Assembly: GCA_038879095.1 (NCBI GenBank)
Contig: JAVZUI010000003.1
Span: forward strand, 9,640 to 73,639
Length of the DNA stretch: 64,000 bases
Reading direction: 5' to 3'
Source of the DNA: Pyrobaculum sp.
GTDB lineage: Archaea > Thermoproteota > Thermoprotei > Thermoproteales > Thermoproteaceae
In this document: positions 1 to 64,000 of the stretch, piece by piece
How the letters are laid out: each line of letters opens with the position of its first letter
How positions within the stretch are numbered: position 1 is the first letter of the stretch
Position numbers and translations under genes: made by a program
Notes under the pieces: generated by a model
What the model was told of the DNA's origin: nothing
Seen by the model: the letters and a program-made list of their open reading frames with translations, nothing else
The model's database searches: none

Positions 1-365
1 CAACACGCCCAAATTTAAAAGGTGAAGCCCCGACAACGGTCGACAGTGCGCCGCGTATTACCCAGCGGCAGAAACGCCTTGAAGAGACGTCACGAGGCGC
101 CCACAGCCAACTAAATACAACACAGAGCAAAGGCGAAAAGTCAGCATCCCCCTCACCAAGTATATAAAACACAGCCCAACAACGCCACGATGGCGATAAA
201 ATGCACCGTAGAGCCCCACGCCCCCGACGGCCCCTCCACCCACGTACAAGAAACGCCGACAGGAACCAACCACGCGTCTGTACACAGGGCCCCGTTAAAA
301 GACACGCCACATCGAGAAGAGCAGAACGGAGAGAAGCGCTTAAAGAGGGGACAAGTATTTAAAAC

Positions 366-1394
366 ATGACGAGACGTGTAAAGCTACCCTTCGCCGGCCG
401 CGAGGTGGAGTTCGTAGACCGCGAAGTGGCGCTAAAACAGTTCGAGGAGCTGGCGGAGAAGGGCACTCGCTTCCCCATCGTGGTCTATGGGCCTGAGGGG
501 TGTGGGAAGTCGGCATTGTTGAAGCAGGGGATGGAGGTTCTTAGAGAACGCGGCTATTCCGTCGCTTATGTCAGCCCTCTTGTGGATAAGGAGCGCGACC
601 GCCTGCTCTACACAGAGGATCTTGTGGATGTGGTGAAGGAGGTTTTGGGCGAAGTTGTCAGCAGATTCCCAGACCCTTTTAACAGCGCCAGGGCCTTGAT
701 TACAATAGCCGTAGAGGCGCTGTACCGCGCCGTAGAGAAAGGCAGAAACAGGAAGATCGCCGTTTTGGCAGACGACGTCTTCCAAGCCATTGGGTTAGAC
801 AAGGCAGAGCTTCTCGTGAAACAGTTCTTGAACATGATTGAGTGGCCCTCTATCAAATACGACAAAATCGTCATCGTCGTGGCATCGAGCGAGGGAGTTA
901 CTTGGGAGAGGGTGGGGAGGCACAGCTGGGCTGAGATTAAAACCATGTGGAACATGCCGAGGGAGGGGTTCAAACAGCTCTACGACCTACTGCCGGGGCC
1001 GAAGCCGCCTTTCGACGAGGTGTGGAAGTGGATCGGCGGAAACCCTCGGTATTTAGACCGCCTATATGTCGTAAAGTGGGACGTGGGAAAAGTCGTAGAT
1101 GAGACTGTGAGACGACTCATGGATAGGTTAGCCAGTTTAAACGACGTAGAGAAGAAAGTCCTCGTCAAGGCTCTTGAAGACCCAGACGCCCTGTTTCACA
1201 ACATTAGGGACGTACCAAACCTCGTGAATAGGCTAATCGAGTGGAACCTCATCACAAGAGTATACAACAAAGACCCATACTTCTGGGTAGACCAGCCCCC
1301 GCCTGAGAAAGACCCCGAGCTTGGGGTTGGGAAGTTCTATGCCTGGCAGACGCCGCTCCACCGCGAGGCTGTAAGGAGAGCCCTCGCCGCGTGA
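366..1394 (+). CDS. Archaeal P-loop ATPase (Arch_ATPase/AAA-like)
   Basis: 342-aa ORF with Walker A 'GPEGCGKS' near the N-terminus and a hydrophobic-DD Walker-B-like 'IAVLADD'. An AT-rich TATA-like element lies just upstream of the ATG. Confidence 0.7.
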   Translation: MTRRVKLPFAGREVEFVDREVALKQFEELAEKGTRFPIVVYGPEGCGKSALLKQGMEVLRERGYSVAYVSPLVDKERDRLLYTEDLVDVVKEVLGEVVSRFPDPFNSARALITIAVEALYRAVEKGRNRKIAVLADDVFQAIGLDKAELLVKQFLNMIEWPSIKYDKIVIVVASSEGVTWERVGRHSWAEIKTMWNMPREGFKQLYDLLPGPKPPFDEVWKWIGGNPRYLDRLYVVKWDVGKVVDETVRRLMDRLASLNDVEKKVLVKALEDPDALFHNIRDVPNLVNRLIEWNLITRVYNKDPYFWVDQPPPEKDPELGVGKFYAWQTPLHREAVRRALAA

Positions 1395-1683
1395 CGGCGC
1401 GACTGAGAGCCGATTGCAGTTTATGCGTTGCTACTGCCAGTGGCAGTCGTGAAGGAGCCTTTATGCCAGCCATGGCTCTGTGCAGTAAGAGGTAGGGCGA
1501 GGCCGACGCCAAGTCGTGCGCCTCAAGCTGATCCTTGTAAGGGACGTTTGGGGCTTTCGAAGAGTTCGTCCAGCCAAAGCGCCGCGATGGGCGTCCTGGC
1601 AGATGCAACAAGCTTCTGCGGGCTCTGCGTCCATGGGGGCGACGCGTCGTAGAAAAGATTTTAATCGATTAAATTAGGGGGAT

Positions 1684-2010
1684 GTGCTACACCCGAAGTG
1701 GCTACAGCGTCACGTCCGCCACTTTGAAGAGGCGCTTAGAGGCGCGGAGCGGGGGGACCACCGCTGGGCCTGCTACAACGCCTACGTCTCGGTGAGGGCC
1801 CTCCTGCTCGGCCTACTCGGCAGAGATCCCTACAAGCCCGACCCCGGCCTATACGCACTGGCCGCCCTCTTGAAAAAAGTGACGCGGCCCACAGTGGAGG
1901 TGGAGAAGTGCGCCAAGTGCCTAGAAGACTGGGAGGACAAGCCCGCCGTGAGGTGTTTAAAATGCGCCGAGCTCATAGCCGAGGCCCTACTGGCGCGTGC
2001 CCAGACTTGA
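1684..2010 (+). CDS. HEPN-domain-like small protein
   Basis: 108 aa, helical, with a pattern typical of HEPN N-terminal helices ('HFEEALRGAERGDHRWACYNAYVSVRALLLGLLG'). The perfect palindrome TTTAATCGATTAAA lies in its promoter. Confidence 0.4.
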   Translation: MLHPKWLQRHVRHFEEALRGAERGDHRWACYNAYVSVRALLLGLLGRDPYKPDPGLYALAALLKKVTRPTVEVEKCAKCLEDWEDKPAVRCLKCAELIAEALLARAQT

Positions 2011-2409
2011 AATGTTGATAAACGAGGTGAAGAGAGCCTTGGCCCTTGCTGAGAGCATTGTGGAAAGGCCTATTCAAGAGTTTCTGGACGACGACGAGGC
2101 CGTGTTTGCCCTGAGATACGCGGTGGTGGAGGTGGTGGAGGGGTGCGTCCAAATCGGAATCCACATCTTAAAAAAGCTGGGGACAAGAGCGGCAACGTAT
2201 TCTGAAGTGTTTTAAAGGCTTTATGAAAAGGCGTGGTAACCCGGTCCGTCGCCGAGTCTATGAGGCGTTTTGTAGGCCTTAGAAACCTAATAGTACACAG
2301 GTACTGGGAGGTGGACGACGAGAGGATGTACAAAGAGCTGAAGGAGGAGGGCTTAAGGCGGGTCCGGGAGTATCTTGAGTCGGTGGCTAAATATGCTTCG
2401 GTGGTTTGA
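1997..2409 (+). pseudogene. DUF86/HepT-like (HEPN toxin) gene, disrupted by an in-frame TAA and a -1 frameshift
   Basis: The N-terminal part is in frame 2 and ends at TAA 2213-2215. The C-terminal part, with the RX4HXY signature 'GLRNLIVHRYWEVD', is in frame 1 from about 2227 and ends at TGA 2407-2409. The junction reads EVF*..LYEK/GVVT. Confidence 0.6.
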
Positions 2410-2791
2410 GCTGAGCCCCGAGGCCAAGGAGGAGGTGGTGGATAAGATTAGGCGTGTGTTGGAGGGGGAGGGGGCCGTGTCGTTTGCCTACCTCTTCGGA
2501 AGCTTTCTAGAGGGCGGCCCCTTTAGAGATGTGGACGTGGGCGTCTACCTAGGCGTCGAGACGGACCCCATCGAAGCCGCAGTATACGCCGAGGAGCTAT
2601 CGGCCAAGCTCAGCCGCGAGGTGGGCCTCCCCGTGGACGTCGTCGTGCTGAACTTCGCCCCGTCGTGGATAAAGAGGGCGGCGTTAGAAGGCCGGCCGCT
2701 AGTCGTAAGGGACGAGGCCAAGTGGGCCGCCCTCTGGGCGTGCCTAATCGACGAGGAGTACCTATTCAAAACCGCGTTTGGAGAGAATTAA
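2393..2791 (+). CDS. Nucleotidyltransferase-domain protein (MNT-type partner of HEPN/DUF86)
   Basis: 'FAYLFGSFLEGGPFRDVDVGVYL' matches the GSx10-12D.D minimal NTase motif. The ATG at 2393 overlaps the DUF86 3' end. Confidence 0.75.
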   Translation: MLRWFELSPEAKEEVVDKIRRVLEGEGAVSFAYLFGSFLEGGPFRDVDVGVYLGVETDPIEAAVYAEELSAKLSREVGLPVDVVVLNFAPSWIKRAALEGRPLVVRDEAKWAALWACLIDEEYLFKTAFGEN

Positions 2792-3128
2792 GCCCACCCA
2801 ACCACTTCTAGCCAGCGTCGAGAGACATCAGCCCGAGACTGGCGCCTACGTTAGCGAAAAGCAGAGCCGGCTCTGTCGCGAACTACATACCTACATAGTA
2901 ACTACATAGGTATAAAGTCGCCACAGAAATAGAAAATCGTATCACGCGCCGTTCGGGAGACGGGCCAGCCTCGCCTGTTCCTGGCGTACTCTGGATGTTG
3001 CCAATTTTCACATACTCAGGCGACGTAAAAATTCTCGACGCGCCTGGGTGCGCAACTCCTAAGGCACAACTCTTATAAGTCGATACACAGGGCTATGCGT
3101 GGACGAGGCAGTGGTGGGGGTGGTTTGA

Positions 3129-3575
3129 GTGTTAGTCACCGTTGTAACGTCCATTGCCACGTTGGCGTATTGGATGGGTAGAAAATTTCAAAGACTAGAA
3201 AGTGAGGTGAAGACGGTTGGGGAGGAGCTTCGGGATAAAACGAACAGCCTTCTGCTCGGCTTTCAGAGCTATCAAGAGTTTTTTACAGAACTCCTCGCAA
3301 GCGATGACGTGTTGAGGGCGGAGAGGGTCCAGTCGGCGAAAAACGAGCCGTCAACGATGGCGAAGATGGCGATGGCTGACCCCCTTGCGAAAGAGGAGGT
3401 TGAGAGGTTGGAGGAGCTACTGCGGAAAGACGAGCTTACTCTAGAAGAGGCTCTAGAGCTAAGGGAAATAGCCAGGAAGGTGGTTAGAGAGTACGGCAAC
3501 TACGCGGAGGCTTGGAAGCTACACGCCTACGCCAGCCTCATGGTGGGGTTGGCCGGGTCAAAAAAGGCGGGTTAG
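3129..3575 (+). CDS. Hypothetical protein with N-terminal membrane anchor and coiled-coil region
   Basis: The 148-aa ORF has a hydrophobic N-terminus and charged heptad-like repeats. No recognised family. Confidence 0.35.
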   Translation: MLVTVVTSIATLAYWMGRKFQRLESEVKTVGEELRDKTNSLLLGFQSYQEFFTELLASDDVLRAERVQSAKNEPSTMAKMAMADPLAKEEVERLEELLRKDELTLEEALELREIARKVVREYGNYAEAWKLHAYASLMVGLAGSKKAG

Positions 3576-4069
3576 CAGACTTTGTTTAAGGCGGGGCCGT
3601 CCATGTCGTAGTAGTAGCCCTCCACCTCGGCGCCGAGGGGCTTAAGCCTTTCGCACGAGAGCTTGACGTTTTCTACGGCGGCTTTTTCCGCGTCTCCGCC
3701 TGCCCTCTTCACCGCCTCGGAGAGCTGGGCGGCAAGCGACGGCGGGGCCCTGCCCTGGGCCGCAAGCGCCACCGCGCCGCACCTCTTGTGGCCTATGACG
3801 TATATCCTGCGGACGCCCAGTTGCTCCACTGCGAACTTCAGCGAGTCGTATACCACGTCGGTCACCACGTTGCCAGCCACCCTCACGACGAACATGTCGC
3901 CGATGTTAGACAGAGTGAGTAGCTCCGGCGACAGCCGCGAGTCGGCGCAGGTCAAGACGGCGCATTTGGGAGACTGAGCCGCCGCGGTCCTCCTAATCGC
4001 CTCAAGCACCTCGCGCCCAGAGAGGCCGCCGGAGCCGGAGGCAACCCGGCTGAACCCCTCCAGGCACAT
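3572..4069 (-). CDS. Beta-class carbonic anhydrase
   Basis: Zinc-ligand motifs 'CADSR' and 'GHKRCGAV' (CxDxR ... HxxC) at the spacing typical of beta-CA. Confidence 0.8.
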   Translation of the reverse strand: MCLEGFSRVASGSGGLSGREVLEAIRRTAAAQSPKCAVLTCADSRLSPELLTLSNIGDMFVVRVAGNVVTDVVYDSLKFAVEQLGVRRIYVIGHKRCGAVALAAQGRAPPSLAAQLSEAVKRAGGDAEKAAVENVKLSCERLKPLGAEVEGYYYDMDGPALNKVC

Positions 4070-4091
4070 GACCCGGAGAAAGACCGGCCTT

Positions 4092-4101
4092 AAATTAATT
4101 G
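4092..4101. promoter_or_regulatory. AAATTAATTg (9/10 of the palindrome AAATTAATTT) between the carbonic anhydrase and GlcG genes
   Basis: Read directly from the sequence. It lies upstream of the TATA-like box of the GlcG-like gene. Confidence 0.35.
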
Positions 4102-4137
4102 TTGGAAATTTATTTAAAGCCCGCCGCGGAGGGTGGC

Positions 4138-4536
4138 GTGGACGTCGACGCCGTTTTCCAGGCGGTTAAGAGGGGCGTGGAGAAGGCCAAGTCGATGGGG
4201 ATAAAGGTGTCAATCGCCGTGGTGGACGCCTCGGGCCAAGTGGTGGCTGTGTACAGAATGGAGGGGGCCTATCCCTTCTCCCCCGACGTGGCGGTGAGGA
4301 AGGCGGTCACGGCGGCCTACTTCAAGAGGCCCACGGGCGAGCTGGCCGAGAGGGCTGCGCAGAACCTCCCCCTGTACCTCGGCTTAACAATACACGAAGG
4401 TCTAATATTCGGCAAGGGTGGACTGCCCGTGGTGAAAGACGGCGCGTTGAAGGCGGCCGTAGGAGTAAGCGGAGGGACCGGGGAACAGGACGAAGAAGTG
4501 GCAAAGACGGTGGCCGAGCACCTAGCCCACCTATAA
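4138..4536 (+). CDS. GlcG/DUF336 (HbpS-like, heme-degrading-type) protein
   Basis: 'IAVVDASGQVVAVYRMEGA', 'AVRKAVTAAYF' and 'GGLPVVKDGALKAAVGVSGGTGEQDEEVA' are typical of DUF336. The GTG at 4138 sits about 20 nt after a TATA-like 'AATTTATTTAAAG'. Confidence 0.75.
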   Translation: MDVDAVFQAVKRGVEKAKSMGIKVSIAVVDASGQVVAVYRMEGAYPFSPDVAVRKAVTAAYFKRPTGELAERAAQNLPLYLGLTIHEGLIFGKGGLPVVKDGALKAAVGVSGGTGEQDEEVAKTVAEHLAHL

Positions 4537-4564
4537 ACATGTAAGCCAGCAAAGACGGCAAGAC

Positions 4565-5053
4565 GTGCTCTCCAAGCCCTTGATCGACCTGGCGCGTTAT
4601 AGAGAGGTTAGGCTTAGGGAGGCGCTCTACGAGGCGGAGCTGGCGGAGCGGTTTTTAGAAGAGGGCTTGGTCCGCAACGCCGCCGGGAAGGCGTTCCAGG
4701 CCTGGAAGGCCCTCGTCGCCGCATACGCCGTAGACAAAATTGAGGATCTGAGGAAGGCGTACCCCGGCACGAAGAGGCTGAGAGGCGGAAGGCGCGCGGT
4801 GGAGAAGGCGGTGTGGGTGGTGGCAATCATGCCAACGACTCAGCTGAAAAAAGTGGCTCAAATAGTCGGCGGAGAGGTGGACGCATACACCGACAAGGCG
4901 CTTCGCATAAACGAGTACAGGTACAACGGCCCTGACCCCCAGGGCGTGTCGAGCATATACCCAGACGACTAGTCCGCGGCCAGAGACGTCAAAGCCCTAG
5001 CCCAGAAGGTCCGGGAGCTAGCCGCCGTGGCGTCCGGCGGATGGCGCCCCTAA
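4565..5053 (+). pseudogene. PaREP1/PaREP8-family (HEPN-like) protein with an in-frame TAG at 4970-4972
   Basis: 'REALYEAELAERFLEEGLVRNAAGKAFQAWKALVAAYA' is paralogous to the ORF at 13370. The 26 codons after the TAG stay in frame and align with the paralog's C-terminus. The gene may simply be a shorter intact ORF (4565-4972). Confidence 0.6.
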
Positions 5054-5446
5054 GCCAACGCACAAGCGGCCACCTCATACAGCACAAAGACTGCTCGGTT
5101 CAACTTAGCCTCCCTAAGCGCCGGTCTCGCGGCCTCAAAGGGAGGTGGCTCTCAGCGGCGGCATCCTCGACGTCGAGGGCCCAGTGGCGTCGTGGCAAGA
5201 GGCGGCGCGGAGAGTGACTTGCAAATTTTGTAGAACCGGCTTTGATGCCGGCGGCCTAAGGGGGCTTTCCCAATCTCTAGCTGAATTTACCGCCTCGCCG
5301 CATGTCCCCGCCGCGAGGCGGTGTCCCACTTTAACTGATCTGACCCGGTCTTAAGCAAAACGCGTTTGGCCTCGTGTAGAAGGCCTCTTTGTCGGAGGGC
5401 CCGTGTGAGGAACGCGGCGTAGAGAAGGGGGCTGAACGCGCTTTGT

Positions 5447-5456
5447 AAATTAATTA
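5447..5456. promoter_or_regulatory. AAATTAATTa (9/10) upstream of the ferredoxin/monooxygenase promoter
   Basis: About 15 nt upstream of the TATA-like AAAATATATAT. Confidence 0.35.
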
Positions 5457-5502
5457 AATTGTATTTTGGCAAAATATATATGACGGGGCTGAAATTAAAT
5501 TC

Positions 5503-5718
5503 ATGCGGCGGATCGAGGTTACGATAATACCTCAGAGGTGTAAGGGGTGTCCATACTGCGAGGAAGCTTTCCCGGAGTTGTTCAAAGTCAACAAGGTCGT
5601 CACGCTCGCCAGCGGAGAACACAGGGCATATCTGCCGATAGAGTACTTGCCTAAGGTCCAGAGGGCGTTCTTTAGCTGTCCAAACGGCGGGATTTCGTAT
5701 CGGATAGTCCTTGCATAG
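5503..5718 (+). CDS. Small single-cluster ferredoxin (CxxCxxC...CP type)
   Basis: 71 aa with 'RCKGCPYCEEAFPELF' and a distal 'SCPNGGI'. TATA-like 'AAAATATATAT' lies about 25 nt upstream. It directly precedes the monooxygenase genes. Confidence 0.55.
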   Translation: MRRIEVTIIPQRCKGCPYCEEAFPELFKVNKVVTLASGEHRAYLPIEYLPKVQRAFFSCPNGGISYRIVLA

Positions 5719-5870
5719 CGACGCGCCGTATCTAATACTCGGCTCAATTAATTTTTCTCTTCTGAAATAGATGATGTTCAATTTTAAATATTTAAGAAGT
5801 TGTTAAATTTAATCCGAATGAGAACTTTTTACTTTTGGACAAGTTTAAATACAAATTTAGACTGTTAGAC

Positions 5871-6660
5871 ATGCCTAATTTAGAGCCTAAAGAGCCTAGG
5901 TTGCCCACGAGGGACGAGTTCTATGACTTGGCTAACAAGTTCGAGTGGACGCCTAAGTACGTAAGTGAGGAGGAGCTGTTTCCCGTGGACATGCATGGTC
6001 TGCCCTACTTGCCCATAGACGTGTGGGCCGAGACCTACGACGCGCCGTATAAGGTGTTGTATAGGGAGTACGTCAAGAACCAGAGGTCGAAGGACCAGAT
6101 GGTGTTCGCGGTGAGGGACGCCGCTGCCAGGGCGGAGCTGGACAGGAAGCTAGACCCTGTGTACCACGGGGGAGCTTTTTGTTTTCACATAACCGCAATC
6201 CCCATACCAGAGTACACAGCTGTGGTTGGAGAGGGGCGCATGGCTAGGTTTGGCAAGTCCGGCGAGTGGCGCAACTTGGCCACATTCGGCATGATGGACG
6301 AGACAAGGCACGCCCAGTTGCAGATACTGCTGGCCCACGACAAGATTGGCATTAACCCCAAGTTCGCCTTTGGCCACAAGCTCTTCTGGGTAGACGGGTG
6401 GGTTTCGGTTTTCGCCCGTAAGTTCTTCGACGATATTATAACTGCGGCTGACGCCGTGGAAAACGCCTTGATGTTAACCTTCGGCTTCGGGGTTCACAAA
6501 CTTGCAATTCATCGCCTACGCCGCCATGGCCAACAAGGCCGGCGATTTCATGTTCGCAAGCACCACCGCAAGCATACAGACAGACGAGTCTCGCCACGCG
6601 CAGATAGGCCACCCTGTTCTGAAGACGTACGCAGATATTGCGAAGCTAAGTTCTAGGTGA
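5871..6660 (+). pseudogene. Soluble diiron monooxygenase hydroxylase alpha subunit, N-terminal half (frameshifted)
   Basis: 'PEY' followed 30 residues later by 'DETRH', and in the +1 frame 'GFTNLQFIAYAAMANKAGDFMFASTTASIQTDESRHAQ'. The reading frame changes at the G-run 6489-6492. The gene ends at TGA 6658-6660. Confidence 0.75.
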
Positions 6661-6666
6661 TTTTTT

Positions 6667-6676
6667 AAATTAATTT
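6667..6676. promoter_or_regulatory. Perfect palindrome AAATTAATTT upstream of the alpha C-half gene
   Basis: Lies in the 74-nt AT-rich spacer between the alpha halves, upstream of the TATA-like ATATATTTAAATT. Confidence 0.4.
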
Positions 6677-6734
6677 TTTGTCTTTTGAACTAATTTTGTG
6701 ATATATTTAAATTGAACAAAGTTATAATATATTA

Positions 6735-7661
6735 ATGGAACGAAAAAGTTTGGGAGAAACCAGGGAGCAAGTACGTGAGGCGCTGGCGGAACAACATAAG
6801 CTGATATCCACACGGTTGCTCAAGACTGTGGAATTTGCCACCAAGATCCGCGAGAGGGGGAGGCAGTATAAAGAGGCGGCGGAGTACTACATAGCGAAGT
6901 CCTTCTGGCTTAACTGGAGGGCCATAGCGGCCTTGACTGGGCCGTCCATGGACTACCTAACGCCGCTGGATGGCAGGATTATGTCCTTTAAGGAGTTCAT
7001 GAGGGAGTGGGTGGGCGCGCAGTTTAAGAGGCAACTGGAGGACTACGGGATCGAGTTGCCGTGGTACTGGAAGTACTGGGAGGCTGAGACCGAGTGGTGG
7101 CACCACGCCTTCGAGCTTGGCATATACCTGTGGAGGAGGACTTTGAATATACACAACAGAGGCCCGACCCCCGACGAGAGGAAGTGGCTGAACGAGAAGT
7201 ACGAAAACTGGGAGGAGAACTTCGGCAGGTACTGGGACCTCTACGCCAAGAACTACATAGAGGGGAGGCCGCCTCTGCCCAAGACGGCGCCGTTGTTATG
7301 TAATATGTGCCAGGTGCCTCTGATCAGCCTAAAGCCCGGCCGCCACGTCTTGATATACCAAGTGGAGTACAAAGGCAGGGTGTACAACTTCTGCTCCCCG
7401 GTGTGTATGTGGATATTTCTCAACGAGCCGCAGAGGTACGCCGGCCATATGTCGTACGTTGACAGAATTGCGGCCATGAAGATCAAGCTCAGCCCTGAGG
7501 CGCTTAAAAGCATTGAGAGGCTGTGGGACGAGATCATTTGGAACATGGGCTTCACAGAGGCAGGCGAGGCGGGGCTTGACCCCACCAACGGCGCGTGGGC
7601 CCTGTTGTACAAGGAGAAGGACCCCGAGTACGATAAAAGAGTCGCCCGCTGGACGTCATGA
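6735..7661 (+). CDS. Soluble diiron monooxygenase hydroxylase alpha subunit, C-terminal half (separate gene)
   Basis: 'ALTGPSMDYLTPLDGRIMSFKEFMREWVGAQFKRQLEDYGIELPWYW' matches the post-helix-F region of MmoX/DmpN-type alpha subunits. A YHS-like 'CNMCQVP...YKGRVYNFCSPVCMWIF' is present. It has its own AT-rich promoter. Confidence 0.85.
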   Translation: MERKSLGETREQVREALAEQHKLISTRLLKTVEFATKIRERGRQYKEAAEYYIAKSFWLNWRAIAALTGPSMDYLTPLDGRIMSFKEFMREWVGAQFKRQLEDYGIELPWYWKYWEAETEWWHHAFELGIYLWRRTLNIHNRGPTPDERKWLNEKYENWEENFGRYWDLYAKNYIEGRPPLPKTAPLLCNMCQVPLISLKPGRHVLIYQVEYKGRVYNFCSPVCMWIFLNEPQRYAGHMSYVDRIAAMKIKLSPEALKSIERLWDEIIWNMGFTEAGEAGLDPTNGAWALLYKEKDPEYDKRVARWTS

Positions 7662-8074
7662 GCGCCGTGCCCACGATCTTCATGCACGAAGAGGACTTTG
7701 TGTGGCAGGTCTTCTTCGTGCCGGCGGAGTTCACAGTGAAGCAGGCCACGGACTTCCTAATGTCGCTGATTACAGGAGCCACCGTGTGGCCTAAGAACAA
7801 GGAGGTGCGGATGGTTAAGTACAAGACCGGCGAGGTGCTTGACCCCAACGCGAAGTTCGGCGACGTGGTTAAGCCGGGGGAGCCCGTCTTGCTGGTCTGG
7901 TGGCCCCCCAAGGAGGAGTGGTGGAAGTCGAAGGACGACCCCGTCTTCAGATTGGCCCGGGAGACTGAGGAGCTTATGAAAACCAAGGCGCCTAGGTCGC
8001 CCATGGTGATATTCAAAGAGGAGTTCGAAAGGCTGAGCATCATCAAAAGGCTGGAACGGGAGGGCAAGATATGA
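7658..8074 (+). CDS. TmoB-like small (gamma) monooxygenase subunit with C-terminal extension
   Basis: The N-terminal 85 aa ('MSAVPTIFMHEEDFVWQVFFV...RMVKYKTGEVL...PGEPVLLVW') follow the pattern I recall for T4moB. ATGA overlap with the upstream gene. Confidence 0.55.
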   Translation: MSAVPTIFMHEEDFVWQVFFVPAEFTVKQATDFLMSLITGATVWPKNKEVRMVKYKTGEVLDPNAKFGDVVKPGEPVLLVWWPPKEEWWKSKDDPVFRLARETEELMKTKAPRSPMVIFKEEFERLSIIKRLEREGKI

Positions 8075-8469
8075 TCACCGTCACCGTTGGCGACTATCCC
8101 GGCGACTACGTAGCCGTCTGCAACGTGGACGAGCTTGTGGACGGAGAGGCGCAGGTGTACAAGGTGGGGCAGTACGAGGTGTACGTGGTGTTTAAAGACG
8201 GCGAGATTAGGGCGTACTACGGCAGATGCCCACACGCCTTCGGCGAGCTGGCCCCCTCCGACTTCGACGGGGAGAAGATAGTGTGCAACGTCCACCAGTG
8301 GGAGTTCGAGCCCCTCACCGGCGTCTCCATAAACCCCAAGGGCTCCCGCCTCTTTGCCTTGAAACACGAGGTGAGAGACGGCGTACTCTACGTAAAGGTG
8401 CCGAAGATGCCCGCGTCGGAGTTTAAGGAGAAGTACTTCAAGATGTACGGGGGGGAGGGCCATGAGTGA
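8071..8469 (+). CDS. Rieske [2Fe-2S] ferredoxin (TmoC/TouC-like)
   Basis: 'CPHAFGEL' and 'CNVHQWEF' (CxH-x17-CxxH). 132 aa. ATGA overlap. Confidence 0.85.
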   Translation: MITVTVGDYPGDYVAVCNVDELVDGEAQVYKVGQYEVYVVFKDGEIRAYYGRCPHAFGELAPSDFDGEKIVCNVHQWEFEPLTGVSINPKGSRLFALKHEVRDGVLYVKVPKMPASEFKEKYFKMYGGEGHE

Positions 8470-8812
8470 GGCTGCGGTCCGGGAGTGGGCGCCTGAGCTG
8501 GAGCAGTACCTGATAACTGAAGACAAGCTGCCCAAGGACTTGGTGGGCCCCGTCTTCATGAAGAGGGAGCTGGCCATATACGCCACGTTGGCGATTGCCG
8601 AAGACAACCCGGACACCTTCGTGGGGGTGCTGGACAGAGGGCTTTACATAAGAGTGGTGGGCAACAAGAGGCTGACGTTGAGGCGGAGGACGCTTGAGGA
8701 CTTGGCAGGCAGGGCCGTGAGGTTCCCCGGAGAGGTGGAGGAGATGATGTCGGCGTTCGCCGGTAAAATTAGGGTTACTGGAGAAGAAATATTGTGGTAC
8801 CTAGAGCTATGA
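8462..8812 (+). CDS. MmoB/DmpM-family monooxygenase effector protein
   Basis: 'VGPVFMKRELA...AEDNPDTFVGVLDRGLYIRVVGNKRLTLRRRTLEDLAGR...MSAFAGKI' is typical of TmoD/MmoB effectors. Confidence 0.8.
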   Translation: MSEAAVREWAPELEQYLITEDKLPKDLVGPVFMKRELAIYATLAIAEDNPDTFVGVLDRGLYIRVVGNKRLTLRRRTLEDLAGRAVRFPGEVEEMMSAFAGKIRVTGEEILWYLEL

Positions 8813-9930
8813 GCTGGGACGAAGTCTACAAAAAGATATTTGCCAAGGCCTCTTTCAACGAGAAGTTCTTCCGCGACGTGGAGTACCAGGGCTACAAGAG
8901 GACTTGGGTCACGTGGCCCATGCTGGAGAAGAAGATCGGCCGGAAGAGGCCTAGCGAGTACCAAGCGGTGAGCTACGCGCTGTCTTACTGGTCTCCTGAC
9001 CCCAACTCGCCCACGTATAGATACCTGGGCACGCCCTTTGAGCTAGGCACAGACTACCACATACAGAAGTGGTATATCTACTTCAGAGACCGGTCTCCGC
9101 TAGTCTCGGCAGTGGTCCAGGGAGGCGGTTGGCACGACTACCACGACCCACACGAGCTGGTCTACTGGAAGTACAACACAATGATGGACGAGGAGGAAAC
9201 ATTCGTCGATAGGCTATTGGAACAGATCGTGGCCACGAAACACGACACAAAGCTCTCGGAGGAACTGTTGAAGTTCTACAGAGACTACTACGACCCGCTC
9301 CGCTTCGTCTGGCACGCAATGCAGATGCACTGCGCCTACCTCTCTCAAATGGCCCCCACCTCCACTGTGCTGAACATATTTACGTTTATGGCCATGGACT
9401 ACTTGAGGAGGGTGCAGAGGATTGCCCAGAGAGTCAAGATGTTAGACATAGTGTACCCAGAATTCGGCTTCGGCCGGGCGGGGAGGAGGCAGTTTGAAGA
9501 GGACCCACACCTCCAGCCCACTAGACAAGTGTTAGAACAAATGCTAGTGGCTTACGACTACACAGAGGCCCTGGCCTCCTTCGCGCTGGCGGTGAAGCCC
9601 GCCTTAGACGCAATCTATTTGTCGGGATTCGCCAAGCTGGCTGAGCTGAATGGAGACAGGTACTTAGGCCAGATACACCTATCCTTCTTGAAGGATAGCC
9701 AACGCCACAGAGATCAGTTAGTGGCGTTGTTTAAGTACGCGTTTGAGAAAGCGCCGTCGGCCAAGGACGTGGTTAGGGGAATTGCAGACAGGTGGAGGAG
9801 GGCGGTGAGAGACGCCGCGAGGGCGCTAGGCCCCGTCTTGGAGTCCATGCCGGCGAAACTGCCGCTGGACGCCGTGGTGGCGGAGGTAGAGGAGGAGTGG
9901 AGAAGGCTGGACTCCGACATAGGGCTATGA
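8809..9930 (+). CDS. Soluble diiron monooxygenase hydroxylase beta subunit
   Basis: About 373 aa and ferritin-like helical, with 'WHDYHDPHELVYWKYNTMMDEEETFVDRLL' typical of TmoE/DmpL beta subunits. The ATG at 8809 overlaps the effector stop (ATGA). Confidence 0.75.
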   Translation: MSWDEVYKKIFAKASFNEKFFRDVEYQGYKRTWVTWPMLEKKIGRKRPSEYQAVSYALSYWSPDPNSPTYRYLGTPFELGTDYHIQKWYIYFRDRSPLVSAVVQGGGWHDYHDPHELVYWKYNTMMDEEETFVDRLLEQIVATKHDTKLSEELLKFYRDYYDPLRFVWHAMQMHCAYLSQMAPTSTVLNIFTFMAMDYLRRVQRIAQRVKMLDIVYPEFGFGRAGRRQFEEDPHLQPTRQVLEQMLVAYDYTEALASFALAVKPALDAIYLSGFAKLAELNGDRYLGQIHLSFLKDSQRHRDQLVALFKYAFEKAPSAKDVVRGIADRWRRAVRDAARALGPVLESMPAKLPLDAVVAEVEEEWRRLDSDIGL

Positions 9931-10388
9931 GTAGCCGGGAGCTTGTGGTGGGGGCTCTAAGGCAGGTGTACGACCCCGAGCTCCCTGAAAATATTTACGA
10001 CCTCGGCCTCATAAGAGAGGTCTACCTAGACGAGGCCAATAGAAGAGTGAAGGTGACGATGTTGTTCACGTCTGGGAGGATGTGCCCCGTGGCCGACATG
10101 ATGGCGGTGCAGGTGAAATACGCCATTAAACGCGCCCTACCTGAGTACGACGTAGACGTCAAGGTGGACTTTGAGACTAGGTGGACGCCTAAGATGGCCA
10201 CCCCGGAGGGGAGGAGGGCCTTAGAGGAGATTTTTGGAAGGGAGTACGTCGAATCTCTGTCGAGGGGCAAGGTCGTCGTGAGGGTACAACAGCCGCCGCC
10301 GGACTTCGACCCCATAGCGTATATGAGAGAAAGAGTAGAGGCCAGGTATAAAGTCTTTAAGGAGTGGCTAGAGCGCAACAAGGTGTAA
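9927..10388 (+). CDS. DUF59 (MIP18/PaaD/SufT-like) Fe-S or metal-assembly protein
   Basis: 'VYDPELPENIYDLGLIREVYLDE...VKVTMLFTSGRMCPVADMM' is the canonical DUF59 core. ATGA overlap with the beta subunit stop. Confidence 0.75.
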   Translation: MSSRELVVGALRQVYDPELPENIYDLGLIREVYLDEANRRVKVTMLFTSGRMCPVADMMAVQVKYAIKRALPEYDVDVKVDFETRWTPKMATPEGRRALEEIFGREYVESLSRGKVVVRVQQPPPDFDPIAYMRERVEARYKVFKEWLERNKV

Positions 10389-12172
10389 TGTCTTTTGTCG
10401 CCTTTTTTAAACAGATTCCCGATTTGAATTTTATTAGGCTTGACCCAGCCACTAAGAGAATCGTCAGAGAGGGCGTGCCCAACGTCATGAATCCCTTTGA
10501 CTACCACGCCATAGAGGGGGCCCTCTACCTTAGAGACGCCTTGGGGGGAAGGGCCGTGGCGGTCACCATGGGGCCGCCCAGTTTTAAACAGTCTGCGGAA
10601 GAGGCTCTGGCCATGGGCGTGGACTTGGTGGTCCATCTATCAGACAAGGCCTTTGCCGGAAGCGACACCTTGGCCACCTCAAGGGCACTGGCCCGCGCCG
10701 TGAAGGCATTTGCCCCGGATTACAAGGCAATATTTGCGGGCAAGTACTCGTGGGACGGCGACACGGGGCACGTGGGCCCCCAGACCGCCGAGCTTTTGGG
10801 CATTCCGCACGTAAGCGGCGTCGTGGAGGTCAGGATAAAAGGCGAAAGGGCGTCGGTGAGGAGAGAGGCGGAGGACGGCGAAGAGGAGCTGGAGGTGGAA
10901 CTGCCAGCATTGTTCACAGTGACCGACAGGGCCTTTAACCCAAGGCCTCCGGGCAAGCCAAAGGGCCGCTACGTAGTGGCCACCGCCGCAGACATCGGCG
11001 TAGATCTTTCCGAAGTGGGGGCCGCCGGGTCGCCCACTGTGGTGGAGGACTTATACGAAGAGAGGTGGGAGAGGGCCGGCGGCGTGGCGGTAGACGCCCG
11101 AAACGACCCAGATATAGGCGCTGAGGCGCTGTGGCGCTGGCTTAAGACAGTGGTTTCTTCTGCGGATCGGGGAGGCGCCGTCAGAGAGGCGCCCGTTAGG
11201 GAGAGAGGTCCCCGAGTGGTGGCGGTGGTGGCCGATGACAAGTGGGACGGGGGGCTTAGGAGGGTGTCTCTAGAGCTTTTAGGGAAGGCGGTGGAGCTGG
11301 CCGAGGCGGTGGGGGGCACCGTCGTTGCGCTATACGGCGGCTTAGAGGACCCCAGGACCCTAATTGCACACGGCGCGGACGAGGTGGTGTGGATAAGAGA
11401 GGCAGACCCCTTTGACATATACGCCCACGGGGAGGCGCTGGCGGAGTTTATACTTAAACGCAAGCCCTGGGCCGTGCTGGCCCCCTCCACCACCTACGGG
11501 AGGGACCTCATGTCGAGAGTTGCGGCGAGGCTGGGCCTAGGGTTGACCGCAGACTGTGTGGACTTCTCGGTTAGGGGGGGCGAGCTGTTGCAACACAAGC
11601 CCGCGTTCGGCGGAGGCGTCGTGTCTATTATACGGTCCAAGACGTACCCCCAGATGGCCACCGCGAGGCCCGGCATGTTCGAACCGCTGGCCCCAAACCC
11701 TAAGAGGAGTGGAGAAGTTTTAGAAATCAAGGCGCGCCCGAGGATGAGGACCACCTCGAGGACCCCCCGAGCCTCCGAGTGGCCAGACCCCCAAGAGGCC
11801 GGGGTGGTGGTGGGCGTTGGGAGGGGGTTTAAGAAGCCCGAAAACTTAAAGCCGGCCTTAGACTTGGCCAAGGCGCTGGGCGCGGCGGTGGCAGCCACTA
11901 GAAACGTGGTGCTGGCCGGCTGGCTTCCGTACCGGCTACAGGTAGGGGTCTCCGGCAAGGCCATAGCCCCCTTGGCCTACCTCGCCCTGGCAATTAGAGG
12001 CGACGTGAACCACGTGGTGGGGATCAGGAGGGCGAGGCACATAGCCGCCGTGAACATCAACCCCAGGGCCGAGATATTTAAAATCGCAGAGCTCGGCGTA
12101 GTGGGGGACGTCAATAAGATCGTCCCCCTCCTCTTAGAACGAGCGGTTAAGGAGCCGCTCTTTAAAAATTAA
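10388..12172 (+). CDS. Fused electron transfer flavoprotein, beta-alpha (FixA-FixB type) in one polypeptide
   Basis: The N-terminal half is ETF-beta-like ('NPFDYHAIEGAL...GSDTLATSRALARAV...DGDTGHVGPQTAELLGIPHV'). The C-terminal half is ETF-alpha-like ('TTYGRDLMSRVAARLGLGLTADC', 'QVGVSGKAIAPLAYLALAIRGDVNHVVGI'). TAATG overlap with the DUF59 stop. Confidence 0.85.
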   Translation: MSFVAFFKQIPDLNFIRLDPATKRIVREGVPNVMNPFDYHAIEGALYLRDALGGRAVAVTMGPPSFKQSAEEALAMGVDLVVHLSDKAFAGSDTLATSRALARAVKAFAPDYKAIFAGKYSWDGDTGHVGPQTAELLGIPHVSGVVEVRIKGERASVRREAEDGEEELEVELPALFTVTDRAFNPRPPGKPKGRYVVATAADIGVDLSEVGAAGSPTVVEDLYEERWERAGGVAVDARNDPDIGAEALWRWLKTVVSSADRGGAVREAPVRERGPRVVAVVADDKWDGGLRRVSLELLGKAVELAEAVGGTVVALYGGLEDPRTLIAHGADEVVWIREADPFDIYAHGEALAEFILKRKPWAVLAPSTTYGRDLMSRVAARLGLGLTADCVDFSVRGGELLQHKPAFGGGVVSIIRSKTYPQMATARPGMFEPLAPNPKRSGEVLEIKARPRMRTTSRTPRASEWPDPQEAGVVVGVGRGFKKPENLKPALDLAKALGAAVAATRNVVLAGWLPYRLQVGVSGKAIAPLAYLALAIRGDVNHVVGIRRARHIAAVNINPRAEIFKIAELGVVGDVNKIVPLLLERAVKEPLFKN

Positions 12173-12175
12173 TTT
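12166..12175. promoter_or_regulatory. Perfect palindrome AAATTAATTT upstream of the alcohol dehydrogenase gene
   Basis: Overlaps the ETF stop codon, 78-88 nt before ATG 12254. Confidence 0.4.
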
Positions 12176-12253
12176 TTTAACATTATATATCAATTATACT
12201 TTTTTAAATTATTTTTTAGAAAAAATTAAATTTTATAATATTCATTTTTAGAC

Positions 12254-13342
12254 ATGCGCGCGGCATTATTAACCCAGTTCCAAAAGCCTCTTGAGATAAA
12301 GGAGGTGGACGTGCCGAGGCCCAAGAGAGGCGAGGTTCTGATACAAGTACAGGCCTGTGGCATATGTAGGTCAGATTGGCACCTCTGGAGAGGCGACCCC
12401 TCGCTGGTGGCGTACATGGAGTGGTCCGGCGGGAGGCTGCCCATAATTCCAGGCCACGAGGTGGCTGGAAAGGTGGTGGAAGTAGGCGAAGGGGTCGAGA
12501 ACGTCCAGGTGGGCGACGTGGTGGTGGCCCCCGCCTCGTCCACAGGCGACAACAGGTCCTGCAGGTTCTGCAGGGAGGGCAACAGCAATATATGTGAACA
12601 TCTGTGGATACCCGGCTTCGGCACCCACGGCTGCTACGGCGAATATATGTTGGTCCCCGCCGGGTCCGTCGTAGACCTCGTGAAAGTCCCGCCGGGGGTA
12701 AGGCCTGAACACGCGGCAATTACTGGCTACGGGTTTGGGACGGCTTGGAACGCCCTGGTTGTTAAGGGAAGTATTAAGCCCGGCGAGACCCTTCTGGTTA
12801 CCGGCGTGGGGGGAATGGGCCTCAGCGCGGTGGCCATCGCAGTGGCCTCAGGCGCCAAGGTGGTAGCCGTAGACGTCAACCCAGCCTCTGTGGACAAGGC
12901 CAGGAAACTGGGCGCAGTGGCGGCCTACCACTACTCCGGCGACCCGAAGGAGCTTGCCAAGCTGATCAACGAGGAGATAGTGAAGACCTACGGCATGGTG
13001 GACGCGGTATTCGACTCCACCGGCAACCCCGACGTACTCTCAGCCGTGCTCCCCGCAGTGAGACCCCAAGGCAGGGTACTACTGGCGGGGCTCATGATGA
13101 AAGGCAAGGAGATATGGCCACTCGCCTCCGACATAGTGGTGGCAAGGGAGTTGACCATACAGGGTGTGTTGATGCTGGCATCGCAGAAGTACGACAACAT
13201 CTTCAAGTTGATGACGGAGGGCAGGGTCAACCTAGAACCCGTCATATACAGAAGGATCTCGCTGGACGAGGTCAACGACGCCTACGACGAGATGACCAAA
13301 TATAAAAACGCCGGCCGTTTCGTAATTACTAAATTCCGCTAA
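12254..13342 (+). CDS. Zn-dependent alcohol dehydrogenase (MDR family)
   Basis: 'GICRSDWH', 'GHEVAGKVVEVGEGV', a structural-Zn cysteine cluster 'CRFCREGNSNIC', and a Rossmann motif 'VTGVGGMG'. Confidence 0.85.
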   Translation: MRAALLTQFQKPLEIKEVDVPRPKRGEVLIQVQACGICRSDWHLWRGDPSLVAYMEWSGGRLPIIPGHEVAGKVVEVGEGVENVQVGDVVVAPASSTGDNRSCRFCREGNSNICEHLWIPGFGTHGCYGEYMLVPAGSVVDLVKVPPGVRPEHAAITGYGFGTAWNALVVKGSIKPGETLLVTGVGGMGLSAVAIAVASGAKVVAVDVNPASVDKARKLGAVAAYHYSGDPKELAKLINEEIVKTYGMVDAVFDSTGNPDVLSAVLPAVRPQGRVLLAGLMMKGKEIWPLASDIVVARELTIQGVLMLASQKYDNIFKLMTEGRVNLEPVIYRRISLDEVNDAYDEMTKYKNAGRFVITKFR

Positions 13343-13369
13343 ATCAATTTTTTAGATTGTCATTTTTTA

Positions 13370-13867
13370 ATGTGCGTGGAACTAACAAAGCCTTGGATCG
13401 ACTTGGGGAAATACAAGAGGGATAGGCTAAGGGAGGCCCTCTACGAGGCGGAGCTGGCTGAGGAGTTTCTAAAAAACGGACTGTTGAGGAACGCCGCTGG
13501 GAAGGCCTTCCAAGCGGTCAAGGCTCTTCTAGCCGCAGTCGCCGTCGATCATAGAGATAAGATCGTGGCGTCTTTCAAGGGGAAGAGGAGGCTTGGGGAG
13601 GGCAAGGTGGTGGAGCGGGGGGACTGGATCATCGCCGTGATGCCCACTTCGAAAATGCGAGAGGTGGCGGCGCTTGTGGGAGACAGAGACCTGCGCCTAG
13701 CCGTCGAGCTTGCTCTAAACCTACACGAGTTTCAGTACAACGGCCTCGACAAAGACGCCGAGGTCTCCCGCTACTCTTCAGAAGAGCTTGTTAGAAAAGA
13801 CGTACTAGACGTGGTTAACTACGTCAAACGCGTCGCAAGCCAGCTTCCTGAAGCAACGTCAAGTTAG
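13370..13867 (+). CDS. PaREP1/PaREP8-family (HEPN-like) protein
   Basis: 'DRLREALYEAELAEEFLKNGLLRNAAGKAFQAVKALLAAVAV' is a paralog of the ORF at 4565. Confidence 0.75.
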   Translation: MCVELTKPWIDLGKYKRDRLREALYEAELAEEFLKNGLLRNAAGKAFQAVKALLAAVAVDHRDKIVASFKGKRRLGEGKVVERGDWIIAVMPTSKMREVAALVGDRDLRLAVELALNLHEFQYNGLDKDAEVSRYSSEELVRKDVLDVVNYVKRVASQLPEATSS

Positions 13868-13930
13868 GCAGATCACCTATATCATTCAAGCCGTCAAACA
13901 AGTATAAAGTCCTACACATTGCTGGCGCGG

Positions 13931-14028
13931 GGCTCCGCCGAGGGTAAACAGAGACTTGCTTACTTGTGGAGACGAGTAACGAAATACGCGCCTCGGGGGC
14001 TTGTTCCGATCAGAGGCTCGGCGGAGCC
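13931..14028. repeat. Perfect 12-bp inverted repeat GGCTCCGCCGAG / CTCGGCGGAGCC enclosing 74 nt
   Basis: Arms at 13931-13942 and 14017-14028, in the intergenic region between the PaREP1 and FAH genes. Confidence 0.6.
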
Positions 14029-14075
14029 TTAACTGAGCGACGGGACTAAGGCTGTTTTGCCGCCGCCGCGTTGCG

Positions 14076-14085
14076 AAATTAATTT
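14076..14085. promoter_or_regulatory. Perfect palindrome AAATTAATTT upstream of the FAH-family gene
   Basis: 56-66 nt before ATG 14142, upstream of the TATA-like CTTTTTAAAAGG. Confidence 0.4.
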
Positions 14086-14141
14086 TATTTGTCATGATAT
14101 AATTTGAAAAACTTTTTAAAAGGGGATGGTGGTAAGGGGTT

Positions 14142-15050
14142 ATGCGGCTGTTGACGTTTAGAAGGGGCGAAGTGCTGAAGGTGGGCCTCTGGAAGGATGG
14201 AAAGGTCCTAGACCTCCCAGAGGCGTATAAACAAGTGTTCGGCGCGTACGAGGCGCCGGACTTCCTCTACAGCATGAAGAAGCTTATTGCTGTTGGGGAG
14301 CCGGCCTTGGAGGTGGTGAGGAAGCTGGAGGCGAAGGCCAAGGGGCCGTTTTACCAGCCCTCCGAGATCGTGTGGGAGCCTCCTGTGCCGGACCCCGAGA
14401 AGATATTTGCCGTCGCCGTCAACTACAGAGCCCACGGCCAGGAGGCCGGCGTCAAGCCTCCTGAGAAGCCCTACTTCTTCCCCAAGTTCCCCAACGCCCT
14501 CGTCGGCCACGAGGGGCGCGTGGTTAAGCACAAGGTGGCACAAAAGGTGGACTGGGAGGTAGAGCTGGTGGTGGTGCTGGGCAGAGCTGGGAAGTACATC
14601 TCGCCGGAGGAGGCCCTCGACTACGTCTTCGGCTACGCCGTGGGCAACGACATCTCGATCAGAGACTGGCAGTTCCCGCCTGGGTGGCCGCAACAGCTGA
14701 ACCCATACGGCCAGAACTGGATATGGGGCAAGTCCATGGACACCGCCGCGCCGGTGGGGCCGTGGGTCGTGACGAGGGACGAGGTGCCTGACCCCAACCG
14801 CCTGGCGCTGAGGCTTTGGGTGAACGGCAACTTGGAGCAGGAGGGCAACACGTCGGAGCTCATCTTCAACGTCCAGCAGTTGATACACTGGGCCTCGCAG
14901 GGCATTACGCTGAAGCCCGGCGACCTAATATTCACAGGTACGCCGCCGGGGGTGGGCTTCCCCAAGGGCAAGTTCCTCAAGGGCGGGGACGTAGTCGAGG
15001 CGGAGGTGGAGAGGGTGGGCCGCCTTAGGAACTACGTAGTCGAGGAATGA
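14142..15050 (+). CDS. Fumarylacetoacetate hydrolase (FAH)-family hydrolase/hydratase/decarboxylase
   Basis: 'KIFAVAVNYRAH', 'YFFPKFPNALVGH', 'DWEVELVVVLG', 'GYAVGNDISIRDWQ' and 'PGDLIFTGTPPGVG' are the FAH C-terminal domain motifs. Confidence 0.85.
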   Translation: MRLLTFRRGEVLKVGLWKDGKVLDLPEAYKQVFGAYEAPDFLYSMKKLIAVGEPALEVVRKLEAKAKGPFYQPSEIVWEPPVPDPEKIFAVAVNYRAHGQEAGVKPPEKPYFFPKFPNALVGHEGRVVKHKVAQKVDWEVELVVVLGRAGKYISPEEALDYVFGYAVGNDISIRDWQFPPGWPQQLNPYGQNWIWGKSMDTAAPVGPWVVTRDEVPDPNRLALRLWVNGNLEQEGNTSELIFNVQQLIHWASQGITLKPGDLIFTGTPPGVGFPKGKFLKGGDVVEAEVERVGRLRNYVVEE

Positions 15051-16027
15051 AAGCCGCCTTTTTCGAGAGGCCGGGGGAGCTAAAGGTTGGCGACTTTCCC
15101 GACCCCGTAAGGCAACACGGAGAGGTTTTGGTCCGGGTCCTGGCGGCGGGGGTGAACCCCATAGACAGAGCCACCGTCTCGGGCGCAGTCTCTGCTAGCC
15201 CCATGCCCCACGTGCCCGGCGCGGAGTTCGTCGGCGAGGTGCTCGACCCCGGCACCAGCGAGTTTAAGAGAGGGGACAGGGTGGTGGTGTACAACAGGCT
15301 GTTCTGCGGCTCGTGCAGGCAGTGTCTGAGAGGAGAGACTCAGATATGTGAGAGGCTCGGCGGAATAATAGGAGTCGCCGCCCACGGAGGCTGGGCCGAG
15401 CTGGCGGCGGTGCCGTCGCGGAACTTGGTGAGGACCGCCGCGCCGGCCGAGGAGGTGGTGGGCCTGCCGGTGGGCGGGCTCACCGCTTTTAACATGTTGA
15501 GGCGGGCCGCCGTGTCTGTGGGCGACAGAGTGGCCGTGGTGGGCGCCACAGGCAACGTCGGCGTCTACGCAGTACAGCTGGCCAAGCTTATGGGCGCGTA
15601 CGTGGCGGCGGTGACGAGGAGGGCCGACCTACACGCCGCGCGGCTCAAAAGCCTCGGCGCCGACGAGGTCTTGACGCCGGAGGAGGCGAAAAAGGCCGGC
15701 CCCTTCGACGTGGTGGTAGATCCGGTGGGGGCGGGGACGTGGGAGCTGAGCTTCTCTCTACTGGCCAGAGGCGGAAGGTACGTCACGGCGGGCGCGCTGA
15801 CCGGCAGCGAGGTGAAGCTCGACTTGAGACGGCTGTACGGGGGCCAGTACTCGGTGCTGGGGAGCACCGGCGGGAGGAGGGCGGACTTAGAGCTCCTAGT
15901 CTCCCTGGCGGAGAGGGGCCTCTTGAAGACGCCAATATACAAGAGGTACCGCCTAGAGGAGGCGGCGGAGGCGCTGAAGGCCCTTGAAGGCCCGGAGAGG
16001 CTCGGCAAAGTCGTTATAACTATTTAA
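15047..16027 (+). CDS. Zn-type MDR oxidoreductase (alcohol dehydrogenase/quinone oxidoreductase-like)
   Basis: 'GVNPIDRATVSG', 'PGAEFVGEV', 'CGSCRQCLRGETQIC' and 'VVGATGNVG'. ATGA overlap with the FAH gene. Confidence 0.8.
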   Translation: MKAAFFERPGELKVGDFPDPVRQHGEVLVRVLAAGVNPIDRATVSGAVSASPMPHVPGAEFVGEVLDPGTSEFKRGDRVVVYNRLFCGSCRQCLRGETQICERLGGIIGVAAHGGWAELAAVPSRNLVRTAAPAEEVVGLPVGGLTAFNMLRRAAVSVGDRVAVVGATGNVGVYAVQLAKLMGAYVAAVTRRADLHAARLKSLGADEVLTPEEAKKAGPFDVVVDPVGAGTWELSFSLLARGGRYVTAGALTGSEVKLDLRRLYGGQYSVLGSTGGRRADLELLVSLAERGLLKTPIYKRYRLEEAAEALKALEGPERLGKVVITI

Positions 16028-16035
16028 ATTAATTT
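16026..16035. promoter_or_regulatory. Perfect palindrome AAATTAATTT upstream of the PaaA-like diiron gene
   Basis: Overlaps the MDR gene stop, 47-56 nt before ATG 16082. Confidence 0.4.
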
Positions 16036-16081
16036 GCATAATTTTTCGACACTTTTTTATCGCGTTGAGGACACGGAGGAT

Positions 16082-16885
16082 ATGTCCACCGCAGAGAAGT
16101 TGAGGCAGGCATACGAGGAGAAGAAGTACATACTTGCGGAGTTGGAGAAGTTGAAAAACGACAAGCAGTTCCTCGCCCAGTTTAAGACCCCGGTGGAGTT
16201 TACAGACTGGTTTAAGGCCTTTATCGACCCCCTGCTGTCTATACAGTACCAAATCGGCGCGTGGTGGATCCAAAACGCAGATGTGAAAAACGTCATCTCG
16301 TGGCTTAGGCAGGGGGTGTGGAACGAGTGGGCCGCCAACGTGGTGATCACTAAGTCCATCACGGAGTACCGCGACCTCATCGACGACGAGTTTTTCAACG
16401 TCTTCGCCCACCAGGTCTCAGACGAGGCGAGGCACTTCTACATCAGGACAAAGGTCTTGAGGATGTACGGCGGCTCTATGGAGGGGTTCCAGCCCATAAA
16501 GGAGTGGGCCCAGCTGTTTGAGTGGCCGCTGGCCTGCGCCTCGAAGCGCCTCGAGAGGCCGTACTTCCAGGCTAAGTTCACCGGCGGCTTCCAGACGGTG
16601 GAGCTCACGGCGACTGTTCAGCACAAGGGAATCGTGGACCACGCCTACGAGAACCCCGATATTTGGAAGGAGCCCTACAGAAGGGCCACGGAGGCGTTGG
16701 TGAGCTACTCGCGGGAGATAGAAGACGACGAGTCGTTCCACTGGACAATCGCCGAGAGGGTCTGGGCCAAATACGCCAAGACCGCCGAGATGAGGGCCGA
16801 GGTTTTAGACTGCGCGGTAGAGGCCTTGGAGCTCTCCACAGTTGCTAAGATAAGGAGGATAGAGGCGGCTGAGCGGGCTAGATGA
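16082..16885 (+). CDS. Ferritin-like diiron-carboxylate protein, PaaA/PaaC-like oxygenase subunit candidate
   Basis: Two ExxH motifs, 'SDEARH' and 'EDDESFHW', which resemble PaaA 'QDEAGH' and 'KEESFH'. Each has an upstream Glu candidate ('NEW', 'TVEL'). ATG at 16082 follows a GGAGG and a TATA-like T-rich box. Confidence 0.55.
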   Translation: MSTAEKLRQAYEEKKYILAELEKLKNDKQFLAQFKTPVEFTDWFKAFIDPLLSIQYQIGAWWIQNADVKNVISWLRQGVWNEWAANVVITKSITEYRDLIDDEFFNVFAHQVSDEARHFYIRTKVLRMYGGSMEGFQPIKEWAQLFEWPLACASKRLERPYFQAKFTGGFQTVELTATVQHKGIVDHAYENPDIWKEPYRRATEALVSYSREIEDDESFHWTIAERVWAKYAKTAEMRAEVLDCAVEALELSTVAKIRRIEAAERAR

Positions 16886-17202
16886 GGGTCGCCCTGGGGC
16901 CGCTGTCGGAGTTCGGCGAAAGGCCCAAGGTGAAGGTGGTGGGAAGGCGGCACTTCCTAGTGGTTAAAATAGGCGGCGAGGTCTACGTGGCGCAGTCCCT
17001 CTGCCCCCACGCCCGTTGGCCGCTGGGATTCGCCGGGAGGTGCTTCAAGGCGAGGGACGGCGAGCCCTATGTGGTCTGCGCCATACACGGAGGGGTGTGG
17101 AGCTTGAGGACTGGGTCCGGCACTGTGGAGGGGAGGCCAGCGCCTCCCCTCAAGGTCTACGAGGCCCGCGTTGAGGACGGCGTCGTCTATGTGCGGCTCT
17201 GA
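16882..17202 (+). CDS. Rieske [2Fe-2S] ferredoxin
   Basis: 'CPHARWPL' and 'CAIHGGVW' (CxH ... CxxH). 106 aa. ATGA overlap with the diiron gene. Confidence 0.8.
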   Translation: MRVALGPLSEFGERPKVKVVGRRHFLVVKIGGEVYVAQSLCPHARWPLGFAGRCFKARDGEPYVVCAIHGGVWSLRTGSGTVEGRPAPPLKVYEARVEDGVVYVRL

Positions 17203-18868
17203 GGCGGAGGGGGGCTATCTGCCCCTCCACTGGCCTCTATACGCCGACTTGGAGGGCCGTTTTTGGTACCACGACTCGGTGCACTTCGGCGACAAGCCCC
17301 TTCACCCCCTGGACTACTCCTTCACAATTATGCTGATGGACTTCGCCCAGTCGGCGTACTACAGGAGGATATTCGCCATGCCCACCTCCGGGGGGAGGGC
17401 CTCGGTTATTTACATGGGGAGGCCCTACCGCACCTCCTTCCAAGAGCGGCCCCACTTCCGGCCTGAGGTGTTTGAGGAGAGGCTCCGCCACTACCTAGAG
17501 CACTGGGACGAGATATACCACAGGTGGAAGAAAGAGGTTTTGAAGATCATCGAGGAGATCGAGTCTCTGGAGTTCCCCCTTCCCCCCGATGTGGACGCCG
17601 CGCCTGACGGCTCAGGTTACCCCGCGGCGCACAAGCCTCTGGCCAGCTGGCTGAGGCTGCTGGATCTGTGGCTTAGGCTGTGGTGGAGGCACTACGAGAT
17701 GTTGATGCTGGGCTACCTGGTCTACGACTTCTTTTACAAGTTCTGCAAGGCGCACTTCCCAGACATGCCGGACTACCACGTCTCTCTCATGCTGTCGGGA
17801 GGCAGAGAGCTCGACGTGTCGATACCGGAGAAGGAGCTCAGGAGGCTCGCCAAGCTTGCAAAAGAGCTGGGCGTGGCCCACTTGTTGCAGTCGGCGCAGA
17901 CCTTCGCCGAAGCCGCCGAGGCGCTGAGAGGAGCTGGAGAGGCCGGCCGCACGTGGTTGGCTGAGTGGGAGAGGGCCAAGAGGCACTTCCACGTGTCGGC
18001 GGGGAGCGGGATGCTCCACACAGACCTCCGGTGGGACGAGCACCCCGACATCCCCTTCACAATTTTGAAGACCTACCTCGCAGGCGGCGACACGAAGAAG
18101 AGGGGGGTCGACCCCGAGAGACTGGTGGCCGGCTACGCGTCTCTGCTAGACGAAGAGTCCAGGGCGCTTTTTTACAAGTACTTAGAGGCGGCCCGCAGGG
18201 TGTACCCCTACATAGAGGAGCACAGCTTCTACGTGGAGAACTGGGGGTTCTCGGCGGGGTATAAAAAGGTACGCGAGGCGGGCGCCCTGTTGCAAAAGCT
18301 AGGCGTCTTAGAGGACGCCGAGGACGTCTGGTACCTCAACTGGTTCGAGGTGGGGCAGGTCATGATCGAGGGGCTGACGGCGTGGGCCTCGGGCAGAGAG
18401 CCCACCGGCCACTGGAGGGGGGTGGTGGAGTGTAGAAAAGCCGCCTGGAGGCGCTGGGCCGAGTCGGCGCCTCCCCCCCACCTCGGCAGGCCGCCGGAGA
18501 AGATCACAGACTCCAACCTCGCCATGTTGCACAGGGTCGCAGCGGCGTCTGACTCGATCGCCGGCGTAGGCGCCTCCCCCGGCGTTGCGGAGGGGGTGGT
18601 GGCCGTGGTTAGAGAGCCCTCGGACTTCTCCAAGGTTAGGCCCGGCGTCGTCCTCGTGGCGCCTACGCTGTCGCCTGTGATGGGTCCTCTTCTGTCGGTT
18701 GCCTCTGCGGTTGTGACAGACTCGGGAGGGGTCATGTCCCACGCGGCTATCCTCGCAAGGGAGTACGGAATACCAGCAGTGGTGGGGGCAGGCAACGCGA
18801 CTGCCAGGCTTAGAGACGGCATGAGGGTAAGAGTGGACGGGACCAGGGGCGTTGTGGAGGTGTTATGA
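17189..18868 (+). CDS. PEP-utilizing-enzyme family protein: substrate-binding region plus C-terminal His swivel domain (PpsA-like), no ATP-grasp domain
   Basis: The C-terminus 'GVGASPGVAEGVV...VLVAPTLSPVMGPLL..AVVTDSGGVMSHAAILAREYGIPAVVG' is the PEP-utilizers mobile domain with the phospho-His. The N-terminal 430 aa have no P-loop or ATP-grasp motifs. Confidence 0.7.
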   Translation: MCGSEAEGGYLPLHWPLYADLEGRFWYHDSVHFGDKPLHPLDYSFTIMLMDFAQSAYYRRIFAMPTSGGRASVIYMGRPYRTSFQERPHFRPEVFEERLRHYLEHWDEIYHRWKKEVLKIIEEIESLEFPLPPDVDAAPDGSGYPAAHKPLASWLRLLDLWLRLWWRHYEMLMLGYLVYDFFYKFCKAHFPDMPDYHVSLMLSGGRELDVSIPEKELRRLAKLAKELGVAHLLQSAQTFAEAAEALRGAGEAGRTWLAEWERAKRHFHVSAGSGMLHTDLRWDEHPDIPFTILKTYLAGGDTKKRGVDPERLVAGYASLLDEESRALFYKYLEAARRVYPYIEEHSFYVENWGFSAGYKKVREAGALLQKLGVLEDAEDVWYLNWFEVGQVMIEGLTAWASGREPTGHWRGVVECRKAAWRRWAESAPPPHLGRPPEKITDSNLAMLHRVAAASDSIAGVGASPGVAEGVVAVVREPSDFSKVRPGVVLVAPTLSPVMGPLLSVASAVVTDSGGVMSHAAILAREYGIPAVVGAGNATARLRDGMRVRVDGTRGVVEVL

Positions 18869-19629
18869 TAGGCAGACTGTACAAGGTGGCCGAGAGAACC
18901 GCCGCCGCTGTGATGAAGAGGTACAGAGAGGGGGGCGGCGAGGCTGTGGTGAGGCGCGGCGACGTAGACGTCACAAGGTTGGCGGACCAAGAGGCGGGGG
19001 AGGCGGCCTTGTCTGCGCTTAGGGAGGAGTTCCCCGAGGGGGCCTACGTGGTGTCTGAAGAGTCCGGCGTGGTGAGGTGGGGCGACGAGCGGTACCTCAT
19101 CCTCGTCGACCCGCTCGACGGAAGCGAGAACTTTATCGCAAAAGTTCCCCTGTTCGCAGTGGCGGTCGCCGGAGGCGTCTACAAAGAGGGGACTTTGGAA
19201 GATGTGAAAGAGGCCGTGTTGTACCTACCGGCGACTGAGGACGTATACGCCGTAGACGGAGGAGGAGTCCGGCTAAACGGCGCGTCGCTGAGCCCCGTCC
19301 AGAGCCCCAGGGGCGTGGCACTGGTGGAGCTAGGCGCCAAGTTTCCAAGAGAACACGTGGAGATACCCCAGGCCCTCGGGCTGAAGATACGTAGCCTGGG
19401 CTGCGCCACCTACTCCGCATTTCTCGCCGCCTTGGGATACGTAGACCTCTTCATAGACCTACGCAGGAGGCTAGGGCCATGGGACGTGGCCCCCGCCCTC
19501 GCCGCTGGGCTACACAACCCAGCCTACCAGGCGTGGCTAGCAGACGGCTACGCGCTGGACAGACGCGTGGCGGTGATAGCCGGCAAAAAGCCCCACGTAC
19601 AAGAAGCCGTCAAACTGGCGCAGACATAA
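18865..19629 (+). CDS. Inositol monophosphatase/FBPase-family phosphatase
   Basis: 'SEESG', 'LVDPLDGSENF' and 'WDVAPALAAG' are the IMPase metal and substrate motifs. ATGA overlap with the upstream gene. Confidence 0.8.
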   Translation: MIGRLYKVAERTAAAVMKRYREGGGEAVVRRGDVDVTRLADQEAGEAALSALREEFPEGAYVVSEESGVVRWGDERYLILVDPLDGSENFIAKVPLFAVAVAGGVYKEGTLEDVKEAVLYLPATEDVYAVDGGGVRLNGASLSPVQSPRGVALVELGAKFPREHVEIPQALGLKIRSLGCATYSAFLAALGYVDLFIDLRRRLGPWDVAPALAAGLHNPAYQAWLADGYALDRRVAVIAGKKPHVQEAVKLAQT

Positions 19630-20020
19630 AGCCCTCCGGGGGACGCCCAAGACCTTCGAGAAAAACTCAGGGCCGCGTTCCCTCCCCCTCCCGGGGGGAC
19701 ATCCGCGCCCATCATCGTTAAACACGAGGAGCGGTTTTAAAAGTTTAACGACTTTTGGGAGGCAAGGCGGCGCCAAGGCGCCTACTACGCCGCGCGTAGC
19801 GGCGAAGCGGCCCGGCGGGTATGTAAGAGTGATGTCTGCGGGCTTTCTCGCCCCGCCTTGGTTGGGCGGTGTGGGGGCCGTTTTGCGCGCCTGGAGAGTT
19901 AGGCGGCATTTGACGGCGGCTTAGGGCTTGCGTTTATTTTTTAATTATATTTATTTATAAAAATCTTAAATTTTATAAGTTTACAAATTATCTTTAAAAA
20001 ACTTTTCTTACCGAGTGCGT

Positions 20021-21352
20021 ATGAATAGAAGAGATGTGTTTAAAATCGGCGCGGGGGTTGTGGTGGGGCTGGCGTTGGGGTACGGCGTGTCACAGCTGAC
20101 AAGGCCTGCGGCCACCGTCACCACGGCAAAGTCGACTGAGGTGGTGACTCCCTCGTCTACCACCACGCCCTCTGGTCCTAAGAAGCAGTCTGTGAAGATT
20201 GCGGTGGTGACCTTCACCTCTGGGGCCGCCTCGGTGTTCGGCGTGCCTGCGGCGAATATGGCGAGGTTGCTTGCCGACTATCTAAACCAGAGGGGCGGGA
20301 TAAACGGGGCGAGGATTGAGCTTGACGTGAGAGACGAAAGCGGCGGGGCCGACCAGATGGTGGCCTTGTACAGACAGCTGACGCAGGCCGGCGGGGCCGA
20401 CGTCTACGTGGGGCTGATTTCCTCGTCCGACTGCCTGGCGGTCGCCCCCGTGGCTGAGCAGTTGGGCAACACGCTCACTGTGTTTTTCGACTGCGCCACT
20501 AAGCAGTTGGTGGACCAGGGCATGATGAAGAAGGCCGTGTTTAGGACCGGCGGCACCACTGTGCAAGACGGCGTCTCACTGGCGAGGGCCGTGGTTAGGT
20601 TTAAGCCAGATGTGAAGACGGTGGTGGGGCTGAACCAAGACTACGCCTACGGCAGAGACGAGTGGAACGACTTCATCACCGCCTTGAAGAAGCTTAAGCC
20701 GGACGTACAGGTGTTGGACACGCTGTGGACGCCGCTGTTCACCACAGACTACTCCGCGCAGATTTCTAGGATAATTGACTTGAAGCCCGACATTGTGCAC
20801 ACCAGCTTCTGGGGGCCGGACCTGGCCAACTTTGTAAAACAGGCATCGGCGAGGGGGCTGTTCAACGTGACGACGGTGGCCTTCGCCAGGGGCGAGTCCA
20901 TGATGCAGGACCTGGGCGATGCGTTGCCCGAGGGCCAGATAGTGGAGGGCCCCCACTACTTCGAGTTCCCCACGCTGAGCCCGCTGAACAAGGAGATTAG
21001 AGAGGAGTACAGGAAGAGGTACGGCTACTACCCGCCGTACCCCGCCTACCACATGGCCAACGCCATCTTCGGGGTGAAGTACGCCATAGAGGCGGCCTCG
21101 ATGATCTCTGGGGAGGACTGGCCGGACTTGTCCACGGTGTCGAAGGTCTTCGAACGTCTGGCCTACCCGGCGCCGGGGGACTGGATAATTATGGCGCCTA
21201 ACCACAACGCGGTGAGGGGCGCGGTTGTGGGCGTCACCAAGTCCGTGGAGGGATACAAGTTCAAGCTCCTCCGCCCGTGGTACTACGAGCCGCCTGCTGA
21301 CATCAACCCGCCGCCCGGCATGACCAGCGCCCAGTGGTACGACACATGGTAG
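20021..21352 (+). CDS. ABC transporter substrate-binding protein, LivK/branched-chain-amino-acid (type I PBP) family, Tat-type signal
   Basis: 'NRRDVFKIGAG' is a twin-arginine signal followed by a TM segment and a Thr/Ser/Pro-rich linker. The body is LivK-like ('KIAVVTFTSGAASVFG', 'GLNQDYAYGRD'). Confidence 0.8.
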   Translation: MNRRDVFKIGAGVVVGLALGYGVSQLTRPAATVTTAKSTEVVTPSSTTTPSGPKKQSVKIAVVTFTSGAASVFGVPAANMARLLADYLNQRGGINGARIELDVRDESGGADQMVALYRQLTQAGGADVYVGLISSSDCLAVAPVAEQLGNTLTVFFDCATKQLVDQGMMKKAVFRTGGTTVQDGVSLARAVVRFKPDVKTVVGLNQDYAYGRDEWNDFITALKKLKPDVQVLDTLWTPLFTTDYSAQISRIIDLKPDIVHTSFWGPDLANFVKQASARGLFNVTTVAFARGESMMQDLGDALPEGQIVEGPHYFEFPTLSPLNKEIREEYRKRYGYYPPYPAYHMANAIFGVKYAIEAASMISGEDWPDLSTVSKVFERLAYPAPGDWIIMAPNHNAVRGAVVGVTKSVEGYKFKLLRPWYYEPPADINPPPGMTSAQWYDTW

Positions 21353-22200
21353 GGCTCCTCCTCTCGATCCTGTTTTTTTGGGCCTACCTCTCCCTAGTGG
21401 CCGCGGGCCTCCAGTTCATATACGGAAGCGCCAGAGTTTTAAACCTGGCTCACGCCTCTTTTTTCGTCCTCGGCGGCTACCTGGCGTCTTATCTTTCAAA
21501 TTTTTTGTCGTGGCCCCTCCCGGCGTCGGTGGCCGCCGCCTCAGCCGCCGGCGCCGCCGCAGGGCTCGTCCTATACATTGCGCTCGCCCGCATCTCCGAC
21601 GAGGTGGACCAGCTGGTCTTCACCTACTCCGTATTCTGGCTCTTCGAGGCCTTTTTCAGAGGCGTCTTCGGCTACGGGCTGTACAGCACAGCGGACACGG
21701 CGGCGCGCCTCGGCGTGTTGACGCTCGGCGACCAGAGGGTGCCCGTTGCCAACCTAGTGGGCGTGGCCTCGGTGGTGGCGGTGTTCGCCGCCTTGTACTT
21801 CGTGATGTCTAAGACCACCTTCGGCATGTTTTTAAGAGCTGTCGTGGACAACCCCCCGGCGGCCGAGGCCTTCGGCGTACCCCTCAGGCGAGTTGTGGCG
21901 CTGGGCGTGGCGCTGGGTTCCGCCCTGGCGGCGTTTGGGGGGTCGATTTCGTCCATGTGGCAGAACTTCAACGTGGGCCTTGCCGGCGTGGTGTTGGTCT
22001 ACGCCTTCGCCGCGGTGGCCGTGGGCGGGCTGGGAAACGTGTTCGGCGCCTTGGCCGCCTCTTTTATAATAAGCCTCGTGAGGGCGCTGGCCGTGTACTA
22101 CTTCCCGGAGGTGGAGCTCTTCGCCATCTACTTAGTGGTGCTGACCGTTTTGACGCTGAGGCCCTCGGGGCTGTTCGTAAGGTATGAGAGGCGCGTATAG
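21346..22200 (+). CDS. livH: Branched-chain-type ABC transporter permease (LivH-like)
   Basis: Polytopic membrane protein with LivH-like motifs 'LNLAHASFFVLGGY' and 'GGLGNVFGA'. Overlaps the SBP stop. Confidence 0.8.
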   Translation: MVGLLLSILFFWAYLSLVAAGLQFIYGSARVLNLAHASFFVLGGYLASYLSNFLSWPLPASVAAASAAGAAAGLVLYIALARISDEVDQLVFTYSVFWLFEAFFRGVFGYGLYSTADTAARLGVLTLGDQRVPVANLVGVASVVAVFAALYFVMSKTTFGMFLRAVVDNPPAAEAFGVPLRRVVALGVALGSALAAFGGSISSMWQNFNVGLAGVVLVYAFAAVAVGGLGNVFGALAASFIISLVRALAVYYFPEVELFAIYLVVLTVLTLRPSGLFVRYERRV

Positions 22201-23077
22201 CTTGGCCGTGCCGGCGGCGTTGCTGGCGGCCTACTTCCTAGTGCCTAACTCTTATTTCAAATACGAGGCGGTGTACTGGGCAGTCATGTCGATCACAATG
22301 CTGGGGGCGGTTACTCTGGTCGAGGCGGGCCTCGTCAACTTCGGCTACGGCATGTACGTGGCCGCGGGGGCCTACACGGCGGCTTTGTTATTCAAACACT
22401 TAAAAATCGGCGAGGTTGCGGTGGCGATCCCGCTGTCTGCGGCGGTGGGGGCGGCCTTCGGCGCCGTCACAGGCCTTGCCCTCGCCAAGCTGAGGGGGAT
22501 ATTCTACGCCCTGTCCAGCCTGGCCCTGTCCATGGTGCTGTACGGGTTTTTAGTAAAGTTCTACTACTTCACCGGCGGGTCGGACGGAGTGACGCTGTAC
22601 GGCGCAACAATCGGCGGGCAGCCGCTGGGCATGGACGCCTTGGCCTTGCTGACTGCGGCGGCGCTTGCAACGGCCTTGTGGTTTAGGCATAAGTACCTCC
22701 AGTGGGGCATCTGGCATCTGGCGCGCGGCATTAGGGAGAACGAGGTGAAGCTCTGGTCGCTGGGCGTGGACACCGGCAGGACTGTGGTGGCCCTCTCCGC
22801 CTTCGCTGGGCTGTGGGGCGGTCTCGGCGGGTCGCTACTGGCGTATTTAACCGCCCACGTCTCCCCCGAGCTGTCCTTCTGGGCCTTCTCAGGCTTCGTG
22901 GTGGCGGGCGCCCTCGTGTCGGCCCAGGCGTCGTACGGCCTAGGCTTCTTGGTGGGCGGGCTGATAGCCAGGGCTTTGAACGTGTCCGCCTTCTACACCA
23001 ACGCCTACGAGCTGTCCATCGGCCTGGGCCTCCTGGCGGCGTTTGCGGCCGCAAAGCTCTGGAAGAGGCATGCTTGA
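22184..23077 (+). CDS. livM: Branched-chain-type ABC transporter permease (LivM-like)
   Basis: Polytopic membrane protein with LivM-like motifs 'GLVNFGYGMYVAAGAY' and 'LRGIFYALSSLA'. Confidence 0.8.
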   Translation: MRGAYSLAVPAALLAAYFLVPNSYFKYEAVYWAVMSITMLGAVTLVEAGLVNFGYGMYVAAGAYTAALLFKHLKIGEVAVAIPLSAAVGAAFGAVTGLALAKLRGIFYALSSLALSMVLYGFLVKFYYFTGGSDGVTLYGATIGGQPLGMDALALLTAAALATALWFRHKYLQWGIWHLARGIRENEVKLWSLGVDTGRTVVALSAFAGLWGGLGGSLLAYLTAHVSPELSFWAFSGFVVAGALVSAQASYGLGFLVGGLIARALNVSAFYTNAYELSIGLGLLAAFAAAKLWKRHA

Positions 23078-23724
23078 GGCGGTGGGCCTCAGCAAAAGGT
23101 TCGGAGGCGTCTCGGCGCTACACGACGTGAGCCTGAGGGTGGCGTCGGGCGAGTTCGTGGCGGTGGTGGGGCCCAACGGCTCTGGAAAGACCACCTTGAT
23201 CAACGTCATCTCGGGCTTTGTGAAGCCCGACGCTGGCAGAGTGTTGCTGAACGGCCGAGAGGTCACGAAGTGGCCTCCCCACAAGAGGGCCAGGGCGGGC
23301 CTCGTGAGGACTTTTCAGCTCCCCCAGCTGATGCCGGGCCTCACCGTGTACGAAAACGCCTTGGCCGCAGCCTCCGCGCTGTCTGGCTTCAAGAGGCCGG
23401 ACGAGGCCAGAGCGAGGGAGTTGTTAGAGGCCTTCGGCCTCTGGGAGGTGCGGGGGCTGAAGATCCACGAAGTGTCGGAGGGCCACAGAAAGCTACTCGA
23501 CGTGGCCATGGCCATGTTCCTAAGGCCAAAGGTGTTGCTTTTAGACGAGCCCACCTCCTCCGTCAGCACTGCTGACAAGTTCAAAGTGATGAAAGTGATA
23601 TTTGACAACTTGAAGAGGGAGGGCGTCTCTGCAGTGTTTGTGGAACACGACATGGAGGTGGTGAAGAGCTTCGCCCACAGAGTGGTGAAGATGGAAAACG
23701 GCAGGGTGGTGGGGGAGGAGACCT

Positions 23725-23741
<17 letters not shown>
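23070..23741 (+). CDS. livG: ABC transporter ATP-binding protein (LivG-like)
   Basis: Walker A 'GPNGSGKTT', a signature-like 'VSEGHRKLL', and Walker B 'VLLLDEP'. Confidence 0.85.
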
Positions 23742-24375
<634 letters not shown>

Positions 24376-24552
24376 CTCAAGCATAGAAGAGGGGCTACAA
24401 CCCCTCGGCCGGCCTTGGGGTCCGCGGCGTGCTTAGACCGGAGGCGCCGCAGGTGAGTAGCGCAGGCGGCCGATTTAGGGAGAGAATAAGTTGTGCCTTG
24501 ACGTCCTCCGCCGCGTTGCGAGCGGCCGGCCACGTCCCGAACGGCGAGGCCC

Positions 24553-24936
24553 CTACTTACCGCCTTCCGTCTGGCACATGGCTTCTCTTATCCTGTCTGC
24601 CAGCGCCTCTGCGTCTTCGACGGGTCCGCTGTGCACCAGCCTGCCTTTCACCAGCACGAGGGGGAGCTTGCCGTTGCGGTGTCTTGCCATGAGGTAGAGG
24701 CCGCGGAGGGTGGCGGGGCTTGTGAACCGCACGGGGGCGGGGCCGACCATGGCCAGGGCCTCTAAGAGCCTGTGGAGGTCCGCGGAGCCGCCCTCGGCGA
24801 GGTCCCCCTCGGTGATCCTAATCTTAAAAGCCCTGGCCACCTCGTCGCAGGTCCTGCAGATGCCCACCTCCGCCGGGACGAAGGCCACCACCTCGATCAC
24901 AGTTTTAACTCCACATTGCTTTAAATGCATGTACAT
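24553..24936 (-). CDS. Hypothetical CxxC protein (possibly thioredoxin-fold)
   Basis: 127-aa ORF with 'CRTC'. No firm family. An upstream out-of-frame piece (24905-25126) has a weak MobA/MocA-like 'LIGGPLVRVVIAALVDA'. Confidence 0.3.
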   Translation of the reverse strand: MYMHLKQCGVKTVIEVVAFVPAEVGICRTCDEVARAFKIRITEGDLAEGGSADLHRLLEALAMVGPAPVRFTSPATLRGLYLMARHRNGKLPLVLVKGRLVHSGPVEDAEALADRIREAMCQTEGGK

Positions 24937-25824
24937 CCGCCATGACTCCGTCCCCTCGGGATAACAGAACCCTGGCGCCGATCGCTAGCGCATCCACCAA
25001 GGCGGCTATTACAACCCTCACGAGGGGCCCGCCGATCAGCGTAAAGCTGAGACAGGTACGCCCTCTTCTAGTCAGTACACCGACTGTTAGGGGGCGGGCT
25101 CTGCGGCGTGCGGAAAGGCTGGGCACAGGGCCCTTGCGAAGGGTCGGCGGCGGTTGTGAAGAAAGCCGCGTAGGCGGGAAAATCCACGGAGGCGGGGCCT
25201 TTGTCTCAACTTGCCGGCGGCGAGTAATCCAGTGGTATTAACCCAGTAATACCACCCCACTGTTATTAACCTGTGGAGATGTTTTATCAGTCCTACAGCC
25301 TCCGCCGACCCCAGGCCCAGGTCTCCGCAGCCCTTGCCGCGGGGACCACGGGGGATAAGCCGACGGCGCTGGACGGGCCTCCTCGCCCGGCGCTGCCGGC
25401 TAAATCGGCGCCGACGGCGGGGCTGTGGGACTCTTCTCTTACTCTAGGAGGAGATCCCCCGCTTGGCCCTCTCTACACTGGGATGTAGCCGCCATGTCTG
25501 CCCCGGCCCCTATCCTTCACTCGGCCACTCGTTTACGTGTAGAAAGACTTCCGGAGGGGCTTACAGCAGGTTACGACCCTCTCAAGCGGGACTTTTGCTT
25601 ACCCCCCTGGTGGCGCTGGTTTCGGCCTGTCTACGCGTCCCCACTTGGGCGAAGTCCTCATATGGGTCTGCTGGTGGAGCCTATTTGGCTGTTATCGCGG
25701 GTCGGCTTTTCATGTCGCCGCGTAGCTCGACGTGAGCCCGTGTGTGGTCGCAGTATTTCAGCCAAGGTTGCATCGGTCGAGGTGCGCACCTGACGGTGAT
25801 AAAGTTTTTCTAATCTGCTTAAGT

Positions 25825-26610
25825 ATGGTTGTGTCTGTCTGCGACGTCTTTAGGGCCTTGGACCTCGCCTCGCGGAGGGGGTCCTCGGCGGTGCTTGTGA
25901 AGGTGTACGACGGGTCCCGCTCCTACGTGGACGTGGTGGTGGAGGGAAGCCCTCTGATGGGCCTTCTTCCCGAGTCTGTCCTCTCGGCCGTGGGCGGGCT
26001 GGGGGCCGTGGGAGAGAGGTTTGAGGGGTGGGTGGGGGCGCTGTACGTCTCGGCTGAGGTGGTCTTGGTGAGGCCGACGGTGGTAGTGGTGGGGTTCGGC
26101 GAGGTGGCGCGGAGGGTTTCCGAAGTGGCGGCGGCCATGGGCTACTACGTGGCGTCGGTGGGCCACAGGGCGGAAGGGGCCTTCTACGCAGGCGGGCTTG
26201 AGGACTTGGGCAGGCTGGTGTCGGAGGGCTCGGTGGTGGTGGTCGCCAACGAGGGGGGCCACCCCTCCGACGTCGACGCGGCGGAGCTTGCCATTAGGCG
26301 CGGGGCCGGGTACGTGGCTGTTCTGGCCAGCAGGAGGCGCGCCGCGTTGATAATTAGAGAGCTTGTGAGGAGGGGGGTGCCCCTCTCGGAGATAAAGGCG
26401 AGGCTTAGGGCGCCGGCGGGCTTAGACGTGGGGGCTAAGACGGCGGGCGAGATTGCGGTGAGCATAATGGCAGAGGTGGTGATGTACCTAAGGGGCGGCA
26501 CCGGCAGGCCTATGACAGAGGTGAAGAACCCCTACGAGGCGCTGGGCGAGGTGGAGGGGGAGGACCTCTCGAAGTACAGATGCGAGTGGCGGCCGGCAAA
26601 GGAGCTTTAG
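25825..26610 (+). CDS. XdhC/CoxI-family molybdoenzyme maturation protein
   Basis: An N-terminal XdhC_CoxI-like segment is followed by a Rossmann segment 'VVVVGFGEVARRV' and 'YVAVLASRRRAALI...LRAPAGLDVGAKTAGEIAVSIMAEV'. Confidence 0.75.
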   Translation: MVVSVCDVFRALDLASRRGSSAVLVKVYDGSRSYVDVVVEGSPLMGLLPESVLSAVGGLGAVGERFEGWVGALYVSAEVVLVRPTVVVVGFGEVARRVSEVAAAMGYYVASVGHRAEGAFYAGGLEDLGRLVSEGSVVVVANEGGHPSDVDAAELAIRRGAGYVAVLASRRRAALIIRELVRRGVPLSEIKARLRAPAGLDVGAKTAGEIAVSIMAEVVMYLRGGTGRPMTEVKNPYEALGEVEGEDLSKYRCEWRPAKEL

Positions 26611-26706
26611 CCGCGTCGAGGCATCCTCCCTCCGCTGGGTGTGAATAAAGACAAGGAAAGCTTAACCGCATATCAGTTTAATCCAGGCGTCTCCCTCCCA
26701 GCGGTG

Positions 26707-27135
26707 CTAAATTTCGTGGAATAGGTCCTCTTCTGTAATCACAGCATCAAGCTTTTCTCCTGCTTTTCTCAGAAAGCCCAGGAGATCATAATCTCTTGTG
26801 AGGAGTCTCAGACCTCTGTCTTTAGCTGTAGCGTACAGTAAGAGGTCTATTAAATCTTTGTGTCCCATTTGCCTCAGCTTTGCCGCCATGAGGTAGCCAA
26901 TGGGCGAGGGAGTTGCTTCGACAAACCTAGTTGTTATTGAGACCAAACCAGTCTCAAGTCTCGTCAGCTCGTACCTCCCTTTAAGGATTTTGCCCAAAGC
27001 CTCTAATAAAGAAAACGGGCTGTAGTACAGTTTTAAGTCGCTACGACCTTTAAGTAGTCTTAAAGTTGGCATCACTTCAGGCACCTTCACCCCAAGCATG
27101 GGTAGGAGGTAGGTGGTGTCAAGTAAGATTTTCAT
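26707..27135 (-). CDS. vapC: PIN-domain ribonuclease toxin VapC
   Basis: 'MKILLDTTYLLP' (first acidic residue) and 'DLLLYATAKDRGLRLLTRDYD'. The ATG lies inside the last codons of vapB. Confidence 0.8.
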   Translation of the reverse strand: MKILLDTTYLLPMLGVKVPEVMPTLRLLKGRSDLKLYYSPFSLLEALGKILKGRYELTRLETGLVSITTRFVEATPSPIGYLMAAKLRQMGHKDLIDLLLYATAKDRGLRLLTRDYDLLGFLRKAGEKLDAVITEEDLFHEI

Positions 27136-27358
27136 CTTGCCACCGCTCGCTCTCTTTCTCAAACTCCTCTACGGTCGTCTCTCCGAAGTAGGGCCCCTCC
27201 AGCGCCAAGTCGAAGGGGTCTGGGACAGGGACGAGCACTATCCTTCCCTCCTCCACCCTCAGCCTAACCTCCTGCCCCTCTCTAAGCCCCACGGCGTCTG
27301 CAATAGCCTTGGGAATGTAGATAGTAAATTTCTTAGACACCCGCGTCTTCACCTCCAC
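27119..27358 (-). CDS. vapB: AbrB/SpoVT-type antitoxin VapB
   Basis: 'TRVSKKFTIYIPKAIADAVGLREGQEVRLRVEEGRIVLVPV' is a swapped-hairpin AbrB-type domain. It overlaps vapC. Confidence 0.8.
   Translation of the reverse strand: MEVKTRVSKKFTIYIPKAIADAVGLREGQEVRLRVEEGRIVLVPVPDPFDLALEGPYFGETTVEEFEKESERWQDENLT
27138..27220. repeat. 83-nt exact repeat (copy 1, 3' part of vapB)
   Basis: Identical to 29063-29145. The wider similarity spans 27119-27358 and 29044-29283. Confidence 0.85.
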
Positions 27359-27512
27359 AGATTAAGATTTCTGAGGAAAATTAAATATTTCTGAAATACG
27401 GCGTCCTCGCCCTCCGCGCGTGTGCAATCTTGTGCCTTGCAACAGTCGTATTAACTGCCGTTCGACCGTGGTTATTGCGTCGGGTGCCCGCGGACGTTTG
27501 TGGCTCGTGCGC

Positions 27513-28190
27513 CTACGCCGCCCCTTTTCTGCCCCCTGTGCCCAACGCCAAGTACTTCCGCGACCTGGCCGCGAAGAACACGACGGCTACCATAGGAATC
27601 GTCGTCACCACGGAGGCGGCGCCTATTACGTTCCGTTCTGACCTGAACTCAGAGACCTGCAGTCGGCCGACCAGCAGGGCCACGGTCTGATGCTCCTCTG
27701 ATAGAAGCACGCTGGCGTAAAGGTACTCTCCGTACAGCTCCGCCGCAGATAACAACGCCACAGCCACGACGCCTGGGGCAACCGCCGGCAGGTAGATGCG
27801 GAGGAATCTTGCTACGGGACCCGCTCCACCCACGCGTGCGGCGCGCTCTAGATCTGGGTCTAGTTCCATGGAGAAGGCCGTGAGTAGCCACAACGCCAAC
27901 GGCACCGTGTAAATCTGATAGGCGAGGGATATGCCCAGATAGCTGTCCACAAGGCCGTACCTATACAGCACCTCGTAGGTGGCAGGCATGAATACGGCGG
28001 GTGGGATGGACCTAGACAGCCCCACTAGGACCACAAAGAGCGTTAGGAAGTTGGCGCTCACCCCTAATCTGGCCACGGCGTACGCCGTGGGAATCGACGC
28101 TACAAGAGTAATGGTCATGGATAGGGCCAGTATAATTGCAGTATTTGCGAAGGACTTGAACAGCCCAAGCTTAAGCTTTTCACCGGGTCA
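27513..28190 (-). pseudogene. 5'-truncated ABC transporter permease (MalG/binding-protein-dependent family) fragment
   Basis: EAA loop 'ELDPDLERAARVGGAGPVARFLRIYLPAVAP'. The frame opens right after a TGA at about 28191. The first TM and periplasmic loop (about 70-90 aa) are missing, with no upstream start. Confidence 0.6.
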
Positions 28191-28306
28191 ATATCTTTAA
28201 GTCGCACGTGTCTGGTTGGGCTGAGTAGGCCATTCTACGCATATTTTGGTGGTCCGCACGCGCCCCACCTATGGCCGCTCCTCAACTTGCCAAAGATACG
28301 TAAGGA

Positions 28307-28936
28307 CTAATAGTCGAGTACGGCGCCTCTGCACTCTACTTCCAGCTGGTCGGCAAGCTCCTTCGCCCTCTTGCGAATGGCCGACGCCACTATTAGTAGC
28401 CGGGGCTTTACGCCGCTGACTTTTTCATAGAGCTTGCCTATCCTGTAGAGCTCGGCCACGTCCGGCTTATCTGCATATGACTTAAACTCCACGAGCACGT
28501 GTTCGTTGTCTCTAACCAAGACGTCTACCTCTACGTAGCTGGGGTGTCCGTACACCGCGCCGTCTTTATCGAAGTAGGTCCACCTGCTGACTTTATACGC
28601 CCTTAGCAAGTCCTCCACTAGGTACTTTATGGACTCTCTGAAGGCCTCCTCGGAGACGACGCCCCACCTAGTGCCCAAGGCGTTGATCTTAGAAGTCAGC
28701 TCCACAATCGCCTTCGTATGCCTCTCAAGAATCTTTGCGTGTTTACTAACCTGCACTTGTAGCGTCCTTACCTGCTTTTGTAACGTCTTGACCTGCTCTT
28801 GGAGCGACTTTATAGCCTTCGTATTCTCGTCGATGCTCTGTAAAATCTTGTCGATGCCCAAAAGGCCGAGCACCGCGTACCTAAACTCCTCGTCCTCCCT
28901 CAACGCCTTTAAAAACGCCTCCTTGTTAAACGCCAT
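28307..28936 (-). CDS. DUF3782-like protein: N-terminal coiled coil plus C-terminal PD-(D/E)XK-like nuclease fold
   Basis: A coiled coil 'KSLQEQVKTLQKQVRTLQVQV' is followed by 'EVDVLVRDNEHVLVEFKS' (D...E.K pattern). The ATG is at 28934-28936. Confidence 0.5.
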   Translation of the reverse strand: MAFNKEAFLKALREDEEFRYAVLGLLGIDKILQSIDENTKAIKSLQEQVKTLQKQVRTLQVQVSKHAKILERHTKAIVELTSKINALGTRWGVVSEEAFRESIKYLVEDLLRAYKVSRWTYFDKDGAVYGHPSYVEVDVLVRDNEHVLVEFKSYADKPDVAELYRIGKLYEKVSGVKPRLLIVASAIRKRAKELADQLEVECRGAVLDY

Positions 28937-29043
28937 AGTAGCTATTTGATAGCCTAGATAAAAACTTTTGCCAAGACGCCGCCTATCCCGACAAACCCAG
29001 CACAGCACCAAGTTGCCGCGACTAGTGCAAACGAGGAAAGGCG

Positions 29044-29283
29044 TCAATCAAAGTTTTCCTTCTGCCACCGCTCGCTCTCTTTCTCAAACTCCTCTACGGT
29101 CGTCTCTCCGAAGTAGGGCCCCTCCAGCGCCAAGTCGAAGGGGTCCGGGACGAGGACGAGCACTATCCTTCACACCTCCACCCTCAGCCTAACCTCCTGC
29201 CATTCCCTGAGCCCCACCGCATTTGCGATAGACCTGGGGATGTAGATAGCGAACTTCTTCGACACTCGCGTCTTCACTTCCAA
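29044..29283 (-). pseudogene. vapB: Second vapB (AbrB-type antitoxin) copy with an in-frame TGA
   Basis: Colinear with 27119-27358, with 83 nt identical at the 3' end. The codon at 29170-29172 is TGA where copy 1 has GGA. Start is TTG. Confidence 0.7.
29063..29145. repeat. 83-nt exact repeat (copy 2, 3' part of the vapB pseudogene)
   Basis: Identical to 27138-27220. Confidence 0.85.
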
Positions 29284-29431
29284 AATCTTGAATTTTGAGA
29301 AAAGATATGAGATTGCAGGGCGCGGTAAATACGCGCCAAGTAGCTTCTAGGACGGACTGCTAAGTGGCGTACGCCCCGGCGCGGATCGCGGCGTCTTGGG
29401 TTAACTGCGAACCGACGCCGGACCCCACGCG

Positions 29432-29807
29432 TCACATGAGCAAAGCCTCTGTGGGCCTCAGCCTTTTTTGCACGGGGTCTGGGGTCAATCCCATCTGCTC
29501 CATCGTCACAGACCCCAGTAGGTACACGCCCTCGTCTCCGAAAACCACCGGCGTGGCGGAGGCGCTGAGGCCCTCCACCTCGATCCCCACCCCCTAATTC
29601 TCTCTCTACCACCTTGTTGTCAGCCAACCTCAGCCTTACCTTCCGCGTTGGCGCTACCCCTAGCTCTGCCAGCAGAGCCGCCGGGAGGACGGTGTACGTC
29701 GCCCCCCTATCAACTAACAGCGTAACCCTCTTCCTTCTACCCACACCTCTGGGGTTCCACACAGTGGCCTCTACGTAGAAGAGCTCCACATACGCAACTC
29801 CTCCCAA
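29432..29807 (-). pseudogene. Retropepsin-like (clan AA) aspartic protease, frameshifted in a G-run
   Basis: The N-terminal part carries 'TLLVDRGATYTVLPAALLAELG' (DTG-like DRG). After the run at 29585-29594 the homologous reading 'IEVEGLSASATPVVFGDEGVYLLGSVTMEQMGL' continues in another frame to TGA (29432-29434). Confidence 0.6.
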
Positions 29808-29834
29808 CTTTTTTATGTTTCCTTGCCGGCGGCT

Positions 29835-30479
29835 TTAGGCCTGCGCCTCGTAGGCCGCCTGCCAGAACTTCCACTCGTACTCGGAGGCCCGTTTGAAGTA
29901 GGGCCACAGCTCGTCTGCGCCTACTCCGCGGGAGTTGAGGAGGGCTTTTAGAGAGTCTACGAGGTCTCTGTACTCCTTTGACAGGTAGGTGGATGCCCAC
30001 TTGACGTAGACCTCCACCTTGTTCCCCCTGAGAGCCTCTCTGTGCCTCTCTGCAATTTCTGCGTATGTCCAGAAGCAGGGGAGGACGGCGGCCATGCAGT
30101 GGTAGAAGCCTCCGAGGGCGCAGGTCGCAGTTAAGAAGTCCATGTAGGCCTTGTTTACGTCGTTTGGCTCCGCCGCCGCGGCCGCCTCGATGGAGAGTCC
30201 AACTTCTCTAAGCAGGGCCTCGTAGTTGGCCATCTCCCCCGTTGCGGTCCCGTAGGCGAGGGATAGGGCGAGCTTCATGGAGGAGACGTCCGGCGCCTTT
30301 GCGGCGGCCAGCGCCAGCGCCTTTGTGAAGTGGATTAGGTAGTAGTAGTCTTGTAGTAGGTAGTACCTAAACTTCTCCATGGGGAGGTCCCCCCTGTAGA
30401 CCTCCACGACGAAGGGGTGCGCCACTATCCTCTCCCAAATCGGCCTAGCCCTCCCCCGAAGCTCCTCTGCAACTCCCAT
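29835..30479 (-). CDS. tenA: TenA-family thiaminase II / aminopyrimidine aminohydrolase
   Basis: 'WERIVAHPFVVEVYRGDLPMEKFRYYLLQDYYYLIHFTKAL' is typical of the TenA/THI-4 family. Confidence 0.85.
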   Translation of the reverse strand: MGVAEELRGRARPIWERIVAHPFVVEVYRGDLPMEKFRYYLLQDYYYLIHFTKALALAAAKAPDVSSMKLALSLAYGTATGEMANYEALLREVGLSIEAAAAAEPNDVNKAYMDFLTATCALGGFYHCMAAVLPCFWTYAEIAERHREALRGNKVEVYVKWASTYLSKEYRDLVDSLKALLNSRGVGADELWPYFKRASEYEWKFWQAAYEAQA

Positions 30480-30571
30480 AAGTACGAAATAGTTGGAAAA
30501 TAAAACATTTATCGCCAGGCCTACGGCGGAGCCCGCCGCTTCTGCTCGACAAGTGTCTCGCCTTCTGCGGC

Positions 30572-31195
30572 CTATAGAGACCTTAGCTCCACCTTGACGA
30601 CGCGGTCTATTTCAGCCACTGCGTAGTAGCCGTCTTTCAGCGGCCCCGGGTTGACCAACACGGTTTCCCCCAGGAGGCTTATCCCCCTGTCTTCGTGTAT
30701 GTGTCCGTGTACTGAGAGGAGGGGCTGCCTCTCCTTAATGTACCTCCTCACCGCGACGCTTCCAACCGGCTTGACGCCTCCCACTCTGTCTAGGCGGCCC
30801 CGGGGCGGGTTGTGCGTCACCAAGATGTGGGGAGGCGGGGTCAGCGACTTAAGCAAGGCCTCTATCGCCTCCTCGCTGATTTTAAACAGGTCTTTGAAGG
30901 GGGTGGGGAGGCTTCCTCCCACCCCGCCCACTGTGAAGGGGCCCAGCGGCGCCGTGGAGCCGTGTAGGGGGTAGACGCCGTCTGTGCGGAAGCGGGCCAG
31001 CTCCGGCGGGTCGGTGTTCCCGGGGACGAAGTAGACGGGGCCTATCTCAGCCAGCGCCGTGAGCGCCTCTACGGCCGCCTCCAGCGTCGCCTTGTAGGTG
31101 AAGTCGCCGGCTGCTATAACTGCGTCGAAGTCTCTGCCCAGCCTCTTGACGTTGGAGACTGCGTCGTGTACGTCGGAGACGAGCAGGAGGCGCAT
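30572..31195 (-). CDS. Calcineurin-like metallophosphoesterase
   Basis: 'LLVSDVHD', 'AAGDF', 'GNTD', 'THNPP' and 'HGHIH' motifs in the canonical order. Confidence 0.8.
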   Translation of the reverse strand: MRLLLVSDVHDAVSNVKRLGRDFDAVIAAGDFTYKATLEAAVEALTALAEIGPVYFVPGNTDPPELARFRTDGVYPLHGSTAPLGPFTVGGVGGSLPTPFKDLFKISEEAIEALLKSLTPPPHILVTHNPPRGRLDRVGGVKPVGSVAVRRYIKERQPLLSVHGHIHEDRGISLLGETVLVNPGPLKDGYYAVAEIDRVVKVELRSL

Positions 31196-31221
31196 GAGGC
31201 GTCGAAAAACCGGATTAAAAT

Positions 31222-32016
31222 CTATTCTCTGTAGTAGGGGGGCGCGGGGAAGGAGCCTTCTCTGACCTCTCTTGCGTACGTGGCCACGGCCTCTCTTATG
31301 AGAGAGGCGGCGTCTGCGTACCTCTTGGCGAAGCTTGGCGGCCTCTCCGAAAGCCCAATTACGTCGTGGAGGACGAGTATCTGCCCGTCGCAGTGAGGCC
31401 CGGCGCCGATGCAGATGGTGGGTATCCTCAGCGACTCGGTCACCTCCTTGGCGAGAGACGCGGGGACGAACTCGACCACCACCGCGAAGGCCCCGGCCTC
31501 TTGTAGGGCTTTGGCGTCTTCCAACACCTTCTTTCTCCCCTCCTCGGTCCTCCCGGCCATGCGGAAGCCGCCGAGGGTCAGCACCCTCTGGGGGTTTAGG
31601 CCTATGTGGCCCATGACGGGGACCCCGGCCTTGGTGAGCCTCTCCACGATGTGGGCGATCTCCGCCCCGCCCTCAGGCTTGACGGCCTCGGCGCCTGCCC
31701 TTATCAGCTTGGCCGCGGCCCTCAAGGCGTCTCTGGGACCAGTCTCGTAGGTCATGAAGGGCATGTCCGCCACCACCAAGGCCCTCGGCTTGGCCCTGGC
31801 CACCGCGGCGACGTGTACCAGCATGTCAGTGAGGGTGACCCTGAGAGTGTTCTCGTATCCTAGCACCACCATGCCCAGAGAGTCCCCCACCAATATGCCG
31901 TCTACGCCGGCCTCGTCCACAAGCCTCGCCGTGGGGTAGTCGTAGGCCGTGATCATGGCAAGCCTCCTCCTCCCCTTAGACTCGAGGAAGTGGCGCACAG
32001 ACTTTTTCTCTGACAT
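31222..32016 (-). CDS. panB: 3-methyl-2-oxobutanoate hydroxymethyltransferase (ketopantoate hydroxymethyltransferase)
   Basis: 'ITAYDYPTARLVDEAGVDGILVGDSLGMVVLGYENTL' and 'VVADMPFMTYE' are PanB hallmarks. Confidence 0.9.
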   Translation of the reverse strand: MSEKKSVRHFLESKGRRRLAMITAYDYPTARLVDEAGVDGILVGDSLGMVVLGYENTLRVTLTDMLVHVAAVARAKPRALVVADMPFMTYETGPRDALRAAAKLIRAGAEAVKPEGGAEIAHIVERLTKAGVPVMGHIGLNPQRVLTLGGFRMAGRTEEGRKKVLEDAKALQEAGAFAVVVEFVPASLAKEVTESLRIPTICIGAGPHCDGQILVLHDVIGLSERPPSFAKRYADAASLIREAVATYAREVREGSFPAPPYYRE

Positions 32017-32162
32017 AGGAGAGGAGAGCCACGTTTTAAAAAACTTGACCGCCTCAGCCGCGTAGAGCCGTCAGCCTGCCCCTCGCGGCGGCGCCTCGTT
32101 ACGGCACCTGCGGATCCGGGTCGCGTCGGGGGCTACGCCGTGGCGTTGAGAGGCGCGCGGCC

Positions 32163-32585
32163 TTACAAGACGGCCTTGGCTTTTGATATGTTCACTGCGT
32201 CTTGGTATTTCGAGGCGATCTCCTCGTCGGCGGTGACCAGGCGGACGCCGAGGTGTTTCGACAAGGCGACGTAGGCGGCGTCGTATATCGTGAGGTCTAG
32301 CTCGTACGCCGTCTTTGCAGTGAGCGTGGTCAGCTCCCCCGCCATAGAGAATAGGGCTAGTTGCAGGTCGTCGAGTATCTTCGCGGCTCTTGTCAACTTC
32401 TCGGCGTCGAATACGCGGGAATACCTCAAGGCGTTTAGCACTTCGTAGTGTATGAGGGCCGGCGCGGCTAGGGTTAGGGAGCCCGCCACGTGTCTTTTCA
32501 AAAGCTCCAGCGACGCGTCTGAGTACTCCTCTACGACGAATCACTTCACCGCCACTGAGGCGTCTACTACGGCCGTCTTCGCCAT
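32163..32585 (-). pseudogene. vapC: PIN-domain VapC with an in-frame TGA at the conserved Trp position
   Basis: Reads 'MAKTAVVDASVAVK*FVVEEYSDASLELLKRHVAG...'. TGA at 32541-32543 sits where PIN N-termini have 'VKWF'. The C-terminus carries 'IYDAAYVALSKHLGVRLVTADEE'. Confidence 0.7.
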
Positions 32586-32806
32586 CTCTTTATCTCAGCC
32601 AGGGAGTCCCAGCCCCTGGCCTCTTGGCGGAGCGAGTAGAGCTCCAGCAACGCGTGGAGAGCGCGCTCTCGGTCTATACGCAGGGCCTCTTGCCTCGCTA
32701 TCTCCTCGGCAATGGCCCGCCTCACCACCTCGCTCCAATTTACGTGGCTCAGCTCCTCCATCTTTTTCTTCAGCTCGCGGCTCACGCGGAAGCTCACGAC
32801 CTCCAC
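32567..32806 (-). CDS. vapB: VapB-type antitoxin (ribbon-helix-helix-like)
   Basis: The 79-aa ORF 'VSFRVSRELKKKMEELSHVNWSEVVRRAIAEEI' overlaps the vapC start. Confidence 0.6.
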   Translation of the reverse strand: MEVVSFRVSRELKKKMEELSHVNWSEVVRRAIAEEIARQEALRIDRERALHALLELYSLRQEARGWDSLAEIKRWRRRP

Positions 32807-33146
32807 GACGTATTACACGTATTACTTAATAAACTTATCGGCAGACGGCTCCCACACTCCCAGCGGCAAAAGGCCCAGCTCATAAGGCTCGACGGCCACC
32901 GCCCCGTGTCTAAGAAGCCACATGAAGACTCTGCACCGAGACGGCGTAGCCCCTGCGTTACGGGGTCTCCGGCGAAGCGGCAAAACCCGGACCAGCTGGT
33001 GGCGCAAAATCGGCCATACGCCGGGCTGGGCGCTTAGCGGTCTGCCGTAGAACATCTTCGTAGAGATTTGCCGCCAATATTTAAGCCGATTAGCTTGATG
33101 TTAAAAATACATGAAAAATTATAACTATACATATTTATCTTAAAGC

Positions 33147-34526
33147 ATGGCTAAATTTGTGCCGGACCCCACTCTCTACCCGACGCCTAGAGACGCGATG
33201 AAGGCCCCTCCTGAGGATCTGGCCTACGTGGCTGCGTTGTATGTTGGAACTGGGATAGAGAGACCAGACTTCCTCGCCGTGGTGGACGTGGATCCCAAGT
33301 CCCCCACCTACGGCAAGATTATATACAAACTGGAGATGCCTCATGTCGGCGACGAGCTTCACCACTTCGGCTGGAACGCCTGTTCCTCCGCCTTCTGCCC
33401 AAACGCCAGGCCGTTTTTAGAGAGGAGGTATCTGATCGTCCCAACCCTGCGCACTTCTAGGATATACGTGGTGGACACTAAGCCGGACCCCAGGAGGCCT
33501 TCTCTGGTGAAGGTAATAGAGGAGGGGCCCGCCAGGTCTGGCTACACTAAGTATCACACTGTCCACTGCGGCCCCGACGCCATTTACATATCTGCGCTGG
33601 GAGGCCCAGACGGCAGAGGGGGGCCCGGAGGGGTATTAGTCCTCGACCACGACGATTTTAAAGTCTTGGGCAGGTGGGAGGTGGATAGGGGTCCTCAGTA
33701 CCTGGCCTACGACTTTTGGTGGAACCTCCCCAGCGGCTACATGATAACCAGCGAGTGGGCCACGCCTGAGTGTTTTGAAGACGGCTTTAACCCCGGTTGT
33801 TTGAAAGAGGGTAGGTACGGAAATAGGCTACACGTCTGGGACATGGCCAAGAGGCGGCACCTATACGCCGTCGACCTGGGGCCGGAGGAGAGGATGGTCT
33901 TGGAGGTGAGGCCTCTGCACGACCCTACGAAGCTGATGGGCTATGTAAACGTGGTGCTGAACACCAAAGACTTGTCTAGCTCTGTGTGGCTTTGGTTCTT
34001 CGAAGACGGCAGATGGCGGGCGGAGAAGGTGATCGACATAGACGCCCAGCCCTCGGAGGGCCCCCTCCCGCCGCCGTTGAGAGACTTGAAGATGGTGCCG
34101 CCCCTGGTCACCGACATCGACATTTCGCTAGACGACAGGTTCCTATACGTGTCGCTTTGGGGCATCGGGGAGCTGAGGCAGTACGACATCACAGACCCGT
34201 TTAGGCCGAGGCTTGCCGGCGTCGTCAAGCTGGGCGGGATATACCACAGGGCGCCCCACCCCACGGGGGCTGAGCTGAGCGGAGCCCCTCAAATGATCAG
34301 CGTGAGTAGAGACGGGAGGCGGGTATACACCACAAACAGCCTGTACAGCTCTTGGGACAACCAGTTCTACCCAGGTCTGAGGGGCTGGATGGCAAAGATA
34401 AACGTGTCGCCCGAGGGCGGCATGACTGTGGAAAAAGAGTTCTTGGTAGACTTCGGAGAGGCGAGGGCACACCAGGTTAGGCTGAGGGGAGGGGACAGCT
34501 CCACAGACAGCTTCTGCTTCCCATAA
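33147..34526 (+). CDS. 56-kDa selenium-binding protein family (SBP56/methanethiol-oxidase family)
   Basis: 'DPTLYPTPRDAMKAPPEDLAYVAALY', 'DFLAVVDVDPKSPTYGKI', 'GDELHHFGWNACSS' and 'RIYVVDTKPDPRRP' are strong family signatures. Confidence 0.9.
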   Translation: MAKFVPDPTLYPTPRDAMKAPPEDLAYVAALYVGTGIERPDFLAVVDVDPKSPTYGKIIYKLEMPHVGDELHHFGWNACSSAFCPNARPFLERRYLIVPTLRTSRIYVVDTKPDPRRPSLVKVIEEGPARSGYTKYHTVHCGPDAIYISALGGPDGRGGPGGVLVLDHDDFKVLGRWEVDRGPQYLAYDFWWNLPSGYMITSEWATPECFEDGFNPGCLKEGRYGNRLHVWDMAKRRHLYAVDLGPEERMVLEVRPLHDPTKLMGYVNVVLNTKDLSSSVWLWFFEDGRWRAEKVIDIDAQPSEGPLPPPLRDLKMVPPLVTDIDISLDDRFLYVSLWGIGELRQYDITDPFRPRLAGVVKLGGIYHRAPHPTGAELSGAPQMISVSRDGRRVYTTNSLYSSWDNQFYPGLRGWMAKINVSPEGGMTVEKEFLVDFGEARAHQVRLRGGDSSTDSFCFP

Positions 34527-35087
34527 ATGGACACCCTTTTTCTCTCCGTTTTGCTTGGGCTTTTCCACGGGCTTGACCCCGGGAAGGGCTGGCTCTTCGG
34601 CGTGTATACGTATCTCTACACTAAGTCTAGGGCGAGGGCCGCCTCCGCCATCGTAGCCGCCTGGACAGGCCACTCAATTGCGGTGTTGGCGACGGCCGTG
34701 GGCGCCCTGGCCCTCCTGCGGGAGGCCTCTGCGGCGGCCTCTATGGCGTTGGCCCTAATCATGGTGGCGATAGGCCTCGCGGCGTTTTTTAAACACTTTA
34801 ATTGGCTAAGGCCTTGGAGCGGGGCGAGAGACGTCCTCGCCTTCAGCGCATTGGCCGGCGCGGCGCACGGAGCCGGCCTGCCTCTGGCCTACCTATGCGG
34901 CGCCAGCCCCCTCGCGATACTGTTAGCCCACATATACGCCACCCTGGCGGCCATGTCCGCCTCAGCAGCGGCGTTCTCGAAGGCGCTGGCCCACTTAAAA
35001 AGGTGGTGGATAAACTACGACGCCCTGTGGGGCGCCGTGTTGATCGCCACAGGCGTAGCGCAACTGGCTTGGAGAGTTCTCCTCTAG
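34527..35087 (+). CDS. Integral membrane protein of unknown function, co-transcribed with SBP56
   Basis: The ATG directly follows the SBP56 TAA. There are 5-6 hydrophobic segments, with 'HGLDPGKGW' and 'GAAHGAGLP' motifs. Confidence 0.5.
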   Translation: MDTLFLSVLLGLFHGLDPGKGWLFGVYTYLYTKSRARAASAIVAAWTGHSIAVLATAVGALALLREASAAASMALALIMVAIGLAAFFKHFNWLRPWSGARDVLAFSALAGAAHGAGLPLAYLCGASPLAILLAHIYATLAAMSASAAAFSKALAHLKRWWINYDALWGAVLIATGVAQLAWRVLL

Positions 35088-35199
35088 ACGCGTCGGCTCG
35101 GAGAGGACTAAGGCCTACGTCGTGCCGGCCGCTCGCTCCGCCCCACTGCGTCGGCTAAAGCGTGCCGCGCTCTGCCTCCCAAGCTTATAAACTTTAGAC

Positions 35200-35675
35200 G
35201 TGTCGATACGTGTGGGCGTGGCCTTGTCGCCGCATATCGCAGAGATCTTAAGGAGGCTGGCAGGCGATAAAGATGTGGAGATGTTTCTGCTGGATGTATT
35301 GGCGCCTCGTTTAGACCTGCGCGAAAGCGTAGAGGCGTATTTAAAACTCCACGAGAAGCCCCTGGCGGAGGCTGAGGAGCTCTACTCCAGGGGCGACCTC
35401 CTACAGGCGGGGGAGAGTACTGGGGCGCCGCCGCCTTGCTCAACGCGATCGCCGAGAAGAGAGGCGTTCCCCACCACAGCCACAGAGACTACGACCTATT
35501 GATAAATAGGCTGTTTAAGGAGGCGCGCGAAAAAGAGATAGTCGTCTGGTTCAGAATGGCGGAGGGCCTACACGCCAACTTCTACCACAACTTCATGGAC
35601 AGAGAGGAGTTCGAGCTGCACAGGGAGGCGGTCTTGAACCTAGTCAAGAGGCTGAGAGGATTGGCGGCGTATTAA
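35200..35675 (+). pseudogene. PaREP1-family protein with a 1-nt frameshift
   Basis: Frame 1 reads '...LYSRGDLLQAGE', then frame 3 reads 'YWGAAALLNAIAEKRGVPHHSHRDY...LHANFYHNF'. The junction 'GAGAGTAC' (about 35413-35420) looks like GAG-AAG-TAC minus one A. Confidence 0.6.
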
Positions 35676-36380
35676 CCTACGCGGGACGTTAGGCGGTAAG
35701 GATGTATATAGCGCAGTCGAGATGATTACGACTCCCACTACGTAGTGAAGCCGCTTGGAGTGCCCGCAGTGGATTAGGCGTTGCCCCAAAAATACGCCAA
35801 CGCCCGCAACGGCCCCGCCGACGAATATGGCGTGTTTTAAAGCAATAGATGCGGCCGCTTCGGCAGTCCTTAATACTGGCGCCAGCGCCTCTATCTCTCC
35901 GAAAAAAGCTCTCGTTAAGGCGAATGCCGTAGATGTACCCAACATGGCGTCGAAAAGGCCTACCGCAAAATTCACGACCTGCCTCACGGCGCGCGTCCTC
36001 GGCGACGCGCCGCGGATTACACCCAACACCTTCACTCCAGTGGCGAATAGCGCCGTAGATACTAACCACTTTAAGACAGTCCAGTTTAAAAATATCCACA
36101 CAACAACGCCAGCCGCCACCCCCAAAAGAGCCGGGAACCCCCTGAGATGTTCAACATGTAGGATGGGGCCCTGTCCGTATACCTTTTGATATATGAGGTT
36201 TAGAGCCCCCGCCACTGCCGTAGCTATGGTAAATGCGAGAGTCACCACCGGCGGCGGCAGGCCGAGAGCGAGCATCAGAGGGATGACGAACAAAATGGCG
36301 TACGCAGGCTCGCCCACAGCGTTAGCTATCACGCCGGCGAAGAACCCCGCGTAGAGCCACGCCGGCACCGACCCGTCCAT
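35640..36380 (-). CDS. TauE/SafE (DUF81)-like anion exporter membrane protein
   Basis: The 246-aa polytopic protein is Gly/Ala-rich, with TM helices in two similar halves. Assignment is by overall pattern only. Confidence 0.45.
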   Translation of the reverse strand: MDGSVPAWLYAGFFAGVIANAVGEPAYAILFVIPLMLALGLPPPVVTLAFTIATAVAGALNLIYQKVYGQGPILHVEHLRGFPALLGVAAGVVVWIFLNWTVLKWLVSTALFATGVKVLGVIRGASPRTRAVRQVVNFAVGLFDAMLGTSTAFALTRAFFGEIEALAPVLRTAEAAASIALKHAIFVGGAVAGVGVFLGQRLIHCGHSKRLHYVVGVVIISTALYTSLPPNVPRRLIRRQSSQPLD

Positions 36381-36639
36381 GCTTGGCCTTGTCTTTCCAT
36401 TAATAAATGTTTTCTAAATGAAAAATAATTAAGAAACAGCAACTTCTTACTTGTTTTCAGTATGTGGACATCATTTATAATTTTAGAACTGCCGTGCCGC
36501 TTATGCTGTGTATATTTTTAAATATTTCCGTCGGCGACCTCCGCGTTTACGTCAGCCGGGGCGCCTTCGCAGCTGTCGGCGGCGTGTCCGCCTACGCTCT
36601 AGGCGTCGAAGGTTTTAAAATGGAATTATATACGTGGGT

Positions 36640-37407
36640 ATGGAGTTTGTCCCTCCTAACCACCCGAGGAGGGAGTCCCTTTTGATTAGGGAGAGGCTTG
36701 TGGAGGGGTTTAGGGAGGGCTACGTGGCCCCCCAGGGCCTCATTGCCCAGGGGAGGGGGGAGTGCTTCGACTACCTCATCGGCGAGGTGACCACGGAGGA
36801 GGCTTGGGAGGCGGAGCGGGCAGCTGTGGCGGCGATGCTTCTGGCGAGGCGGCCCGTCATATCTGTAAACGGCAACGTGGCGGCTCTGGCTCCGGAGGGG
36901 GTGGTGAAGCTGGCGGAGGCCGTGGGGGCGGCGTTGGAGGTCAACCTCTTCTACCGGACGAGGGAGAGGGAGGTGCTGATCGCAGAGGTGTTAAGGAGGC
37001 ACGGGGCGCGGGAGGTTCTGGGCGTCGGCGACGACGCCTCTTGCACAATTCCCGAGCTCTTCAGCGAGAGGAGGAGGGTCTCGTGCCGGGGGATATACGT
37101 GGCGGACGTGGTGTTCGTCCCCCTGGAAGACGGCGACAGGACCGAGGCGCTGAGGAAGATGGGCAAGGTGGTAATAGCCGTGGACCTCAACCCCCTGTCC
37201 CGCACGGCGAGGGCCGCCTCGATCACCATCGTAGACAACGTGGTGAGGGCTGTGCCCAACATGGTCAAGCTGGCGGAGGAGATGCGGGGCTGGCCAAGGG
37301 AGAAGCTTGAGGCTTTGTTAAAGAGCTACGACAACGGCGCTGTGTTGAGGAGGGCGCTGAGGCGCATCGCGGAGAGGCTCTACGACATGGCCGAGGGCCG
37401 GGCTTGA
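36640..37407 (+). CDS. Archaeal phosphopantothenate synthetase (4-phosphopantoate--beta-alanine ligase, COG1701/DUF137)
   Basis: 'PPNHPRRESLLIRERLVEG...GLIAQGRGECFDYLIGE', 'ISVNGNVAAL', 'PLEDGDRTEAL' and 'VIAVDLNPLSRTA' match the family as I recall it. Confidence 0.8.
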   Translation: MEFVPPNHPRRESLLIRERLVEGFREGYVAPQGLIAQGRGECFDYLIGEVTTEEAWEAERAAVAAMLLARRPVISVNGNVAALAPEGVVKLAEAVGAALEVNLFYRTREREVLIAEVLRRHGAREVLGVGDDASCTIPELFSERRRVSCRGIYVADVVFVPLEDGDRTEALRKMGKVVIAVDLNPLSRTARAASITIVDNVVRAVPNMVKLAEEMRGWPREKLEALLKSYDNGAVLRRALRRIAERLYDMAEGRA

Positions 37408-37408
37408 C

Positions 37409-37819
37409 ATGGCCCTGGAGTTCGAGGGCGACAAGAGGGGCCTGGAGGCTTTTAAGAAGTTGCTAAAAGAAGAGTACGGGGCGGACTCAACTCTGATATG
37501 TAAAGAGGGGGGCGACTGCAGGCTGGTCCTCCTGGGCGCCGAGGCCGCCAAGTTCATAACGTCGATTGAGCCGCTGGCGGAGGACATATATGGAGAAAAG
37601 GTTTTGGACAACGGCCGGGTCAAGGTGTACGTAAAGCCGGCGCGGGGGAAGAGGGTGGAGGTCACCATGGTGTTCCTCGGCGAACACCCGGCGGTGTACC
37701 GCCACATGTTTAATGTATTTAAAAAGGGCAGGGGGGTGCGGGCGAGGTGCCGCGGGGGCAGGTGCGGAATTGAGCTCGGCGGCGACGTGCTCCTATTCCT
37801 CGTGGCTCAGAGCAGGTAG
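37409..37819 (+). CDS. Hypothetical protein in the CoA operon (reading continues in frame across two stops to 38052)
   Basis: 136-aa ORF starting 1 nt after the PPS stop. Protein-like sequence persists in the same frame after TAG 37817 and TGA 37925. Confidence 0.4.
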   Translation: MALEFEGDKRGLEAFKKLLKEEYGADSTLICKEGGDCRLVLLGAEAAKFITSIEPLAEDIYGEKVLDNGRVKVYVKPARGKRVEVTMVFLGEHPAVYRHMFNVFKKGRGVRARCRGGRCGIELGGDVLLFLVAQSR

Positions 37820-38090
37820 ACCAGCGAGGCGATTTTCGGCAGAGTGGTGGTGGAGGAGCCCGACTTCTGCGTGCACATAGCGGACGACGGCGTCCCGACG
37901 TTTTGTCTTAAAAAAGGCGTCAGGTGAAGGCCCTACCTCGCCGAGGCTGTCGGCGAGGGCTTCGTGGTGTACGGGCCTGAGGAGGACGTGAAGGAGATTT
38001 GGAACAGGCTTAGGAAATACGGCCTAGACATCGAGCCGCCGAGGCCTGCGTAGCCGCGGGGAGGTTTTATAAGTGTAAGTTCTTCCACCT

Positions 38091-38924
38091 GTGTTTGGAA
38101 TTGTGGGCCTTGGGGCGGTGGGGACTCTCCTCGCATATTTTCTAAACTCGGCGGGGCACGTGCCGTACGCCGTGGTGAGAGGCGGTGGCGGGGGGAGGAC
38201 CTTGAGGTGGGGCGGCGAGCACGTGGTTAGGGTCAGGCTGGTGGAGGCGCTCCCGCCCGAGGTGAAGTACGCCTTGGTGGCCGTGAAGGCCTACGACACC
38301 GAGGGGGCGTTGCCCAAGGTCAGGGGCTTTCCGGTGGTGTTTCAAAACGGGGTCGGGGGCCTGGAGCTGGTGAAAGAGAGACTCGGCGTTGGGGCCGGCG
38401 CGGTGCTGACCTACGGCGTGTGGAGGAGGGGCAGCGTGGTGGAGGTGGCGGGGGTGGGCGAGGTGATCCTGCCCGAGGAGGCTGGGGAGGTGGGCGATGC
38501 GCTGAGGAGGGGAGGCGCCAACGTGAGGATTGTCAAAGACGTGGAGCCCTACAGGTGGCTGAAGCTGGCCGTAAACGCTGGCATAAACCCCGTCACTGCG
38601 TTGCTTAGGGCTAAAAACGGCGTGGTGCTGGAGAATAGGCACGCCGCCGAGCTGGCGGCCTCGGCGGCGAGGGAGGCGGCCGAGGTGGCTACGCTGAGGG
38701 GGGTGGCGCTTCCGGCGGACCCAGTGGAGGAGCTGTTCAGAGTGGCGGCGGCCACGAGGGACAACCGCTCCTCCATGTTGCAAGACCTTTTAGAGTGTAG
38801 GCGCACCGAGGTGGACTATATCAACGGCGCCGTGGCGAAGTACGGCAAGGCGCTGGGCGCGGCGGCCCCCGTCAACGAGACTCTGTGGAGGCTGGTGAAG
38901 GCGGCGGAGGGGACATGTCCCTAG
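38091..38924 (+). CDS. panE: 2-dehydropantoate 2-reductase (ApbA/PanE family)
   Basis: N-terminal Rossmann 'IVGLGAVGTLLAYFL', plus 'WLKLAVNAGINPVTALL', 'SSMLQDL' and 'EVDYINGAV'. Confidence 0.8.
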   Translation: MFGIVGLGAVGTLLAYFLNSAGHVPYAVVRGGGGGRTLRWGGEHVVRVRLVEALPPEVKYALVAVKAYDTEGALPKVRGFPVVFQNGVGGLELVKERLGVGAGAVLTYGVWRRGSVVEVAGVGEVILPEEAGEVGDALRRGGANVRIVKDVEPYRWLKLAVNAGINPVTALLRAKNGVVLENRHAAELAASAAREAAEVATLRGVALPADPVEELFRVAAATRDNRSSMLQDLLECRRTEVDYINGAVAKYGKALGAAAPVNETLWRLVKAAEGTCP

Positions 38925-39751
38925 TCGCCTACGTCCCCCTCCACGTCTCCAGCATGTGGGCACCGGCGTACGACCCAGACGAGCTGAAGACGGGCTCAGT
39001 CGGCGCGGGGGTTCTCCTGTGGCCCGGCGTAAAGGTGAGGCTTGGCCGCGGGAGGAGGCTACCCCACGTCGACGCAGTGTTGGCGAGGCTGGGGGTGCGG
39101 GCCGAGGTTGCCTTTTCATCTCCCGCCGAGCCGGGGCAGGGATACGGCGTCAGCGGTGCGGTGGCGCTCGGCACAGCCATGATGGCGGCGGCCGCGGCGG
39201 GGAGGCCCCTGCTTCAAGCGGCCCAGGCGGCCCACGTCGTCGAGGTGGCGATGGGCACGGGGCTTGGGGACGTGGCCGCCCAGTTCCACGGCGGCGGCAT
39301 CGAGGTGAGGGTGAGGCCGGGGGCGCCTGGGGTAGGCCTCGTGGACAGAGTGCCGCACCCCGCCGGCTTGATGGCCCTTGTGCACGAGTACGGGCGCGAG
39401 GATACGTCGTCTATGCTGAGGAGGCTGGCCGGCTTCTTGGCGTCTGAGGGCAGGGAGCTGGTGGAGAGGTTTTTGAAAGAGCCTACCTACGACTCTTTTC
39501 TGAGGTACAGCGCCGAGTTCTCCAGGAGGGCGGGCTTCCTTACCCAAGACGTGGAGGCGAGGGCCTCGGCGTGTAGGCGTCTTTTCGACGGCTACTACGC
39601 GAAGAAGGGGGTCTTGGTGTTCTTGACGTACAGAGACGTGGTGGAGGATGCGGCGCGGTGCCTAAGCGGCGTGGGCCTTGCGGTTAGGCCCTTCCGCCTA
39701 GCGCACTCCGGAGCTCTTGTTTTTCACAGTAGGCCTCGTACTCCGCCATGA
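38915..39751 (+). CDS. Archaeal pantoate kinase (GHMP-kinase family, COG1829)
   Basis: GHMP motif 'PGQGYGVSGAVALGTAMMAA' and 'GTGLGDVAAQFHGGIEVR'. It overlaps the panE stop. Confidence 0.7.
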   Translation: MSLVAYVPLHVSSMWAPAYDPDELKTGSVGAGVLLWPGVKVRLGRGRRLPHVDAVLARLGVRAEVAFSSPAEPGQGYGVSGAVALGTAMMAAAAAGRPLLQAAQAAHVVEVAMGTGLGDVAAQFHGGGIEVRVRPGAPGVGLVDRVPHPAGLMALVHEYGREDTSSMLRRLAGFLASEGRELVERFLKEPTYDSFLRYSAEFSRRAGFLTQDVEARASACRRLFDGYYAKKGVLVFLTYRDVVEDAARCLSGVGLAVRPFRLAHSGALVFHSRPRTPP

Positions 39752-40244
39752 GCTCCACGTCTTGAGTCTCCTCCAGGACGAGCTTTACGATGGTGCATAC
39801 GTCGCTGATGACGTCTTCTTTCCGCGAGTAGAGGCTTAACACGGCCTCTGGGTCGAATCCGTTGAAGCTGAACTGGTAGAGGGCCAGGGCGGTGAGGACG
39901 TGTTTGCCAAGCCCAACCCTCTCTGCGAGGTCTCTGATGGCCGAGACGGGGACGTAGGCCACCAATATGTCGCCCATGCGCACCACGTCGGGGCCGATGC
40001 GCCTAGTCTCCGAGTACACGGAGTTCAGCTCGTCTCTAATCTTGCCCGCCCTGGCCGCCACGACGGACCTGAAGGCTAGGAAGGCCATGGCGGCGGCGTT
40101 TCTAAAGTAGCCGCTTTGCAACATCTTTATTGCCAAAAGCGCCTCGGAAACCGCCGACCTGCGCCTGGCGGCGACGTATTTAGAGGGGTACCTCCAAGGC
40201 TTTGGAAACCCCCTAAGAGTAAGAAGCGGCTCTATAGATTCCAT
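39684..40244 (-). CDS. PaREP1/PaREP8-like (HEPN-like) protein
   Basis: 'EALLAIKMLQSGYFRNAAAMAFLAFRSVVAA' and 'LALYQFSFNGFD' parallel the 'RNAAGKAF' and 'HEFQYNG' motifs of the other copies. Confidence 0.55.
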   Translation of the reverse strand: MESIEPLLTLRGFPKPWRYPSKYVAARRRSAVSEALLAIKMLQSGYFRNAAAMAFLAFRSVVAARAGKIRDELNSVYSETRRIGPDVVRMGDILVAYVPVSAIRDLAERVGLGKHVLTALALYQFSFNGFDPEAVLSLYSRKEDVISDVCTIVKLVLEETQDVELMAEYEAYCEKQELRSALGGRA

Positions 40245-40273
40245 AAATAAAGAAAAAATAATATTTATGAACT

Positions 40274-40594
40274 TTACGCGTATAAAAAGAAGAGGGCCGC
40301 CAAGACTGCCAGTTCAAAAACTTCGAAAAACGAGTAGTACACCCCGTACTGGGAGTACCTGCCCAAGACCCCGGCGAAGTACAGAGGGACTCCCAGGAAG
40401 TGGACGGCGGCCATGAAGAGCACCAAAGGCCACAGGGGGCCGCCGCGGGCGAGGGCCCAGACGTAGAAGGCGGCTTCGTAAAGCGCAACTGCCTTGGCCC
40501 AGAGGCCTCGCGGGTACCTCCCCCTCCGCGAGTTTACCGCCGTCCACGCGTGTTTGTAAAACATGGGGACGAACAGCAGGGCGCTAAAGTCCAT
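40274..40594 (-). CDS. Small integral membrane protein (3 TM), downstream of the hemerythrin-like gene
   Basis: The 106-aa ORF is hydrophobic. Its start overlaps the hemerythrin gene end. Confidence 0.45.
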   Translation of the reverse strand: MDFSALLFVPMFYKHAWTAVNSRRGRYPRGLWAKAVALYEAAFYVWALARGGPLWPLVLFMAAVHFLGVPLYFAGVLGRYSQYGVYYSFFEVFELAVLAALFFLYA

Positions 40595-41123
40595 ACTTCT
40601 TTTTCAACTCGTCGAGCGTGGCCACCCACTTGTCGTGTTCGTGTTCTTTCTCGATGTCCTCCACGCTTCGGCTGGCGGACACCTCCGCCACGGCGGACTC
40701 GAGCATGGGGAAGAGGACGTTGTTCTCTTTGTCGATGTGCTGCGCCAGGTGGTCTATGTACAACTTGGCGTAGTCCACAAGCTCCGCCAACGCCCTCTGG
40801 TCGCCGGCCCTCCACGCCTTGTACAACTCCTCCATCACCCTGGCCAGATATCTGCCGACGCCGTGTTCAGAGACCATTACATAAATAGGCCCCCCTGCGA
40901 AGGGGAAGCCCGCCCTGTTCGCCCCTTGGAACAAGACGTACTCCTCCACGCCGTGGTGACACGCGTCGACGAAGCTCTGGGCGAAGCGGATGAGCTTAAT
41001 TACGTCCTCGGGGTCCGGCGAGGGCGAGGACAAGACCTTGTCTAACAGCTGTAGCGCCTCTAGAATCTTGTCGTGGTGCTCCCTCAAGGCCGAAGTGACG
41101 TACTTCACCCTTACTTTTACCAT
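40584..41123 (-). CDS. Hemerythrin-like (HHE cation-binding) diiron protein
   Basis: 'EHHDKILE', 'CHHGVEEYVLF' and 'HIDKENNVLFP' give repeated H/HxxxE ligand patterns. It has its own TATA-like box about 20 nt upstream. Confidence 0.75.
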   Translation of the reverse strand: MVKVRVKYVTSALREHHDKILEALQLLDKVLSSPSPDPEDVIKLIRFAQSFVDACHHGVEEYVLFQGANRAGFPFAGGPIYVMVSEHGVGRYLARVMEELYKAWRAGDQRALAELVDYAKLYIDHLAQHIDKENNVLFPMLESAVAEVSASRSVEDIEKEHEHDKWVATLDELKKKYGL

Positions 41124-41166
41124 GTATACGACGTCGTTTTATATTTAAAAATATTTTTGTGAAAAA

Positions 41167-42615
41167 TTACTTTCTTTTAAAAACAGTTCTAATGATTTGG
41201 ACTAAAAAGTATATTTGTGAGAAGGCGAGGAGAAGGCCGAAGGCGGCGATTATCAAAAGCCCATCTGTGGGGGCAAACGGCGCCATTGGGTAAGTGCGTC
41301 GGATTACGCTTTGGCTCCCAAGCCAGGAAAACGCGTAGAGTAACCCGACGGCGGCGACAAAAGTCGTGGCGATGTGCACATAAGCGGCTCTGTCGCCTAT
41401 CTTGCTGGGCAGGAGTAGAGACTGGTGCCTGTAGAAGTCCCCCAGCCACATGAGGAAGACTGCGAGTAATATGGCCATGAGGTGTGCCGTGGCGAAATAC
41501 GTTCCGTGCATTACAAAAGATAGGCCTATGGTGGCGAGGAGCATGGCCAAGAACCCGTCTGCTATGTACAAGGTAAAGCCGAGGTAGGCGGCTAACAGCG
41601 GCGGAGAGATCTTAGCCTTGTACTTTGCCAACGTTGCCGCTATGTTGAAGACAGAAAACGCGGCGCCGAATCCCACCAGCCAGCTGGCAATTTGAGAAAC
41701 TACGCTTAGGCCAAAGGGCTGGGTGGAAGACATGGTGTACAAGTGGTGGCCGAAGGCAAAGGGGGCGGCTATTGTGTAGATCAATATAGCAACGCGCCCC
41801 AAGGTGTCGCTGTATAAAACAGCCTCTCTGCTCTCGGTGCATCTAGAAATGACCCAGTAGGCAGTTCCGAGGGCCATAACGCCCATCACCTCCATCAAAG
41901 TGTGGGCGAACAGCCAAAAGGCGTAGTTAAAGTTCACAGGCTCTAACAGCTGGACGATGGCGGGAAGTCCCAGTAGGAACAACGCCGCAGACGCCGCGGC
42001 AAGCAGAACGGGCGCGCCCACGGTGGGCAGTATAAAGACCGCGGGGACCATGCCCATCATGCCCCTCGGGCTGAGGTTCCCCAGCGACTTTTCTAACACA
42101 AGGTCGGGGACAGACCTGCCGAAGAACAAGAGGCGGGCGAGAGAGGCTGGGTAGACCAAGGCTATGGCCGCCACCAGCATAATAACGCCTATTACAAAAA
42201 GAGTCAGCTCGGGGCGGCCCCACATTAAGCCCAGCCCAGCCGCGGGCAAGGGGAACATCAAAGTGTAGCTAGTCCTAACCCCCATGACCACTGCGGAAAG
42301 CGCCAGCAAGCCGCCTAGATTTAGGAAAATGAAGAGTAGCTTTTCAAGCCACGTGTCTGTCCTCCTGCCGTTGCAAAAACCTGCCCTTAGGAGAGACAGA
42401 GAGGCGGTGAACTGGAAGAGGCCGGGGAATGTGGTGATGAGACCGTGTAGCGACATGGCTATGTAATACTCGGCGGGGCTTTCGCTCCGCGTGAGCTGGG
42501 CCAGCACCATGTAGGGGCCGAAGAAGGCGCCTACAAACAGCCAAATCACAGAGGCGAAGAACATCCGGCGAGGGATTTTAGAGAGGGCCTCTATGTACTG
42601 CAACAGCCCGCTCAT
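41167..42615 (-). CDS. Heme-copper oxidase superfamily subunit I, divergent (His3+Glu active-site signature)
   Basis: Helix II 'SLHGLITTF', helix VI 'FWLFAHTLMEVMG', helix VII 'FAFGHHLYTM', helix X 'MHGTYFATAHLM'. About 12 TM segments. No Tyr at His+4; a Glu occupies that position. Confidence 0.8.
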   Translation of the reverse strand: MSGLLQYIEALSKIPRRMFFASVIWLFVGAFFGPYMVLAQLTRSESPAEYYIAMSLHGLITTFPGLFQFTASLSLLRAGFCNGRRTDTWLEKLLFIFLNLGGLLALSAVVMGVRTSYTLMFPLPAAGLGLMWGRPELTLFVIGVIMLVAAIALVYPASLARLLFFGRSVPDLVLEKSLGNLSPRGMMGMVPAVFILPTVGAPVLLAAASAALFLLGLPAIVQLLEPVNFNYAFWLFAHTLMEVMGVMALGTAYWVISRCTESREAVLYSDTLGRVAILIYTIAAPFAFGHHLYTMSSTQPFGLSVVSQIASWLVGFGAAFSVFNIAATLAKYKAKISPPLLAAYLGFTLYIADGFLAMLLATIGLSFVMHGTYFATAHLMAILLAVFLMWLGDFYRHQSLLLPSKIGDRAAYVHIATTFVAAVGLLYAFSWLGSQSVIRRTYPMAPFAPTDGLLIIAAFGLLLAFSQIYFLVQIIRTVFKRK

Positions 42616-43121
42616 GGCCTCACATACAGCCTGGCCATCATAAAGGCGTGCCCATCGCCGCAGTACTCAAGGCAACGTAGCGTATACACGCCCGGCGGCA
42701 GATATAAAGTAACTACCTCTTTATGACCTGGCATTAACATAACAGTGGCGAGGAGCCTCCCATTTTCGTCGTATATCCCCATGCTGTGCATAGTGTCTCT
42801 AGACGTGGCGACAAACGTAACGTACCCGCTCTTCACCTCCGCAGACGAGAGCTGAAAACCCCACATATAAGCCGTGACGTACAACGTGGCGTTCACCTCT
42901 CCATGGCTTTTGCCCACGTCGCCGGGAATCCAGCTGAAACTGGCCACATTTACAGCCAGCCACAAAGCCGCCACTGAGAGCAACCACAATGCCTCCGCCA
43001 CGGTAGGAGGGCTCCTTTTTCTTTTAGCTGAGGCGATAAGTATGTACAGATACACAACAATAAACGGAATTGTAGTAACTAGAAGAAACGTATAGACGCT
43101 AATAGGGGTGTTTGTAATCAT
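42612..43121 (-). CDS. Heme-copper oxidase subunit II with CuA-type cupredoxin domain
   Basis: Two N-terminal TM segments, then 'DTMHSMGI' and 'CLEYCGDGHAFM' (H...CxExCGxxHxxM). ATGA overlap with subunit I. Confidence 0.8.
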   Translation of the reverse strand: MITNTPISVYTFLLVTTIPFIVVYLYILIASAKRKRSPPTVAEALWLLSVAALWLAVNVASFSWIPGDVGKSHGEVNATLYVTAYMWGFQLSSAEVKSGYVTFVATSRDTMHSMGIYDENGRLLATVMLMPGHKEVVTLYLPPGVYTLRCLEYCGDGHAFMMARLYVRP

Positions 43122-43224
43122 GAGCTGGAAAAATTATGTTTTTAATGAATATTTTGGTGAAAGAAATGCAGTGAATAAATTACACAATAATTAAAAAATC
43201 TAATTCTATTTCTATCTATTTCTA

Positions 43225-44115
43225 CTATTGAGCCTCGAATCCAGATAGCATGACTACGCTCTCTGTGGTAAACGCCAGCGCCACGCCGAGGGTTAGGGAA
43301 AGCCAAAACTTCGGGCTCATGACGCCTCCCAGCTTCGACAAGGCGTTTAAATTCACGTGCAACATGGCGTAGACAATGGATGCGTTAGCCACCGAGTTTA
43401 ACACTGCCAGCACAAGGCCGTGAGTAACCCCGAGGTAGTAGACCCCAGCCCCAGCCACTGTCGGCAACCCCGCAAGTAGCGAGAGCCAAAATAACGACAG
43501 AAGCGGGGGGTTCTTCCTGCCGGCCAGTAGCGGTCCCACTATTGCGAAGCCCTCCGTGGCGTTGTGCACGGCGAAGCCCACTGTGAACAACACAGCAGAG
43601 GCCAGCGCCCCCGCGAGCAAGCTCGCCGCAATTGCAAAGCCCTCCCCCACGTTGTGTACGCCCAGTGCGGCGGCGACGATGAAAGCCGTGGCCGTGGACT
43701 GTTCAAAGCCGCTACGTATAGCGGCCTTTTCAACACGGGTAAGGACTAGAAACGTAAGTACAAAAGCCAGCGTAGTAACTATCGACGCTACGACAAAATC
43801 TCCTATTGTTTCCCACCTCGCCAACTCCTCTACATATTCAGCCGCCGCGTGGCCTGTCTCTAGGGCTAAGTACGCCAACACGCCTCCTGCTACAGCTTGT
43901 AAAATGCCAAGTGAGGTGTTGCTTAGCCTACCCCGCAGGAAATACAGCGCATAAGCCCCTATAAACACTGTTATACCAGCAATAAGCCCAAAGACCAGCG
44001 GAAGCAGAGATACCGAAGTGGCAGAGGGCGGGTTGTACAAAAGGCCGAAGCCCACTGCCAAGCCTAAGCTAGCAAGGCTCCACAGCTTTGTCTTCCCATG
44101 TATCTTCCACGCCAC
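43225..44115 (-). CDS. ZIP-family divalent metal transporter (ZupT/GufA-like)
   Basis: Duplicated 'HNVGEGFAIA' and 'HNATEGFAIVG' motifs in a polytopic protein. Confidence 0.8.
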   Translation of the reverse strand: MAWKIHGKTKLWSLASLGLAVGFGLLYNPPSATSVSLLPLVFGLIAGITVFIGAYALYFLRGRLSNTSLGILQAVAGGVLAYLALETGHAAAEYVEELARWETIGDFVVASIVTTLAFVLTFLVLTRVEKAAIRSGFEQSTATAFIVAAALGVHNVGEGFAIAASLLAGALASAVLFTVGFAVHNATEGFAIVGPLLAGRKNPPLLSLFWLSLLAGLPTVAGAGVYYLGVTHGLVLAVLNSVANASIVYAMLHVNLNALSKLGGVMSPKFWLSLTLGVALAFTTESVVMLSGFEAQ

Positions 44116-44143
44116 GTCCTCACCACGAACTATATTTTAAAGC

Positions 44144-44158
44144 ATTAACATTGTTAAT
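44144..44158. promoter_or_regulatory. Palindromic operator ATTAACATTGTTAAT (TTAAC-N3-GTTAA) abutting the ZIP transporter TATA box
   Basis: Perfect 15-bp palindrome. On the gene strand it is followed by GC and TTTAAAATA about 25 nt before the ZIP ATG. Confidence 0.55.
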
Positions 44159-44185
44159 ACTTTCTTCTAGAATTAAAAATAAATT

Positions 44186-44533
44186 CTACTTTGCAAACGT
44201 TGTTATTAGTAAATCAGTTTGTGCCTTTAACTCCCTAGCTGGCAACTTAGACGTGTTACATAGTGCCAATGCTTTTCTGAAACTTTTTGATATGAAATAT
44301 ACCGCGCCGTAACCCGTCCCCGCTTTTTCTACCATGTAGTGTTTTTCTAATACCGCTAGGTGGTACCTCACAGTTTTATAATCTAGCTTTAACTCTTGGG
44401 CGAGCTGATGTGCGTTCTTAGGCATCTGGCGTAGGGACTTTACAATTTTTAAACGAGTTTCCCCGCCTCGTGAAGCCACAAAAAGTAAAATTATTAACTT
44501 CCGGACATGTACAACGTGGGGAGCGTGAGTCAT
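44186..44533 (-). CDS. ArsR-like winged-helix transcriptional regulator
   Basis: 'RLKIVKSLRQMPKNAHQLAQELKLDYKTVRYHLAVLEKHYMVEK'. It lies directly upstream of the ZIP transporter on the same strand. Confidence 0.7.
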   Translation of the reverse strand: MTHAPHVVHVRKLIILLFVASRGGETRLKIVKSLRQMPKNAHQLAQELKLDYKTVRYHLAVLEKHYMVEKAGTGYGAVYFISKSFRKALALCNTSKLPARELKAQTDLLITTFAK

Positions 44534-44698
44534 AACTTAGTAATACCAGCTCTGCGCGTCGACTCCCCGTTCATAGGGCAAGGCGGCACTTGGGAGAGCT
44601 CACCTGTCGAAATTGCTCTAGAGCCAGGCAGATATGAATTTTATTGTAGGCCGCATAGAGGCTTGGTCATGGTGGGCGTTTTGACTGTAGAGCCGTGA
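44507..44698 (+). CDS. Mini cupredoxin-like ORF (possible 5'-truncated blue-copper protein remnant)
   Basis: 'SHNLVI' and 'YEFYCRPHRGLVMVG' (H ... CxxHxxxxM type-1 Cu ligand pattern). Only 63 codons are open, and the start overlaps the ArsR gene start. Confidence 0.35.
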   Translation: MYNVGSVSHNLVIPALRVDSPFIGQGGTWESSPVEIALEPGRYEFYCRPHRGLVMVGVLTVEP

Positions 44699-44705
44699 CT
44701 GAAAA

Positions 44706-44936
44706 CTAATCTCTTGTTCTCCTTTTCTTTAACAATTCTAAATATATTGACCGGATTTTGGAGTCCTCCAAGGCGGCCCAAATCGTCTGGTACGCCATGT
44801 TTATAAACTCCACGTAGCTCTGCCAGTACCTCTCGTCGTTGGACGCCGCCAACTCTGCGTACTTCTCCACGGCGGCTAGGTTTGCCCTTCTGTTTCTTCT
44901 CCGCTCTTCATCGATACCCCAAATGTCCTCAGCCAT
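44706..44936 (-). CDS. Hypothetical small protein
   Basis: 76-aa charged helical ORF. It may be a separate gene or the tail of the disrupted upstream gene. Confidence 0.3.
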   Translation of the reverse strand: MAEDIWGIDEERRRNRRANLAAVEKYAELAASNDERYWQSYVEFINMAYQTIWAALEDSKIRSIYLELLKKRRTRD

Positions 44937-45431
44937 GTCTCTAACTCCTCCTCTTTTATATAACTCTTAAGCGCTTTGTATAAGAAGTGGGCGTCTTCTA
45001 CGTCTTTGTCGCCTTCCAGCTTTAGCTTATATGCAATTTGTAGCTCTATCGGCGACACGTACACAATTCTGTCGCCCACTTTGACAGGTATTCTGTTTTC
45101 TAAGGCGTAGCGCTGTGGGTATGAACGCGGCGGCTTTAGCTCAAGGCAACAACCGCGGCGGCTTGAAGAACCTTATCGACGCCACGGCGTACTCCTCAGC
45201 AACAGCCTCCCTAGACGTAAGAAGCTCGTAGCCGCACTCCACGCACCTCTGGTACACCTTCAAGCCGTCTGCCTCTCCCACAATCACGTCGATGTCGTCT
45301 GTGGTCCTGGGCCTGCCGAACAGTATCGCTACGTACCCGGAGACGATGACGTATTTAAACACTGATATGCAGTCAACAAACTCTAAGACAAGTTTGTCAA
45401 GCTCGGTGAGGGGCCTGTTGACTACAATCAC
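44876..45431 (-). pseudogene. Nucleotidyltransferase-domain protein interrupted by a 28-nt insertion
   Basis: The N-terminal part has 'VIVSGYVAILFGRPRTTDDIDVIV'. The reading stops after 'FFKPPRLLP*'. Removing 28 nt bounded by an 11-nt direct repeat restores the frame into 'FKPPRSYPQRYALENRIPVKVGDRIVYVSPIELQIAYKL'. Confidence 0.55.
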
Positions 45432-45451
45432 GTCGTATTAAGCCCCCTCGT

Positions 45452-46576
45452 TTAAATCCTTATGTACGGTGCGGCGGCAACGCTTGAAGGAGTCTTGTGC
45501 CGGCTTCTCATTACGAGGCGGGGGAAGTCTCTCCCGTATATCAATTGTAACGCCCTCTGGGCGACCTCTTTTGCTTTGTTTACGTCCTCTGCCACTATGT
45601 TGACGTGGCCCATCTTCCTCCTAGGCCGGGCCTCCCTCTTGCGGTACCAGTAGACCTTGCCCAGCCTCTCCAGCTCGGCGAGGGGAAGCTCCTCGAAGCC
45701 CCTTCCTAATATGTTCACCATGGCCGTTGGCTTCACGGCGCTGGGCTTGCGGATCGGCAAGCCGGCAACTGCCCTCAAGTGGTTCTCAAACTGGCTGGCG
45801 TCTGTCTCTAGGGTCCAGTGCCCGGTGTTGTGGACCCTGGGCGCGATCTCGTTGGCCAAGATCCTGCCGTCTCTCGCCTCGAAGAACTCCACGGCGAGGA
45901 CCCCCACGTAATTCCACCTCTCCAACACCTTGTAGACGTATTCGTAGGCCTCCGGCGGCGCGTGGGCGGGGGCGTAGTTCCACACCAAGATGCCGTCGAC
46001 ATAGAAGTTCTCAGCAGGCGGGTAGAAGACGACGTCGCCGTCTTCGCCCCTAGCCGCGACGAGGGAGAACTCCCTTTTTATGTCGACGTACTCCTCCACC
46101 AAGAGCGGACCCTCCAGCCCCCTAATCGCCTCAGCCTCCCAGGGGTAGTAATACTGCCCCTTCCCATCGTAGCCGCCAGCCGGCACCTTCACCACGGCCC
46201 TACCCATCTTCTCGGCGATTTGCAACGCTTGTGCGCCGTCTTTAGCCACGGTCCACGGAATAGTGGGTATGCCCAGCGACTGGAAGAACTGCCTCTCCTC
46301 TATTCTGCCCTTCTTCACCTTGAGGTAGGGCAGGGCTGGGCGGAGCTTGCCTCTCCTCTCGGCGTACTCAGCCACTGAGATGTCTACGTTTTCAAATTCG
46401 TAAGTCACTGCGTCGCTCTTCTCCACCTCCTCGTACGGATCCCCCGCGGAAGACGCGCAGGTCTTGGCTGGGGCGTGTGGGTCTGGGTCGTACACAGACA
46501 GGGCTGTTGGCAACCTCTGCGCCTCCCAACACATCATTAAGGCCAGTTGCCCACCGCCCAACACCATAAGGCGCAT
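45452..46576 (-). CDS. purK: N5-carboxyaminoimidazole ribonucleotide synthase (ATP-grasp)
   Basis: 'VLGGGQLALMM', the ATP-grasp core 'VVKVPAGGYDGKGQY', 'VEEYVDIKREFS', 'NEIAPRVHNTGHWT' and 'KMGHVN'. Confidence 0.85.
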   Translation of the reverse strand: MRLMVLGGGQLALMMCWEAQRLPTALSVYDPDPHAPAKTCASSAGDPYEEVEKSDAVTYEFENVDISVAEYAERRGKLRPALPYLKVKKGRIEERQFFQSLGIPTIPWTVAKDGAQALQIAEKMGRAVVKVPAGGYDGKGQYYYPWEAEAIRGLEGPLLVEEYVDIKREFSLVAARGEDGDVVFYPPAENFYVDGILVWNYAPAHAPPEAYEYVYKVLERWNYVGVLAVEFFEARDGRILANEIAPRVHNTGHWTLETDASQFENHLRAVAGLPIRKPSAVKPTAMVNILGRGFEELPLAELERLGKVYWYRKREARPRRKMGHVNIVAEDVNKAKEVAQRALQLIYGRDFPRLVMRSRHKTPSSVAAAPYIRI

Positions 46577-46654
46577 GAGCGTAACAGTTCACTTAAATTT
46601 AAAACTTTACTCAAGGGACAAGTGAGGGGACGTTTTTAAGAGGCTACTTAATTG

Positions 46655-47374
46655 CTAAAACCTCCGTCGTAGGAAGTACGACGTCCCTTCTAGTATCAAC
46701 ACGAATAGGAATGTGGTTAACACAATAGTGGCCGCAGCGCCGTATTGGAGCAGGTTTATGTACTGCGCGATGTAGTACCCGACCCCGCCTGCGCCTACGA
46801 ACCCGATTATAGTGGCTGTCCTAATGTTGTACTCTAGGATGAATATTATGTTTGTTATAAACTGGCGGCGTTGTTGGAGGTATACTAAATGTGCCAGCTT
46901 CAGCCCTCTGGCGCCGATTGCCCTCATGGCGTCTACAAAGCCGCGGTCTACGTTTTCAAAAGTCTCATAGAATAGCTTAGTCAAATAGCCGACGCTGTAT
47001 ACGACAAGGGCCACTGCCCCTGCCACGACGCCTGGGCCGAACATCACGACGGTGAGCACAGCCCAGAGCAACGCCGGCACGGCCCGCATGAAGGTCGCCG
47101 CTGTGCGGACGGCCACGGCGAGGGCCTTGTGCCAGAAGCCAGCCGCCACGGCGGCGAGGGGCACTGATATTAAGACGGCAGTGGCAGTGGCAAAGACTGA
47201 GATCAACACAGTTTCATACAACGCGTAGAGGCCCACCGATACCGCCTCCGCGTCTAGAGAAATCTCTCTCCAAAACAATATGAGGTTTTGAAAAGCCTTG
47301 TGATAATCTGCTTGAAAGACGCCTAGTAAAAAGCCCAGGGCAATGGCTGTAGAGATGAGTAGCGGGATTATCAC
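46655..47374 (-). CDS. phnE: Phosphonate-type ABC transporter permease (PhnE-like)
   Basis: Six-TM permease with an EAA-like loop 'DRGFVDAMRAIGARGLKLAHLVYLQQ'. Adjacent to PhnC-like and PhnD-like genes. Confidence 0.7.
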   Translation of the reverse strand: MIIPLLISTAIALGFLLGVFQADYHKAFQNLILFWREISLDAEAVSVGLYALYETVLISVFATATAVLISVPLAAVAAGFWHKALAVAVRTAATFMRAVPALLWAVLTVVMFGPGVVAGAVALVVYSVGYLTKLFYETFENVDRGFVDAMRAIGARGLKLAHLVYLQQRRQFITNIIFILEYNIRTATIIGFVGAGGVGYYIAQYINLLQYGAAATIVLTTFLFVLILEGTSYFLRRRF

Positions 47375-47375
47375 G

Positions 47376-47990
47376 TCACCACAGCTGTATCAGCCTCCCG
47401 CCCTCCAGCTTATACCCCCTTTGGAAGTACTCCATTGCTAAATCCACGTCGTGCATCACAGCCACCACAGCCACGTCTGACAAGCTGGTCAGAGTCTTAA
47501 GTACTGAAGACGCCGTGTCTAAGTCTAAGTTTGCCACTGGCTCGTCTGCAAGTATTAAATCTGCCTTCTGCATCAACGCTCTTGCAATTGCCACGCGCTG
47601 TCTCTCGCCCCCGCTCAGGCTGGACACCTTGGCGTCGGCCAGGTGCGAAATTCCCACCGCGGAGAGGCACTTTAACGCCTCTTCTCGCCGTTGCCGTTTC
47701 CACACGCCTAAAAACAAGCCGAGGGAGTCAAGCGAGGCGTACATGACGTTTTCCAACGCAGTTGCAGTCTCTACAAGGCCCAAGTTTTGAGGAATGTACG
47801 AGACTTTCGAGAAGTTGTTCACCACCTCTCCCCTCAGCGGTTTCAACAGCCCGGCTATTATTTTCAAAAACGTAGTCTTTCCCACGCCGCTTTTCCCAAG
47901 CACAGCTACATGGTCATTTCTACCGAGTGTAAAGTCAATACCAGAGAGGAGGGACGGGCCTCCGTTGTATGAAAAGTATACAGACTTCAT
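47376..47990 (-). CDS. phnC: ABC transporter ATP-binding protein (PhnC-like)
   Basis: Walker A 'GKSGVGKTT', signature 'LSGGERQRV', Walker B 'LILADEPVANLD'. Confidence 0.8.
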   Translation of the reverse strand: MKSVYFSYNGGPSLLSGIDFTLGRNDHVAVLGKSGVGKTTFLKIIAGLLKPLRGEVVNNFSKVSYIPQNLGLVETATALENVMYASLDSLGLFLGVWKRQRREEALKCLSAVGISHLADAKVSSLSGGERQRVAIARALMQKADLILADEPVANLDLDTASSVLKTLTSLSDVAVVAVMHDVDLAMEYFQRGYKLEGGRLIQLW

Positions 47991-48028
47991 CGACAGCACG
48001 TATTACATATGATTTTGGATATATAAGC

Positions 48029-48043
48029 ATTAACAGTGTTAAA
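48029..48043. promoter_or_regulatory. Operator ATTAACAGTGTTAAA (TTAAC-N3-GTTAA) abutting the phnC-side TATA box
   Basis: Same core as 44144. On the minus strand it is followed by GC and TTATATAT about 30 nt before the phnC ATG. Confidence 0.55.
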
Positions 48044-48132
48044 GTTTCTAAGTAGAAGAAGAAACTACTTCTAAAAACCTTCTGCATAGCATCGCCGATT
48101 TAATGCCGTAAAACCTACTTCTACTTCGAAGT

Positions 48133-48147
48133 ATTAACAATGTTAAT
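48133..48147. promoter_or_regulatory. Operator ATTAACAATGTTAAT (TTAAC-N3-GTTAA) abutting the phnD-side TATA box
   Basis: Followed by GC and TTATAAAG, with the ATG at 48177. Confidence 0.55.
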
Positions 48148-48176
48148 GCTTATAAAGAGAGGACGAGGACTTTGCC

Positions 48177-49142
48177 ATGGCCTCGGCCAAGGTCGTAATT
48201 GCGGCTATAGTCGCCGTGGCGTTAATAATAGGAATTGCCGTTGTGTTCTTTAACCCACAGGCTGAGGTAGACAGGTTAGTAATTGTAGTAAACCCCGGGG
48301 TAAGCGCGAGGGTTAGCGCCGCCGAGGCTCAGGAGTTGGAGAAATTCCTAGAAGAGGAGCTTGGGGTAGACGTGGAACTGTACTACCCGCTAAGCACGGC
48401 CGCGTTGATTGAGGCGTTGAAGTTTGAACATGCACACGTGGCGCTAGGCGTAGGGACGCTGGCCGCCTCGTTAGCCATCAAAAACGCAGATGTAGAAATG
48501 GTCTTGGCTGAGTACCGCTCTGTGATTATAGACGGCAACGAGGCGGTGGCGCCTTACTACTACAGCTACTTCATCGTGCTCCGCGACTCGCCGTATACGA
48601 CGCTGGACGAGCTGAGGGGGAAAAAGGCCTGCTTCCCCTCTGAGACTTCTACCTCGGGCTTCATAATGCCTATGAAGCTACTTGTCGAAAAAGGCTATGT
48701 AAAAGCCGAGGGGGTGAGGACTCCAAGGGATCTGCCCCAGCAGTTCTTTGGAGAGGTAGTCTTCGGCGGGGGCTACGCCCAATGTTGGGAGGCTTTGAAA
48801 AAGGGGAGTGTAGACGTCACTGTAATGGCAGGCGACGTAGTTGCCGACTTGTACTGGGAGGCTATGAACAACAGCAGAGTCCTCCAGCTGAGAGACGGCT
48901 CTCTTGCAATCGCGGGGCCTAACCCCTCGCATGTGGTGTTGATTAGACGGGATCTGCCGCCGGAGTTAAAGACTAGGGTTGTAAATACTTTGTTAAAGCT
49001 TAATGAAAGGCCAGACTTAATGAAAAAATACGTATCTGCCATCTTTGTGCGGTTTGAAAAAAGAAGCACAGAGGAGCATTTGGGGCCGCTTCTAGAGGCG
49101 TTAGACGTATTGGGGCTGGCGGATTACTACCTCGGCCGCTAA
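48177..49142 (+). CDS. phnD: Phosphate/phosphite/phosphonate-type ABC substrate-binding protein (PhnD family)
   Basis: N-terminal TM anchor, plus '[39 protein letters not shown]' typical of the PhnD family. Confidence 0.7.
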
Positions 49143-49618
49143 GGGCTTGACTTAATAAACGAGGTTTTTAACACCTCGTCTCTCATCGTCTCCATGTGTT
49201 TTTTCACTTTTTCTCTCACCTCTGGGTGCTTGACGCCTAGTATCCTCGCCGCGAGGTAGGCGGCGTTGGCGGCGTTTCCTATGGCGACGGTGGCCACGGG
49301 GGTGCCTCTCGGCATTTGGACTATGGAGAGGAGGGAGTCTAGTCCGCCTAGGTGTCTCGTAGGTATTGGGACGCCTATTACGGGCAGTGGGGTTAGCGAT
49401 GCCGTCATCCCCGGCAGGTGGGCGGCGCCGCCTGCCCCTGCGATTATTACGTCGAACTTCTCCACGGCCTCTTTGGCGAATTGGTACATGAAGTCGGGGG
49501 TTCGGTGAGCGCTTACTACTCTGGCCTCGTAGGGGATGCCTAGCTGTTCTAAGACCTCTACCGCCTCTTTCATTACCTCCCAGTCGTTTATAGACCCCAT
49601 GATGACCGCCACCCGCAT
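49139..49618 (-). CDS. purE: N5-carboxyaminoimidazole ribonucleotide mutase
   Basis: '[14 protein letters not shown]', 'VVSAHRTPD' and '[14 protein letters not shown]...PVIGVP' are PurE hallmarks. Confidence 0.9.
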
Positions 49619-49689
49619 GTGTTGCCGTGCGCCGCTTCTTATAACTGCTGTTCTCAACATATCTGTTAATAACCAATATATATCCGCCG

Positions 49690-49902
49690 GTGGGCCTTGG
49701 CGTGGCCGCTGAGCTGGAGGCGCTTGTGGGGAGGAGGGCCGTGCTTGTGGTAGCGTCTTGCAACCAGCTGGCCGAGTCGGATATCAGAAAGGTGGTGGGG
49801 GTGGTCCTTTACGTGTCTAAGGACAGGATCGGGGTGAGGAGAGACGACGGGGCTGTGGAGGTGGTGGACAGAGGCTGGGTCGTAGAGGCTAGGGCTGTCT
49901 AG
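49690..49902 (+). CDS. Hypothetical small protein
   Basis: 70-aa ORF with a GTG start. No recognisable family. Confidence 0.2.
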
Positions 49903-50411
49903 CCTTTCTGAGCCTCGTAGCGCCTGACTATTGCCGCCTCGTGGGGGGCCAGTTTGTACACGTCGTATAGCTCCGCGAGTGCCTGCCCACCTTCTACGTG
50001 TACTTTGTAGAAGTTTATTTCGCCGGGGCTTTCTCTCACGGCGAAGCGGACCTCTTTGCCTCTCAACGCCTCCTCAGCCCCCTCCGCCTCGTCTAGTGCG
50101 TAGAATACGGGGGTGTGAAGGGCGGCGAACTTCTTCACCTTCTTCAAAACGGAGACCGCCCTCGCCCCGAGCCCCTCGACGTGTGGGCTCATGATGAGGA
50201 GGGCGCTGTCCACCTCTTCGCTTAGCTCTGTGGAGGACAGGGCCCTGGCCCTCGCCCCCCTTGCCCAGCTGAGCGCAGCCACTACCGAGGCCATGGCGAT
50301 GCAGCTGGGCGTGTTGTCAAACACAATTACAAATTCGCCGAGGTCTGAGACCAGCTTCTCGGCGTATATTCTGCCGAGGAGTGCCCTGTACTCCAGCTCT
50401 ACGCCGTCCAT
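49899..50411 (-). CDS. Hypothetical protein
   Basis: 170-aa ORF with protein-like composition and an AT-rich promoter upstream. No recognised motifs. Confidence 0.4.
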   Translation of the reverse strand: MDGVELEYRALLGRIYAEKLVSDLGEFVIVFDNTPSCIAMASVVAALSWARGARARALSSTELSEEVDSALLIMSPHVEGLGARAVSVLKKVKKFAALHTPVFYALDEAEGAEEALRGKEVRFAVRESPGEINFYKVHVEGGQALAELYDVYKLAPHEAAIVRRYEAQKG

Positions 50412-50480
50412 GTATGTAATTAAGCCTATATATAAGGCTTGAGGCCCTCAATACTTAAATAGATAAATCAGTTATGCCGC

Positions 50481-51584
50481 ATGGATAAGACAATTATCAG
50501 GAGGGCCAGGGAGGGCCGCGTCGACGACGAAATTAGGCTGATAGCAGAGGCGGAGGGCGTCTCCCCGGAGAAGGTTAGGGACAGAATCGCAAGGGGGCAG
50601 GTGGTATACATTAGAAACGCGGCGAGGCCGTCGGAGAAGGTGGTGGCGGTGGGGAGGGGGATGTCCACCAAGATCAACGTCAACCTGGGCACCTCCACGG
50701 AGGTGGTGGACATAGACACCAAGCTCCGCAAGGTGGACGTGGCGAACAGGTGGGGGGACACGCTCATGGATCTGAGCATAGGCGGCGACTTGGACTACAT
50801 CAGGCGGGCAATCATCTCGAGATCTAAGTTGCCAGTGGGCACCGTGTCGGTGTACCAGGCCTTTGTGGAGTCCTTCTCCGAGAGGGGTGGAGGGGCCTAC
50901 TTCTCGGTGGACGACTTGTTTAACACAGTGGAGAGGCAGTTGAAAGACGGCGTGGCCTTCATGACTATCCACGCCGCAGTCACCAAGGAGGCCGCCGTCA
51001 GGGTGTTAAAAAGCGACATGGTGACACCGGTGGTGTCCCACGGCGGTGACATGATCATCGGCTGGATGTTTCACAACGACGCGGAGAACCCCTACCTCAC
51101 GCACTGAGATTACCTCCTGGAGCTGTTCGCCCAGTACGACGCCGTGATCTCCATCGGCGATGCCCTGCGGCCGGGGGCCACTGCGGACGCCCACGACGAG
51201 TTTCACCTGGGGGAGCTGGTGGTGGCCGCCAGGCTGGCTAAGCGCGCGGTCAAGGCCGGCGTACAGGTCATGATAGAAGGGCCCCGGCCACGTGCCGCTA
51301 AACGACGTGGTTTGGACCATCAAGCTGGAGAAGAGGCTGACGGGGGCATCCCCTACTACGTGTTGGGCCCGCCGTCCACAGACGTGGCGGCGCCCTACGA
51401 CCACATCGCCTCAGCCGTGAGCGCGGCGCTGGCCTCTGCCTCAGTCTATATGCCCGGAGCGGAGCTGGGGCCGAAGATGGCGGCTTCGGCGGCTTTTGTG
51501 GTGTTACTTACCGCGTTGTCGCTTCTGCCGTCGCTTGTCAGGCTGTATAGGCTTAGGCCTGTGGAGGCCCTCCGCTACGAGTAG
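50481..51584 (+). pseudogene. thiC: Phosphomethylpyrimidine synthase ThiC, decayed (in-frame TGA, paired frameshifts, 3' truncation)
   Basis: '[11 protein letters not shown]', '[12 protein letters not shown]', 'VGTVSVYQA', 'MTIHAAV', then TGA at 51105-51107, then '[17 protein letters not shown]' and 'MIEGP'. The GHVPLN segment reads only in the +1 frame between the C-run 51282-51285 and the G-run 51342-51346. The sequence diverges after about 51440. Confidence 0.8.
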
Positions 51585-51630
51585 CAGACGCCGGTACTAA
51601 AAGTTTATAAATATATAGTTCCCTAGGCGC

Positions 51631-53853
51631 ATGTCTTCAGCAGTTAGGATAGTGGAGAAGCAACTGGACGAGATCTTGGCCATTGCGAAGAACCCGGCGC
51701 AGATCCGAAACGCCGGCACGCTGGCGCATGTGGACCACGGGAAGACCACTACGTCGGACTCTCTGCTGATGGGCGCGGGGCTTCTGTCGCCTAAGGTGGC
51801 GGGGAAGGCCCTTGCCATGGACTACGTCCCGATTGAGCAGCTGAGGCAGATGACTGTCAAGGCGGCGAACATCTCTCTGTACTTCGAGTATGGGGGGAAG
51901 CCGTATTTGATCAACTTCGTAGACACGCCGGGCCACGTGGACTTCACGGGCCACGTGACGAGGTCGCTGAGGGTTATGGACGGGGGCCTCGTGGTGGTGG
52001 ACGCGGTGGAGGGGGTGATGACTCAGACGGAGACTGTTGTGAGGCAGGCCTTGGAGGAGTACGTCAGGCCGGTCCTCTTCATCAACAAGATCGACCGCCT
52101 TATTAAAGAGCTCCGACTGTCGCCGCAGGAGATCCAGCAGAGGATTTTAAACATTGTAAAGGACTTCAACGCGCTTATTGACATGTTCGCCCCGCCGGAG
52201 TTTAAAGACAAGTGGAAGATCGACCCGGGGAAGGGGCAGATGGCCATGGGCTCGGCGCTTCACAAGTGGGGCATCACCATCCCCATGGCTCAGAAGGCTG
52301 GGATTAAGTTTAGCAACATCGTAGACGCCTACGAGAAGGGCTACGTGGATAAGCTGGCGGAGGAGTTCCCCCTGTATAAGACCATTCTGTCGATGATTAT
52401 TGAACACGTGCCGCCTCCCAACGTGGCTCAGAAGTACAGAATCCCCAGGCTGTGGCGCGGCGATTTGAACAGCGAGGTGGGCAAGGCCCTACTCGAGGCG
52501 GACCCCAACGGGCCTACTGTAATCGCAGTGAGTAAGGTGAACAAGGACCCCCACGCCGGCCTCATCGCCACCGGCCGCGTGTTCTCGGGCACCATTAGGG
52601 AGGGGGACGAGATTTACATCATTGGGAGGAAGTTGAAGAAGAAGGTGTTGCAGACGTACATCTACATGGGTCCCTCTAGGATCATCGTCCCCTACATGCC
52701 GGCGGGTAACATAGTGGCGTTGATGGGCGTGGACGAGGCGAGGGCGGGCGACACGTTGGTGGTGCCGAACTACGCCGACATACCTCCCTTCGAGAAGATG
52801 CGCTATATCTCCGAGCCTGTGGTGACCGTCGCCATTGAGCCTAAGAACCCCGCCGAGCTGGCGAGGCTGGTGGAGGCCTTGAAGGACTTGGTCATAGAGG
52901 ACCCGACCCTCGACCTCAAGATCGACCAAGAGACTGGGCAGATCCTCCTCTCCGGCGTGGGGACGCTTCACTTAGAGATAGCCACGTGGCTGCTCAAGGA
53001 GAGGACGAAGACGGAGTTCACTGTGTCTCCGCCGTTGATTAGGTTTAGAGAGACTGTGAGGGAGAGGTCGCAGGTGTGGGAGGGCAAGTCGCCTAACAAG
53101 CACAACCGCCTGTACTTCTACGTGGAGCCTCTCGACGAGACCACGGTGGAGCTGATCGCGTTGAGGGAGATCACCGAGGACCAGGACCCGAGGGAGAGGG
53201 CTAAGATTCTGCGGGACAAGGCTGGGTGGGACGCCGACGAGGCGAGAGGCGTATGGGCCATCGACGACCGCTACTTCAACATAATTGTGGACAAGACCTC
53301 GGGCATCCAGTACCTAAGAGAGATTAGGGACTACATCGTCCAGGGCTTTAGGTGGGCCACCGAGGCGGGGCCTCTTGCGCAGGAGCCGTTGAGAGGCGTC
53401 AAGGTGGTGCTCGTGGACGCGGTCGTCCACGAAGACCCTGCCCACCGCGGGCCTGCGCAGATAATGCCGGCTACTAAAAACGCCATATTTGCGGCGATTT
53501 TGTCGGCGAGGCCTACCGTACTGGAGCCCTTGATGAGGCTTGACATCAAGGTGGCGCCGGACTACATAGGCGCCGTCTCGTCTGTGCTTAACAAACACAG
53601 GGGCAAGATCTTAGACATGACGCAACAGGAGTACATGGCCTTTATGAAGGCTGAGCTGCCCGTCTTGGAGTCGTTTACGATAAGCGACGAGCTCCGCGCG
53701 GCGGCTGCTGGCAAGATCTTCTGGTCTATGCAGTTCTCAAGGTGGGCCCCCGTGCCGGAGTCCATGTTACAAGACTTGGTGAAGCAGCTGAGGAAGAAGA
53801 AGGGCCTGAAGGAGGAGATACCCAAGCCCAGCGACTTCGTAGAGACGTTCTAA
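51631..53853 (+). CDS. Translation elongation factor 2 (aEF-2)
   Basis: GTPase motifs 'AHVDHGKTT', 'DTPGHVDF' and 'NKID'. 740 aa, with EF-2 domains throughout. Confidence 0.95.
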   Translation: MSSAVRIVEKQLDEILAIAKNPAQIRNAGTLAHVDHGKTTTSDSLLMGAGLLSPKVAGKALAMDYVPIEQLRQMTVKAANISLYFEYGGKPYLINFVDTPGHVDFTGHVTRSLRVMDGGLVVVDAVEGVMTQTETVVRQALEEYVRPVLFINKIDRLIKELRLSPQEIQQRILNIVKDFNALIDMFAPPEFKDKWKIDPGKGQMAMGSALHKWGITIPMAQKAGIKFSNIVDAYEKGYVDKLAEEFPLYKTILSMIIEHVPPPNVAQKYRIPRLWRGDLNSEVGKALLEADPNGPTVIAVSKVNKDPHAGLIATGRVFSGTIREGDEIYIIGRKLKKKVLQTYIYMGPSRIIVPYMPAGNIVALMGVDEARAGDTLVVPNYADIPPFEKMRYISEPVVTVAIEPKNPAELARLVEALKDLVIEDPTLDLKIDQETGQILLSGVGTLHLEIATWLLKERTKTEFTVSPPLIRFRETVRERSQVWEGKSPNKHNRLYFYVEPLDETTVELIALREITEDQDPRERAKILRDKAGWDADEARGVWAIDDRYFNIIVDKTSGIQYLREIRDYIVQGFRWATEAGPLAQEPLRGVKVVLVDAVVHEDPAHRGPAQIMPATKNAIFAAILSARPTVLEPLMRLDIKVAPDYIGAVSSVLNKHRGKILDMTQQEYMAFMKAELPVLESFTISDELRAAAAGKIFWSMQFSRWAPVPESMLQDLVKQLRKKKGLKEEIPKPSDFVETF

Positions 53854-53915
53854 TTTTTAAACCTGTTGGGAGTCTGAGGAACAATTCTTTTTAAACTTGT
53901 TGGAAATTTGGAGAA

Positions 53916-55145
53916 GTGGATGTTTTTAACCCCTGGTGGAGGGGGAGGCCGGAGGAGGACCCCCACTTGGCCAAGTGGGCTGGGCAGGAGGTGAGGTGGG
54001 TCCCAGACCTGGTCTACCAGATAGAGGTGCGGCCCTACTCTCTGCACTTCGTCTACGGGCCAAGGCAGGTGGGAAAGACTACCGCGCTTAAGCTTTTTAT
54101 CAAGCGGTTGCTAGAGGAGGGGCGGGACCCCCGTTCTATTTTTTACTACAGTTGCGACATGTTGAGCGACTACAGAGAGCTGGCCGAGGTTTTGCAGGAG
54201 GTGGCGCGGCTTAAGAAAAACTGGCGGGTAGAGTCTGCAGTTGTTGTGTTAGACGAGGTGACTTACCCCAGGGAGTGGTTTAGGGCTTTGAAACACTTCG
54301 TCGACCTGGGAGTTTTTAAAAACGACGTGATCATCGCCACGGGGTCTGTGAGCATGTTCGCCAAGAGGGAGGTGGAGACGTTCCCAGGGAGAAGAGGCGG
54401 CGGAAGAGACTACGTGTTGTACCCCCTCTCTTTTAGAAAATTTATAGAAGTGGCGGGGGCCGGCGAGGACTACGAGGCGTGGAAGACGCGTCTGGAGGAG
54501 CTCCTCGACCTCTACTTGAGATGCGGCGGCATGCCGCCCTCTGTGGTGAGCTGCCTCACTAGGGGTGCGCCGGACCTAAGCGCAGACCACCTCTTCGTCT
54601 CCTCGCTAAGCTTCGACTTGGCGAGGCTGGGCCGAAGCGAGGCGTACGCAAAGAGGCTGCTCAGAGCAATCATCGCCAAGGCGCCCTCCCCCGTATCACT
54701 AAACGCCTTGGCCAAGGAGTCGGAGTTCCCCACCCACAAGACCGTCTTCTCCTACCTCTCCCTACTAGAGAACTTATTTGTGTTAAAACAAGTGTACTGG
54801 GTTGACCCCTTCACCCTCCAGGAGGACTACAGAAAAGAGCGGAAAATCCACCTACTAGACCCCGCCATGTACCGCGCCTTTGCACAGTGGGTAGGAGCCC
54901 AGCCGCCCGGGCCCGAGGTGTTGCTAGAGGCAGTAGTGGCCATGCACCTCGCGAGGGCTTACAAAGTGGGGTATTGGAGAAATAGCAGAGAAATAGACGT
55001 CGTTGTGCCCGAGCTGGGCCTCGGCGTGGAGGTCAAGTGGGGCAAGGCGGGGAGAGGCGGGAAGGTGGGGAAAATAAAATACGTGGAACTATCCCGCGAG
55101 GATGTCGTCAAGTTCTTACTTCAGCTTAGAAACACTTCGTCATAG
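53916..55145 (+). CDS. AAA+ ATPase of the COG1373 type (AAA_14 plus DUF4143-like C-terminus)
   Basis: 'NPWW' N-terminus, Walker A 'GPRQVGKTT', Walker B 'VVLDEV'. Confidence 0.7.
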   Translation: MDVFNPWWRGRPEEDPHLAKWAGQEVRWVPDLVYQIEVRPYSLHFVYGPRQVGKTTALKLFIKRLLEEGRDPRSIFYYSCDMLSDYRELAEVLQEVARLKKNWRVESAVVVLDEVTYPREWFRALKHFVDLGVFKNDVIIATGSVSMFAKREVETFPGRRGGGRDYVLYPLSFRKFIEVAGAGEDYEAWKTRLEELLDLYLRCGGMPPSVVSCLTRGAPDLSADHLFVSSLSFDLARLGRSEAYAKRLLRAIIAKAPSPVSLNALAKESEFPTHKTVFSYLSLLENLFVLKQVYWVDPFTLQEDYRKERKIHLLDPAMYRAFAQWVGAQPPGPEVLLEAVVAMHLARAYKVGYWRNSREIDVVVPELGLGVEVKWGKAGRGGKVGKIKYVELSREDVVKFLLQLRNTSS

Positions 55146-55169
55146 CTCTAGTCACGGCCGTCTCATCAC
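55121..55169 (-). ncRNA. Candidate C/D box sRNA
   Basis: The minus strand reads GUGAUGA (C), a 12-nt guide GACGGCCGUGAC, UAGA (D'), GCU, AUGACGA (C'), a 12-nt guide AGUGUUUCUAAG, and CUGA (D). It overlaps the 3' end of the convergent ATPase gene. Confidence 0.3.
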
Positions 55170-55215
55170 GGCTCCCACTCTTTCAATGTTTATAAAGTTA
55201 CAACACTTTTCTGCC

Positions 55216-56232
55216 ATGGCCATAAGGACTTTATTGGCGGTTATTATAATAATCGCGGCGGTGTTGGCGGCTTTTTTAGCAATCCAAGCCACTCAACAGA
55301 CGTCTTCCAAGAGGCTTGTGATAGTGGGACCCGCCGGGATAAGCGACTTGGGCCAGGCCCTGGCTAAGAAGTTTAGCGAAAAATACGGCGTCAACGCCAC
55401 GTTTGTGGCGCTGGGCGGCGCCGTGGAGATGGTAAACGAGCTTGTCAGGAATAGGGATAACCCGCCCTGGGACGTGGCCATTGGGATCCCCGAGTTTTAC
55501 TACACCGTCTTAATAGACAAAGACGTGTTGTACTGCCCCGGGCTAAAAATCGACGGGGTGCCCCAGGAGGAGTTCTGGGACCCCAAGGGCTGCGTCTACC
55601 CCCTGGACAAGTCTTACATCGGCATCGTCTATAACGCCACAGCGTTGTCGAGGCTGGGCGTCCCCCCGCCGCAGACTCTTGACGACTTGTTAAAGCCGCA
55701 GTACAAGGGGCTTGTTACATATCCCAACCCCGTCCAGTCAGGCACGGGGCTGGCCGTGTTGTCGTGGATAATGTCTATAAAAGGGGAAGAGGCGGGCTGG
55801 GCCTATTTAAAACAACTATCTGGACAAATTGCGAAGATAGGCTACCCCAGCGGCTTCACCTCGCTCCACAACGCGCTTAAGAGAGGCGAGGCGCTGATAG
55901 CCCTGTCGTGGTACAGCCACGCCATAGACCCCGGGACGCCTGACATGAAGGCCGCCACATACAGCGCGTTCCTCTACCGAGAAGGCTTGGCCGTCCTTAA
56001 AAACGCCAAGAACAGAGACTTGGCCGTGGAGTTTGTAAAATTTGCCCTAAGTAAAGAGGGGCAGGACTTGGTAGACCCATACAACTACATGCTCCCAGTG
56101 AGGCCAGACGCAGTGGTGGAAAACAACAAAGGCCTGCCGCGGCCCCAGTCCGTCGTGGTGTACAACCCCGCCCTGGGCTCAAAGGCGGACGAGTGGAGGC
56201 TGAGGTGGCAAAGAGAAATAGCCTCTGGCTAA
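55216..56232 (+). CDS. ABC transporter substrate-binding protein (family 1; Fe(III)/thiamine-type)
   Basis: N-terminal TM anchor, then an SBP_bac_1-like body ('VTYPNPVQSGTGLAVL', 'ALSWYSHA'). Confidence 0.65.
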   Translation: MAIRTLLAVIIIIAAVLAAFLAIQATQQTSSKRLVIVGPAGISDLGQALAKKFSEKYGVNATFVALGGAVEMVNELVRNRDNPPWDVAIGIPEFYYTVLIDKDVLYCPGLKIDGVPQEEFWDPKGCVYPLDKSYIGIVYNATALSRLGVPPPQTLDDLLKPQYKGLVTYPNPVQSGTGLAVLSWIMSIKGEEAGWAYLKQLSGQIAKIGYPSGFTSLHNALKRGEALIALSWYSHAIDPGTPDMKAATYSAFLYREGLAVLKNAKNRDLAVEFVKFALSKEGQDLVDPYNYMLPVRPDAVVENNKGLPRPQSVVVYNPALGSKADEWRLRWQREIASG

Positions 56233-57629
56233 TACCCGCCTTTTTCCTCCTCGCCTACGCCCTGCCCTATTTAATTTTATTAACTAGATACTGGGCGCCC
56301 CCGGCGCCTGACCCCTACGTCTTCTGGGTCTTGGCCTACTCGCTTGCGCAAGCCGCGGCCTCGGCGGCGCTTTCCTTGGCCGTAGGCGTCTTGCTAGGCC
56401 CCGCCTTTTTAAAAACGCCCTGGGTTAAGCCGATTGTGGTAATCCCCTTCTTCGCCCCGGCCCTCTCCACAGTGGATGCCCTCGTGAGGTTACACGGAGA
56501 CGTGATGTACGGCCCACTGGGCATTGTAATAGCCCACACGGCGTATTACGCCCCCTACGTCGCCTTGTTAGTAGAATCAAACCTACGCTCCATACCCGCC
56601 GACTTGTTAGACGCATTGGAGATATACGCCAGGAGGAGGGCGACGAGGCTGAGGATAATGATTTGGGAGCTGAGGCCGTCGCTTCTATACGCCTTCTACA
56701 CAGTTTTTGTGTTCAGCTTCTTAAGCTTCACCACGCCCCTACTCCTCGGCGGCCGCTACCCAACGCTGGAGCTACTCGCCTACATATACGCCACGTCCTT
56801 CGCCTCGACTCAGCTACTATCCACTGTAGTTGTCTTAATTCTGTTGACGTCTATCCTCTTGGCAGTCCCGTTGTTAAAACTACCCACGCCGCCGCCCTCT
56901 GCGCCCACCCCCCGGCCGCCTGGCATAGGATGGCATGTCACCGCCGCCTCGCATGCCGCCGTTGCGTACTACACAGTCTTGGTCGTCTACATCTTGCAAC
57001 CCCTAACCGCCCCCAGAGGAGTCGCCGAGCTGGCGCCCTATTTGTTAAACAGCTTTGTCGTAGCCGTTGTGTCCTCCGCCGCGTCAATTGCGGCTGTGCT
57101 GGCCTTCCTAGCCGCGGACCTGGCTGGCGGCAAGGCCTCCGCGTTGGTATACGTAGTTTCTATGGCCATGTCAAAAAGTCTCTACGCCATCGGCTACTTC
57201 TACCTCGCACAGCCGCTATACGGGACTCTGCTTGCGCTAGCCGCGGCCCACGCCTTGGTGATAACTCCCTTCACCTACTCGCTGTTAAAACCAGCATTTG
57301 AGAAAATCAGACTCGACGTAAGAGAGGCGTGCTCACTCTACCTAACCCCTGGAAAATGCGTCGCCAGGATAATGACAGAAGCCTTGGGGCCCTCTGTGGT
57401 ACAGGCGTGGCTCCTCTCCCTAGCATCCTCCCTCTCGGAGACAACGCTGGCGTTTATCCTAACGGCCGGCGGCGCCACCACCCTGTCGGCACAGGCGGCG
57501 AAGTTACTGACGTCGCGGGCTCCCGACTTTATAGAGGCCGGCCACTTCTACTCGGCGGTGTTGGCAACCGTAGTTATTTTAATAATGGCCGCCTCAAGGG
57601 CGGTGAAGACTAGGCCATACTCTTTTTAA
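56193..57629 (+). CDS. ABC transporter permease with duplicated permease domains (FbpB/ThiP-like)
   Basis: About 12 TM segments and two EAA-like loops ('DLLDALEIYARRRATRL', 'DVREACSLYLTPGKCVARI'). Confidence 0.65.
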   Translation: MEAEVAKRNSLWLIPAFFLLAYALPYLILLTRYWAPPAPDPYVFWVLAYSLAQAAASAALSLAVGVLLGPAFLKTPWVKPIVVIPFFAPALSTVDALVRLHGDVMYGPLGIVIAHTAYYAPYVALLVESNLRSIPADLLDALEIYARRRATRLRIMIWELRPSLLYAFYTVFVFSFLSFTTPLLLGGRYPTLELLAYIYATSFASTQLLSTVVVLILLTSILLAVPLLKLPTPPPSAPTPRPPGIGWHVTAASHAAVAYYTVLVVYILQPLTAPRGVAELAPYLLNSFVVAVVSSAASIAAVLAFLAADLAGGKASALVYVVSMAMSKSLYAIGYFYLAQPLYGTLLALAAAHALVITPFTYSLLKPAFEKIRLDVREACSLYLTPGKCVARIMTEALGPSVVQAWLLSLASSLSETTLAFILTAGGATTLSAQAAKLLTSRAPDFIEAGHFYSAVLATVVILIMAASRAVKTRPYSF

Positions 57630-58539
57630 AACACTTCCCCTTCACCACTCTAAACCTCACCCTCGGCCCCGGGGGGCTTGTAAGCCTAAGCCTCAGAGTC
57701 CTCCCGCCGTGCCTCACAACAGCCTCGTATCGGCCCCCAGCGTACCAGTACGCCACCACCTCCCCCTCGAGGGGGCCCCCCTCCTCCACGTCCCAAGGCC
57801 TAAAAAACAAGTCGCCGCACTCCGCCTCGACGGAGTTGTAGTAGCCCAAAAACCTGGCCACCTCCACGGTTGGTGGGTCTTCGAAGACTTCCACCACCCC
57901 TCCATACGCCGCCACCTTGCCCCCCATCACCACGGCCACCTTCTCAGCTATGTAAGCCGCCTCTTCGAAGTCGTGGGTGACGTACACCACCGTCCGCCCC
58001 CTAGCCGCCTCGTAGATGTAGGGCAACACCTCGCCCCTAAGCGGCGCGTCGAGGGCAGTCAACGGCTCGTCTAAGAGCAGGACAGACGGCTCCACCACCA
58101 AGGCTCTTGCAAGAGCCACCCTCTGCTGCTGCCCTCTGCTGAGCTCCGCCGGGTACCTCTCCTCCAAGCCGCCCAGGCCCAGCCTGGCCAAGACCTCCCT
58201 CGCCCTCTCCTCGGCCTCTCTCTTGCCGACCCCACGCGCCATCAGGGGCTCCGCCACGTTTTCTAACACGGTGAGAGAGGGGAACAGGGCGGGGCTTTGA
58301 AAAACCACCCCGACCCCCCGCTCCCAGGGCTTCTTATGGGTGACGTCCACGCCGTCGATCAAAACTCTCCCGCGGTCCGGCGTCAAGAAGCCCGCCAAAA
58401 TTCTGAGGAGGGTGGACTTGCCCGCCCCCGACGGGCCGACAACCGCCACTCTCTCTCCTCTGCCGATTTTGAGGTCTACGGGGCCGAGACGAAAAGAGCC
58501 GAGTTTTTTCTCTACGCCTAGTAGAACTACCTCGCTCAC
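57610..58539 (-). CDS. ABC transporter ATP-binding protein with C-terminal TOBE-like domain
   Basis: Walker A 'GPSGAGKST', signature 'LSRGQQQRV', Walker B 'LLLDEP'. Convergent with the permease. Confidence 0.8.
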   Translation of the reverse strand: MSEVVLLGVEKKLGSFRLGPVDLKIGRGERVAVVGPSGAGKSTLLRILAGFLTPDRGRVLIDGVDVTHKKPWERGVGVVFQSPALFPSLTVLENVAEPLMARGVGKREAEERAREVLARLGLGGLEERYPAELSRGQQQRVALARALVVEPSVLLLDEPLTALDAPLRGEVLPYIYEAARGRTVVYVTHDFEEAAYIAEKVAVVMGGKVAAYGGVVEVFEDPPTVEVARFLGYYNSVEAECGDLFFRPWDVEEGGPLEGEVVAYWYAGGRYEAVVRHGGRTLRLRLTSPPGPRVRFRVVKGKCFKKSMA

Positions 58540-59117
58540 CTTTTAGAGGCTTGTACTCTCAGTATCCCAGGCGCGGTTATTATGTCCTTTACCTCGTAGC
58601 CCATCTCCTCTAGTAGACACACCACAGCCCTGGCGGTGGCCTCCACGTTCTCTATGCTGTACCCCACGCCGATGGCGTCGAGAGTAAAGTCGCCGCCCTC
58701 TGCCTTAACCTCAAACCTCTTAGCCGGCACCACCCTGGTGAGATAGGGGGTGAGCTGCGCCGCCTGTTCTAAAGAGCCGAACACAGCCTTTATGTAACTG
58801 GCCAGCATCCTCCCCGCCTCGCACCAAGACTTCAACACGGCGTCTTTACTCTCTTTAAACATTTCCACGACCATCCTGTCCAGCAACCTGCCGGGAATCG
58901 GCACAGTCTCTAGCTCCGTCATTACTTTGTAAAAGAGGGCTATGTCCCTGATCTGAGTGACGCTGTAGCCCTGGCGTATTAACTCAAGGCCGATGCCTAG
59001 GATTTGGTTGGCCAACGCAAACTGGGTCATTCCCAGCTCCTCGGCTGTGGAGGCCAGTTGCTCAGCTATGTCCTTCGCCACCGCGATGTTCACCCTGTCC
59101 TTCTTCATCTGGCTCAT
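58536..59117 (-). CDS. Putative regulator with N-terminal ribbon-helix-helix-like segment
   Basis: 'KKDRVNIAVAKDIAEQLASTAEELGMTQ' is RHH-like at the N-terminus. The C-terminal domain is unknown. Divergent from feoB. Confidence 0.35.
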   Translation of the reverse strand: MSQMKKDRVNIAVAKDIAEQLASTAEELGMTQFALANQILGIGLELIRQGYSVTQIRDIALFYKVMTELETVPIPGRLLDRMVVEMFKESKDAVLKSWCEAGRMLASYIKAVFGSLEQAAQLTPYLTRVVPAKRFEVKAEGGDFTLDAIGVGYSIENVEATARAVVCLLEEMGYEVKDIITAPGILRVQASKR

Positions 59118-59274
59118 GTAATAGAAAAATAGATATACTTTTAAACATTATGTTCAATAAAAGACAAATGTATCTATCGTCCCACAGTTTTCGACCATCC
59201 TCTTGCCTAAGTACAAAATAGTTTTCGAATCCATTTCTTGTTAATTATCAAAATTAGTCTTTAAAAATTTATAT

Positions 59275-59289
59275 ATTAACATCGTTAAC
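59275..59289. promoter_or_regulatory. Operator-like ATTAACATCGTTAAC (TTAAC-N3-GTTAA) between the TATA box and the feoB start
   Basis: Core identical to the other three sites. Here it lies downstream of 'CTTTAAAAATTTATAT' and 6 nt before the GTG at 59295. Confidence 0.5.
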
Positions 59290-59294
59290 TCCAC

Positions 59295-61001
59295 GTGGTC
59301 AAGCGATACGCGCTTGTGGGGCCGCCCAACGTGGGCAAGTCCTCGCTGTTTTACGCACTCACCGGGGTATACGTCAAGACTGCCAACTACCCTGGCACCA
59401 CTGTTGAAATACACCGCGGCTACGTCAAGAAAGTAGGCGACAAGATAGAAGTCGTCGACCTCCCCGGCGTGTTAAACCCCCAAAGCCCCCAAGACGACGA
59501 CGAGAAAATTACAGTCAAAGAAATCGCCGAGGGGCAGTACGACGGCGTCATAGTTGTGGCGGCCCCACACGCATTGCAGGAGTCGCTGTTGTTGGCGGAG
59601 TACGCCAGCAGGCACAAGCCTGTTGCCCTAGTTATAAACATGGTAGACCTGTGGCGGCCCGCCTATTCTGAAGAGGAGCTGGAAAAACTCCTCGGCGTGC
59701 CGGTGGTGTACGCCTCTGCGACTAGGCGCCTAGGGCTGGAGAAATTAACTAAGTTGATGGCGTCTGGCATACCCCATTTAAAAATTTCAACTACCAAGCT
59801 GGAGGCACCGCCGCTCTACGCCGCGGCTAAGAGCTACGTCTTTTCAAGACCGGCCCTCGCCCTGTCCCTCCTGGTGGGGATCGGCCTATTTACGTCGCTA
59901 CTCCTCATGGCCGTAATCGAGGGCGTAACCCCCCTGGGGCAGCTCCCCTTCTCCCTCTCCGCACTACTTGAGGCGGTGGACGCATACATCAAGACTTGGA
60001 TCTTGTCCCAAGTCGGCGGCCCCGCGGGGTCGTTTCTGGCAAACGCGCTGTGGGGGTCTTTGATGACCATAGCCACCATAATGCTGTACGTCTCAGTGGC
60101 CTTGGTGTTGGTGGTGTTTTACGAAGACAGCGGGTTGATAGGCTACTTGTCGCGCCGAGTGGAGGGGCTACTAGCCTCCGCCGGGGTCCCCCCAAGGGGG
60201 GTGGTGTGTCTTCTCGTGGGCGCCTCTTGCAACGTGCCTGCGGCGGCGTCGGCAGGCGTCTTGTGGGGGAGGGGAAACAGAGTGCTCACGGCGCTTTTAG
60301 TCCCCTACATGCCCTGCGTGGCTAGGCTTGCCATTTTCGCCGCCGTGGCCACCGCCGCTTTGGCCAAGACGCCGTACCTCATACCGGCGGCCATCCTCTT
60401 GCCGTACATCGCGGGGCTGGTGTTCGCCTTAGTGGCCTCGGCGGTTTATAGAAAGGTCCTCGGCATTGAGAGGTCCTCCTTTGGGAAGACGCCGCCGACG
60501 CCGCTGATGGTGCCCGACGTGGGCATCTTCTTTAAAAAAGTGGCGGTGGAGATATTAGAGTTTTTCAGAAAGGTGGCGCCCATATTGATCCCCGCCTTGT
60601 TGTTGCTGTGGCCACTGACGGCGTTCGGCCCCGGCGGATATGTGGAAGACGTCTCCCAGTCCTACATGGCGCAGGCGGGGAGGGCGCTGGAGCCGTTGTT
60701 CTCGCCCATGGGGCTACCCTGGGAGGTCGTGGCGCCGCTGGCCGCCGGGTGGGTGTTTAAAGAGGTGGTGCTCGGCCTGTTGGAGGCGATGGGCGGCCTA
60801 GCCGCGCTTTCGCGGCTACCCCTACCCTCCGTCATGGCGTTTCTAGTATTCACGGCGTTTTACTCCGCCTGCGTGGCCACCTTGGCCACGCTTAAAAAAA
60901 CCCTAGGGCTGAGGCTTCTAGCCCTCAGCGTGGCTGTGAACCTGGCGCTTGCATACGTCGCCTCCTACGCCACCTATCTATTCTTCTCCATCTTAGCCTA
61001 G
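59295..61001 (+). CDS. feoB: Ferrous iron transporter FeoB
   Basis: N-terminal G domain 'LVGPPNVGKSSLF', 'YPGTTVE' and 'VVDLPG', followed by a polytopic membrane domain. Confidence 0.85.
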   Translation: MVKRYALVGPPNVGKSSLFYALTGVYVKTANYPGTTVEIHRGYVKKVGDKIEVVDLPGVLNPQSPQDDDEKITVKEIAEGQYDGVIVVAAPHALQESLLLAEYASRHKPVALVINMVDLWRPAYSEEELEKLLGVPVVYASATRRLGLEKLTKLMASGIPHLKISTTKLEAPPLYAAAKSYVFSRPALALSLLVGIGLFTSLLLMAVIEGVTPLGQLPFSLSALLEAVDAYIKTWILSQVGGPAGSFLANALWGSLMTIATIMLYVSVALVLVVFYEDSGLIGYLSRRVEGLLASAGVPPRGVVCLLVGASCNVPAAASAGVLWGRGNRVLTALLVPYMPCVARLAIFAAVATAALAKTPYLIPAAILLPYIAGLVFALVASAVYRKVLGIERSSFGKTPPTPLMVPDVGIFFKKVAVEILEFFRKVAPILIPALLLLWPLTAFGPGGYVEDVSQSYMAQAGRALEPLFSPMGLPWEVVAPLAAGWVFKEVVLGLLEAMGGLAALSRLPLPSVMAFLVFTAFYSACVATLATLKKTLGLRLLALSVAVNLALAYVASYATYLFFSILA

Positions 61002-61548
61002 AGGCCACGTAGCCCACTGGCACGGCGACGTGCGACATCAGAGTAAACGGCACCAACGCCGCCAGGAGGCAGGCCGAGGCGAAGTGCAGGTAGAACAACG
61101 CCTCGTAAGGGCCTGAGAGCGGAGGCGGGGAGAAGGCCCAGCTTATATAAACGTCTCTGCGCCCCGACGCCCCCATGGCCACGCCGCTCCATACCAAGAC
61201 GGTAGACAGGGCGAGGGCCAACGCCCGCTCGACAGATCCCCTCAGCCTATACCTAGCTAAGAGCGTTGCCGCCGTTCCTGCCACTAGCCCCACGGCCGTC
61301 CCCACCGCCGCAAGTTGGGCAGGGGGTGGGACGAATATAAATAAGTGGCCTGTCAGTGAGGCGGTCAGCGCGACGTGGAAAACCCAGGACAAGGCCCTGA
61401 TCTTTAAGTCTTGGATTGAGCCAAAGGTGAGAAATCTCCACACCTCTTGTGGCGCCGTAGAGGTGGGAGACTTTAAAACGGCCACAAGCGCCTGGGCTGC
61501 TGCAAACGCGGTGGACGCGGCGAGTATGAGGAGGAATAAGTATACCAC
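60925..61548 (-). CDS. NarI/DsrM/HdrE-like membrane b-type cytochrome candidate
   Basis: Five TM segments with conserved-looking His residues ('WVFHVAL', 'GHLFIF', 'YLHFAS', 'MSHVAV'). Divergent from the Fe-S/CCG protein gene. Confidence 0.45.
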   Translation of the reverse strand: MVYLFLLILAASTAFAAAQALVAVLKSPTSTAPQEVWRFLTFGSIQDLKIRALSWVFHVALTASLTGHLFIFVPPPAQLAAVGTAVGLVAGTAATLLARYRLRGSVERALALALSTVLVWSGVAMGASGRRDVYISWAFSPPPLSGPYEALFYLHFASACLLAALVPFTLMSHVAVPVGYVASRLRWRRIDRWRRRRRMQAPGSQPR

Positions 61549-61554
61549 GCGGCC

Positions 61555-62805
61555 ATGTCCTCAGTTGGTAAAAACTTTCACTATGTAAAATTTGCACTTT
61601 TCACATTATTAAAAACAGGTATATCTATACCCGTGGACTATGCGTACTACGCCTCGAAGAGTTGTGTACGATGCGGAAACTGCGTAGAGGCTTGTCCAAC
61701 GTATTTAGCCACCGGGGACTTGAAATACTCGCCCATGGGGCGCCTCGCGGCTTTAAGACAAAGAGCCCCCTCCGACCACCTCCTAGACTTGTTTGCCCAC
61801 TGTTCTATGTGTAAGAGATGCGCCTACTTCTGCCCCCTCGGCCTAGACGTGGCTGAGGCGACGAGACAAGTCAGAGACAGGCTGTGGCGCATGGGGAAGC
61901 CGGTTCCGTACGTGGCGAAGGTTGTGGACAACTTTGAAAAGTGGGGCAACAACATTGGGCTCACGCCGAGGGTGATACAACAAGTCCTCCGCGCCGCCGT
62001 TAGGAGGATTGAGAAAGAAAAGGGGCAGTCCCCCGCCGTCTACCTACACAACAACGGCGTGTTTATAAACGTGGCCAGCGGACAGGAGGAGGGGCCGAAG
62101 ACGCCGGCTTTGTTATTCCCATCTTCCTCAGACTTATTTGAATTCGACGAGGCGTTGAGGGGGTACGTATACTCTCTGTGGAAACTAGGCCTAGACGTCG
62201 TGGTCAGCGCCGAATTGGCAGACACGGCGAATTACGGCTACTACCTATCCACCGAGGCCATGACTAAGATCGCCGCTAAATACATAGAGGTGATTAAAGA
62301 GGTGAGGCCAAGTGTGGTTATCTTTGGCGAATGTGGACACGGGTGGCACGTCTTCACCCGCCTAGTGGCGCCTAGAGTAGACGTCCCCGTCTACCACATA
62401 CACGAAATACTAGCCGAGGCGTATTTAAGAGGAGAGCTAAGACTTAGGAGAATAGAAGTGGCGAGGCCCGTGGCCTACATGGACCCGTGTAACTACTCCA
62501 GGGGGGCGGGCCTTATAGAAGAGCCTAGGCTCTTGCTAAGAGCCGTGGTGGGCGACTACCTAGATTGGAAAAACCCAAAAGAGTCGCTCTGTTGCCTAGG
62601 GGGCGGGGGGCTCATAGCGCCGGACAAGCTTGAGCTAGCCGTGGCCTACTGGAAGAGGGCATACGGCCACTTACTTGGGGTCATCAAGACGGCGGTTAGG
62701 CCCTGCGCCACGTGTAAAGCCCAGCTGAAGAGAGTATTTGCGAGAATTGGCAAAGAGGCATCCGTCGTGGGTGTGGCTGAGCTGGTGTACAGGGCCTTGG
62801 ACTAG
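61555..62805 (+). CDS. HdrD/DsrK/GlpC-like Fe-S protein with CCG domains
   Basis: 'CVRCGNCVEACP' and 'CSMCKRCAYFCP' (two 4Fe-4S motifs) plus a cysteine-rich CCG-type 'SLCCLGGGG' and 'CATCKAQ'. Confidence 0.7.
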   Translation: MSSVGKNFHYVKFALFTLLKTGISIPVDYAYYASKSCVRCGNCVEACPTYLATGDLKYSPMGRLAALRQRAPSDHLLDLFAHCSMCKRCAYFCPLGLDVAEATRQVRDRLWRMGKPVPYVAKVVDNFEKWGNNIGLTPRVIQQVLRAAVRRIEKEKGQSPAVYLHNNGVFINVASGQEEGPKTPALLFPSSSDLFEFDEALRGYVYSLWKLGLDVVVSAELADTANYGYYLSTEAMTKIAAKYIEVIKEVRPSVVIFGECGHGWHVFTRLVAPRVDVPVYHIHEILAEAYLRGELRLRRIEVARPVAYMDPCNYSRGAGLIEEPRLLLRAVVGDYLDWKNPKESLCCLGGGGLIAPDKLELAVAYWKRAYGHLLGVIKTAVRPCATCKAQLKRVFARIGKEASVVGVAELVYRALD

Positions 62806-63143
62806 ACTTGGGACAGCACTTTGGAAAGACAGCCGCTGGGAGGCTCCGCGCCGGCTAAGACGCACAAGACGTCGTAGTTGCGAAACGTCTGCATAAGCCT
62901 CCCCCTGTCCACCCCCAACTCCTCCTCAATTATAGACGCCGGGGGGCACGCCCCATTTTCGAGCCAGAAGCCTCTCACAAACTTAACTACTCTAAGCGCC
63001 TCCTCGTCTAGCCGAAGCCCGTTCACCTCGGCGAGTAGCGAGGCGAGCTCGGGGCTCCAGTCCTCCCTGGCCTTGGGGAGACAATTTGTCAACTCGACGC
63101 GGCGGCCGCCTATGACCACCGCAGGCGGGCAGTGCACGTCCAA
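62802..63143 (-). CDS. DsrC/TusE-family sulfur-relay-like protein (atypical C-terminus)
   Basis: 'EDWSPELASLLAEVNGLRLDEEALRVVKFVRGFWLENG' is DsrC/TusE-like. C-x10-C ('CVLAGAEPPSGC') is followed by 9 extra residues. Confidence 0.6.
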   Translation of the reverse strand: MDVHCPPAVVIGGRRVELTNCLPKAREDWSPELASLLAEVNGLRLDEEALRVVKFVRGFWLENGACPPASIIEEELGVDRGRLMQTFRNYDVLCVLAGAEPPSGCLSKVLSQV

Positions 63144-63210
63144 AACCGGGCCGTGGTTAAAAGCTGTTTTTGTGCATTATATGCACTTATATATACTCCA
63201 AGTATTAGAC

Positions 63211-64000
63211 ATGTTTCCACAATTAGAAGAGGTCCACCTCCTCGTTAGAAAAACTGTGAGAGATTTTGTAGAAAAACGCGTGGAGCCGAACGCCCGGAGG
63301 ATAGACCAGGGGTGGTACCCCCGCGAGTTGCTGAGAGAAATGGGCGAACTGGGGCTACTGGCTCCACACGCCCCGCCTGAGTACGGAGGGCCTGGGCTCG
63401 ATTTTAGAACCCAGGTTTTAGTGGCAGAGGAGTTGGCAAAGGCGAGCCCGGCTCTGGCCACGATTGCGGAGGTACAAGGCTCTATGATTGTTTACGACTT
63501 AATCCACTACGCAGAGCCCGCCTTGAGAGAGAAGTGGCTCCCCCCAGCGGTGAAGGGAGAGAAGATAATAGCCTTTGCGCTCTCTGAGCCTTGCTGCGGC
63601 TCCGACGCCTTTTCCATTGAGACTAAGGCCGAGAGGGCCGGGGGGTCGTGGGTCATAAACGGCACCAAGCTGTGGATAACCTCAGGCATGTACGCCGACG
63701 CCTTTCTAGTGGCCGCCAGGACCGGCCCGCCTGAGGAGAAGCATAAGACAATTACCCTCTTCCTAGTGGAGAGGGGCAAGTGCGTAGAGACCACGCCGGT
63801 ATATGTGATGGGGGTCAGGGGCACCGGCACGGCTGAGGTGAAGTTTAAAGACTGCGAAGTAGGCGACGAGGCCGTCGTGGGGGGCCTAAACGGCGCTTAT
63901 AAAGTCATACTAGACGACTTAAACAACGGCAGGACTTGCGTAGGCGCCATCGGGCTCGGGATAGCGGAGGGCGCCTTGAAAGAGGCCGTGGAGTACGCAA
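63211..64000 (+). CDS. Acyl-CoA dehydrogenase (partial, runs off the window)
   Basis: Translation from ATG 63211: 'EMGELGLLAPHAPPEYGG', 'IIAFALSEPCCGSDAFS' and 'GSWVINGTKLWITSG' are ACAD N-terminal and middle domain motifs. No stop before 64000. Confidence 0.8.
   Translation, partial: MFPQLEEVHLLVRKTVRDFVEKRVEPNARRIDQGWYPRELLREMGELGLLAPHAPPEYGGPGLDFRTQVLVAEELAKASPALATIAEVQGSMIVYDLIHYAEPALREKWLPPAVKGEKIIAFALSEPCCGSDAFSIETKAERAGGSWVINGTKLWITSGMYADAFLVAARTGPPEEKHKTITLFLVERGKCVETTPVYVMGVRGTGTAEVKFKDCEVGDEAVVGGLNGAYKVILDDLNNGRTCVGAIGLGIAEGALKEAVEYA

What the first reader, a model, noticed from the sequence alone, without database searches (positions are those of the whole stretch)
16082..19629. 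Undescribed-looking operon: PaaA-like diiron protein, Rieske ferredoxin, PpsA-like His-swivel phosphotransferase and IMPase-family phosphatase
- Seen: four + strand genes are translationally coupled. The ATGA at 16882 joins the diiron and Rieske genes. ATG 17189 lies 11 nt before the Rieske stop. The ATGA at 18865 joins the swivel enzyme and the phosphatase.
- Gene 1 (about 267 aa) has two ExxH motifs, 'SDEARH' and 'DDESFH'. These resemble the PaaA ligand motifs 'QDEAGH' and 'KEESFH'. Each has an upstream Glu candidate, which gives a four-helix-bundle diiron signature.
- Gene 2 is a 106-aa Rieske protein (CPH...CAIH).
- Gene 3 ends in a textbook PEP-utilizer mobile domain ('GGVMSHAAILAREYGIP').
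- Gene 4 has the IMPase motifs 'DPLDGSENF' and 'WDVAPA'.
- Established: Rieske ferredoxins feed toluene-monooxygenase-type diiron hydroxylases, whereas PaaABCE uses a different reductase. His-swivel enzymes that lack the ATP-grasp half resemble phenylphosphate synthase subunit A and the substrate and His domains of rifampin phosphotransferase.
- Inference: this may be a stand-alone diiron oxygenase fed by a Rieske protein and coupled to a phosphorylation/dephosphorylation step on a hydroxylated, possibly phenolic, substrate. I know of no characterised pathway with this gene combination.
- Context: the operon sits directly after FAH and MDR genes and 4 kb from a full multicomponent monooxygenase operon.
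Basis: partly seen in the sequence, partly recalled or inferred. Interest (0 to 1): 0.85.

Follow-up and report, generated by a model that had tools for sequence, protein, structure and literature searches.

The report
Archaeal phosphate-masked aromatic oxidation operon remnant
Four overlapping Pyrobaculum genes (a new iron-oxygenase-like protein, its small iron-sulfur electron carrier, a phosphate-transferring enzyme and a phosphatase) form a conserved operon that most likely oxidises a phenolic compound while it is temporarily phosphorylated, but in this genome a 12.8-kb deletion has fused two paralogues into a hybrid first gene and removed the kinase's ATP-binding partner.

Summary
All four + strand genes, their overlaps and the quoted motifs are present.

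- **G1** (16082-16885) belongs to a Pyrobaculum-restricted family with no Pfam model. It carries an invariant E / DExxH / E / DExxH set on four long helices. A widened profile links it remotely to a VlmB homologue and to PaaA.
- **G2** is a Rieske ferredoxin.
- **G3** is the substrate-binding plus His-swivel component of a two-component small-molecule dikinase. Its model matches rifampin phosphotransferase (E=1e-16). This is the architecture of PpsA, CreH and HpeH.
- **G4** is an IMPase-family phosphatase.

The quartet is conserved as a block in at least four other Pyrobaculum genomes. It always lies in an aromatic-catabolism island that also encodes a paralogous swivel protein with a separate ATP-grasp subunit.

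First, the bacterial Cre and Hpe pathways already set a precedent: phosphorylate a phenol, transform the aryl phosphate, then dephosphorylate. Second, the window's G1 is an in-frame hybrid of two paralogues. It was created by a 12,783-nt deletion at a 7-nt microhomology, and that deletion removed the ATP-grasp gene.

Verdict: a new variant of a known kind. The substrate and the order of steps are inferred. Interest is moderate.

The parts
16022..16040 (+). AT-rich TATA/BRE-like element (CTATTTAAATTAATTTGC) just after the MDR stop codon. It is the putative archaeal promoter of G1. It derives from the G1a paralogue's upstream region.
   Evidence: Read from the sequence. This region is collinear with the G1a upstream region in L007. 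Promoter function is inferred and was not tested.
16082..16885 (+). G1: a 267-aa ferritin-like diiron-carboxylate-type protein from a new Pyrobaculum-restricted family. It is an in-frame hybrid of paralogues G1a and G1b.
   Evidence: - No Pfam, NCBIfam or PDB sequence hit.
- 28 homologues, all Pyrobaculum or Thermoproteaceae.
- Invariant E82, E115, H118, E174, H181, E214, E217 and H220.
- AF2 pLDDT 96, all-helical, with the candidate ligands on helices 68-94, 102-128, 161-190 and 200-231.
- The widened profile matches the VlmB homologue 6d9f (6e-9) and PaaA 4ii4 (4e-6).
16082..16377 (+). G1a-derived portion of the hybrid gene. It contains the predicted ligand E82.
   Evidence: 110 of 110 informative sites match G1a of MAG JAWBBC010000005.1.
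16378..16384 (+). Deletion junction: the 7-nt microhomology CATCGAC shared by G1a and G1b.
   Evidence: 12,783 nt are missing relative to the 99.5-99.8% identical MAG contig. The same junction is present in L018 and in P0136.
16385..16885 (+). G1b-derived portion of the hybrid gene. It contains DEARH, E174/H181 and DDESFH.
   Evidence: 165 of 166 informative sites match G1b.
16882..17202 (+). G2: a 106-aa Rieske [2Fe-2S] ferredoxin, translationally coupled to G1 by an ATGA overlap.
   Evidence: - PF00355 at 2.5e-9.
- The closest NCBIfam models are Rieske ferredoxin subunits of ring dioxygenases (AndAb, HcaC) and NirD.
- Cluster ligands C41-x-H43 and C66-x-x-H69 are present.
17189..18868 (+). 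G3: a 559-aa substrate-binding plus His-swivel component of a two-component small-molecule dikinase (PpsA/CreH/HpeH type). It has no ATP-grasp domain.
   Evidence: - PF00391 matches only residues 484-554.
- NCBIfam PRK08296 subfamily NF006153 scores 460 bits, below its cut-off of 578.
- Sequence match to rifampin phosphotransferase (RPH) 5fbs, 6.5e-21, over residues 319-559.
- AF2 pLDDT 86.
- Foldseek match to RPH-Lm 5fbu, E=1e-16, TMq 0.61-0.65.
- H518 is invariant in 26 homologues.
18725..18775 (+). Phospho-histidine motif GGVMSHAAILAREYGIP of G3. The catalytic His518 codon is at 18740-18742.
   Evidence: The motif matches the GGxTS/CHAAI/V consensus quoted in PMC12167813.
18865..19629 (+). 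G4: a 254-aa IMPase/FBPase-family phosphatase, translationally coupled to G3. It is a divergent paralogue and not the housekeeping enzyme.
   Evidence: - PF00459 at 5.7e-21.
- The best NCBIfam model, PRK12676, scores only 84 bits against a cut-off of 264.
- PDB 1xi6 at 1.1e-16.
- The metal-binding motifs EES, DPLDGS and WD are present.

Best explanation
The four genes are a Pyrobaculum-specific catabolic operon. It most likely handles a phenolic substrate as its phosphate ester.

Proposed steps:
1. G3 is the acceptor-binding, His-swivel half of a two-component dikinase. It transfers a phosphoryl group from its phospho-His518 to the phenolic hydroxyl. In intact islands, His518 would be charged by the separate ATP-grasp subunit encoded next to G3's paralogue. 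Alternatively it could be charged by transphosphorylation from another aryl phosphate.
2. G1 is a new ferritin-like diiron protein. It receives single electrons from the Rieske ferredoxin G2 and uses O2 to oxidise the aryl phosphate, by side-chain or ring hydroxylation.
3. G4, an IMPase-family phosphatase, then removes the masking phosphate.

This is the logic of the bacterial Cre (4-cresol) and Hpe (hydroxyphenylethanone) pathways. Here a diiron/Rieske oxygenase replaces the P450 or the carboxylase, and an IMPase-type phosphatase replaces CreD or the NagD-like HpeD.

In this particular genome the operon is a deletion derivative:
- A 12,783-nt microhomology-mediated deletion fused the first 99 codons and the promoter of paralogue G1a to the rest of G1b.
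- The deletion removed 14 called ORFs, including the ATP-grasp subunit.
- Activity in this strain is therefore uncertain.

Shown: gene structure, family and fold assignments, conserved candidate ligands, synteny, and the hybrid/deletion.
Inferred: metal content, electron flow, substrate class, order of steps, and activity.
For: Component identities.

G1 as a redox dimetal enzyme:
- The invariant E82 / D114-E115-x-x-H118 / D216-E217-x-x-H220 set is kept even in 17 distant relatives at about 20% identity, and E174 in most of them.
- These residues sit on four long helices of 27-32 residues.
- Profile links to the VlmB homologue, PaaA, R2lox and the sMMO alpha subunit.
- One distant relative is fused to a rubredoxin.
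- In nearly all loci a small Rieske gene is adjacent to the G1-type gene or pair, or within a few kb.

Quartet conservation despite shuffled flanks:
- P. oguniense (L001), MAG PSS.bin.21 (L005) and MAG QW452 (L008).
- In P. ferrireducens (L016) the quartet is bounded by opposite-strand genes on both sides.

Island parts that parallel the Cre and Hpe pathways:
- swivel2 plus a PPDK_N ATP-grasp protein;
- aldehyde dehydrogenase, Zn-ADH and MDR;
- two NagD-type HAD phosphatases;
- LigAB ring-cleavage dioxygenase;
- a toluene/phenol-type multicomponent monooxygenase.

Precedents:
- PMC12167813 covers the two-component phenolic dikinases PpsAB, CreHI and HpeHI. HpeH is homologous to the RIF-binding and swivel domains of rifampin phosphotransferase (RPH). 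HpeH alone transfers phosphate from an aryl phosphate to a phenol.
- PMC9618137 shows that the carboxylase acts only on the phosphorylated substrate and that the NagD-like HpeD then dephosphorylates the product.

Hybrid and deletion.
Against: - No ATP-grasp (PPDK_N) gene is present in the 64-kb window. G3 has no demonstrated phosphate source in this strain.
- The G3 clade is Pyrobaculum-specific. It is only 35-41% identical to the widespread ~610-aa family. It was not compared directly with the CreH, HpeH or PpsA sequences, which were not available.
- G1's remote homology is transitive. The Pyrobaculum-only profile gives E=0.33 to the VlmB homologue.
- Foldseek puts TenA/PqqC/UndA-type heme-oxygenase-like folds first, at weak E-values of 3e-3 or worse.
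- Nothing identifies the substrate. The island also carries NUDIX and several other phosphatases that this scheme does not need.
- The cluster is decaying in at least two lineages (the window's deletion, and fragmentation in L017). This suggests weak selection.
- No expression or biochemical data exist.
Confidence: 0.45

Rival explanations
1. G1/G2 first hydroxylate a non-phosphorylated aromatic substrate. G3 then phosphorylates the new phenolic or catecholic hydroxyl, for example to stabilise an autoxidisable product at high temperature. G4 releases the phosphate later.
For: The component assignments are the same. The gene order is oxygenase, ferredoxin, kinase component, phosphatase. The toluene/phenol monooxygenase upstream could supply phenols.
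Against: In all three characterised two-component phenolic dikinase pathways, phosphorylation is the initiating step, and the next enzyme requires the phosphorylated substrate (PMC12167813, PMC9618137). Gene order is not a reliable guide to reaction order.
Confidence: 0.15
2. Whatever its ancestral role, the cluster in this genome is a non-functional or functionally reduced remnant. The hybrid G1 may be misfolded or have altered specificity. G3 is orphaned because its ATP-grasp partner was deleted together with LigAB, the aldehyde dehydrogenase and the other phosphatases.
For: - The 12,783-nt deletion removes 14 called ORFs, including PPDK_N.
- The predicted metal site is chimeric: E82 comes from G1a and the other ligands from G1b.
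- A P. aerophilum assembly shows independent decay: G1b split into 91 + 178 aa, IMPase cut to 183 aa, and a 77-aa PPDK_N fragment.
- G1' is split in the intact MAG.
Against: - All four ORFs are intact and still overlap.
- The fusion is exactly in frame and keeps every invariant residue.
- The hybrid allele occurs in at least three assemblies with slightly different sequences, so it persists in the population.
- The rest of this genome, outside the window, could encode another ATP-grasp partner.
- HpeH-type components can transphosphorylate without the ATP-grasp subunit (PMC12167813).
Confidence: 0.3
3. The operon contains two functionally unrelated pairs, or acts on a non-aromatic phosphorylated metabolite such as a sugar, inositol, nucleotide or cofactor. 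In this reading G1/G2 form an oxidase and G3/G4 form a phosphorylation cycle unrelated to phenols.
For: - IMPase-family enzymes normally act on sugar, inositol or nucleotide phosphates.
- The island contains NUDIX and several HAD phosphatases.
- Distant G1 relatives lie in N-heterocycle catabolism clusters.
- G1's top structural neighbours include TenA and PqqC, which act on heterocycles.
Against: - The start/stop overlaps and the strict co-conservation of all four genes argue for one pathway.
- Every characterised two-component member of the G3 type acts on phenolics (PMC12167813).
- The neighbours are aromatic-catabolism genes: the monooxygenase operon, LigAB, FAH and the aldehyde dehydrogenase.
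Confidence: 0.15
4. G1 is not a metalloenzyme. It would be a TenA/PqqC-like helical protein, either cofactor-independent or hydrolytic, and the E/H motifs would be coincidental.
For: Foldseek ranks TenA homologues and PqqC first, with TM 0.55-0.70 normalised to the target. No metal-family HMM matches G1 directly.
Against: - Those matches have E of 3e-3 or worse and 9-15% identity.
- Dimetal enzymes (UndA, CADD, aldehyde-deformylating oxygenases) appear in the same list.
- The E / DExxH / DExxH residues are invariant across about 20%-identical relatives.
- The profile then finds only diiron proteins in the PDB.
- G1 is coupled to a Rieske gene, and one distant relative is fused to a rubredoxin.
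Confidence: 0.05

Closest known systems
Cre pathway of Corynebacterium glutamicum (CreHI dikinase, CreJEF P450 system, CreC/CreG dehydrogenases, CreD phosphohydrolase). Source: Du et al. 2016, J Biol Chem 291:6583. That paper was not held, so the pathway details are from my own knowledge. The component list and the role of CreHI are confirmed in PMC8796525, PMC12167813 and PMC9618137.
   Same: - The overall logic matches: a two-component ATP-grasp plus swivel dikinase phosphorylates a phenol, an oxygenase with its own small iron-sulfur electron carrier oxidises the aryl phosphate, and a dedicated phosphatase removes the phosphate.
- Alcohol and aldehyde dehydrogenases are encoded nearby.
- G3 has the domain architecture reported for CreH and HpeH.
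   Different: - The oxygenase is a ferritin-like diiron protein with a Rieske ferredoxin, not a P450 with its ferredoxin and ferredoxin reductase.
- The phosphatase is IMPase-family.
- The host is a hyperthermophilic archaeon.
- The operon's own swivel component has no adjacent ATP-grasp gene.
- The substrate is unknown.
Hpe pathway of Rhodococcus rhodochrous GD02 (HpeHI, HpeCBA, HpeD) (PMC9618137, PMC12167813)
   Same: - It is a kinase, transformation, phosphatase sequence acting on a phosphorylated phenol.
- HpeH consists of RIF-binding-like and swivel domains, with the catalytic His near the C-terminus, as in G3.
- HpeD is a NagD-like HAD phosphatase. The intact Pyrobaculum island carries two NagD-type HADs beside swivel2/PPDK_N.
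   Different: - The middle step in Hpe is a biotin carboxylase, not an oxygenase.
- The quartet's phosphatase is IMPase-type rather than NagD-type.
- No CoA ligase or hydrolase is present.
Phenylphosphate synthase PpsAB(C) of Thauera and Aromatoleum (anaerobic phenol catabolism)
   Same: It has split swivel/substrate (PpsA) and ATP-grasp (PpsB) subunits and a phospho-His mechanism. The swivel2 plus PPDK_N pair in the intact island has the same layout.
   Different: No UbiD-type phenylphosphate carboxylase is present in the island. The neighbours are O2-dependent enzymes. G3 itself lacks an adjacent PpsB.
Rifampin phosphotransferase (RPH-Lm; PDB 5fbs, 5fbt, 5fbu)
   Same: It is the best structural match of the G3 model (E=1e-16, TMq 0.61-0.65) and a clear sequence match over residues 319-559.
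   Different: RPH is a single polypeptide that includes the ATP-grasp domain. G3 lacks that domain. RPH functions in antibiotic resistance.
PaaA (phenylacetyl-CoA epoxidase catalytic subunit) and VlmB-homologue diiron oxidases
   Same: They share the E / (D/Q)ExxH / E / (D/E)ExxH ligand pattern. They are the two best solved relatives of the widened G1 profile: 6d9f at 6e-9 and 4ii4 at 4e-6.
   Different: - G1 does not match PF05138 or PF11583.
- It has no PaaB, PaaC or PaaE partners and no CoA-ligase context.
- Its electron donor is a Rieske ferredoxin.
- Its paralogue G1' keeps all ligands, unlike PaaC.
Toluene/phenol multicomponent monooxygenases (TmoA-F type)
   Same: A Rieske ferredoxin delivers electrons to a carboxylate-bridged diiron hydroxylase. 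A true member of this family lies 6 kb upstream in the window.
   Different: G1 is a single ~30-kDa protein with no Phenol_Hydrox domain, no beta or gamma subunits and no effector protein.

Membership tests
Ferritin-like diiron-carboxylate superfamily (G1) | Two E...ExxH half-motifs carried on a four-helix bundle | tested here: met
   E82, E115xxH118, E174 and E217xxH220 are invariant in 25 family members. They lie on helices 68-94, 102-128, 161-190 and 200-231 of a pLDDT-96 model. The E82 / DExxH / DExxH residues are also invariant in 17 distant relatives.
Ferritin-like diiron-carboxylate superfamily (G1) | Significant sequence or profile similarity to known members | tested here: inconclusive
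   Direct searches find nothing, and the family-only profile gives E=0.33. The transitively widened profile A2 gives the VlmB homologue at 6e-9 and PaaA at 4e-6, followed by R2lox, sMMO and RNR R2.
Ferritin-like diiron-carboxylate superfamily (G1) | Binds two Fe (or Fe/Mn) ions and activates O2 | not testable with these tools
   Needs metal analysis and spectroscopy.
PaaA/PaaC family (PF05138) | Match to the family HMM at or above its gathering score | tested here: not met
   G1 has no PF05138 hit at E<=0.1. Only 3 of 25 sequences in the widened set hit it weakly, with a best E of 2.8e-4 and a score below the cut-off.
PaaA/PaaC family (PF05138) | PaaB, PaaC and PaaE partners and a phenylacetate-CoA ligase context | tested here: not met
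   None of these is present in the window or in related islands. The DUF59/PaaD-like gene at 9936-10388 belongs to the monooxygenase operon.
Heme-oxygenase-like diiron oxidases (UndA/CADD/SznF type) | Heme-oxygenase-like helical fold | tested here: inconclusive
   Foldseek's top hits are TenA, PqqC, UndA and CADD, with TM 0.55-0.69 but E of 3e-3 or worse. Ferritin-like aldehyde-deformylating oxygenases appear in the same list.
Heme-oxygenase-like diiron oxidases (UndA/CADD/SznF type) | A 3-His/3-carboxylate ligand set with an HxxxD/ExxH helix (pattern recalled from my own knowledge) | tested here: not met
   The residue seven positions before H220 is Ile213, not His. G1 shows the 2x(E...ExxH) pattern instead.
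Rieske [2Fe-2S] ferredoxin (G2) | Rieske domain HMM match plus CxH...CxxH cluster ligands in a small stand-alone protein | tested here: met
   PF00355 scores 37.4 bits against a cut-off of 20.3. C41-P-H43 and C66-A-I-H69 are present in a 106-aa protein.
Two-component small-molecule (phenolic) dikinases PpsAB/CreHI/HpeHI (G3 as the H/A component) | C-terminal His-swivel domain with the GGxxS/CHAAI/V motif and a conserved catalytic His | tested here: met
   PF00391 at 4.4e-25 over residues 484-554. The motif GGVMSHAAILAR is present, and H518 is invariant in 26 homologues.
Two-component small-molecule (phenolic) dikinases PpsAB/CreHI/HpeHI (G3 as the H/A component) | An acceptor-binding domain homologous to the rifampin-binding domain of RPH, with no ATP-grasp domain and no PEP/pyruvate TIM barrel | tested here: met
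   Foldseek match to RPH-Lm at E=1e-16 over about 600 columns. No PF01326 or PF02896 domain is present. NCBIfam rifamycin phosphotransferase and PEP synthase models align only to their C-terminal halves.
Two-component small-molecule (phenolic) dikinases PpsAB/CreHI/HpeHI (G3 as the H/A component) | A separate ATP-grasp (PPDK_N-only) subunit encoded with it | tested here: not met
   No PPDK_N gene is present in the window. In intact islands a 333-335-aa PPDK_N protein follows the paralogue swivel2, 3-5 kb from G3. It lies within the segment deleted in this genome.
Two-component small-molecule (phenolic) dikinases PpsAB/CreHI/HpeHI (G3 as the H/A component) | Sequence clustering with characterised PpsA, CreH or HpeH, and ATP-dependent phosphorylation of a phenol | not tested
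   The reference sequences were not retrievable. No hit or 79 carried such a name. Activity needs biochemistry.
Inositol monophosphatase / FBPase family (G4) | Family HMM match plus the metal-binding motifs (EE, DPxDG[ST], WD) | tested here: met
   PF00459 scores 75.6 bits against a cut-off of 27. VVSEESG, DPLDGSENF and WDVAPA are present. PDB 1xi6 at 1e-16.
Inositol monophosphatase / FBPase family (G4) | Equivalence to the archaeal housekeeping IMPase/FBPase | tested here: not met
   NF009321 scores 83.8 bits against a cut-off of 264. G4 is a divergent, cluster-specific paralogue.

The most novel reading that the evidence does not exclude
Pyrobaculum runs a hyperthermophilic, O2-dependent 'phosphate-masked' aromatic pathway. 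In it a previously unrecognised, lineage-specific family of Rieske-fed diiron oxygenases (three paralogous subtypes: G1a, G1' and G1b) specifically recognises aryl phosphates. Examples would be 4-methylphenyl phosphate derived from the toluene-monooxygenase product p-cresol, or phenyl phosphate. A second swivel protein (G3) works without its own ATP-grasp subunit. It would either share that of its paralogue or relay phosphate between aryl phosphates. The hybrid G1 in this genome would then be a naturally occurring, in-frame chimeric diiron enzyme that is still active and is expressed from the other paralogue's promoter.
Probability: 0.25. Interest if true: 0.75.

Novelty: new variant of a known kind. 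Interest (0 to 1): 0.55.

Why it matters
If the proposed mechanism holds:
- Phosphorylation-initiated aerobic phenol catabolism is so far characterised only in a few bacteria (Cre, Hpe). This would extend it to hyperthermophilic Archaea.
- The aryl-phosphate-transforming step would turn out to be modular: P450, biotin carboxylase, and now a diiron/Rieske oxygenase.
- It would define a new diiron protein family with no Pfam model.
- It would give a testable reason for masking phenols at about 90-100 °C: trapping, and protection from autoxidation.

The analysis also gives a candidate 'upper pathway' enzyme for the actinobacterial ARO microcompartment loci, whose substrate is unknown.

Independently of function, the hybrid G1 is a clean natural example of a paralogue-fusing, microhomology-mediated deletion. 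The deletion rewires an operon's promoter and removes an essential partner subunit.

Tried and rejected
- **Direct searches with G1.** Pfam, NCBIfam and PDB sequence searches gave nothing. The family-only profile against the PDB was non-significant.
- **Exhaustive profile search with G1.** A search of 1.84 billion representative proteins found only Pyrobaculum-type sequences plus about 25 weak, distant ferritin-like proteins. Their Pfam hits were sub-threshold and scattered over DUF455, AurF, Haem_oxygenas_2 and PaaA_PaaC, so no single family could be assigned.
- **Gene contexts of distant G1 relatives.** These were either too short or unrelated. One lay in an N-heterocycle catabolism cluster. 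They gave no functional transfer.
- **ATP-grasp partner or second swivel gene in the window.** None was found.
- **Second profile search with the G3 alignment.** It returned the same candidate pool and no protein named PpsA, CreH or HpeH. Clade assignment within the phenolic dikinases could not be made.
- **ARO microcompartment paper.** It was read to see whether it explains the swivel/ATP-grasp pair. It does not mention the pair.
- **Literature on Pyrobaculum aromatic catabolism or phenylphosphate synthase.** Nothing relevant was found. The Du et al. 2016 Cre paper was not held.
- **CoA-related reading.** I considered a PaaA-like enzyme acting on a CoA thioester, with NUDIX as a CoA pyrophosphatase and the IMPase as a PAP phosphatase. 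I rejected it because the island has no CoA ligase, thiolase or hydratase.
- **Aniline N-oxygenation route.** I considered N-oxygenation followed by phosphate-assisted rearrangement to 2-aminophenol. It is pure speculation: the Pyrobaculum island has no deaminase (RidA), and nothing supports it.
- **Assembly artefact at the hybrid junction.** I rejected this because the overlap is only 7 nt and the same junction occurs in at least three assemblies with slightly different sequences.
- **Rfam and tRNA scans of the window.** Both were empty.

Full report
**1. Observation**

The window comes from a Pyrobaculum. A PaREP1 gene lies at 13370-13867, and every close homologue is from Pyrobaculum. The four + strand ORFs exist as described:

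| Gene | Coordinates | Length |
|---|---|---|
| G1 | 16082-16885 | 267 aa |
| G2 | 16882-17202 | 106 aa |
| G3 | 17189-18868 | 559 aa |
| G4 | 18865-19629 | 254 aa |

- The ATGA overlaps at 16882 and 18865 and the 14-nt G2/G3 overlap follow from the sequence and the ORF coordinates.
- Every quoted motif is present.
- An AT-rich TATA-like element at 16022-16040 and a GGAGG 5 nt before the ATG precede G1.
- A 385-nt spacer separates G4 from the next gene.

**2. The three recognisable proteins**

- **G2** is a Rieske domain protein (PF00355, 2.5e-9) with CxH...CxxH ligands. Its nearest curated models are ferredoxin subunits of ring dioxygenases.
- **G4** is an IMPase/FBPase-family phosphatase (PF00459, 5.7e-21; PDB 1xi6, 1e-16) with the metal motifs intact. 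It scores far below the cut-off of the housekeeping archaeal enzyme (84 bits against 264), so it is a specialised paralogue.
- **G3** matches Pfam only in its last 70 residues, the PEP-utilizers swivel domain.
  - Over its full length it belongs to NCBI's unnamed PRK08296 group (460 bits).
  - It aligns with the C-terminal half of rifampin phosphotransferase (5fbs, 6.5e-21).
  - An AlphaFold model (pLDDT 86) matches RPH-Lm with E=1e-16 and TMq 0.61-0.65 over about 600 columns.
  - It has no ATP-grasp domain and no PEP/pyruvate TIM barrel.
  - His518, in GGVMSHAAILAR, is invariant in 26 homologues.
  - This is the architecture reported for HpeH, CreH and PpsA. These are the acceptor-binding/swivel components of two-component phenolic dikinases, whose ATP-grasp half is a separate protein (PMC12167813).

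**3. G1**

- G1 has no hit in Pfam or NCBIfam, or by sequence in the PDB.
- Its family is confined to Pyrobaculum and Thermoproteaceae. A word-indexed search found 28 hits. An exhaustive HMM search of 1.84 billion representatives found essentially one 50%-identity cluster plus fragments.
- Within the family, E82, E115, H118, E174, H181, E214, E217 and H220 are invariant.
- The AlphaFold model is very confident (pLDDT 96) and all-helical. The candidate ligands lie on four long helices: 68-94, 102-128, 161-190 and 200-231. This is the two-fold E...ExxH layout of ferritin-like diiron proteins.
- About 25 distant relatives (E 7e-11 to 7e-4, about 20% identity) still keep E82, Q111, D114, E115, H118, D216, E217 and H220 without exception. 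One of them carries a C-terminal rubredoxin domain.
- A profile that includes these relatives finds only diiron proteins in the PDB: a VlmB homologue (6d9f, 6e-9), PaaA (4ii4, 4e-6), then R2lox, sMMO alpha and RNR R2.
- Foldseek puts heme-oxygenase-like folds first (TenA, PqqC, UndA, CADD; TM 0.55-0.69), together with ferritin-like aldehyde-deformylating oxygenases. All have E of 3e-3 or worse.
- I conclude that G1 is a dimetal-carboxylate oxidase/oxygenase-type protein of a new family. PaaA is a remote relative, but G1 is not a member of the PaaA/PaaC family (no PF05138 match). Metal content and chemistry are inferred.

**4. Conservation**

The quartet recurs as a block in the order G1b-Rieske-G3-IMPase in several genomes:

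- P. oguniense TE7 (L001), MAG PSS.bin.21 (L005) and MAG QW452 (L008).
- P. ferrireducens (L016), where opposite-strand genes bound it on both sides. There it must be a self-contained transcription unit.
- A P. aerophilum assembly has it in decayed form: G1b is split, the IMPase is truncated and PPDK_N is reduced to a fragment.

The quartet always sits in one island. Besides the quartet, the island carries:

- a paralogous swivel protein (618 aa, 40% identical to G3), followed by a 333-335-aa PPDK_N ATP-grasp protein, an aldehyde dehydrogenase and a HAD hydrolase;
- two NagD-type HAD phosphatases;
- LigB/LigA extradiol dioxygenase;
- a NUDIX hydrolase;
- a second diiron set (G1a-G1'-Rieske), and a Rieske-domain protein with its own Rieske ferredoxin;
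- FAH, MDR and a Zn-ADH;
- a toluene/phenol-type multicomponent monooxygenase with DUF59 and a fused ETF.

**5. The hybrid gene**

A MAG contig that is 99.5-99.8% identical to the window (JAWBBC010000005.1) carries two G1 paralogues 12.8 kb apart.

- Window 6087-16608 is collinear with the G1a side, and window 16311-26885 with the G1b side.
- Within G1, all 110 informative sites up to 16377 are G1a-type, and 165 of 166 from 16385 onward are G1b-type.
- The junction is the 7-nt microhomology CATCGAC.
- The missing segment is 12,783 nt, a multiple of three.
- G1a and G1b are only 66% identical at the DNA level.
- The same junction is present in an ENA metagenome scaffold (L018, 99.84% identical, spanning 15868-17106) and in another MAG (P0136). 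Each differs by one or two residues. The junction is therefore a real allele and not an assembly error.
- Consequences:
  - The window's G1 has a chimeric predicted metal site, with E82 from G1a and the other ligands from G1b.
  - G1 is driven by the G1a promoter.
  - 14 called ORFs are lost, including LigAB, the aldehyde dehydrogenase, three HADs, swivel2 and the only nearby ATP-grasp subunit.
  - No PPDK_N gene lies elsewhere in the window.

**6. Comparison with what is known**

Two-component phenolic dikinases initiate three characterised pathways (PMC12167813, PMC9618137):

- PpsAB, in anaerobic phenol catabolism.
- CreHI, in aerobic 4-cresol catabolism in Corynebacterium.
- HpeHI, in catabolism of 4-hydroxyacetophenone and acetovanillone in Rhodococcus.

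In the Hpe pathway the next enzyme accepts only the phosphorylated substrate. A NagD-like phosphatase, HpeD, then removes the phosphate (PMC9618137).

In the Cre pathway, a P450 with its ferredoxin and reductase oxidises the methyl group of the aryl phosphate. Alcohol and aldehyde dehydrogenases and the phosphohydrolase CreD complete the route. This rests on my own knowledge of Du et al. 2016, which was not held. The component list is confirmed in PMC8796525.

The Pyrobaculum island has a functional counterpart for each Cre part:

| Cre part | Pyrobaculum counterpart |
|---|---|
| Dikinase | swivel2/PPDK_N and G3 |
| Oxygenase plus small Fe-S carrier | G1/G2 |
| Alcohol dehydrogenase | Zn-ADH, MDR |
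| Aldehyde dehydrogenase | aldehyde dehydrogenase (Aldedh) |
| Phosphatase | G4, NagD-type HADs |

The island also has an upstream toluene-monooxygenase-like enzyme that could make cresols or phenol, and a LigAB-type ring-cleavage enzyme downstream. The quartet therefore works like a Cre/Hpe-type 'phosphorylate, transform, dephosphorylate' module. It is not a member of either pathway, because the oxygenase and the phosphatase belong to different families.

HpeH alone can move phosphate from an aryl phosphate to another phenol (PMC12167813). This offers one way for G3 to act without its own ATP-grasp subunit.

**7. Best explanation and its status**

- Shown: gene structure, family and fold assignments, conserved candidate ligands, the block synteny, and the hybrid/deletion event.
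- Inferred:
  - G1 binds two metal ions and uses O2.
  - G2 is G1's electron donor. This rests on translational coupling, on the Rieske genes found beside or near G1-type genes, and on the rubredoxin fusion in a distant relative.
  - G3 phosphorylates a phenolic hydroxyl.
  - G1 acts on the aryl phosphate.
  - G4 removes the phosphate.
- A p-cresol-type or phenol-type substrate is a reasoned guess from the island's composition, nothing more.
- Whether the deletion form in this genome is active is open.

**8. Rivals**

The rivals are:
- a non-functional remnant in this strain;
- a non-aromatic phosphorylated substrate, or two unrelated gene pairs;
- a non-metal TenA/PqqC-like G1.

The evidence for and against each is given in the rival section of this report.

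**9. Verdict**

- The claim that there is no precedent does not hold, since the Cre and Hpe pathways provide one.
- The 'neat operon after FAH/MDR' is a product of a recent deletion.
- What remains new is a lineage-restricted diiron family coupled to a Rieske ferredoxin inside an archaeal version of the phosphate-masking strategy, plus a natural chimeric gene.
- I rate it a new variant of a known kind, with interest about 0.55.

Noticed in passing
window 5835-12172: A toluene/phenol-type multicomponent monooxygenase operon.
- The alpha subunit is split into two ORFs: 5835-6656 (Phenol_Hydrox) and 6735-7661 (YHS domain).
- It also encodes a TmoB-like protein, a Rieske ferredoxin, an MmoB/DmpM effector and a beta subunit.
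- It is followed by a DUF59/FeS-assembly protein and a fused ETF beta-alpha protein (602 aa), instead of the usual NADH:ferredoxin reductase.
- The ETF fusion may be the electron source for the Rieske ferredoxins, including G2.
   Followed up: partly
L009 445-9899 (Pseudonocardia yunnanensis, BAAAUS010000020.1): A swivel protein (41% identical to Pyrobaculum swivel2) and its PPDK_N partner lie next to the aldehyde dehydrogenase of an ARO-type bacterial microcompartment locus. That locus contains BMC and EutN shell genes, a LigB pair, RidA and a HAD. The ARO microcompartment paper (PMC10470539) does not mention this kinase pair. It is a candidate for the unknown upper-pathway step of ARO loci in Pseudonocardiales.
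   Followed up: partly
L017 8877-17020 (P. aerophilum assembly NMUF01000007.1): The same island shows independent decay. G1b is split into 91 + 178 aa, the IMPase is truncated to 183 aa, PPDK_N is reduced to a 77-aa fragment, and the ETF fusion is broken into three ORFs. In the intact MAG (L007 10856-11538), G1' is split into 60 + 162 aa. The island appears to be under weak selection in several lineages.
   Followed up: partly
L012 8001-8885 (Logan SRR10276843_340): A distant G1 relative (P0048) is fused to a C-terminal rubredoxin. It sits among amidohydrolases, a xanthine-dehydrogenase-type molybdenum hydroxylase, an amidase/AtzH-like pair and a 2OG oxygenase. This looks like an N-heterocycle catabolism cluster.
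   Followed up: partly
window 20015-24375: A five-gene LivK-type ABC transporter lies directly downstream of G4. It consists of a Peripla_BP_6 binding protein with a weak TAT-like signal, two permeases and two ATPases. It is conserved next to the quartet in the near-identical MAG (L008). Transporters of this type import aromatic acids in some bacteria, but specificity was not examined.
   Followed up: no
window 4099-4536: An HbpS-like/GlcG-type protein (PF03928, 1.2e-32). Homologues recur next to G1-type loci in P. oguniense (L001 13578-13979) and in L003, L004 and L005. Its role is unknown.
   Followed up: no
window 33147-34526: A very strong match to the 56-kDa selenium-binding protein family (SBP56, E=2e-193), the family that includes methanethiol oxidases. 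It is unrelated to the finding.
   Followed up: no
window 16574-16576 and 16706-16708 (G1 residues 165 and 209): The only two differences between the window and the 1239-nt metagenome scaffold L018 are both non-synonymous and both lie inside the hybrid G1 (F165V and Y209F). At residue 209 the parental G1b has Phe, so the window's Tyr is derived. The numbers are too small to interpret.
   Followed up: no

What the first reader, a model, noticed from the sequence alone, without database searches (positions are those of the whole stretch)
40274..43121. Heme-copper oxidase with a NOR-like His3+Glu catalytic signature, a CuA subunit II and a hemerythrin-like gene
- Seen: subunit I keeps the heme ligands ('SLHGL' in helix II, 'MHGTYFATAH' in helix X). 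It also keeps the three metal-B histidines ('FAHTLMEV' in helix VI, 'GHHLY' in helix VII).
- The residue four positions after the helix VI His is Glu (H-T-L-M-E), not the cross-linked Tyr of A/B-type O2 reductases (HPEVY, HPIVY).
- Established: in cNOR/qNOR NorB the same position (HLWVE) is the Glu that ligates non-heme FeB.
- Subunit II has a complete CuA motif ('H...CLEYCGDGHAFM'), unlike cNOR or qNOR.
- Immediately downstream, with its own promoter, is a hemerythrin-like diiron protein. This is the class to which NorA/YtfE/ScdA-type NO-related proteins belong. A small membrane protein follows it.
- Inference: this is a candidate CuA-dependent nitric oxide reductase derived from the B family of heme-copper oxidases, rather than a terminal oxidase.
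Basis: partly seen in the sequence, partly recalled or inferred. Interest (0 to 1): 0.75.

Follow-up and report, generated by a model that had tools for sequence, protein, structure and literature searches.

The report
Rare nNOR-type nitric oxide reductase operon
A Pyrobaculum-like hot-spring archaeon carries a rare two-gene respiratory enzyme that looks like an oxygen-reducing oxidase rebuilt to reduce nitric oxide; it matches the published but never assayed "nNOR" family, and the neighbouring hemerythrin gene is a separate module.

Summary
The four genes are real and lie on the minus strand. They are subunit II (42612-43121), subunit I (41167-42615), a hemerythrin-domain protein (40584-41123) and a small membrane protein (40274-40594).

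Subunit I has the three metal-B histidines (H238, H290, H291). Glu242 sits at His+4, where oxygen reductases carry the cross-linked Tyr.

The second ligand of the low-spin heme is Met380 (H378-L-M380), not His, and H370 is not a heme ligand.

All these residues, and the CuA ligands of subunit II, are invariant across the family. Members come from Caldarchaeales, one Pyrobaculum, Chloroflexota and a Halobacteria MAG. The family is tiny and sharply isolated. In 1.84 billion representative proteins, 12 hits score below E 1e-30, then scores fall from 370 to 117 bits. The next-best relatives are sNOR-like (His+4 = Asn).

This fingerprint equals the nNOR family of Murali et al. 2024, which is proposed but not biochemically characterised.

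The hemerythrin and small membrane genes form a native Thermoproteaceae pair. They occur elsewhere without any oxidase and are not conserved partners.

Verdict: the NOR reading is supported, but this is a new member of a known kind.

The parts
42612..43121 (-). Subunit II, 169 aa: two N-terminal hydrophobic segments (likely membrane helices) plus a cupredoxin domain with a complete CuA site (H112, C150, E152, C154, H158, M161). Its stop codon overlaps the subunit I start by 4 nt.
   Evidence: ORF. Weak CoxB/SoxA/NosZ C-terminal hits. CuA ligands located and conserved in all 17 related loci.
41167..42615 (-). Subunit I, 482 aa, heme-copper oxidoreductase catalytic subunit of nNOR type. Ligands and their codons: H57 (42445-42447) and M380 (41476-41478) for the low-spin heme; H378 (41482-41484) for the high-spin heme; H238 (41902-41904), E242 (41890-41892), H290 and H291 (41743-41748) for the metal-B site. 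R439/R440 is the pair that from my own knowledge binds the haem propionates in A/B-type oxidases.
   Evidence: PF00115. Bovine COX1 alignment. Family invariants. AF2 model with pLDDT 83 and pTM 0.88. Fold matches. Codon coordinates.
43122..43224 (-). AT-rich intergenic region upstream of subunit II, with a TATA-like 'TTCATTAAAAAC' about 25-30 nt before the ATG. Putative operon promoter.
   Evidence: Sequence read. Inferred only; no archaeal promoter tool was available.
41124..41166 (-). 43-nt spacer between subunit I and the hemerythrin gene. A T5 tract follows the stop codon directly (terminator-like). 'TTTAAATA' lies 19-26 nt upstream of the hemerythrin ATG (promoter-like, implying a leaderless transcript).
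   Evidence: Sequence read. Inferred only.
40584..41123 (-). Hemerythrin HHE-domain protein, 179 aa. It is a neighbour, not a conserved component. It belongs to a native Thermoproteaceae two-gene module.
   Evidence: PF01814. RIC/YtfE/DnrN hits far below cut-off. Homologues at 60-92% identity in Pyrobaculum and Thermoproteus. Found without any oxidase. GC3 is 0.82, like native genes, against 0.59-0.70 for the oxidase genes.
40274..40594 (-). Small hydrophobic protein, 106 aa, no family match. It overlaps the hemerythrin gene by 11 nt and travels with the hemerythrin gene, not with the oxidase.
   Evidence: tblastn finds it beside the hemerythrin gene in L016 and L026-L031, and never in the other nNOR loci.
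43225..44115 (-). Membrane protein, 296 aa, with a sub-threshold ZIP metal-transporter match, directly upstream of subunit II. Shared only with the Pyrobaculum KC_015 locus, where it is truncated. Context, not a family component.
   Evidence: PF02535 at E 0.003, below cut-off. tblastn. GC3 0.63.
44186..44533 (-). ArsR/SmtB-type winged-helix regulator, 115 aa, same strand and upstream. GC3 is 0.42. Possible regulator of the block; untested.
   Evidence: PF01022 at E 1.7e-10. NF033788. GC3.
44507..44698 (+). 63-aa remnant of a plastocyanin-like type-1 copper protein. It keeps 'SHN' and 'C-x2-H-x4-M' but lacks the N-terminal strands. Blue copper proteins are the kind of donor that could feed CuA.
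   Evidence: PF00127 at E 6.7e-7, covering only profile positions 68-99. Three-frame translation shows stop codons just upstream. L016 keeps a longer version with no start codon.

Best explanation
Genes 42612-43121 and 41167-42615 encode a two-subunit heme-copper oxidoreductase of the nNOR family. This lineage descends from CuA-containing A/B-type oxygen reductases and has converged on the catalytic site of cNOR/qNOR.

**Proposed mechanism (inferred, not shown).**
- A periplasmic one-electron donor, a blue copper protein or cytochrome c, reduces CuA in subunit II.
- Electrons pass to a low-spin heme ligated by His57 and Met380. According to Murali et al. 2024 (PMC11214002), this pairing raises its potential.
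- They then reach a binuclear centre. It consists of the high-spin heme (proximal ligand His378) and a non-heme metal, probably Fe, held by His238, His290, His291 and Glu242.
- There, 2 NO + 2 e- + 2 H+ give N2O + H2O.
- Without the His-Tyr cofactor, four-electron O2 reduction is unlikely.
- Conserved polar residues on helices VI-VIII (Y253, Y280, S311, S321, N324, T328) could deliver protons from the cytoplasm. That would make the reaction electrogenic.

**Boundaries of the system.** The operon is the two genes only. The hemerythrin and small membrane genes downstream are a separate, native Thermoproteaceae module. The oxidase block happens to lie beside it in this Pyrobaculum lineage.
For: **Shown here.**
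- Domain and fold.
- Residue equivalences to bovine COX1, including Y244 to E242 and H378 to M380.
- Invariance of all ligands in 24 members from Thermoproteales, Caldarchaeales, Chloroflexota and Halobacteria.
- The same His-x3-Glu register and ligand spacing as a cNOR NorB.
- A complete CuA site in every subunit II.
- Subunit II and subunit I are the only genes shared by all 17 loci.
- The family forms one clade with 98/100 NJ bootstrap. It is isolated from all other oxidases: profile scores drop from 370 to 117 bits.
- The next-best group carries His+4 = Asn and includes Ca. Methylomirabilis oxyfera sequences, so it is sNOR.

**From the literature.**
- nNOR is defined by cNOR-like active-site residues, B-family ancestry, His/Met low-spin heme, a CuA-type subunit II and a conserved channel (PMC11214002).
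- nNOR is described as close to sNOR and as having a His-to-Met ligand change (bioRxiv 10.1101/592808).
- Ca. Calditenuis fumarioli, which carries a homologue (L010), is reported to have nirK but no recognised NOR (PMC10547907).
Against: - No nNOR has ever been assayed, so the function rests on analogy.
- I could not score the protein against the authors' own nNOR sequences or HMM, because the supplements are not held.
- No denitrification gene was found among the genes checked within 10 kb on either side or among ten larger ORFs elsewhere in the window. None lies next to the Caldarchaeales homologues either.
- The sister group is unresolved: nNOR plus sNOR group together in only 3/100 bootstraps.
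- The geometry of Glu242 relative to the metal site was not measured.
- The only other Pyrobaculum copy carries eight frame-breaking indels. The enzyme is therefore dispensable, or that assembly is poor.
- Many hosts are aerobes from oxic springs.
Confidence: 0.7

Rival explanations
1. It is still a terminal oxygen reductase, an aberrant B-type oxidase, used for aerobic or microaerobic respiration. Glu242 or another residue would substitute functionally for the cross-linked Tyr.
For: - Fold and sequence matches are all to A- and B-type O2 reductases.
- It has CuA and the Arg pair typical of oxidases.
- Hosts such as Calditenuis live in oxic springs and respire O2.
- Public annotation calls these proteins cytochrome c oxidases.
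Against: - The His-Tyr cofactor is stated to be required for O2 reduction in this superfamily (PMC11214002).
- No Tyr occurs at His+4 or at the C-family helix VII position in any of 24 members.
- The Glu is invariant and in the cNOR register.
- Calditenuis aerorheumensis is described as using a different oxidase, a subunit I+III fusion, as its respiratory enzyme.
Confidence: 0.08
2. The His3-Glu/His-Met enzyme catalyses a different reaction from NO reduction to N2O. Examples are NO dismutation, N2O reduction or peroxide/ROS chemistry. Such reactions have been proposed for other divergent relatives (NOD, 'N2O red').
For: - The family is unassayed.
- It is very isolated: a long branch and a drop from 370 to 117 bits.
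- The Met ligand and extra invariant residues (Y155, Y350, D353, C81) have no assigned role.
- No nir or nos gene is nearby.
Against: - The first-shell ligands are exactly those of cNOR/qNOR.
- The proposed NOD and N2O-reductase families are described as relatives of qNOR and cNOR, not of this lineage.
Confidence: 0.1
3. Oxidase, hemerythrin and small membrane protein work together, for example as NorA/RIC-like NO buffering or Fe-S repair coupled to NO reduction.
For: - The genes are adjacent, on the same strand and 43 nt apart in the window. The same arrangement occurs in Pyrobaculum KC_015.
- The protein has a hemerythrin domain with weak similarity to the RIC/DnrN C-terminus.
- In other Thermoproteaceae the pair lies beside aconitase and fumarase genes, which are Fe-S enzymes.
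Against: - The pair is present in many Thermoproteaceae with no oxidase nearby.
- It is absent from all 15 non-Pyrobaculum nNOR loci.
- Terminator-like and TATA-like signals separate the genes.
- Codon composition differs: GC3 0.80-0.82 against 0.59-0.70.
- RIC model scores are about 30 bits against cut-offs above 200.
Confidence: 0.15
4. The operon is a decaying, non-functional relic of a horizontal acquisition.
For: - GC3 is lower than in native neighbours.
- The KC_015 copy has 3 + 5 frame-breaking indels, and the ZIP-like and cupredoxin genes are truncated.
- The window protein has 10 private changes at positions otherwise invariant.
Against: - In the window both ORFs are intact and every metal ligand is kept.
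- The identical protein recurs on 8 contigs from several samples.
- Divergence from KC_015 is biased to the third codon position, with a ratio of 0.32-0.34, so the genes were under purifying selection.
Confidence: 0.05

Closest known systems
nNOR family of heme-copper oxidoreductases (Murali et al. 2024, PNAS, PMC11214002; first named in bioRxiv 10.1101/592808)
   Same: - Three His plus Glu at the metal-B site, and no active-site Tyr.
- Low-spin heme ligated by His and Met.
- CuA-type subunit II.
- Descent from the A/B oxidase side, with sNOR-like sequences as the next-best relatives.
[quoted passage not shown]
- Rare, and present in both Archaea and Bacteria.
   Different: - Nothing tested here contradicts membership.
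- A direct comparison with the authors' reference set was not possible.
- Within the family, the window protein is the most divergent archaeal member and the only intact Thermoproteales one found. It is 46-51% identical to the Caldarchaeales members.
cNOR / qNOR (NorB), e.g. the norCB pair on Thiothrix plasmid pTfr153 read here (L032)
   Same: - Identical first-shell ligand set and register: His-x3-Glu, HH and the proximal His.
- Nearly identical spacings between ligands.
- The presumed chemistry, 2 NO to N2O.
   Different: - The partner is a CuA subunit, not cytochrome c NorC or a quinol site.
- The low-spin heme is His/Met, not His/His.
- The second Glu of 'HLWVEGVWE' is absent.
- Sequence profiles do not connect the two.
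- Fold search ranks A/B oxidases first.
- The resemblance is therefore convergent.
sNOR and bNOR (qCuANOR of Bacillus azotoformans)
   Same: - B-family-derived enzymes with a CuA-type subunit II and the Tyr lost.
- sNOR-like proteins are the next-best hits to the family profile.
   Different: - They carry Asn, not Glu, at His+4.
- They keep the His/His low-spin heme (H-F-H).
B-family oxygen reductases (Thermus thermophilus cytochrome ba3)
   Same: - A 12-13 helix subunit I and a small CuA subunit II.
- An Arg pair and a Tyr at His+15 (Y253). The ba3 equivalents, R449/R450 at the haem propionates and the K-channel Tyr248, are cited from my own knowledge.
- Structural match with TM about 0.75.
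   Different: - The cross-linked Tyr is replaced by Glu.
- One heme ligand His is replaced by Met.
- It is therefore not expected to reduce O2.
RIC/YtfE/ScdA/DnrN and NorA hemerythrin-like proteins (for gene 40584-41123)
   Same: A hemerythrin HHE cation-binding domain.
   Different: - Only the last ~60 residues match the RIC models, at about 30 bits against cut-offs of 204-300.
- No other domain was detected.
- It is not linked to nor genes in other genomes.

Membership tests
nNOR (Murali et al. 2024) | Catalytic subunit is a heme-copper oxidoreductase subunit I | tested here: met
   PF00115 at E 7.7e-31. AF2 model with pTM 0.88 matches COX1 and ba3 structures with TM 0.74-0.83.
nNOR (Murali et al. 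2024) | Active-site residues as in cNOR/qNOR: three His plus a Glu, and no cross-linked Tyr | tested here: met
   H238, E242, H290 and H291 align to bovine H240, Y244, H290 and H291. They are invariant in 24 members. No Tyr sits at the C-family position (A284). The register is the same as NorB H200-x3-E204.
nNOR (Murali et al. 2024) | Low-spin heme ligated by His and Met | tested here: met
   M380 aligns to bovine H378. The H-x-M motif is invariant in the family, whereas all neighbouring families have H-x-H.
nNOR (Murali et al. 2024) | Secondary subunit is a homologue of the CuA-containing subunit II | tested here: met
   H112, C150, E152, C154, H158 and M161 are present and conserved in 17 of 17 loci.
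nNOR (Murali et al. 2024) | Related to the B-family and close to sNOR, only distantly to cNOR/qNOR | tested here: inconclusive
   - Next-best profile hits are His+4 = Asn proteins, including the Ca. Methylomirabilis oxyfera sNOR, followed by HP[VI]VY B-like proteins.
- No NOR structure appears in the top 50 fold matches.
- The NJ tree does not resolve the sister group.
- The PDB profile search reaches only A-type oxidases.
nNOR (Murali et al. 2024) | Conserved proton channel at the K-channel location | tested here: inconclusive
   Y253, S311 and T328 are invariant. Y280, S304, Q308 and N324 are nearly invariant and S321 is at least 90% conserved in the 20-sequence alignment. All lie on helices VI-VIII. 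Connectivity could not be checked without coordinates.
nNOR (Murali et al. 2024) | Scores best with, or clusters within, the authors' reference nNOR sequences or HMM | not testable with these tools
   The supplementary datasets are not held.
nNOR (Murali et al. 2024) | NO reductase activity | not testable with these tools
   The paper proposes rather than measures activity for nNOR, and no report of an assay turned up in the papers searched.
cNOR / qNOR | Electron entry through cytochrome c NorC or a quinol site, with no CuA | tested here: not met
   The partner gene encodes a complete CuA cupredoxin.
cNOR / qNOR | Sequence relationship to NorB and the C-family | tested here: not met
   - The family profile finds no NOR in the PDB at E up to 1.
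- hhalign against a NorB gives only a spurious 37-column match with probability 17%.
B-family O2 reductase (ba3 type) | Cross-linked Tyr at His+4 in helix VI | tested here: not met
   The position is Glu in all 24 members.
sNOR / bNOR | Asn at His+4 with a His/His low-spin heme | tested here: not met
   The window has Glu and His/Met. The Asn/His-His group is a separate set of sequences.
RIC/YtfE/ScdA/DnrN (hemerythrin gene) | Passes the curated equivalog models | tested here: not met
   Scores of 34, 31 and 29 bits against cut-offs of 254, 205 and 300, covering only residues ~107-177.
RIC/YtfE/ScdA/DnrN (hemerythrin gene) | Conserved genomic linkage to NO-reductase genes (as for norA/dnrN) | tested here: not met
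   Homologues in Thermoproteus and Pyrobaculum lie beside unrelated genes. No nNOR locus outside Pyrobaculum has one.

The most novel reading that the evidence does not exclude
The family may be more than a duplicate NOR. Three features are seen together: a retained cytoplasmic proton path, a CuA entry site, and a His/Met low-spin heme that the literature predicts to be high-potential. They could make it a proton-motive, energy-conserving NO reductase working above 80 °C. Alternatively it could catalyse a reaction not yet seen in the superfamily. In this Pyrobaculum lineage it may have been recruited next to a hemerythrin/membrane-protein pair for a combined NO-handling role.
Probability: 0.15. 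Interest if true: 0.7.

Novelty: new member of a known kind. Interest (0 to 1): 0.42.

Why it matters
**Biological interest.**
- nNOR is the rarest of the proposed alternative NO reductases. Murali et al. 2024 count it in 6 NCBI genomes and 32 GTDB genomes. Here there are 12 hits below E 1e-30 in 1.84 billion representative proteins.
- It has never been purified.
- If it does reduce NO using CuA and a cytoplasmic proton path, NO reduction can conserve energy. That point bears on how denitrification evolved from aerobic respiration.

**Practical interest.**
- A copy in a Pyrobaculum-type genome is useful, because Pyrobaculum includes cultivated denitrifying hyperthermophiles (own knowledge).
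- Calditenuis, which carries homologues, is now maintained in enrichment culture.

**Annotation.**
- These genes are currently labelled 'cbb3-type' or 'alternative' cytochrome c oxidase.
- Genomes such as Ca. Calditenuis fumarioli are therefore reported to have nirK but no NOR.

Tried and rejected
1. **Sequence and profile search of the PDB**. It reached only A-type oxidases, not ba3 or any NOR. Direct residue alignment to ba3 and cNOR structures was therefore not obtained.
2. **hhalign of the family profile against a cNOR NorB**. The result was a spurious local match. I fell back on ligand motifs and spacings.
3. **NJ phylogeny** (after a timed-out first attempt). The family clade is robust but its sister group is unresolved. 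No ML tree software was available.
4. **Genomic context as functional evidence.** No nir, nar or nos genes lie near the window operon or near two Caldarchaeales homologues.
5. **Hemerythrin as a NOR accessory.** Rejected as a conserved component.
6. **Small membrane protein as an extra oxidase subunit, like ba3 subunit IIa.** Rejected, because it co-occurs with the hemerythrin gene and not with the oxidase.
7. **Recent transfer from sampled Caldarchaeales.** Not supported. The window protein branches outside them. Third-position divergence from KC_015 is the same for oxidase and flanking genes, about 0.30.
8. **Supplementary data.** Supplements of the nNOR paper and the Calditenuis paper are not held.
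9. **Literature search for FeB ligand numbering.** It returned nothing.
10. **Distance from Glu242 to the metal site.** It could not be measured, because structure prediction returns no coordinates.

Full report
**What is there.**
Four ORFs lie head to tail on the minus strand:
- subunit II, 42612-43121, 169 aa;
- subunit I, 41167-42615, 482 aa, with its start overlapping the subunit II stop by 4 nt;
- a hemerythrin-domain protein, 40584-41123, 179 aa;
- a hydrophobic 106-aa protein, 40274-40594, overlapping the hemerythrin gene by 11 nt.

Pfam gives PF00115 for subunit I (E 7.7e-31) and PF01814 for the hemerythrin (E 2e-28). It gives nothing for subunit II or the small protein. NCBIfam gives only sub-threshold CoxB, SoxA and NosZ C-terminal hits for subunit II. 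For the hemerythrin it gives sub-threshold RIC/YtfE/DnrN hits over the C-terminus only.

A PaREP1 gene follows at 39684-40244. The block is syntenic at 82% DNA identity with a contig of 'Pyrobaculum sp. KC_015'. The host is therefore a Pyrobaculum-like member of the Thermoproteaceae. The identical protein is on record in MAG GCA_038893295.1 and in several hot-spring metagenome contigs.

**Checking the catalytic signature.**
HMMER aligned subunit I to bovine COX1 residue by residue:

| Window residue | Bovine COX1 | Role |
|---|---|---|
| H238 | H240 | metal-B ligand |
| E242 | Y244 | position of the cross-linked Tyr |
| H290, H291 | H290, H291 | metal-B ligands |
| H370 | H368 | not a heme ligand |
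| H378 | H376 | proximal ligand of the high-spin heme |
| M380 | H378 | second ligand of the low-spin heme |

The claim that helix X 'keeps the heme ligands' is not. One axial ligand of the low-spin heme has changed from His to Met.

In the AF2 model (pLDDT 83, pTM 0.88) residues 229-258 form one helix. E242 therefore lies one turn below H238 on the same face.

I also read a genuine norCB pair from a Thiothrix plasmid. It shows the cNOR register H200-x3-E204. Its ligand spacings are VI to VII 51 and VII to X 88, against 52 and 87 in the window protein.

The C-family alternative is a Tyr about six residues before the HH pair. That position is occupied by Ala or Ser in every family member.

**How big and how distinct the family is.**
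- A word-indexed search of 5.8 billion proteins found only 19 relatives, all 42-51% identical.
- An exhaustive HMMER profile search of 1.84 billion cluster representatives found 12 hits below E 1e-30. Scores then dropped sharply from 370 to 117 bits.
- A scan of 185,579 species-representative genomes found 17 loci: eleven in Caldarchaeales ('Aigarchaeota'), one in Pyrobaculum and five in Chloroflexota (Thermomicrobium, Thermoflexus, HR28).
- One further cluster is from a Halobacteria MAG.
- In 24 full-length members, H57, H238, E242, H290, H291, H378, M380 and R439/R440 are invariant.
- Every locus has the subunit II gene immediately upstream, with all CuA ligands intact.

**Relatives.**
I aligned the best full-length hits of the profile search and read off the helix VI and helix X motifs. 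Three layers appear:
- the family itself: H-[NT]-L-M-E with H-x-M;
- a group with H-x3-N and H-F-H;
- B-like (HP[VI]VY) and A-type (HPEVY) oxidases.

The Asn group includes the Ca. Methylomirabilis oxyfera/NC10 protein. The literature lists that organism as having an sNOR.

An NJ tree recovers the Glu/Met family as a clade in 98 of 100 bootstraps, on a long branch. It does not resolve the sister group.

Foldseek ranks A-type oxidases and ba3 first, with no NOR structure in the top 50. The family profile does not reach NorB by sequence.

The cNOR-like site is therefore convergent, on an A/B-type scaffold that keeps CuA and an invariant Arg pair, which from my own knowledge binds the haem propionates in A/B-type oxidases.

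**Comparison with what is known.**
Murali et al. 2024 (PMC11214002) define nNOR by five traits:
- the same active-site residues as cNOR/qNOR;
- relationship to the B-family;
- a low-spin heme ligated by His and Met;
- a homologue of the CuA-containing subunit II;
- a conserved proton channel.

They find it in both Bacteria and Archaea, in 6 NCBI genomes and 32 GTDB genomes. An earlier preprint adds the His-to-Met change and closeness to sNOR.

The window enzyme meets every trait I could test. I could not run it against the authors' own sequences. The paper proposes NO reduction for nNOR rather than measuring it, and I found no report of an assay.

The best description is therefore a new, and the only intact, Thermoproteales member of a published but uncharacterised family.

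**Mechanism (inferred).**
- Electrons enter at CuA from a periplasmic donor.
- They pass through the His/Met heme, which the authors estimate to be about 150 mV more positive.
- They reach a heme/non-heme-metal centre with His3-Glu ligation, where two NO are reduced to N2O.
- Conserved polar residues on helices VI-VIII lie where the K-channel runs in ba3. Y253 (His+15), S311 and T328 are invariant. Y280, S304, Q308 and N324 are nearly so, and S321 is at least 90% conserved in the 20-sequence alignment.
- Proton uptake from the cytoplasm, and hence charge separation, is plausible but unproven.

**The neighbours.**
The hemerythrin gene has homologues at 60-92% identity across Pyrobaculum and Thermoproteus. 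In those genomes it is always accompanied by the small membrane gene but never by an oxidase. Its neighbours there include a trypsin-like protease, a TrmB-type regulator, or aconitase and fumarase. None of the 15 non-Pyrobaculum nNOR loci has either gene.

Codon composition also differs:

| Genes | GC3 |
|---|---|
| Hemerythrin, small membrane protein | 0.82, 0.80 |
| Native neighbours | 0.80-0.86 |
| Subunit I, subunit II | 0.70, 0.59 |
| ZIP-like gene | 0.63 |
| ArsR gene | 0.42 |

A T5 tract and a TTTAAATA box separate subunit I from the hemerythrin gene. I conclude that the hemerythrin pair is an independent native module, and that the oxidase block was probably acquired beside it. Their adjacency is weak evidence for NO-related function.

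Third-position divergence between the window and KC_015 is the same, about 0.30, for all genes of the block. The arrangement therefore predates the split of these two lineages.

**Context that bears on function.**
- No nitrite, nitrate or nitrous-oxide reductase gene turned up within 10 kb on either side or among ten larger ORFs checked elsewhere in the window.
- None lies beside two Caldarchaeales homologues either.
- One indirect point favours the NOR reading. Ca. Calditenuis fumarioli carries a homologue (L010). It is reported to encode nirK while 'no nitric oxide reductase' was identified.
- Against that, many hosts are aerobes. They are, however, described as respiring with a different oxidase of the subunit I+III fusion type.

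**Verdict.**
- The NOR interpretation is supported at the level of sequence and published inference.
- The hemerythrin link is not supported.
- The finding is a new member of a known, uncharacterised kind, of moderate interest. Its main values are as an annotation correction and as a lead toward the first biochemical test of nNOR.

Noticed in passing
L016:7100-9450 (Pyrobaculum sp. KC_015, JBEULK010000030.1), syntenic with window 41167-44115: Relative to the window, the only other Pyrobaculum copy of the operon has 3 frame-breaking indels in subunit II and 5 in subunit I, and a truncated ZIP-like gene. The adjacent hemerythrin and PaREP1 genes have only in-frame indels. Substitutions are still biased to the third codon position. 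This points to recent pseudogenisation or to assembly error.
   Followed up: partly
window 44507-44698 (+), overlapping the ArsR gene 44186-44533 (-): A 63-aa remnant of a plastocyanin-like blue copper protein keeps the type-1 copper ligands but lacks the N-terminal strands. KC_015 keeps a longer version with no start codon. It may be the decayed electron donor of the CuA enzyme.
   Followed up: partly
L030:6001-10594 and L031:624-5217 (Thermoproteaceae metagenome contigs): The hemerythrin and small-membrane-protein pair sits directly beside aconitase and fumarase genes. In E. coli these Fe-S enzymes are repaired by RIC/YtfE-type di-iron proteins (own knowledge). This hints at a role for the pair that is independent of the oxidase.
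   Followed up: no
window 8794-9930 (+) and 10364-12172 (+): An ORF with a strong match to the soluble di-iron methane/phenol/alkene hydroxylase family (PF02332, E 2.5e-53) is followed by a fused electron-transfer flavoprotein beta-alpha gene of 602 aa.
   Followed up: no
window 33147-34526 (+): A full-length 56-kDa selenium-binding protein homologue (PF05694, E 2e-193). This is the family that includes methanethiol oxidases (own knowledge).
   Followed up: no
window 43225-44115 (-); L001:8501-9391: The ZIP-like membrane gene upstream of subunit II is called as one 296-aa product in the NCBI MAG. In an ENA metagenome contig that is 99% identical it is called as two pieces of 97 and 141 aa. This suggests a disrupted variant in the population.
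   Followed up: no
L008 and L013 (Archaeon HR02, contigs BEHE01000030 and BEHE01000007): One Calditenuaceae genome carries two separate subunit II-subunit I pairs of this family. They are 48% and 46% identical to the window protein.
   Followed up: no
Public names of family members and of a true norB: Family members and a genuine cNOR norB are all labelled 'cbb3-type cytochrome c oxidase subunit I' or 'alternative cytochrome c oxidase' in public annotation. Standard pipelines therefore hide NO reductases. An example is the 'no NOR' statement for Ca. Calditenuis fumarioli in PMC10547907.
   Followed up: partly

Follow-up and report, generated by a model that had tools for sequence, protein, structure and literature searches.

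The 64,000-nucleotide stretch of Pyrobaculum DNA analysed here (the window) carries four copies of a palindrome, TTAAC-N3-GTTAA, at transporter promoters. As judged from sequence, these are best read as a real operator of one shared regulator, other than the product of the nearby ArsR-like gene. We modestly favour a fuller reading, in which a single trans-encoded, dimeric, metal-responsive repressor occludes the core promoters of ZIP, FeoB and PhnCDE-type transport systems. The operators, TATA boxes and neighbouring elements are listed below, with the loci of relatives in which an operator is kept (labelled L).

44144-44158, no strand: operator 1, ATTAACATTGTTAAT; class I; centre 36 nt before the ZIP start codon; kept at the ZIP promoters of L023, L024-26, L028 and L027
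48029-48043, no strand: operator 2, TTTAACACTGTTAAT on the gene strand; class I, phnC-phnE; phnC side kept in L010, L011, L012, L013, L044 and L100
48133-48147, no strand: operator 3, ATTAACAATGTTAAT; class I, binding-protein gene; kept at the phnD promoters of L010-L014, L044, L082 and L100
59275-59289, no strand: operator 4, ATTAACATCGTTAAC; class II; centre 13 nt before the feoB start codon; overlaps the 3′ end of the TATA box
44134-44141, minus strand: ZIP TATA box, read from the sequence as TTTAAAAT (gene strand); GC between box and palindrome
48019-48026, minus strand: phnC TATA box, TTATATAT (gene strand)
48150-48157, plus strand: TATA box of the phnD-like promoter, TTATAAAG
59268-59275, plus strand: feoB TATA box, TTTATATA, 27 nt upstream of the GTG
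48044-48132, no strand: spacer between the phnC and phnD operators, with TAGAA/TTCTA-type repeats at 48050-48074 and 48115-48132; a second conserved upstream element
44159-44190, no strand: TAGAATT-N7-AATTCTA, an upstream element in the ZIP promoter, immediately next to operator 1

Exact matches to TTAAC-N3-GTTAA occur four times in the window (44145-44157, 48030-48042, 48134-48146 and 59276-59288), against 0.04 expected from dinucleotide shuffles, and at least four matches were reached in none of 100 shuffles. The full element is longer, ATTAACA-N-TGTTAAT, and extends to a palindrome of up to 19 bp, GYATTAACANTGTTAATRC. With a weight matrix derived from them, the four sites score 24-32 bits and the next best window position only 11 bits, a gap of more than 13 bits; therefore there is no fifth operator in the window. 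The preliminary description had reported these four palindromes, with the same sequences, at the ZIP, phnC, phnD and feoB genes and no other occurrence in the window, and both statements hold. Its 'degenerate copy' before the Fe(III)/thiamine-type gene (55180-55193) does not survive: its score of about 5.7 bits equals background, and neither L021 nor L022 keeps it at the orthologous promoter.

Phylogenetic footprinting supports a functional element. The motif is kept in place at the orthologous promoters of all three gene classes, ZIP, phnC/phnD and feoB, in about 12 other Thermoproteales genomes, and 26 operator sites align across promoters whose intergenic flanks have diverged. With the four window sites as its sole training set, the matrix scores 12 bits or more at 29 places in 232 kb (12 orthologous loci) versus 5.9 in shuffles; 18 of the 29 lie within 120 nt of a ZIP, phn or feoB start, and every one of the 12 loci has a match of at least 17 bits at a target promoter. 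At the feoB position AACAnTGTTAAT is kept in L019-L022. These results bear out the earlier proposal of a transporter regulon with a shared operator, and the common motif supports its corollary that the PhnCDE-like system is co-regulated with metal uptake.

The position of the operator relative to the promoter falls into two classes. At ZIP (TTTAAAAT), phnC (TTATATAT) and phnD (TTATAAAG) the order palindrome, GC, TATA box on the gene strand is as first described; the palindrome abuts the TATA box from upstream, ending only 2-4 bp from it, and is centred 36-37 nt before the start codon (class I). This spacing holds for most ZIP and phn promoters, with automatic start-codon choice giving other values at six. 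From TATA start to start codon the ZIP promoter spans 26-27 nt, equally in the orthologues. At feoB (class II) the palindrome abuts the TATA box from downstream, centred 12-14 nt before the start codon. It was correctly placed between the TATA box and the GTG (59295), and more precisely shares the last base of TTTATATA (59268-59275). A second, weaker palindrome copy lies 64-104 bp from main sites as an auxiliary site.

With the palindrome 2-4 bp from the TATA box no BRE is left free, and therefore occlusion is favoured. One symmetric, presumably dimeric, transcription factor would bind all four palindromes, and the weaker second copies suggest cooperative binding of two dimers. At the apparently leaderless ZIP, phnC and phnD genes it would cover the BRE position, competing with TFB and TBP; at feoB it would cover the stretch from TATA box to start, blocking RNA polymerase recruitment. 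Its DNA-binding state is most likely the metal-loaded one of iron-replete cells. Sitting directly against the TATA box at each promoter, it would shut off all three systems together. We infer repression and a metal signal from site position and gene function, and the signal is probably iron.

The same geometry can be read differently. A single factor might have opposite effects, activating ZIP and phnCDE from upstream of BRE/TATA and repressing feoB from downstream of TATA, and the two sharply distinct conserved positions (centres about 36-37 nt versus about 13 nt before the start) would suit it. Archaeal regulators such as TrmBL1, SurR, Ptr2 and TFB-RF1 usually activate from sites upstream of BRE/TATA and repress from downstream ones; the activators Ptr2 and TFB-RF1 also bind about 36 nt upstream of the start, which counts against a pure repressor. 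The TAGAA/TTCTA-type elements further upstream, about 4-fold enriched over AT-rich background, could be part of an activating assembly. However, such activation sits poorly with the lack of a free BRE, and opposite control of uptake systems for the same nutrient class would be less economical, so we regard this version as unlikely. If true, it would make the factor a reciprocal switch, e.g. between ferrous (FeoB) and ferric (ABC) uptake by redox or metal state.

The identities of the controlled genes suggest that the regulon is one of metal acquisition, comprising a ZIP transporter, FeoB and a PhnCDE-type ABC importer.

43225-44115, minus strand: ZIP-family divalent-metal transporter gene, 296 aa, GTG start; homologues named ZIP family or ZupT
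46655-47999, minus strand: phnC-like ABC ATPase (47376-47999) and phnE-like permease (46655-47374); Pfam ABC_tran and BPD_transp_1
48177-49142, plus strand: PhnD/PtxB-superfamily substrate-binding protein gene, 321 aa; Pfam Phosphonate-bd, TIGR01098 above cut-off, PDB sequence matches
59295-61001, plus strand: feoB, ferrous-iron transporter gene, 568 aa; Pfam FeoB_N, Gate and MMR_HSR1

The ZIP product has a weak Pfam Zip match (E = 0.0032) and two HNxxEG motifs in its translation, and the conserved promoter spacing argues for the assigned start codon. Pyrobaculum orthologues of feoB are 48-63% identical. For the phnC-like and phnE-like genes the nearest NCBIfam models are PhnC and PhnE, both under the equivalog cut-offs.

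The binding protein of the third system is a member of a small clade in which Y128, Y200 and H252 are invariant in the alignment. It shares its superfamily (PF12974, TIGR01098) with the oxyanion-binding proteins PhnD, PtxB, HtxB, AioX and ArrX, and retains their first Tyr and the Ser-Thr-Ser anion motif (S158-T159-S160). It differs in having Y200 where PhnD has His157 and PtxB its His, and H252 where PhnD has Asp205 and PtxB its Tyr. In a MAFFT alignment Y128, Y200 and H252 fall on transferrin Y95, Y188 and H249, and the whole length of the protein aligns with a prokaryotic transferrin-like one. Unlike transferrins, it has Gly at the equivalent of Asp63, and the PhnD-type Ser-Thr-Ser motif where transferrins have their carbonate-binding Thr/Arg; no significant match to transferrins is obtained with its C-terminal half alone, and the closest solved proteins by profile are PtxB and PhnD, not transferrins. 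According to PMC7676907, which cites McQuaid 2018, transferrins and phytotransferrins derive from phosphonate-binding periplasmic proteins. Transferrin-like Tyr and His at two PhnD/PtxB substrate-contact positions fit ferric-iron uptake, and the protein probably handles ferric iron instead of phosphonate.

These residues also bear on whether the signal is a metal at all. Phosphorus could be sensed, via phnCDE, or thiamine/purine metabolism, via the neighbouring thiC, purE, purK and tenA; of all targets the PhnCDE-type transporter is the most constant and has two sites in every case, and thiC, purE and purK surround it in the window. We consider this very unlikely: the motif is lacking at thiC, purE and purK, whose synteny with phnCDE is not kept either, ZIP and FeoB transport cations, and the binding protein lacks PhnD/PtxB-type residues at the two substrate positions.

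Two genes in the window had been put forward as the regulator.

44186-44533, minus strand: ArsR-like winged-helix gene (HTH_5, E = 1.7e-10), judged an unlikely regulator
58536-59117, minus strand: RHH-like gene divergent from feoB, 193 aa, RHH-like N-terminus; alternative regulator candidate

The ArsR-like protein was called the obvious candidate. Its winged-helix HTH_5 domain, its gene's position 28 bp from operator 1 (44158 to 44186), its His-rich N-terminus (H3, H6, H9) and the AACA/TGTT-type inverted repeats of ArsR/SmtB operators all invite the idea that it binds the palindrome. However, it has only 14 weak homologues in 5.8 billion proteins, at most 53% identical apart from itself and none from a named genome. 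By tblastn the gene was not found in 11 orthologous loci, and it is not linked to ZIP in the other genomes examined; the operator is kept at ZIP genes without it in L023, L024-26, L027 and L028. Its HTH_metalloreg score is 34.6 bits against an NCBI cut-off of 55, its sequence shows neither a CxC nor an alpha-5 metal site, and its own promoter has no palindrome. Moreover, derepression of efflux genes, not repression of uptake genes, is the normal role of ArsR-type sensors. There is thus little prospect that this protein is the regulator.

The chance that the alternative, the 193-aa protein, fills the role is equally slight or lower. Its N-terminus has an RHH-like strand-helix-helix pattern, the remainder of its AlphaFold model weakly resembles H-NOX/Bet3 (V4R-type) sensor folds, as a possible ligand-binding domain, and the gene is kept beside feoB in Pyrobaculum WP30 (72% identity), with an orthologue only in L021. 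However, that model has a pLDDT of 64 and TM-scores of about 0.4 or lower, and the protein has no Pfam, NCBIfam or PDB sequence match. The gene stands beside feoB only here and in WP30; it is missing from the feoB locus of P. islandicum, P. oguniense and sp. 3827-6 (no copy next to feoB in L019, L020 or L022), all of which retain the operator. Its own promoter (~59125-59150) is more than 120 bp from the palindrome and carries no copy, and its co-transcription with the ATPase of a different ABC system suggests a local role. A search for DtxR or Fur domains in the scanned window ORFs and the fetched orthologous loci found none, and the best reading is that the regulator is encoded outside the window.

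That the motif is no regulator site at all, but chance in AT-rich promoter DNA, where all sites do lie, or a BRE-like core promoter element, whose crenarchaeal consensus RNWAAW the promoter-proximal half GTTAAT resembles, is effectively refuted by the shuffle counts, by the clustering at orthologous target promoters far above shuffled controls, and by a palindromic element lying downstream of TATA at feoB in five species, which is impossible for a BRE.

Several known systems offer useful comparisons, and the operator may already have been predicted in earlier literature. In 2015 Leyn and Rodionov reportedly predicted that archaeal feoAB and ZIP genes carry palindromic operators of the DtxR family. 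Those regulons (FetR, MntR, ZntR) likewise have palindromes at FeoB and ZIP promoters, conserved in related genomes and with presumed metal-dependent repression; unlike them, the present system has no DtxR-family gene in the scanned ORFs or fetched loci, and one motif spans FeoB, ZIP and a PhnCDE-type system. To our knowledge the latter is not among their reported targets. The feoB operator recalls MDR1 of Archaeoglobus fulgidus and Phr/LrpA-type repression, in which binding downstream of TATA, the classical position, blocks RNA polymerase recruitment, whereas the ZIP and phn operators lie upstream of TATA, in the BRE position. AdcR, a bacterial MarR-family regulator of the streptococcal zinc regulon, is a lead only: its operator, TTAACNRGTTAA, has nearly equal half-sites (TTAAC/GTTAA) and controls metal uptake genes, but with a spacer of 2 nt rather than 3, and no MarR-family gene was seen here. 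Within the same genus, Cozen and colleagues reportedly described Fur-like repressive responses to iron in P. aerophilum in 2009. Coordinated iron repression of uptake genes is the expected output of our operator, although that work is expression-based and the window system is known as a cis-element only. The factor would be common to Pyrobaculum and Thermoproteus and is probably found more widely in Crenarchaeota; upstream of the Aeropyrum pernix ZIP gene, a single locus, TTTAACGTTGTTAAA is followed by a TATA-like box.

The 64-kb window contains four exact copies of the palindrome TTAAC-N3-GTTAA (at 44145, 48030, 48134 and 59276), compared with a mean of 0.04 matches and a maximum of one in dinucleotide-preserving shuffles of the same DNA. 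This confirms and strengthens the four-site observation made in the preliminary description, whose reading of the sequence context also agrees with ours. Under a weight matrix made from the four sites, these reach 24-32 bits and the runner-up position in the window only 11 bits, therefore we count no fifth site here. The degenerate copy at 55180 that had been put forward as a further site is rejected, as it scores about 5.7 bits, which is background, and is not conserved. The symmetric element is longer than first described: it reads ATTAACA-N-TGTTAAT (7-1-7) and reaches 19 bp (GYATTAACANTGTTAATRC). The window belongs to a Pyrobaculum-like genome from a hot spring; its proteins and DNA have identical counterparts in the assemblies GCA_038893295.1 and GCA_038815115.1, and neither Rfam families nor tRNA genes were found in it. 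The sites and the genes discussed with them are as follows.

44144-44158, operator at the promoter of the ZIP gene
44186-44533 (-), ArsR-like gene
48029-48043, operator on the phnC side
48133-48147, operator on the phnD side
48177-49142 (+), gene of the PhnD/PtxB-superfamily binding protein, 321 aa
58536-59117 (-), RHH-like gene, 193 aa
59275-59289, operator at the promoter of feoB

The geometry of these promoters is precise. On the gene strand of ZIP, phnC and phnD the palindrome is followed by GC, then by the TATA box, with the start codon 26-27 nt past the first T of that box. The feoB palindrome starts on the final base of the TATA box TTTATATA and stops 5 nt short of the GTG start. Both layouts had been proposed before and both agree with the gene-oriented sequence. 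Measured from the palindrome centre, the start codon is 36-37 nt away at most ZIP, phnC and phnD promoters (an automatic start-codon pick differed at six) and 12-14 nt away at all feoB promoters. Both classes of site abut the TATA box, on opposite sides.

Weaker second sites were found at 64, 64, 65, 67, 83, 83, 85, 87 and 104 bp, centre to centre, from main sites, i.e. near 6, 8 and 10 helical turns. Such pairs occur in the window (48029/48133), in the phn loci L010, L012, L013, L044, L082 and L100, and in the P. oguniense feoB locus, L020. Read post hoc, the spacing suggests cooperative binding of two dimers, or looping. In L100 and L020 the weaker site of the pair is not itself at a promoter. 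A second conserved element, made of TAGAA/TTCTA-type words arranged as short inverted repeats (e.g. AGAAC-N3-TTTCT, GAAT-N3-ATTC and TAGAATT-N7-AATTCTA), lies just upstream of the operators, at 48044-48132 and 44159-44190 in the window and upstream of the palindromes in the phn loci L010, L011, L012, L014, L044, L082 and L100. It occurs 26 times in 24 segments of 45 nt each, about 4-fold more than in AT-rich background, and could be the site of a second regulator or an extension of the operator.

Conservation of the operator was examined at orthologous promoters of all three transport systems. When a genome collection was scanned with the binding protein, five Thermoproteaceae loci (60-71% identity) were obtained, including P. 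oguniense TE7. The motif lies directly upstream of the phnD TATA box in all five and is also present on the phnC side wherever phnC is divergent; the remaining intergenic DNA is dissimilar. For feoB, the orthologues of P. islandicum, P. oguniense, Pyrobaculum WP30 and sp. 3827-6 (48-62% identity) carry AACAnTGTTAAT right after the TATA box and 4-6 nt ahead of the start codon, in four cases out of four. At ZIP the motif precedes the TATA box by two to four bases in four sets of orthologous loci: that of a relative at 75% identity (L023), three loci whose ZIP protein is labelled MULTISPECIES Pyrobaculum (L024-26), Thermoproteus uzoniensis (L028) and Aeropyrum pernix (L027), which belongs to a different order. 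In A. pernix K1 (L027 3942-3956; BA000002 145164-153958) the ZIP start codon is preceded, at 45 nt, by an exact TTAAC-N3-GTTAA (TTTAACGTTGTTAAA) with TAG and TTTATCTA after it. This single locus suggests that the range of the regulator may extend past the Thermoproteales.

As a control, a matrix trained solely on the four window sites was run on 12 independent loci, 232 kb in all. It gave 29 matches scoring 12 bits or more, where composition-preserving shuffles gave 5.9; 18 of these fell no more than 120 nt from a target start, and each of the 12 loci had a match of at least 17 bits at a target promoter. The aligned operators now number 26 sites from about 13 genomes, which is the conservation at orthologous promoters that a DtxR-type regulon would show. 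The site could have been dismissed had it been comparably frequent in AT-rich DNA or not conserved at the orthologous phnC/phnD, feoB and ZIP promoters. Since neither was found, we take the palindrome, on comparative grounds, to be a genuine cis-regulatory element under selection. A metagenome scan with the DNA pattern AACANTGTTAATGCTTWWWW was less productive: the matches listed were mostly chance ones in AT-rich contigs, the only relevant ones among them being L044, L082 and L100, all phnCDE loci, with no further regulon member and no regulator. A metagenome scan with the FeoB protein gave no match.

How might one factor work at both positions? From a site between TATA box and start, the archaeal repressors MDR1, Phr and LrpA block polymerase recruitment. 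A factor on the feoB site, which fills the space from TATA box to start, would do the same. The ZIP and phn sites end 2-4 bp from the TATA box and therefore overlap the BRE, where a bound factor would compete with TFB and TBP. In the simplest model a metal-bound factor would co-repress all three uptake systems. Archaeal activators bind just upstream of the BRE/TATA as well, and because of this shared position we keep as the main rival a dual function, in which one factor activates ZIP and phn and represses feoB. With its two site positions the regulon offers a direct test of how a single archaeal factor acts upstream and downstream of the TATA box.

The genes under the operator encode the following transport systems.

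ZIP-family transporter: homologues at 47-75% identity are named ZIP family or ZupT, some with PF02535
FeoB: N-terminal G domain (FeoB_N, 3e-32) and Gate membrane domains (Gate, 4e-24)
phn system: ABC ATPase and permease of the PhnC/PhnE type, with a divergent gene for a PhnD-superfamily binding protein

The ZIP protein of the window itself matches Pfam at E = 0.0032, under the Pfam cut-off, and its family-level similarity is seen through the homologues. The motif at orthologous ZIP, phn and feoB promoters supports the earlier proposal of a shared regulon in which the PhnCDE-like system is co-regulated with metal uptake. ZIP and FeoB point to divalent metals as the signal, FeoB to iron specifically, and the PhnD-like binding protein, read from its sequence, would support iron.

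The clade of this binding protein is small, with 17 representative clusters at E <= 1e-30, and Y128, S158 and S160 (flanking T159), Y200 and H252 do not vary among its members down to 30% identity. The protein passes the broad subfamily model TIGR01098 (123.9 bits, cut-off 112) and falls below the PhnD equivalog TIGR03431 (103 bits, cut-off 261). It keeps the Ser-Thr-Ser oxyanion motif, and its Y128 corresponds to the conserved Tyr Y93 of PhnD. PtxB and PhnD are the nearest solved relatives, and a profile alignment to solved structures places Y200 opposite a His of PtxB and position 157 of E. coli PhnD (Ala in the 3s4u chain, presumably His in wild type), and H252 opposite a PtxB Tyr and a PhnD Asp that we take to be number 205. 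The PhnD substrate-contact residues His157 and Asp205 are both replaced, by Y200 and H252.

Several of these residues can be compared with transferrin. MAFFT sets Y128, Y200 and H252 level with transferrin Y95, Y188 and H249, using a human transferrin sequence that may be inexact. Transferrins are significant HMMER matches across the Y95 region; the C-terminal half of the binding protein alone gave no significant transferrin match. An end-to-end alignment (E = 7e-25) was obtained with a prokaryotic transferrin-like protein bearing SCHTG and PSH motifs, where H252 meets the PSH motif and BLAST sets Y200 three residues off. The position of transferrin Asp63 is Gly, and Ser-Thr-Ser stands where the carbonate-binding Thr120 and Arg124 would be. 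Ferric-iron binding by the PhnD-like clade is something we infer and not a result. A review (PMC7676907) records a proposed descent of transferrins and phytotransferrins from periplasmic proteins that bind phosphonate, and the clade bears on this origin. Among the distant relatives of the binding protein are P0213 (331 aa) and P0282 (710 aa), one-lobed and two-lobed prokaryotic transferrin-like proteins with the motifs SCHTG, Y..GAL(R/K)CL..G.GD(V/I)A and P(S/G)HP, a very acidic, haloarchaeon-like composition and a lipobox-like N-terminus. Both may be bona fide prokaryotic transferrins.

The operator arrangement is like that of archaeal metal-dependent repressor regulons, with a 7-1-7 palindrome at the promoters of ZIP, feoB and an ABC importer, as expected of a DtxR-type regulon at metal-uptake genes. 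We do not assert membership of the DtxR type, because no such gene was seen in the ORFs and loci scanned. Leyn and Rodionov, in 2015, are said to have predicted DtxR-family operators at feoAB and ZIP genes, and Fur-like repression by iron in P. aerophilum was reportedly described by Cozen et al. in 2009. The half-sites of the streptococcal AdcR box TTAACNRGTTAA are similar to those of our operator, a similarity that serves as a lead only. In the open literature that we searched, the operator motif strings appear in no relevant open paper. There is a real chance that the regulon has already been predicted by comparative genomics, in which case the value of this work is its confirmation in a new lineage and the link to the binding protein.

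To our knowledge, few transcription-factor regulons have been defined in the Crenarchaeota. A precise, strongly conserved operator with an exact promoter geometry gives an easy handle for capturing the regulator by DNA affinity, with e.g. GTATTAACAATGTTAATGC as bait. The regulon also gives a small clade of 'phosphonate' binding proteins, mislabelled by automatic annotation, a likely metal, probably ferric-iron, function. Of most interest are which widely conserved regulator is involved, what the two site positions mean and which substrate the transferrin-like binding protein takes. A bold reading, which we consider rather improbable, runs as follows: a transcription factor kept across the Crenarchaeota, possibly neither DtxR nor Fur, would control iron acquisition through this palindrome, and its most constant target would be a PhnD-superfamily ABC importer whose binding protein holds ferric iron with a transferrin-like Tyr/Tyr/His set and a phosphonate-type anion pocket, perhaps switched reciprocally with FeoB. 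If true, the binding protein would be a living prokaryotic intermediate between phosphonate-binding proteins and transferrins.

Neither regulator suggested by the preliminary description stands up well. The RHH-like 193-aa gene, named there as the alternative, adjoins feoB only in the window and in WP30 among the loci examined, is co-transcribed with the ATPase of another ABC system and has no operator motif at its own promoter. Its product has no family match; the N-terminus is RHH-like and the rest of the model is weakly like H-NOX and TRAPP/Bet3 folds (TM about 0.4 or lower, pLDDT 64), which would fit a V4R-type small-molecule sensor joined to a DNA-binding domain.

The ArsR-like gene had been called the obvious candidate. 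It encodes an ArsR-type winged helix-turn-helix (PF01022 HTH_5, E = 1.7e-10) that scores 34.6 bits against the metalloregulator model NF033788, whose cut-off is 55. Read in translation, the protein carries neither the alpha-3 CxC nor the alpha-5 D/H-x-H...H-x-x-E metal site, having one Cys and otherwise just three His, all N-terminal. In 5.8 billion clustered proteins it has only 14 homologues; their identity, self matches set aside, is about 43-53%, and none is from a named genome. The gene is absent beside ZIP in L023, L024-26, L027 and L028, and from all 11 orthologous loci, and the operator motif was not found at its own promoter. A motif kept from Pyrobaculum to Aeropyrum requires an equally conserved binder, which the ArsR-like protein is not; we judge it unlikely on its sub-cut-off score, missing metal site, few homologues and lack of conserved linkage with ZIP or the operator.

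Pfam scans of about 60 window ORFs and of neighbouring genes in the orthologous loci examined found no DtxR (PF01325/PF02742), Fur or other regulator domain, therefore the regulator is presumably encoded elsewhere. PDB sequence searches with three candidate proteins gave no match. A conserved 170-aa ORF (49899-50411, -), with relatives at L010 7630-8133 and L023 9197-9709 and about 70% identity, accompanies regulon genes in three arrangements: the window has it beside purE and phnD, P. oguniense behind phnE, and L023 directly upstream of ZIP. It has no Pfam, NCBIfam or PDB match, and its predicted structure (pLDDT 41) is unusable.

A link to thiamine or purine metabolism through thiC, purE and purK is rejected because these genes carry no operator motif in the matrix scan of the window and their synteny is not conserved (in the five Thermoproteaceae loci none of them, nor ZIP or ArsR, is syntenic with phnD).

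Some further features of the window deserve mention. The thiC region (50481-51584) is split into two ORFs of 208 and 146 aa and is about 190 bp short of the intact 430-aa gene in L001 and L002. Either thiC is a pseudogene here or the assembly is defective. A 2-kb patch at 49431-51434, covering the purE 3' end, the 170-aa gene and the thiC 5' end, is 89% identical to GCA_038893295.1 (L002), with flanks at 99.7-100%, and 98% identical to L001. It looks like recombination between strains or a chimeric assembly.

A GC-rich element, AGTCACGGCCGTnTCATCAC, with the palindrome CACGGCCGTG, occurs at 55150-55169 in the window, at about 5845 in the WP30 feoB locus (L021) and at about 6265 in that of sp. 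3827-6 (L022). In all three species its conserved place is about 45-65 nt before the start of the second ABC binding-protein gene (sfuA/thiB/PhnS-like), and the window has an inserted AAA_14 gene upstream of it. The palindrome may be an operator of this transporter, e.g. for the 193-aa RHH-like protein.

Sequences resembling the TTAAC-N3-GTTAA motif (12-19 bits) are also found within the feoB coding sequence, at 59744-59758 in the window, at 10453-10467 in L019 (P. islandicum) and at 10765-10779 in L021 and L022. The codon position is the same in the window and P. islandicum, and WP30 and sp. 3827-6 share another. Comparable copies lie early in ZIP (L024 10069, L028 10042, window 43961). These in-gene copies may reflect the coding sequence, or may act as auxiliary operators. 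Lastly, small genes of mobile or defence type are found at 1684-2791, 4565-4972, 13370-13867, 26707-27162 and 35436-35675; they comprise a HEPN and nucleotidyltransferase pair, a PIN-domain protein and several PaREP1-family genes, and are typical for Pyrobaculum genomes.
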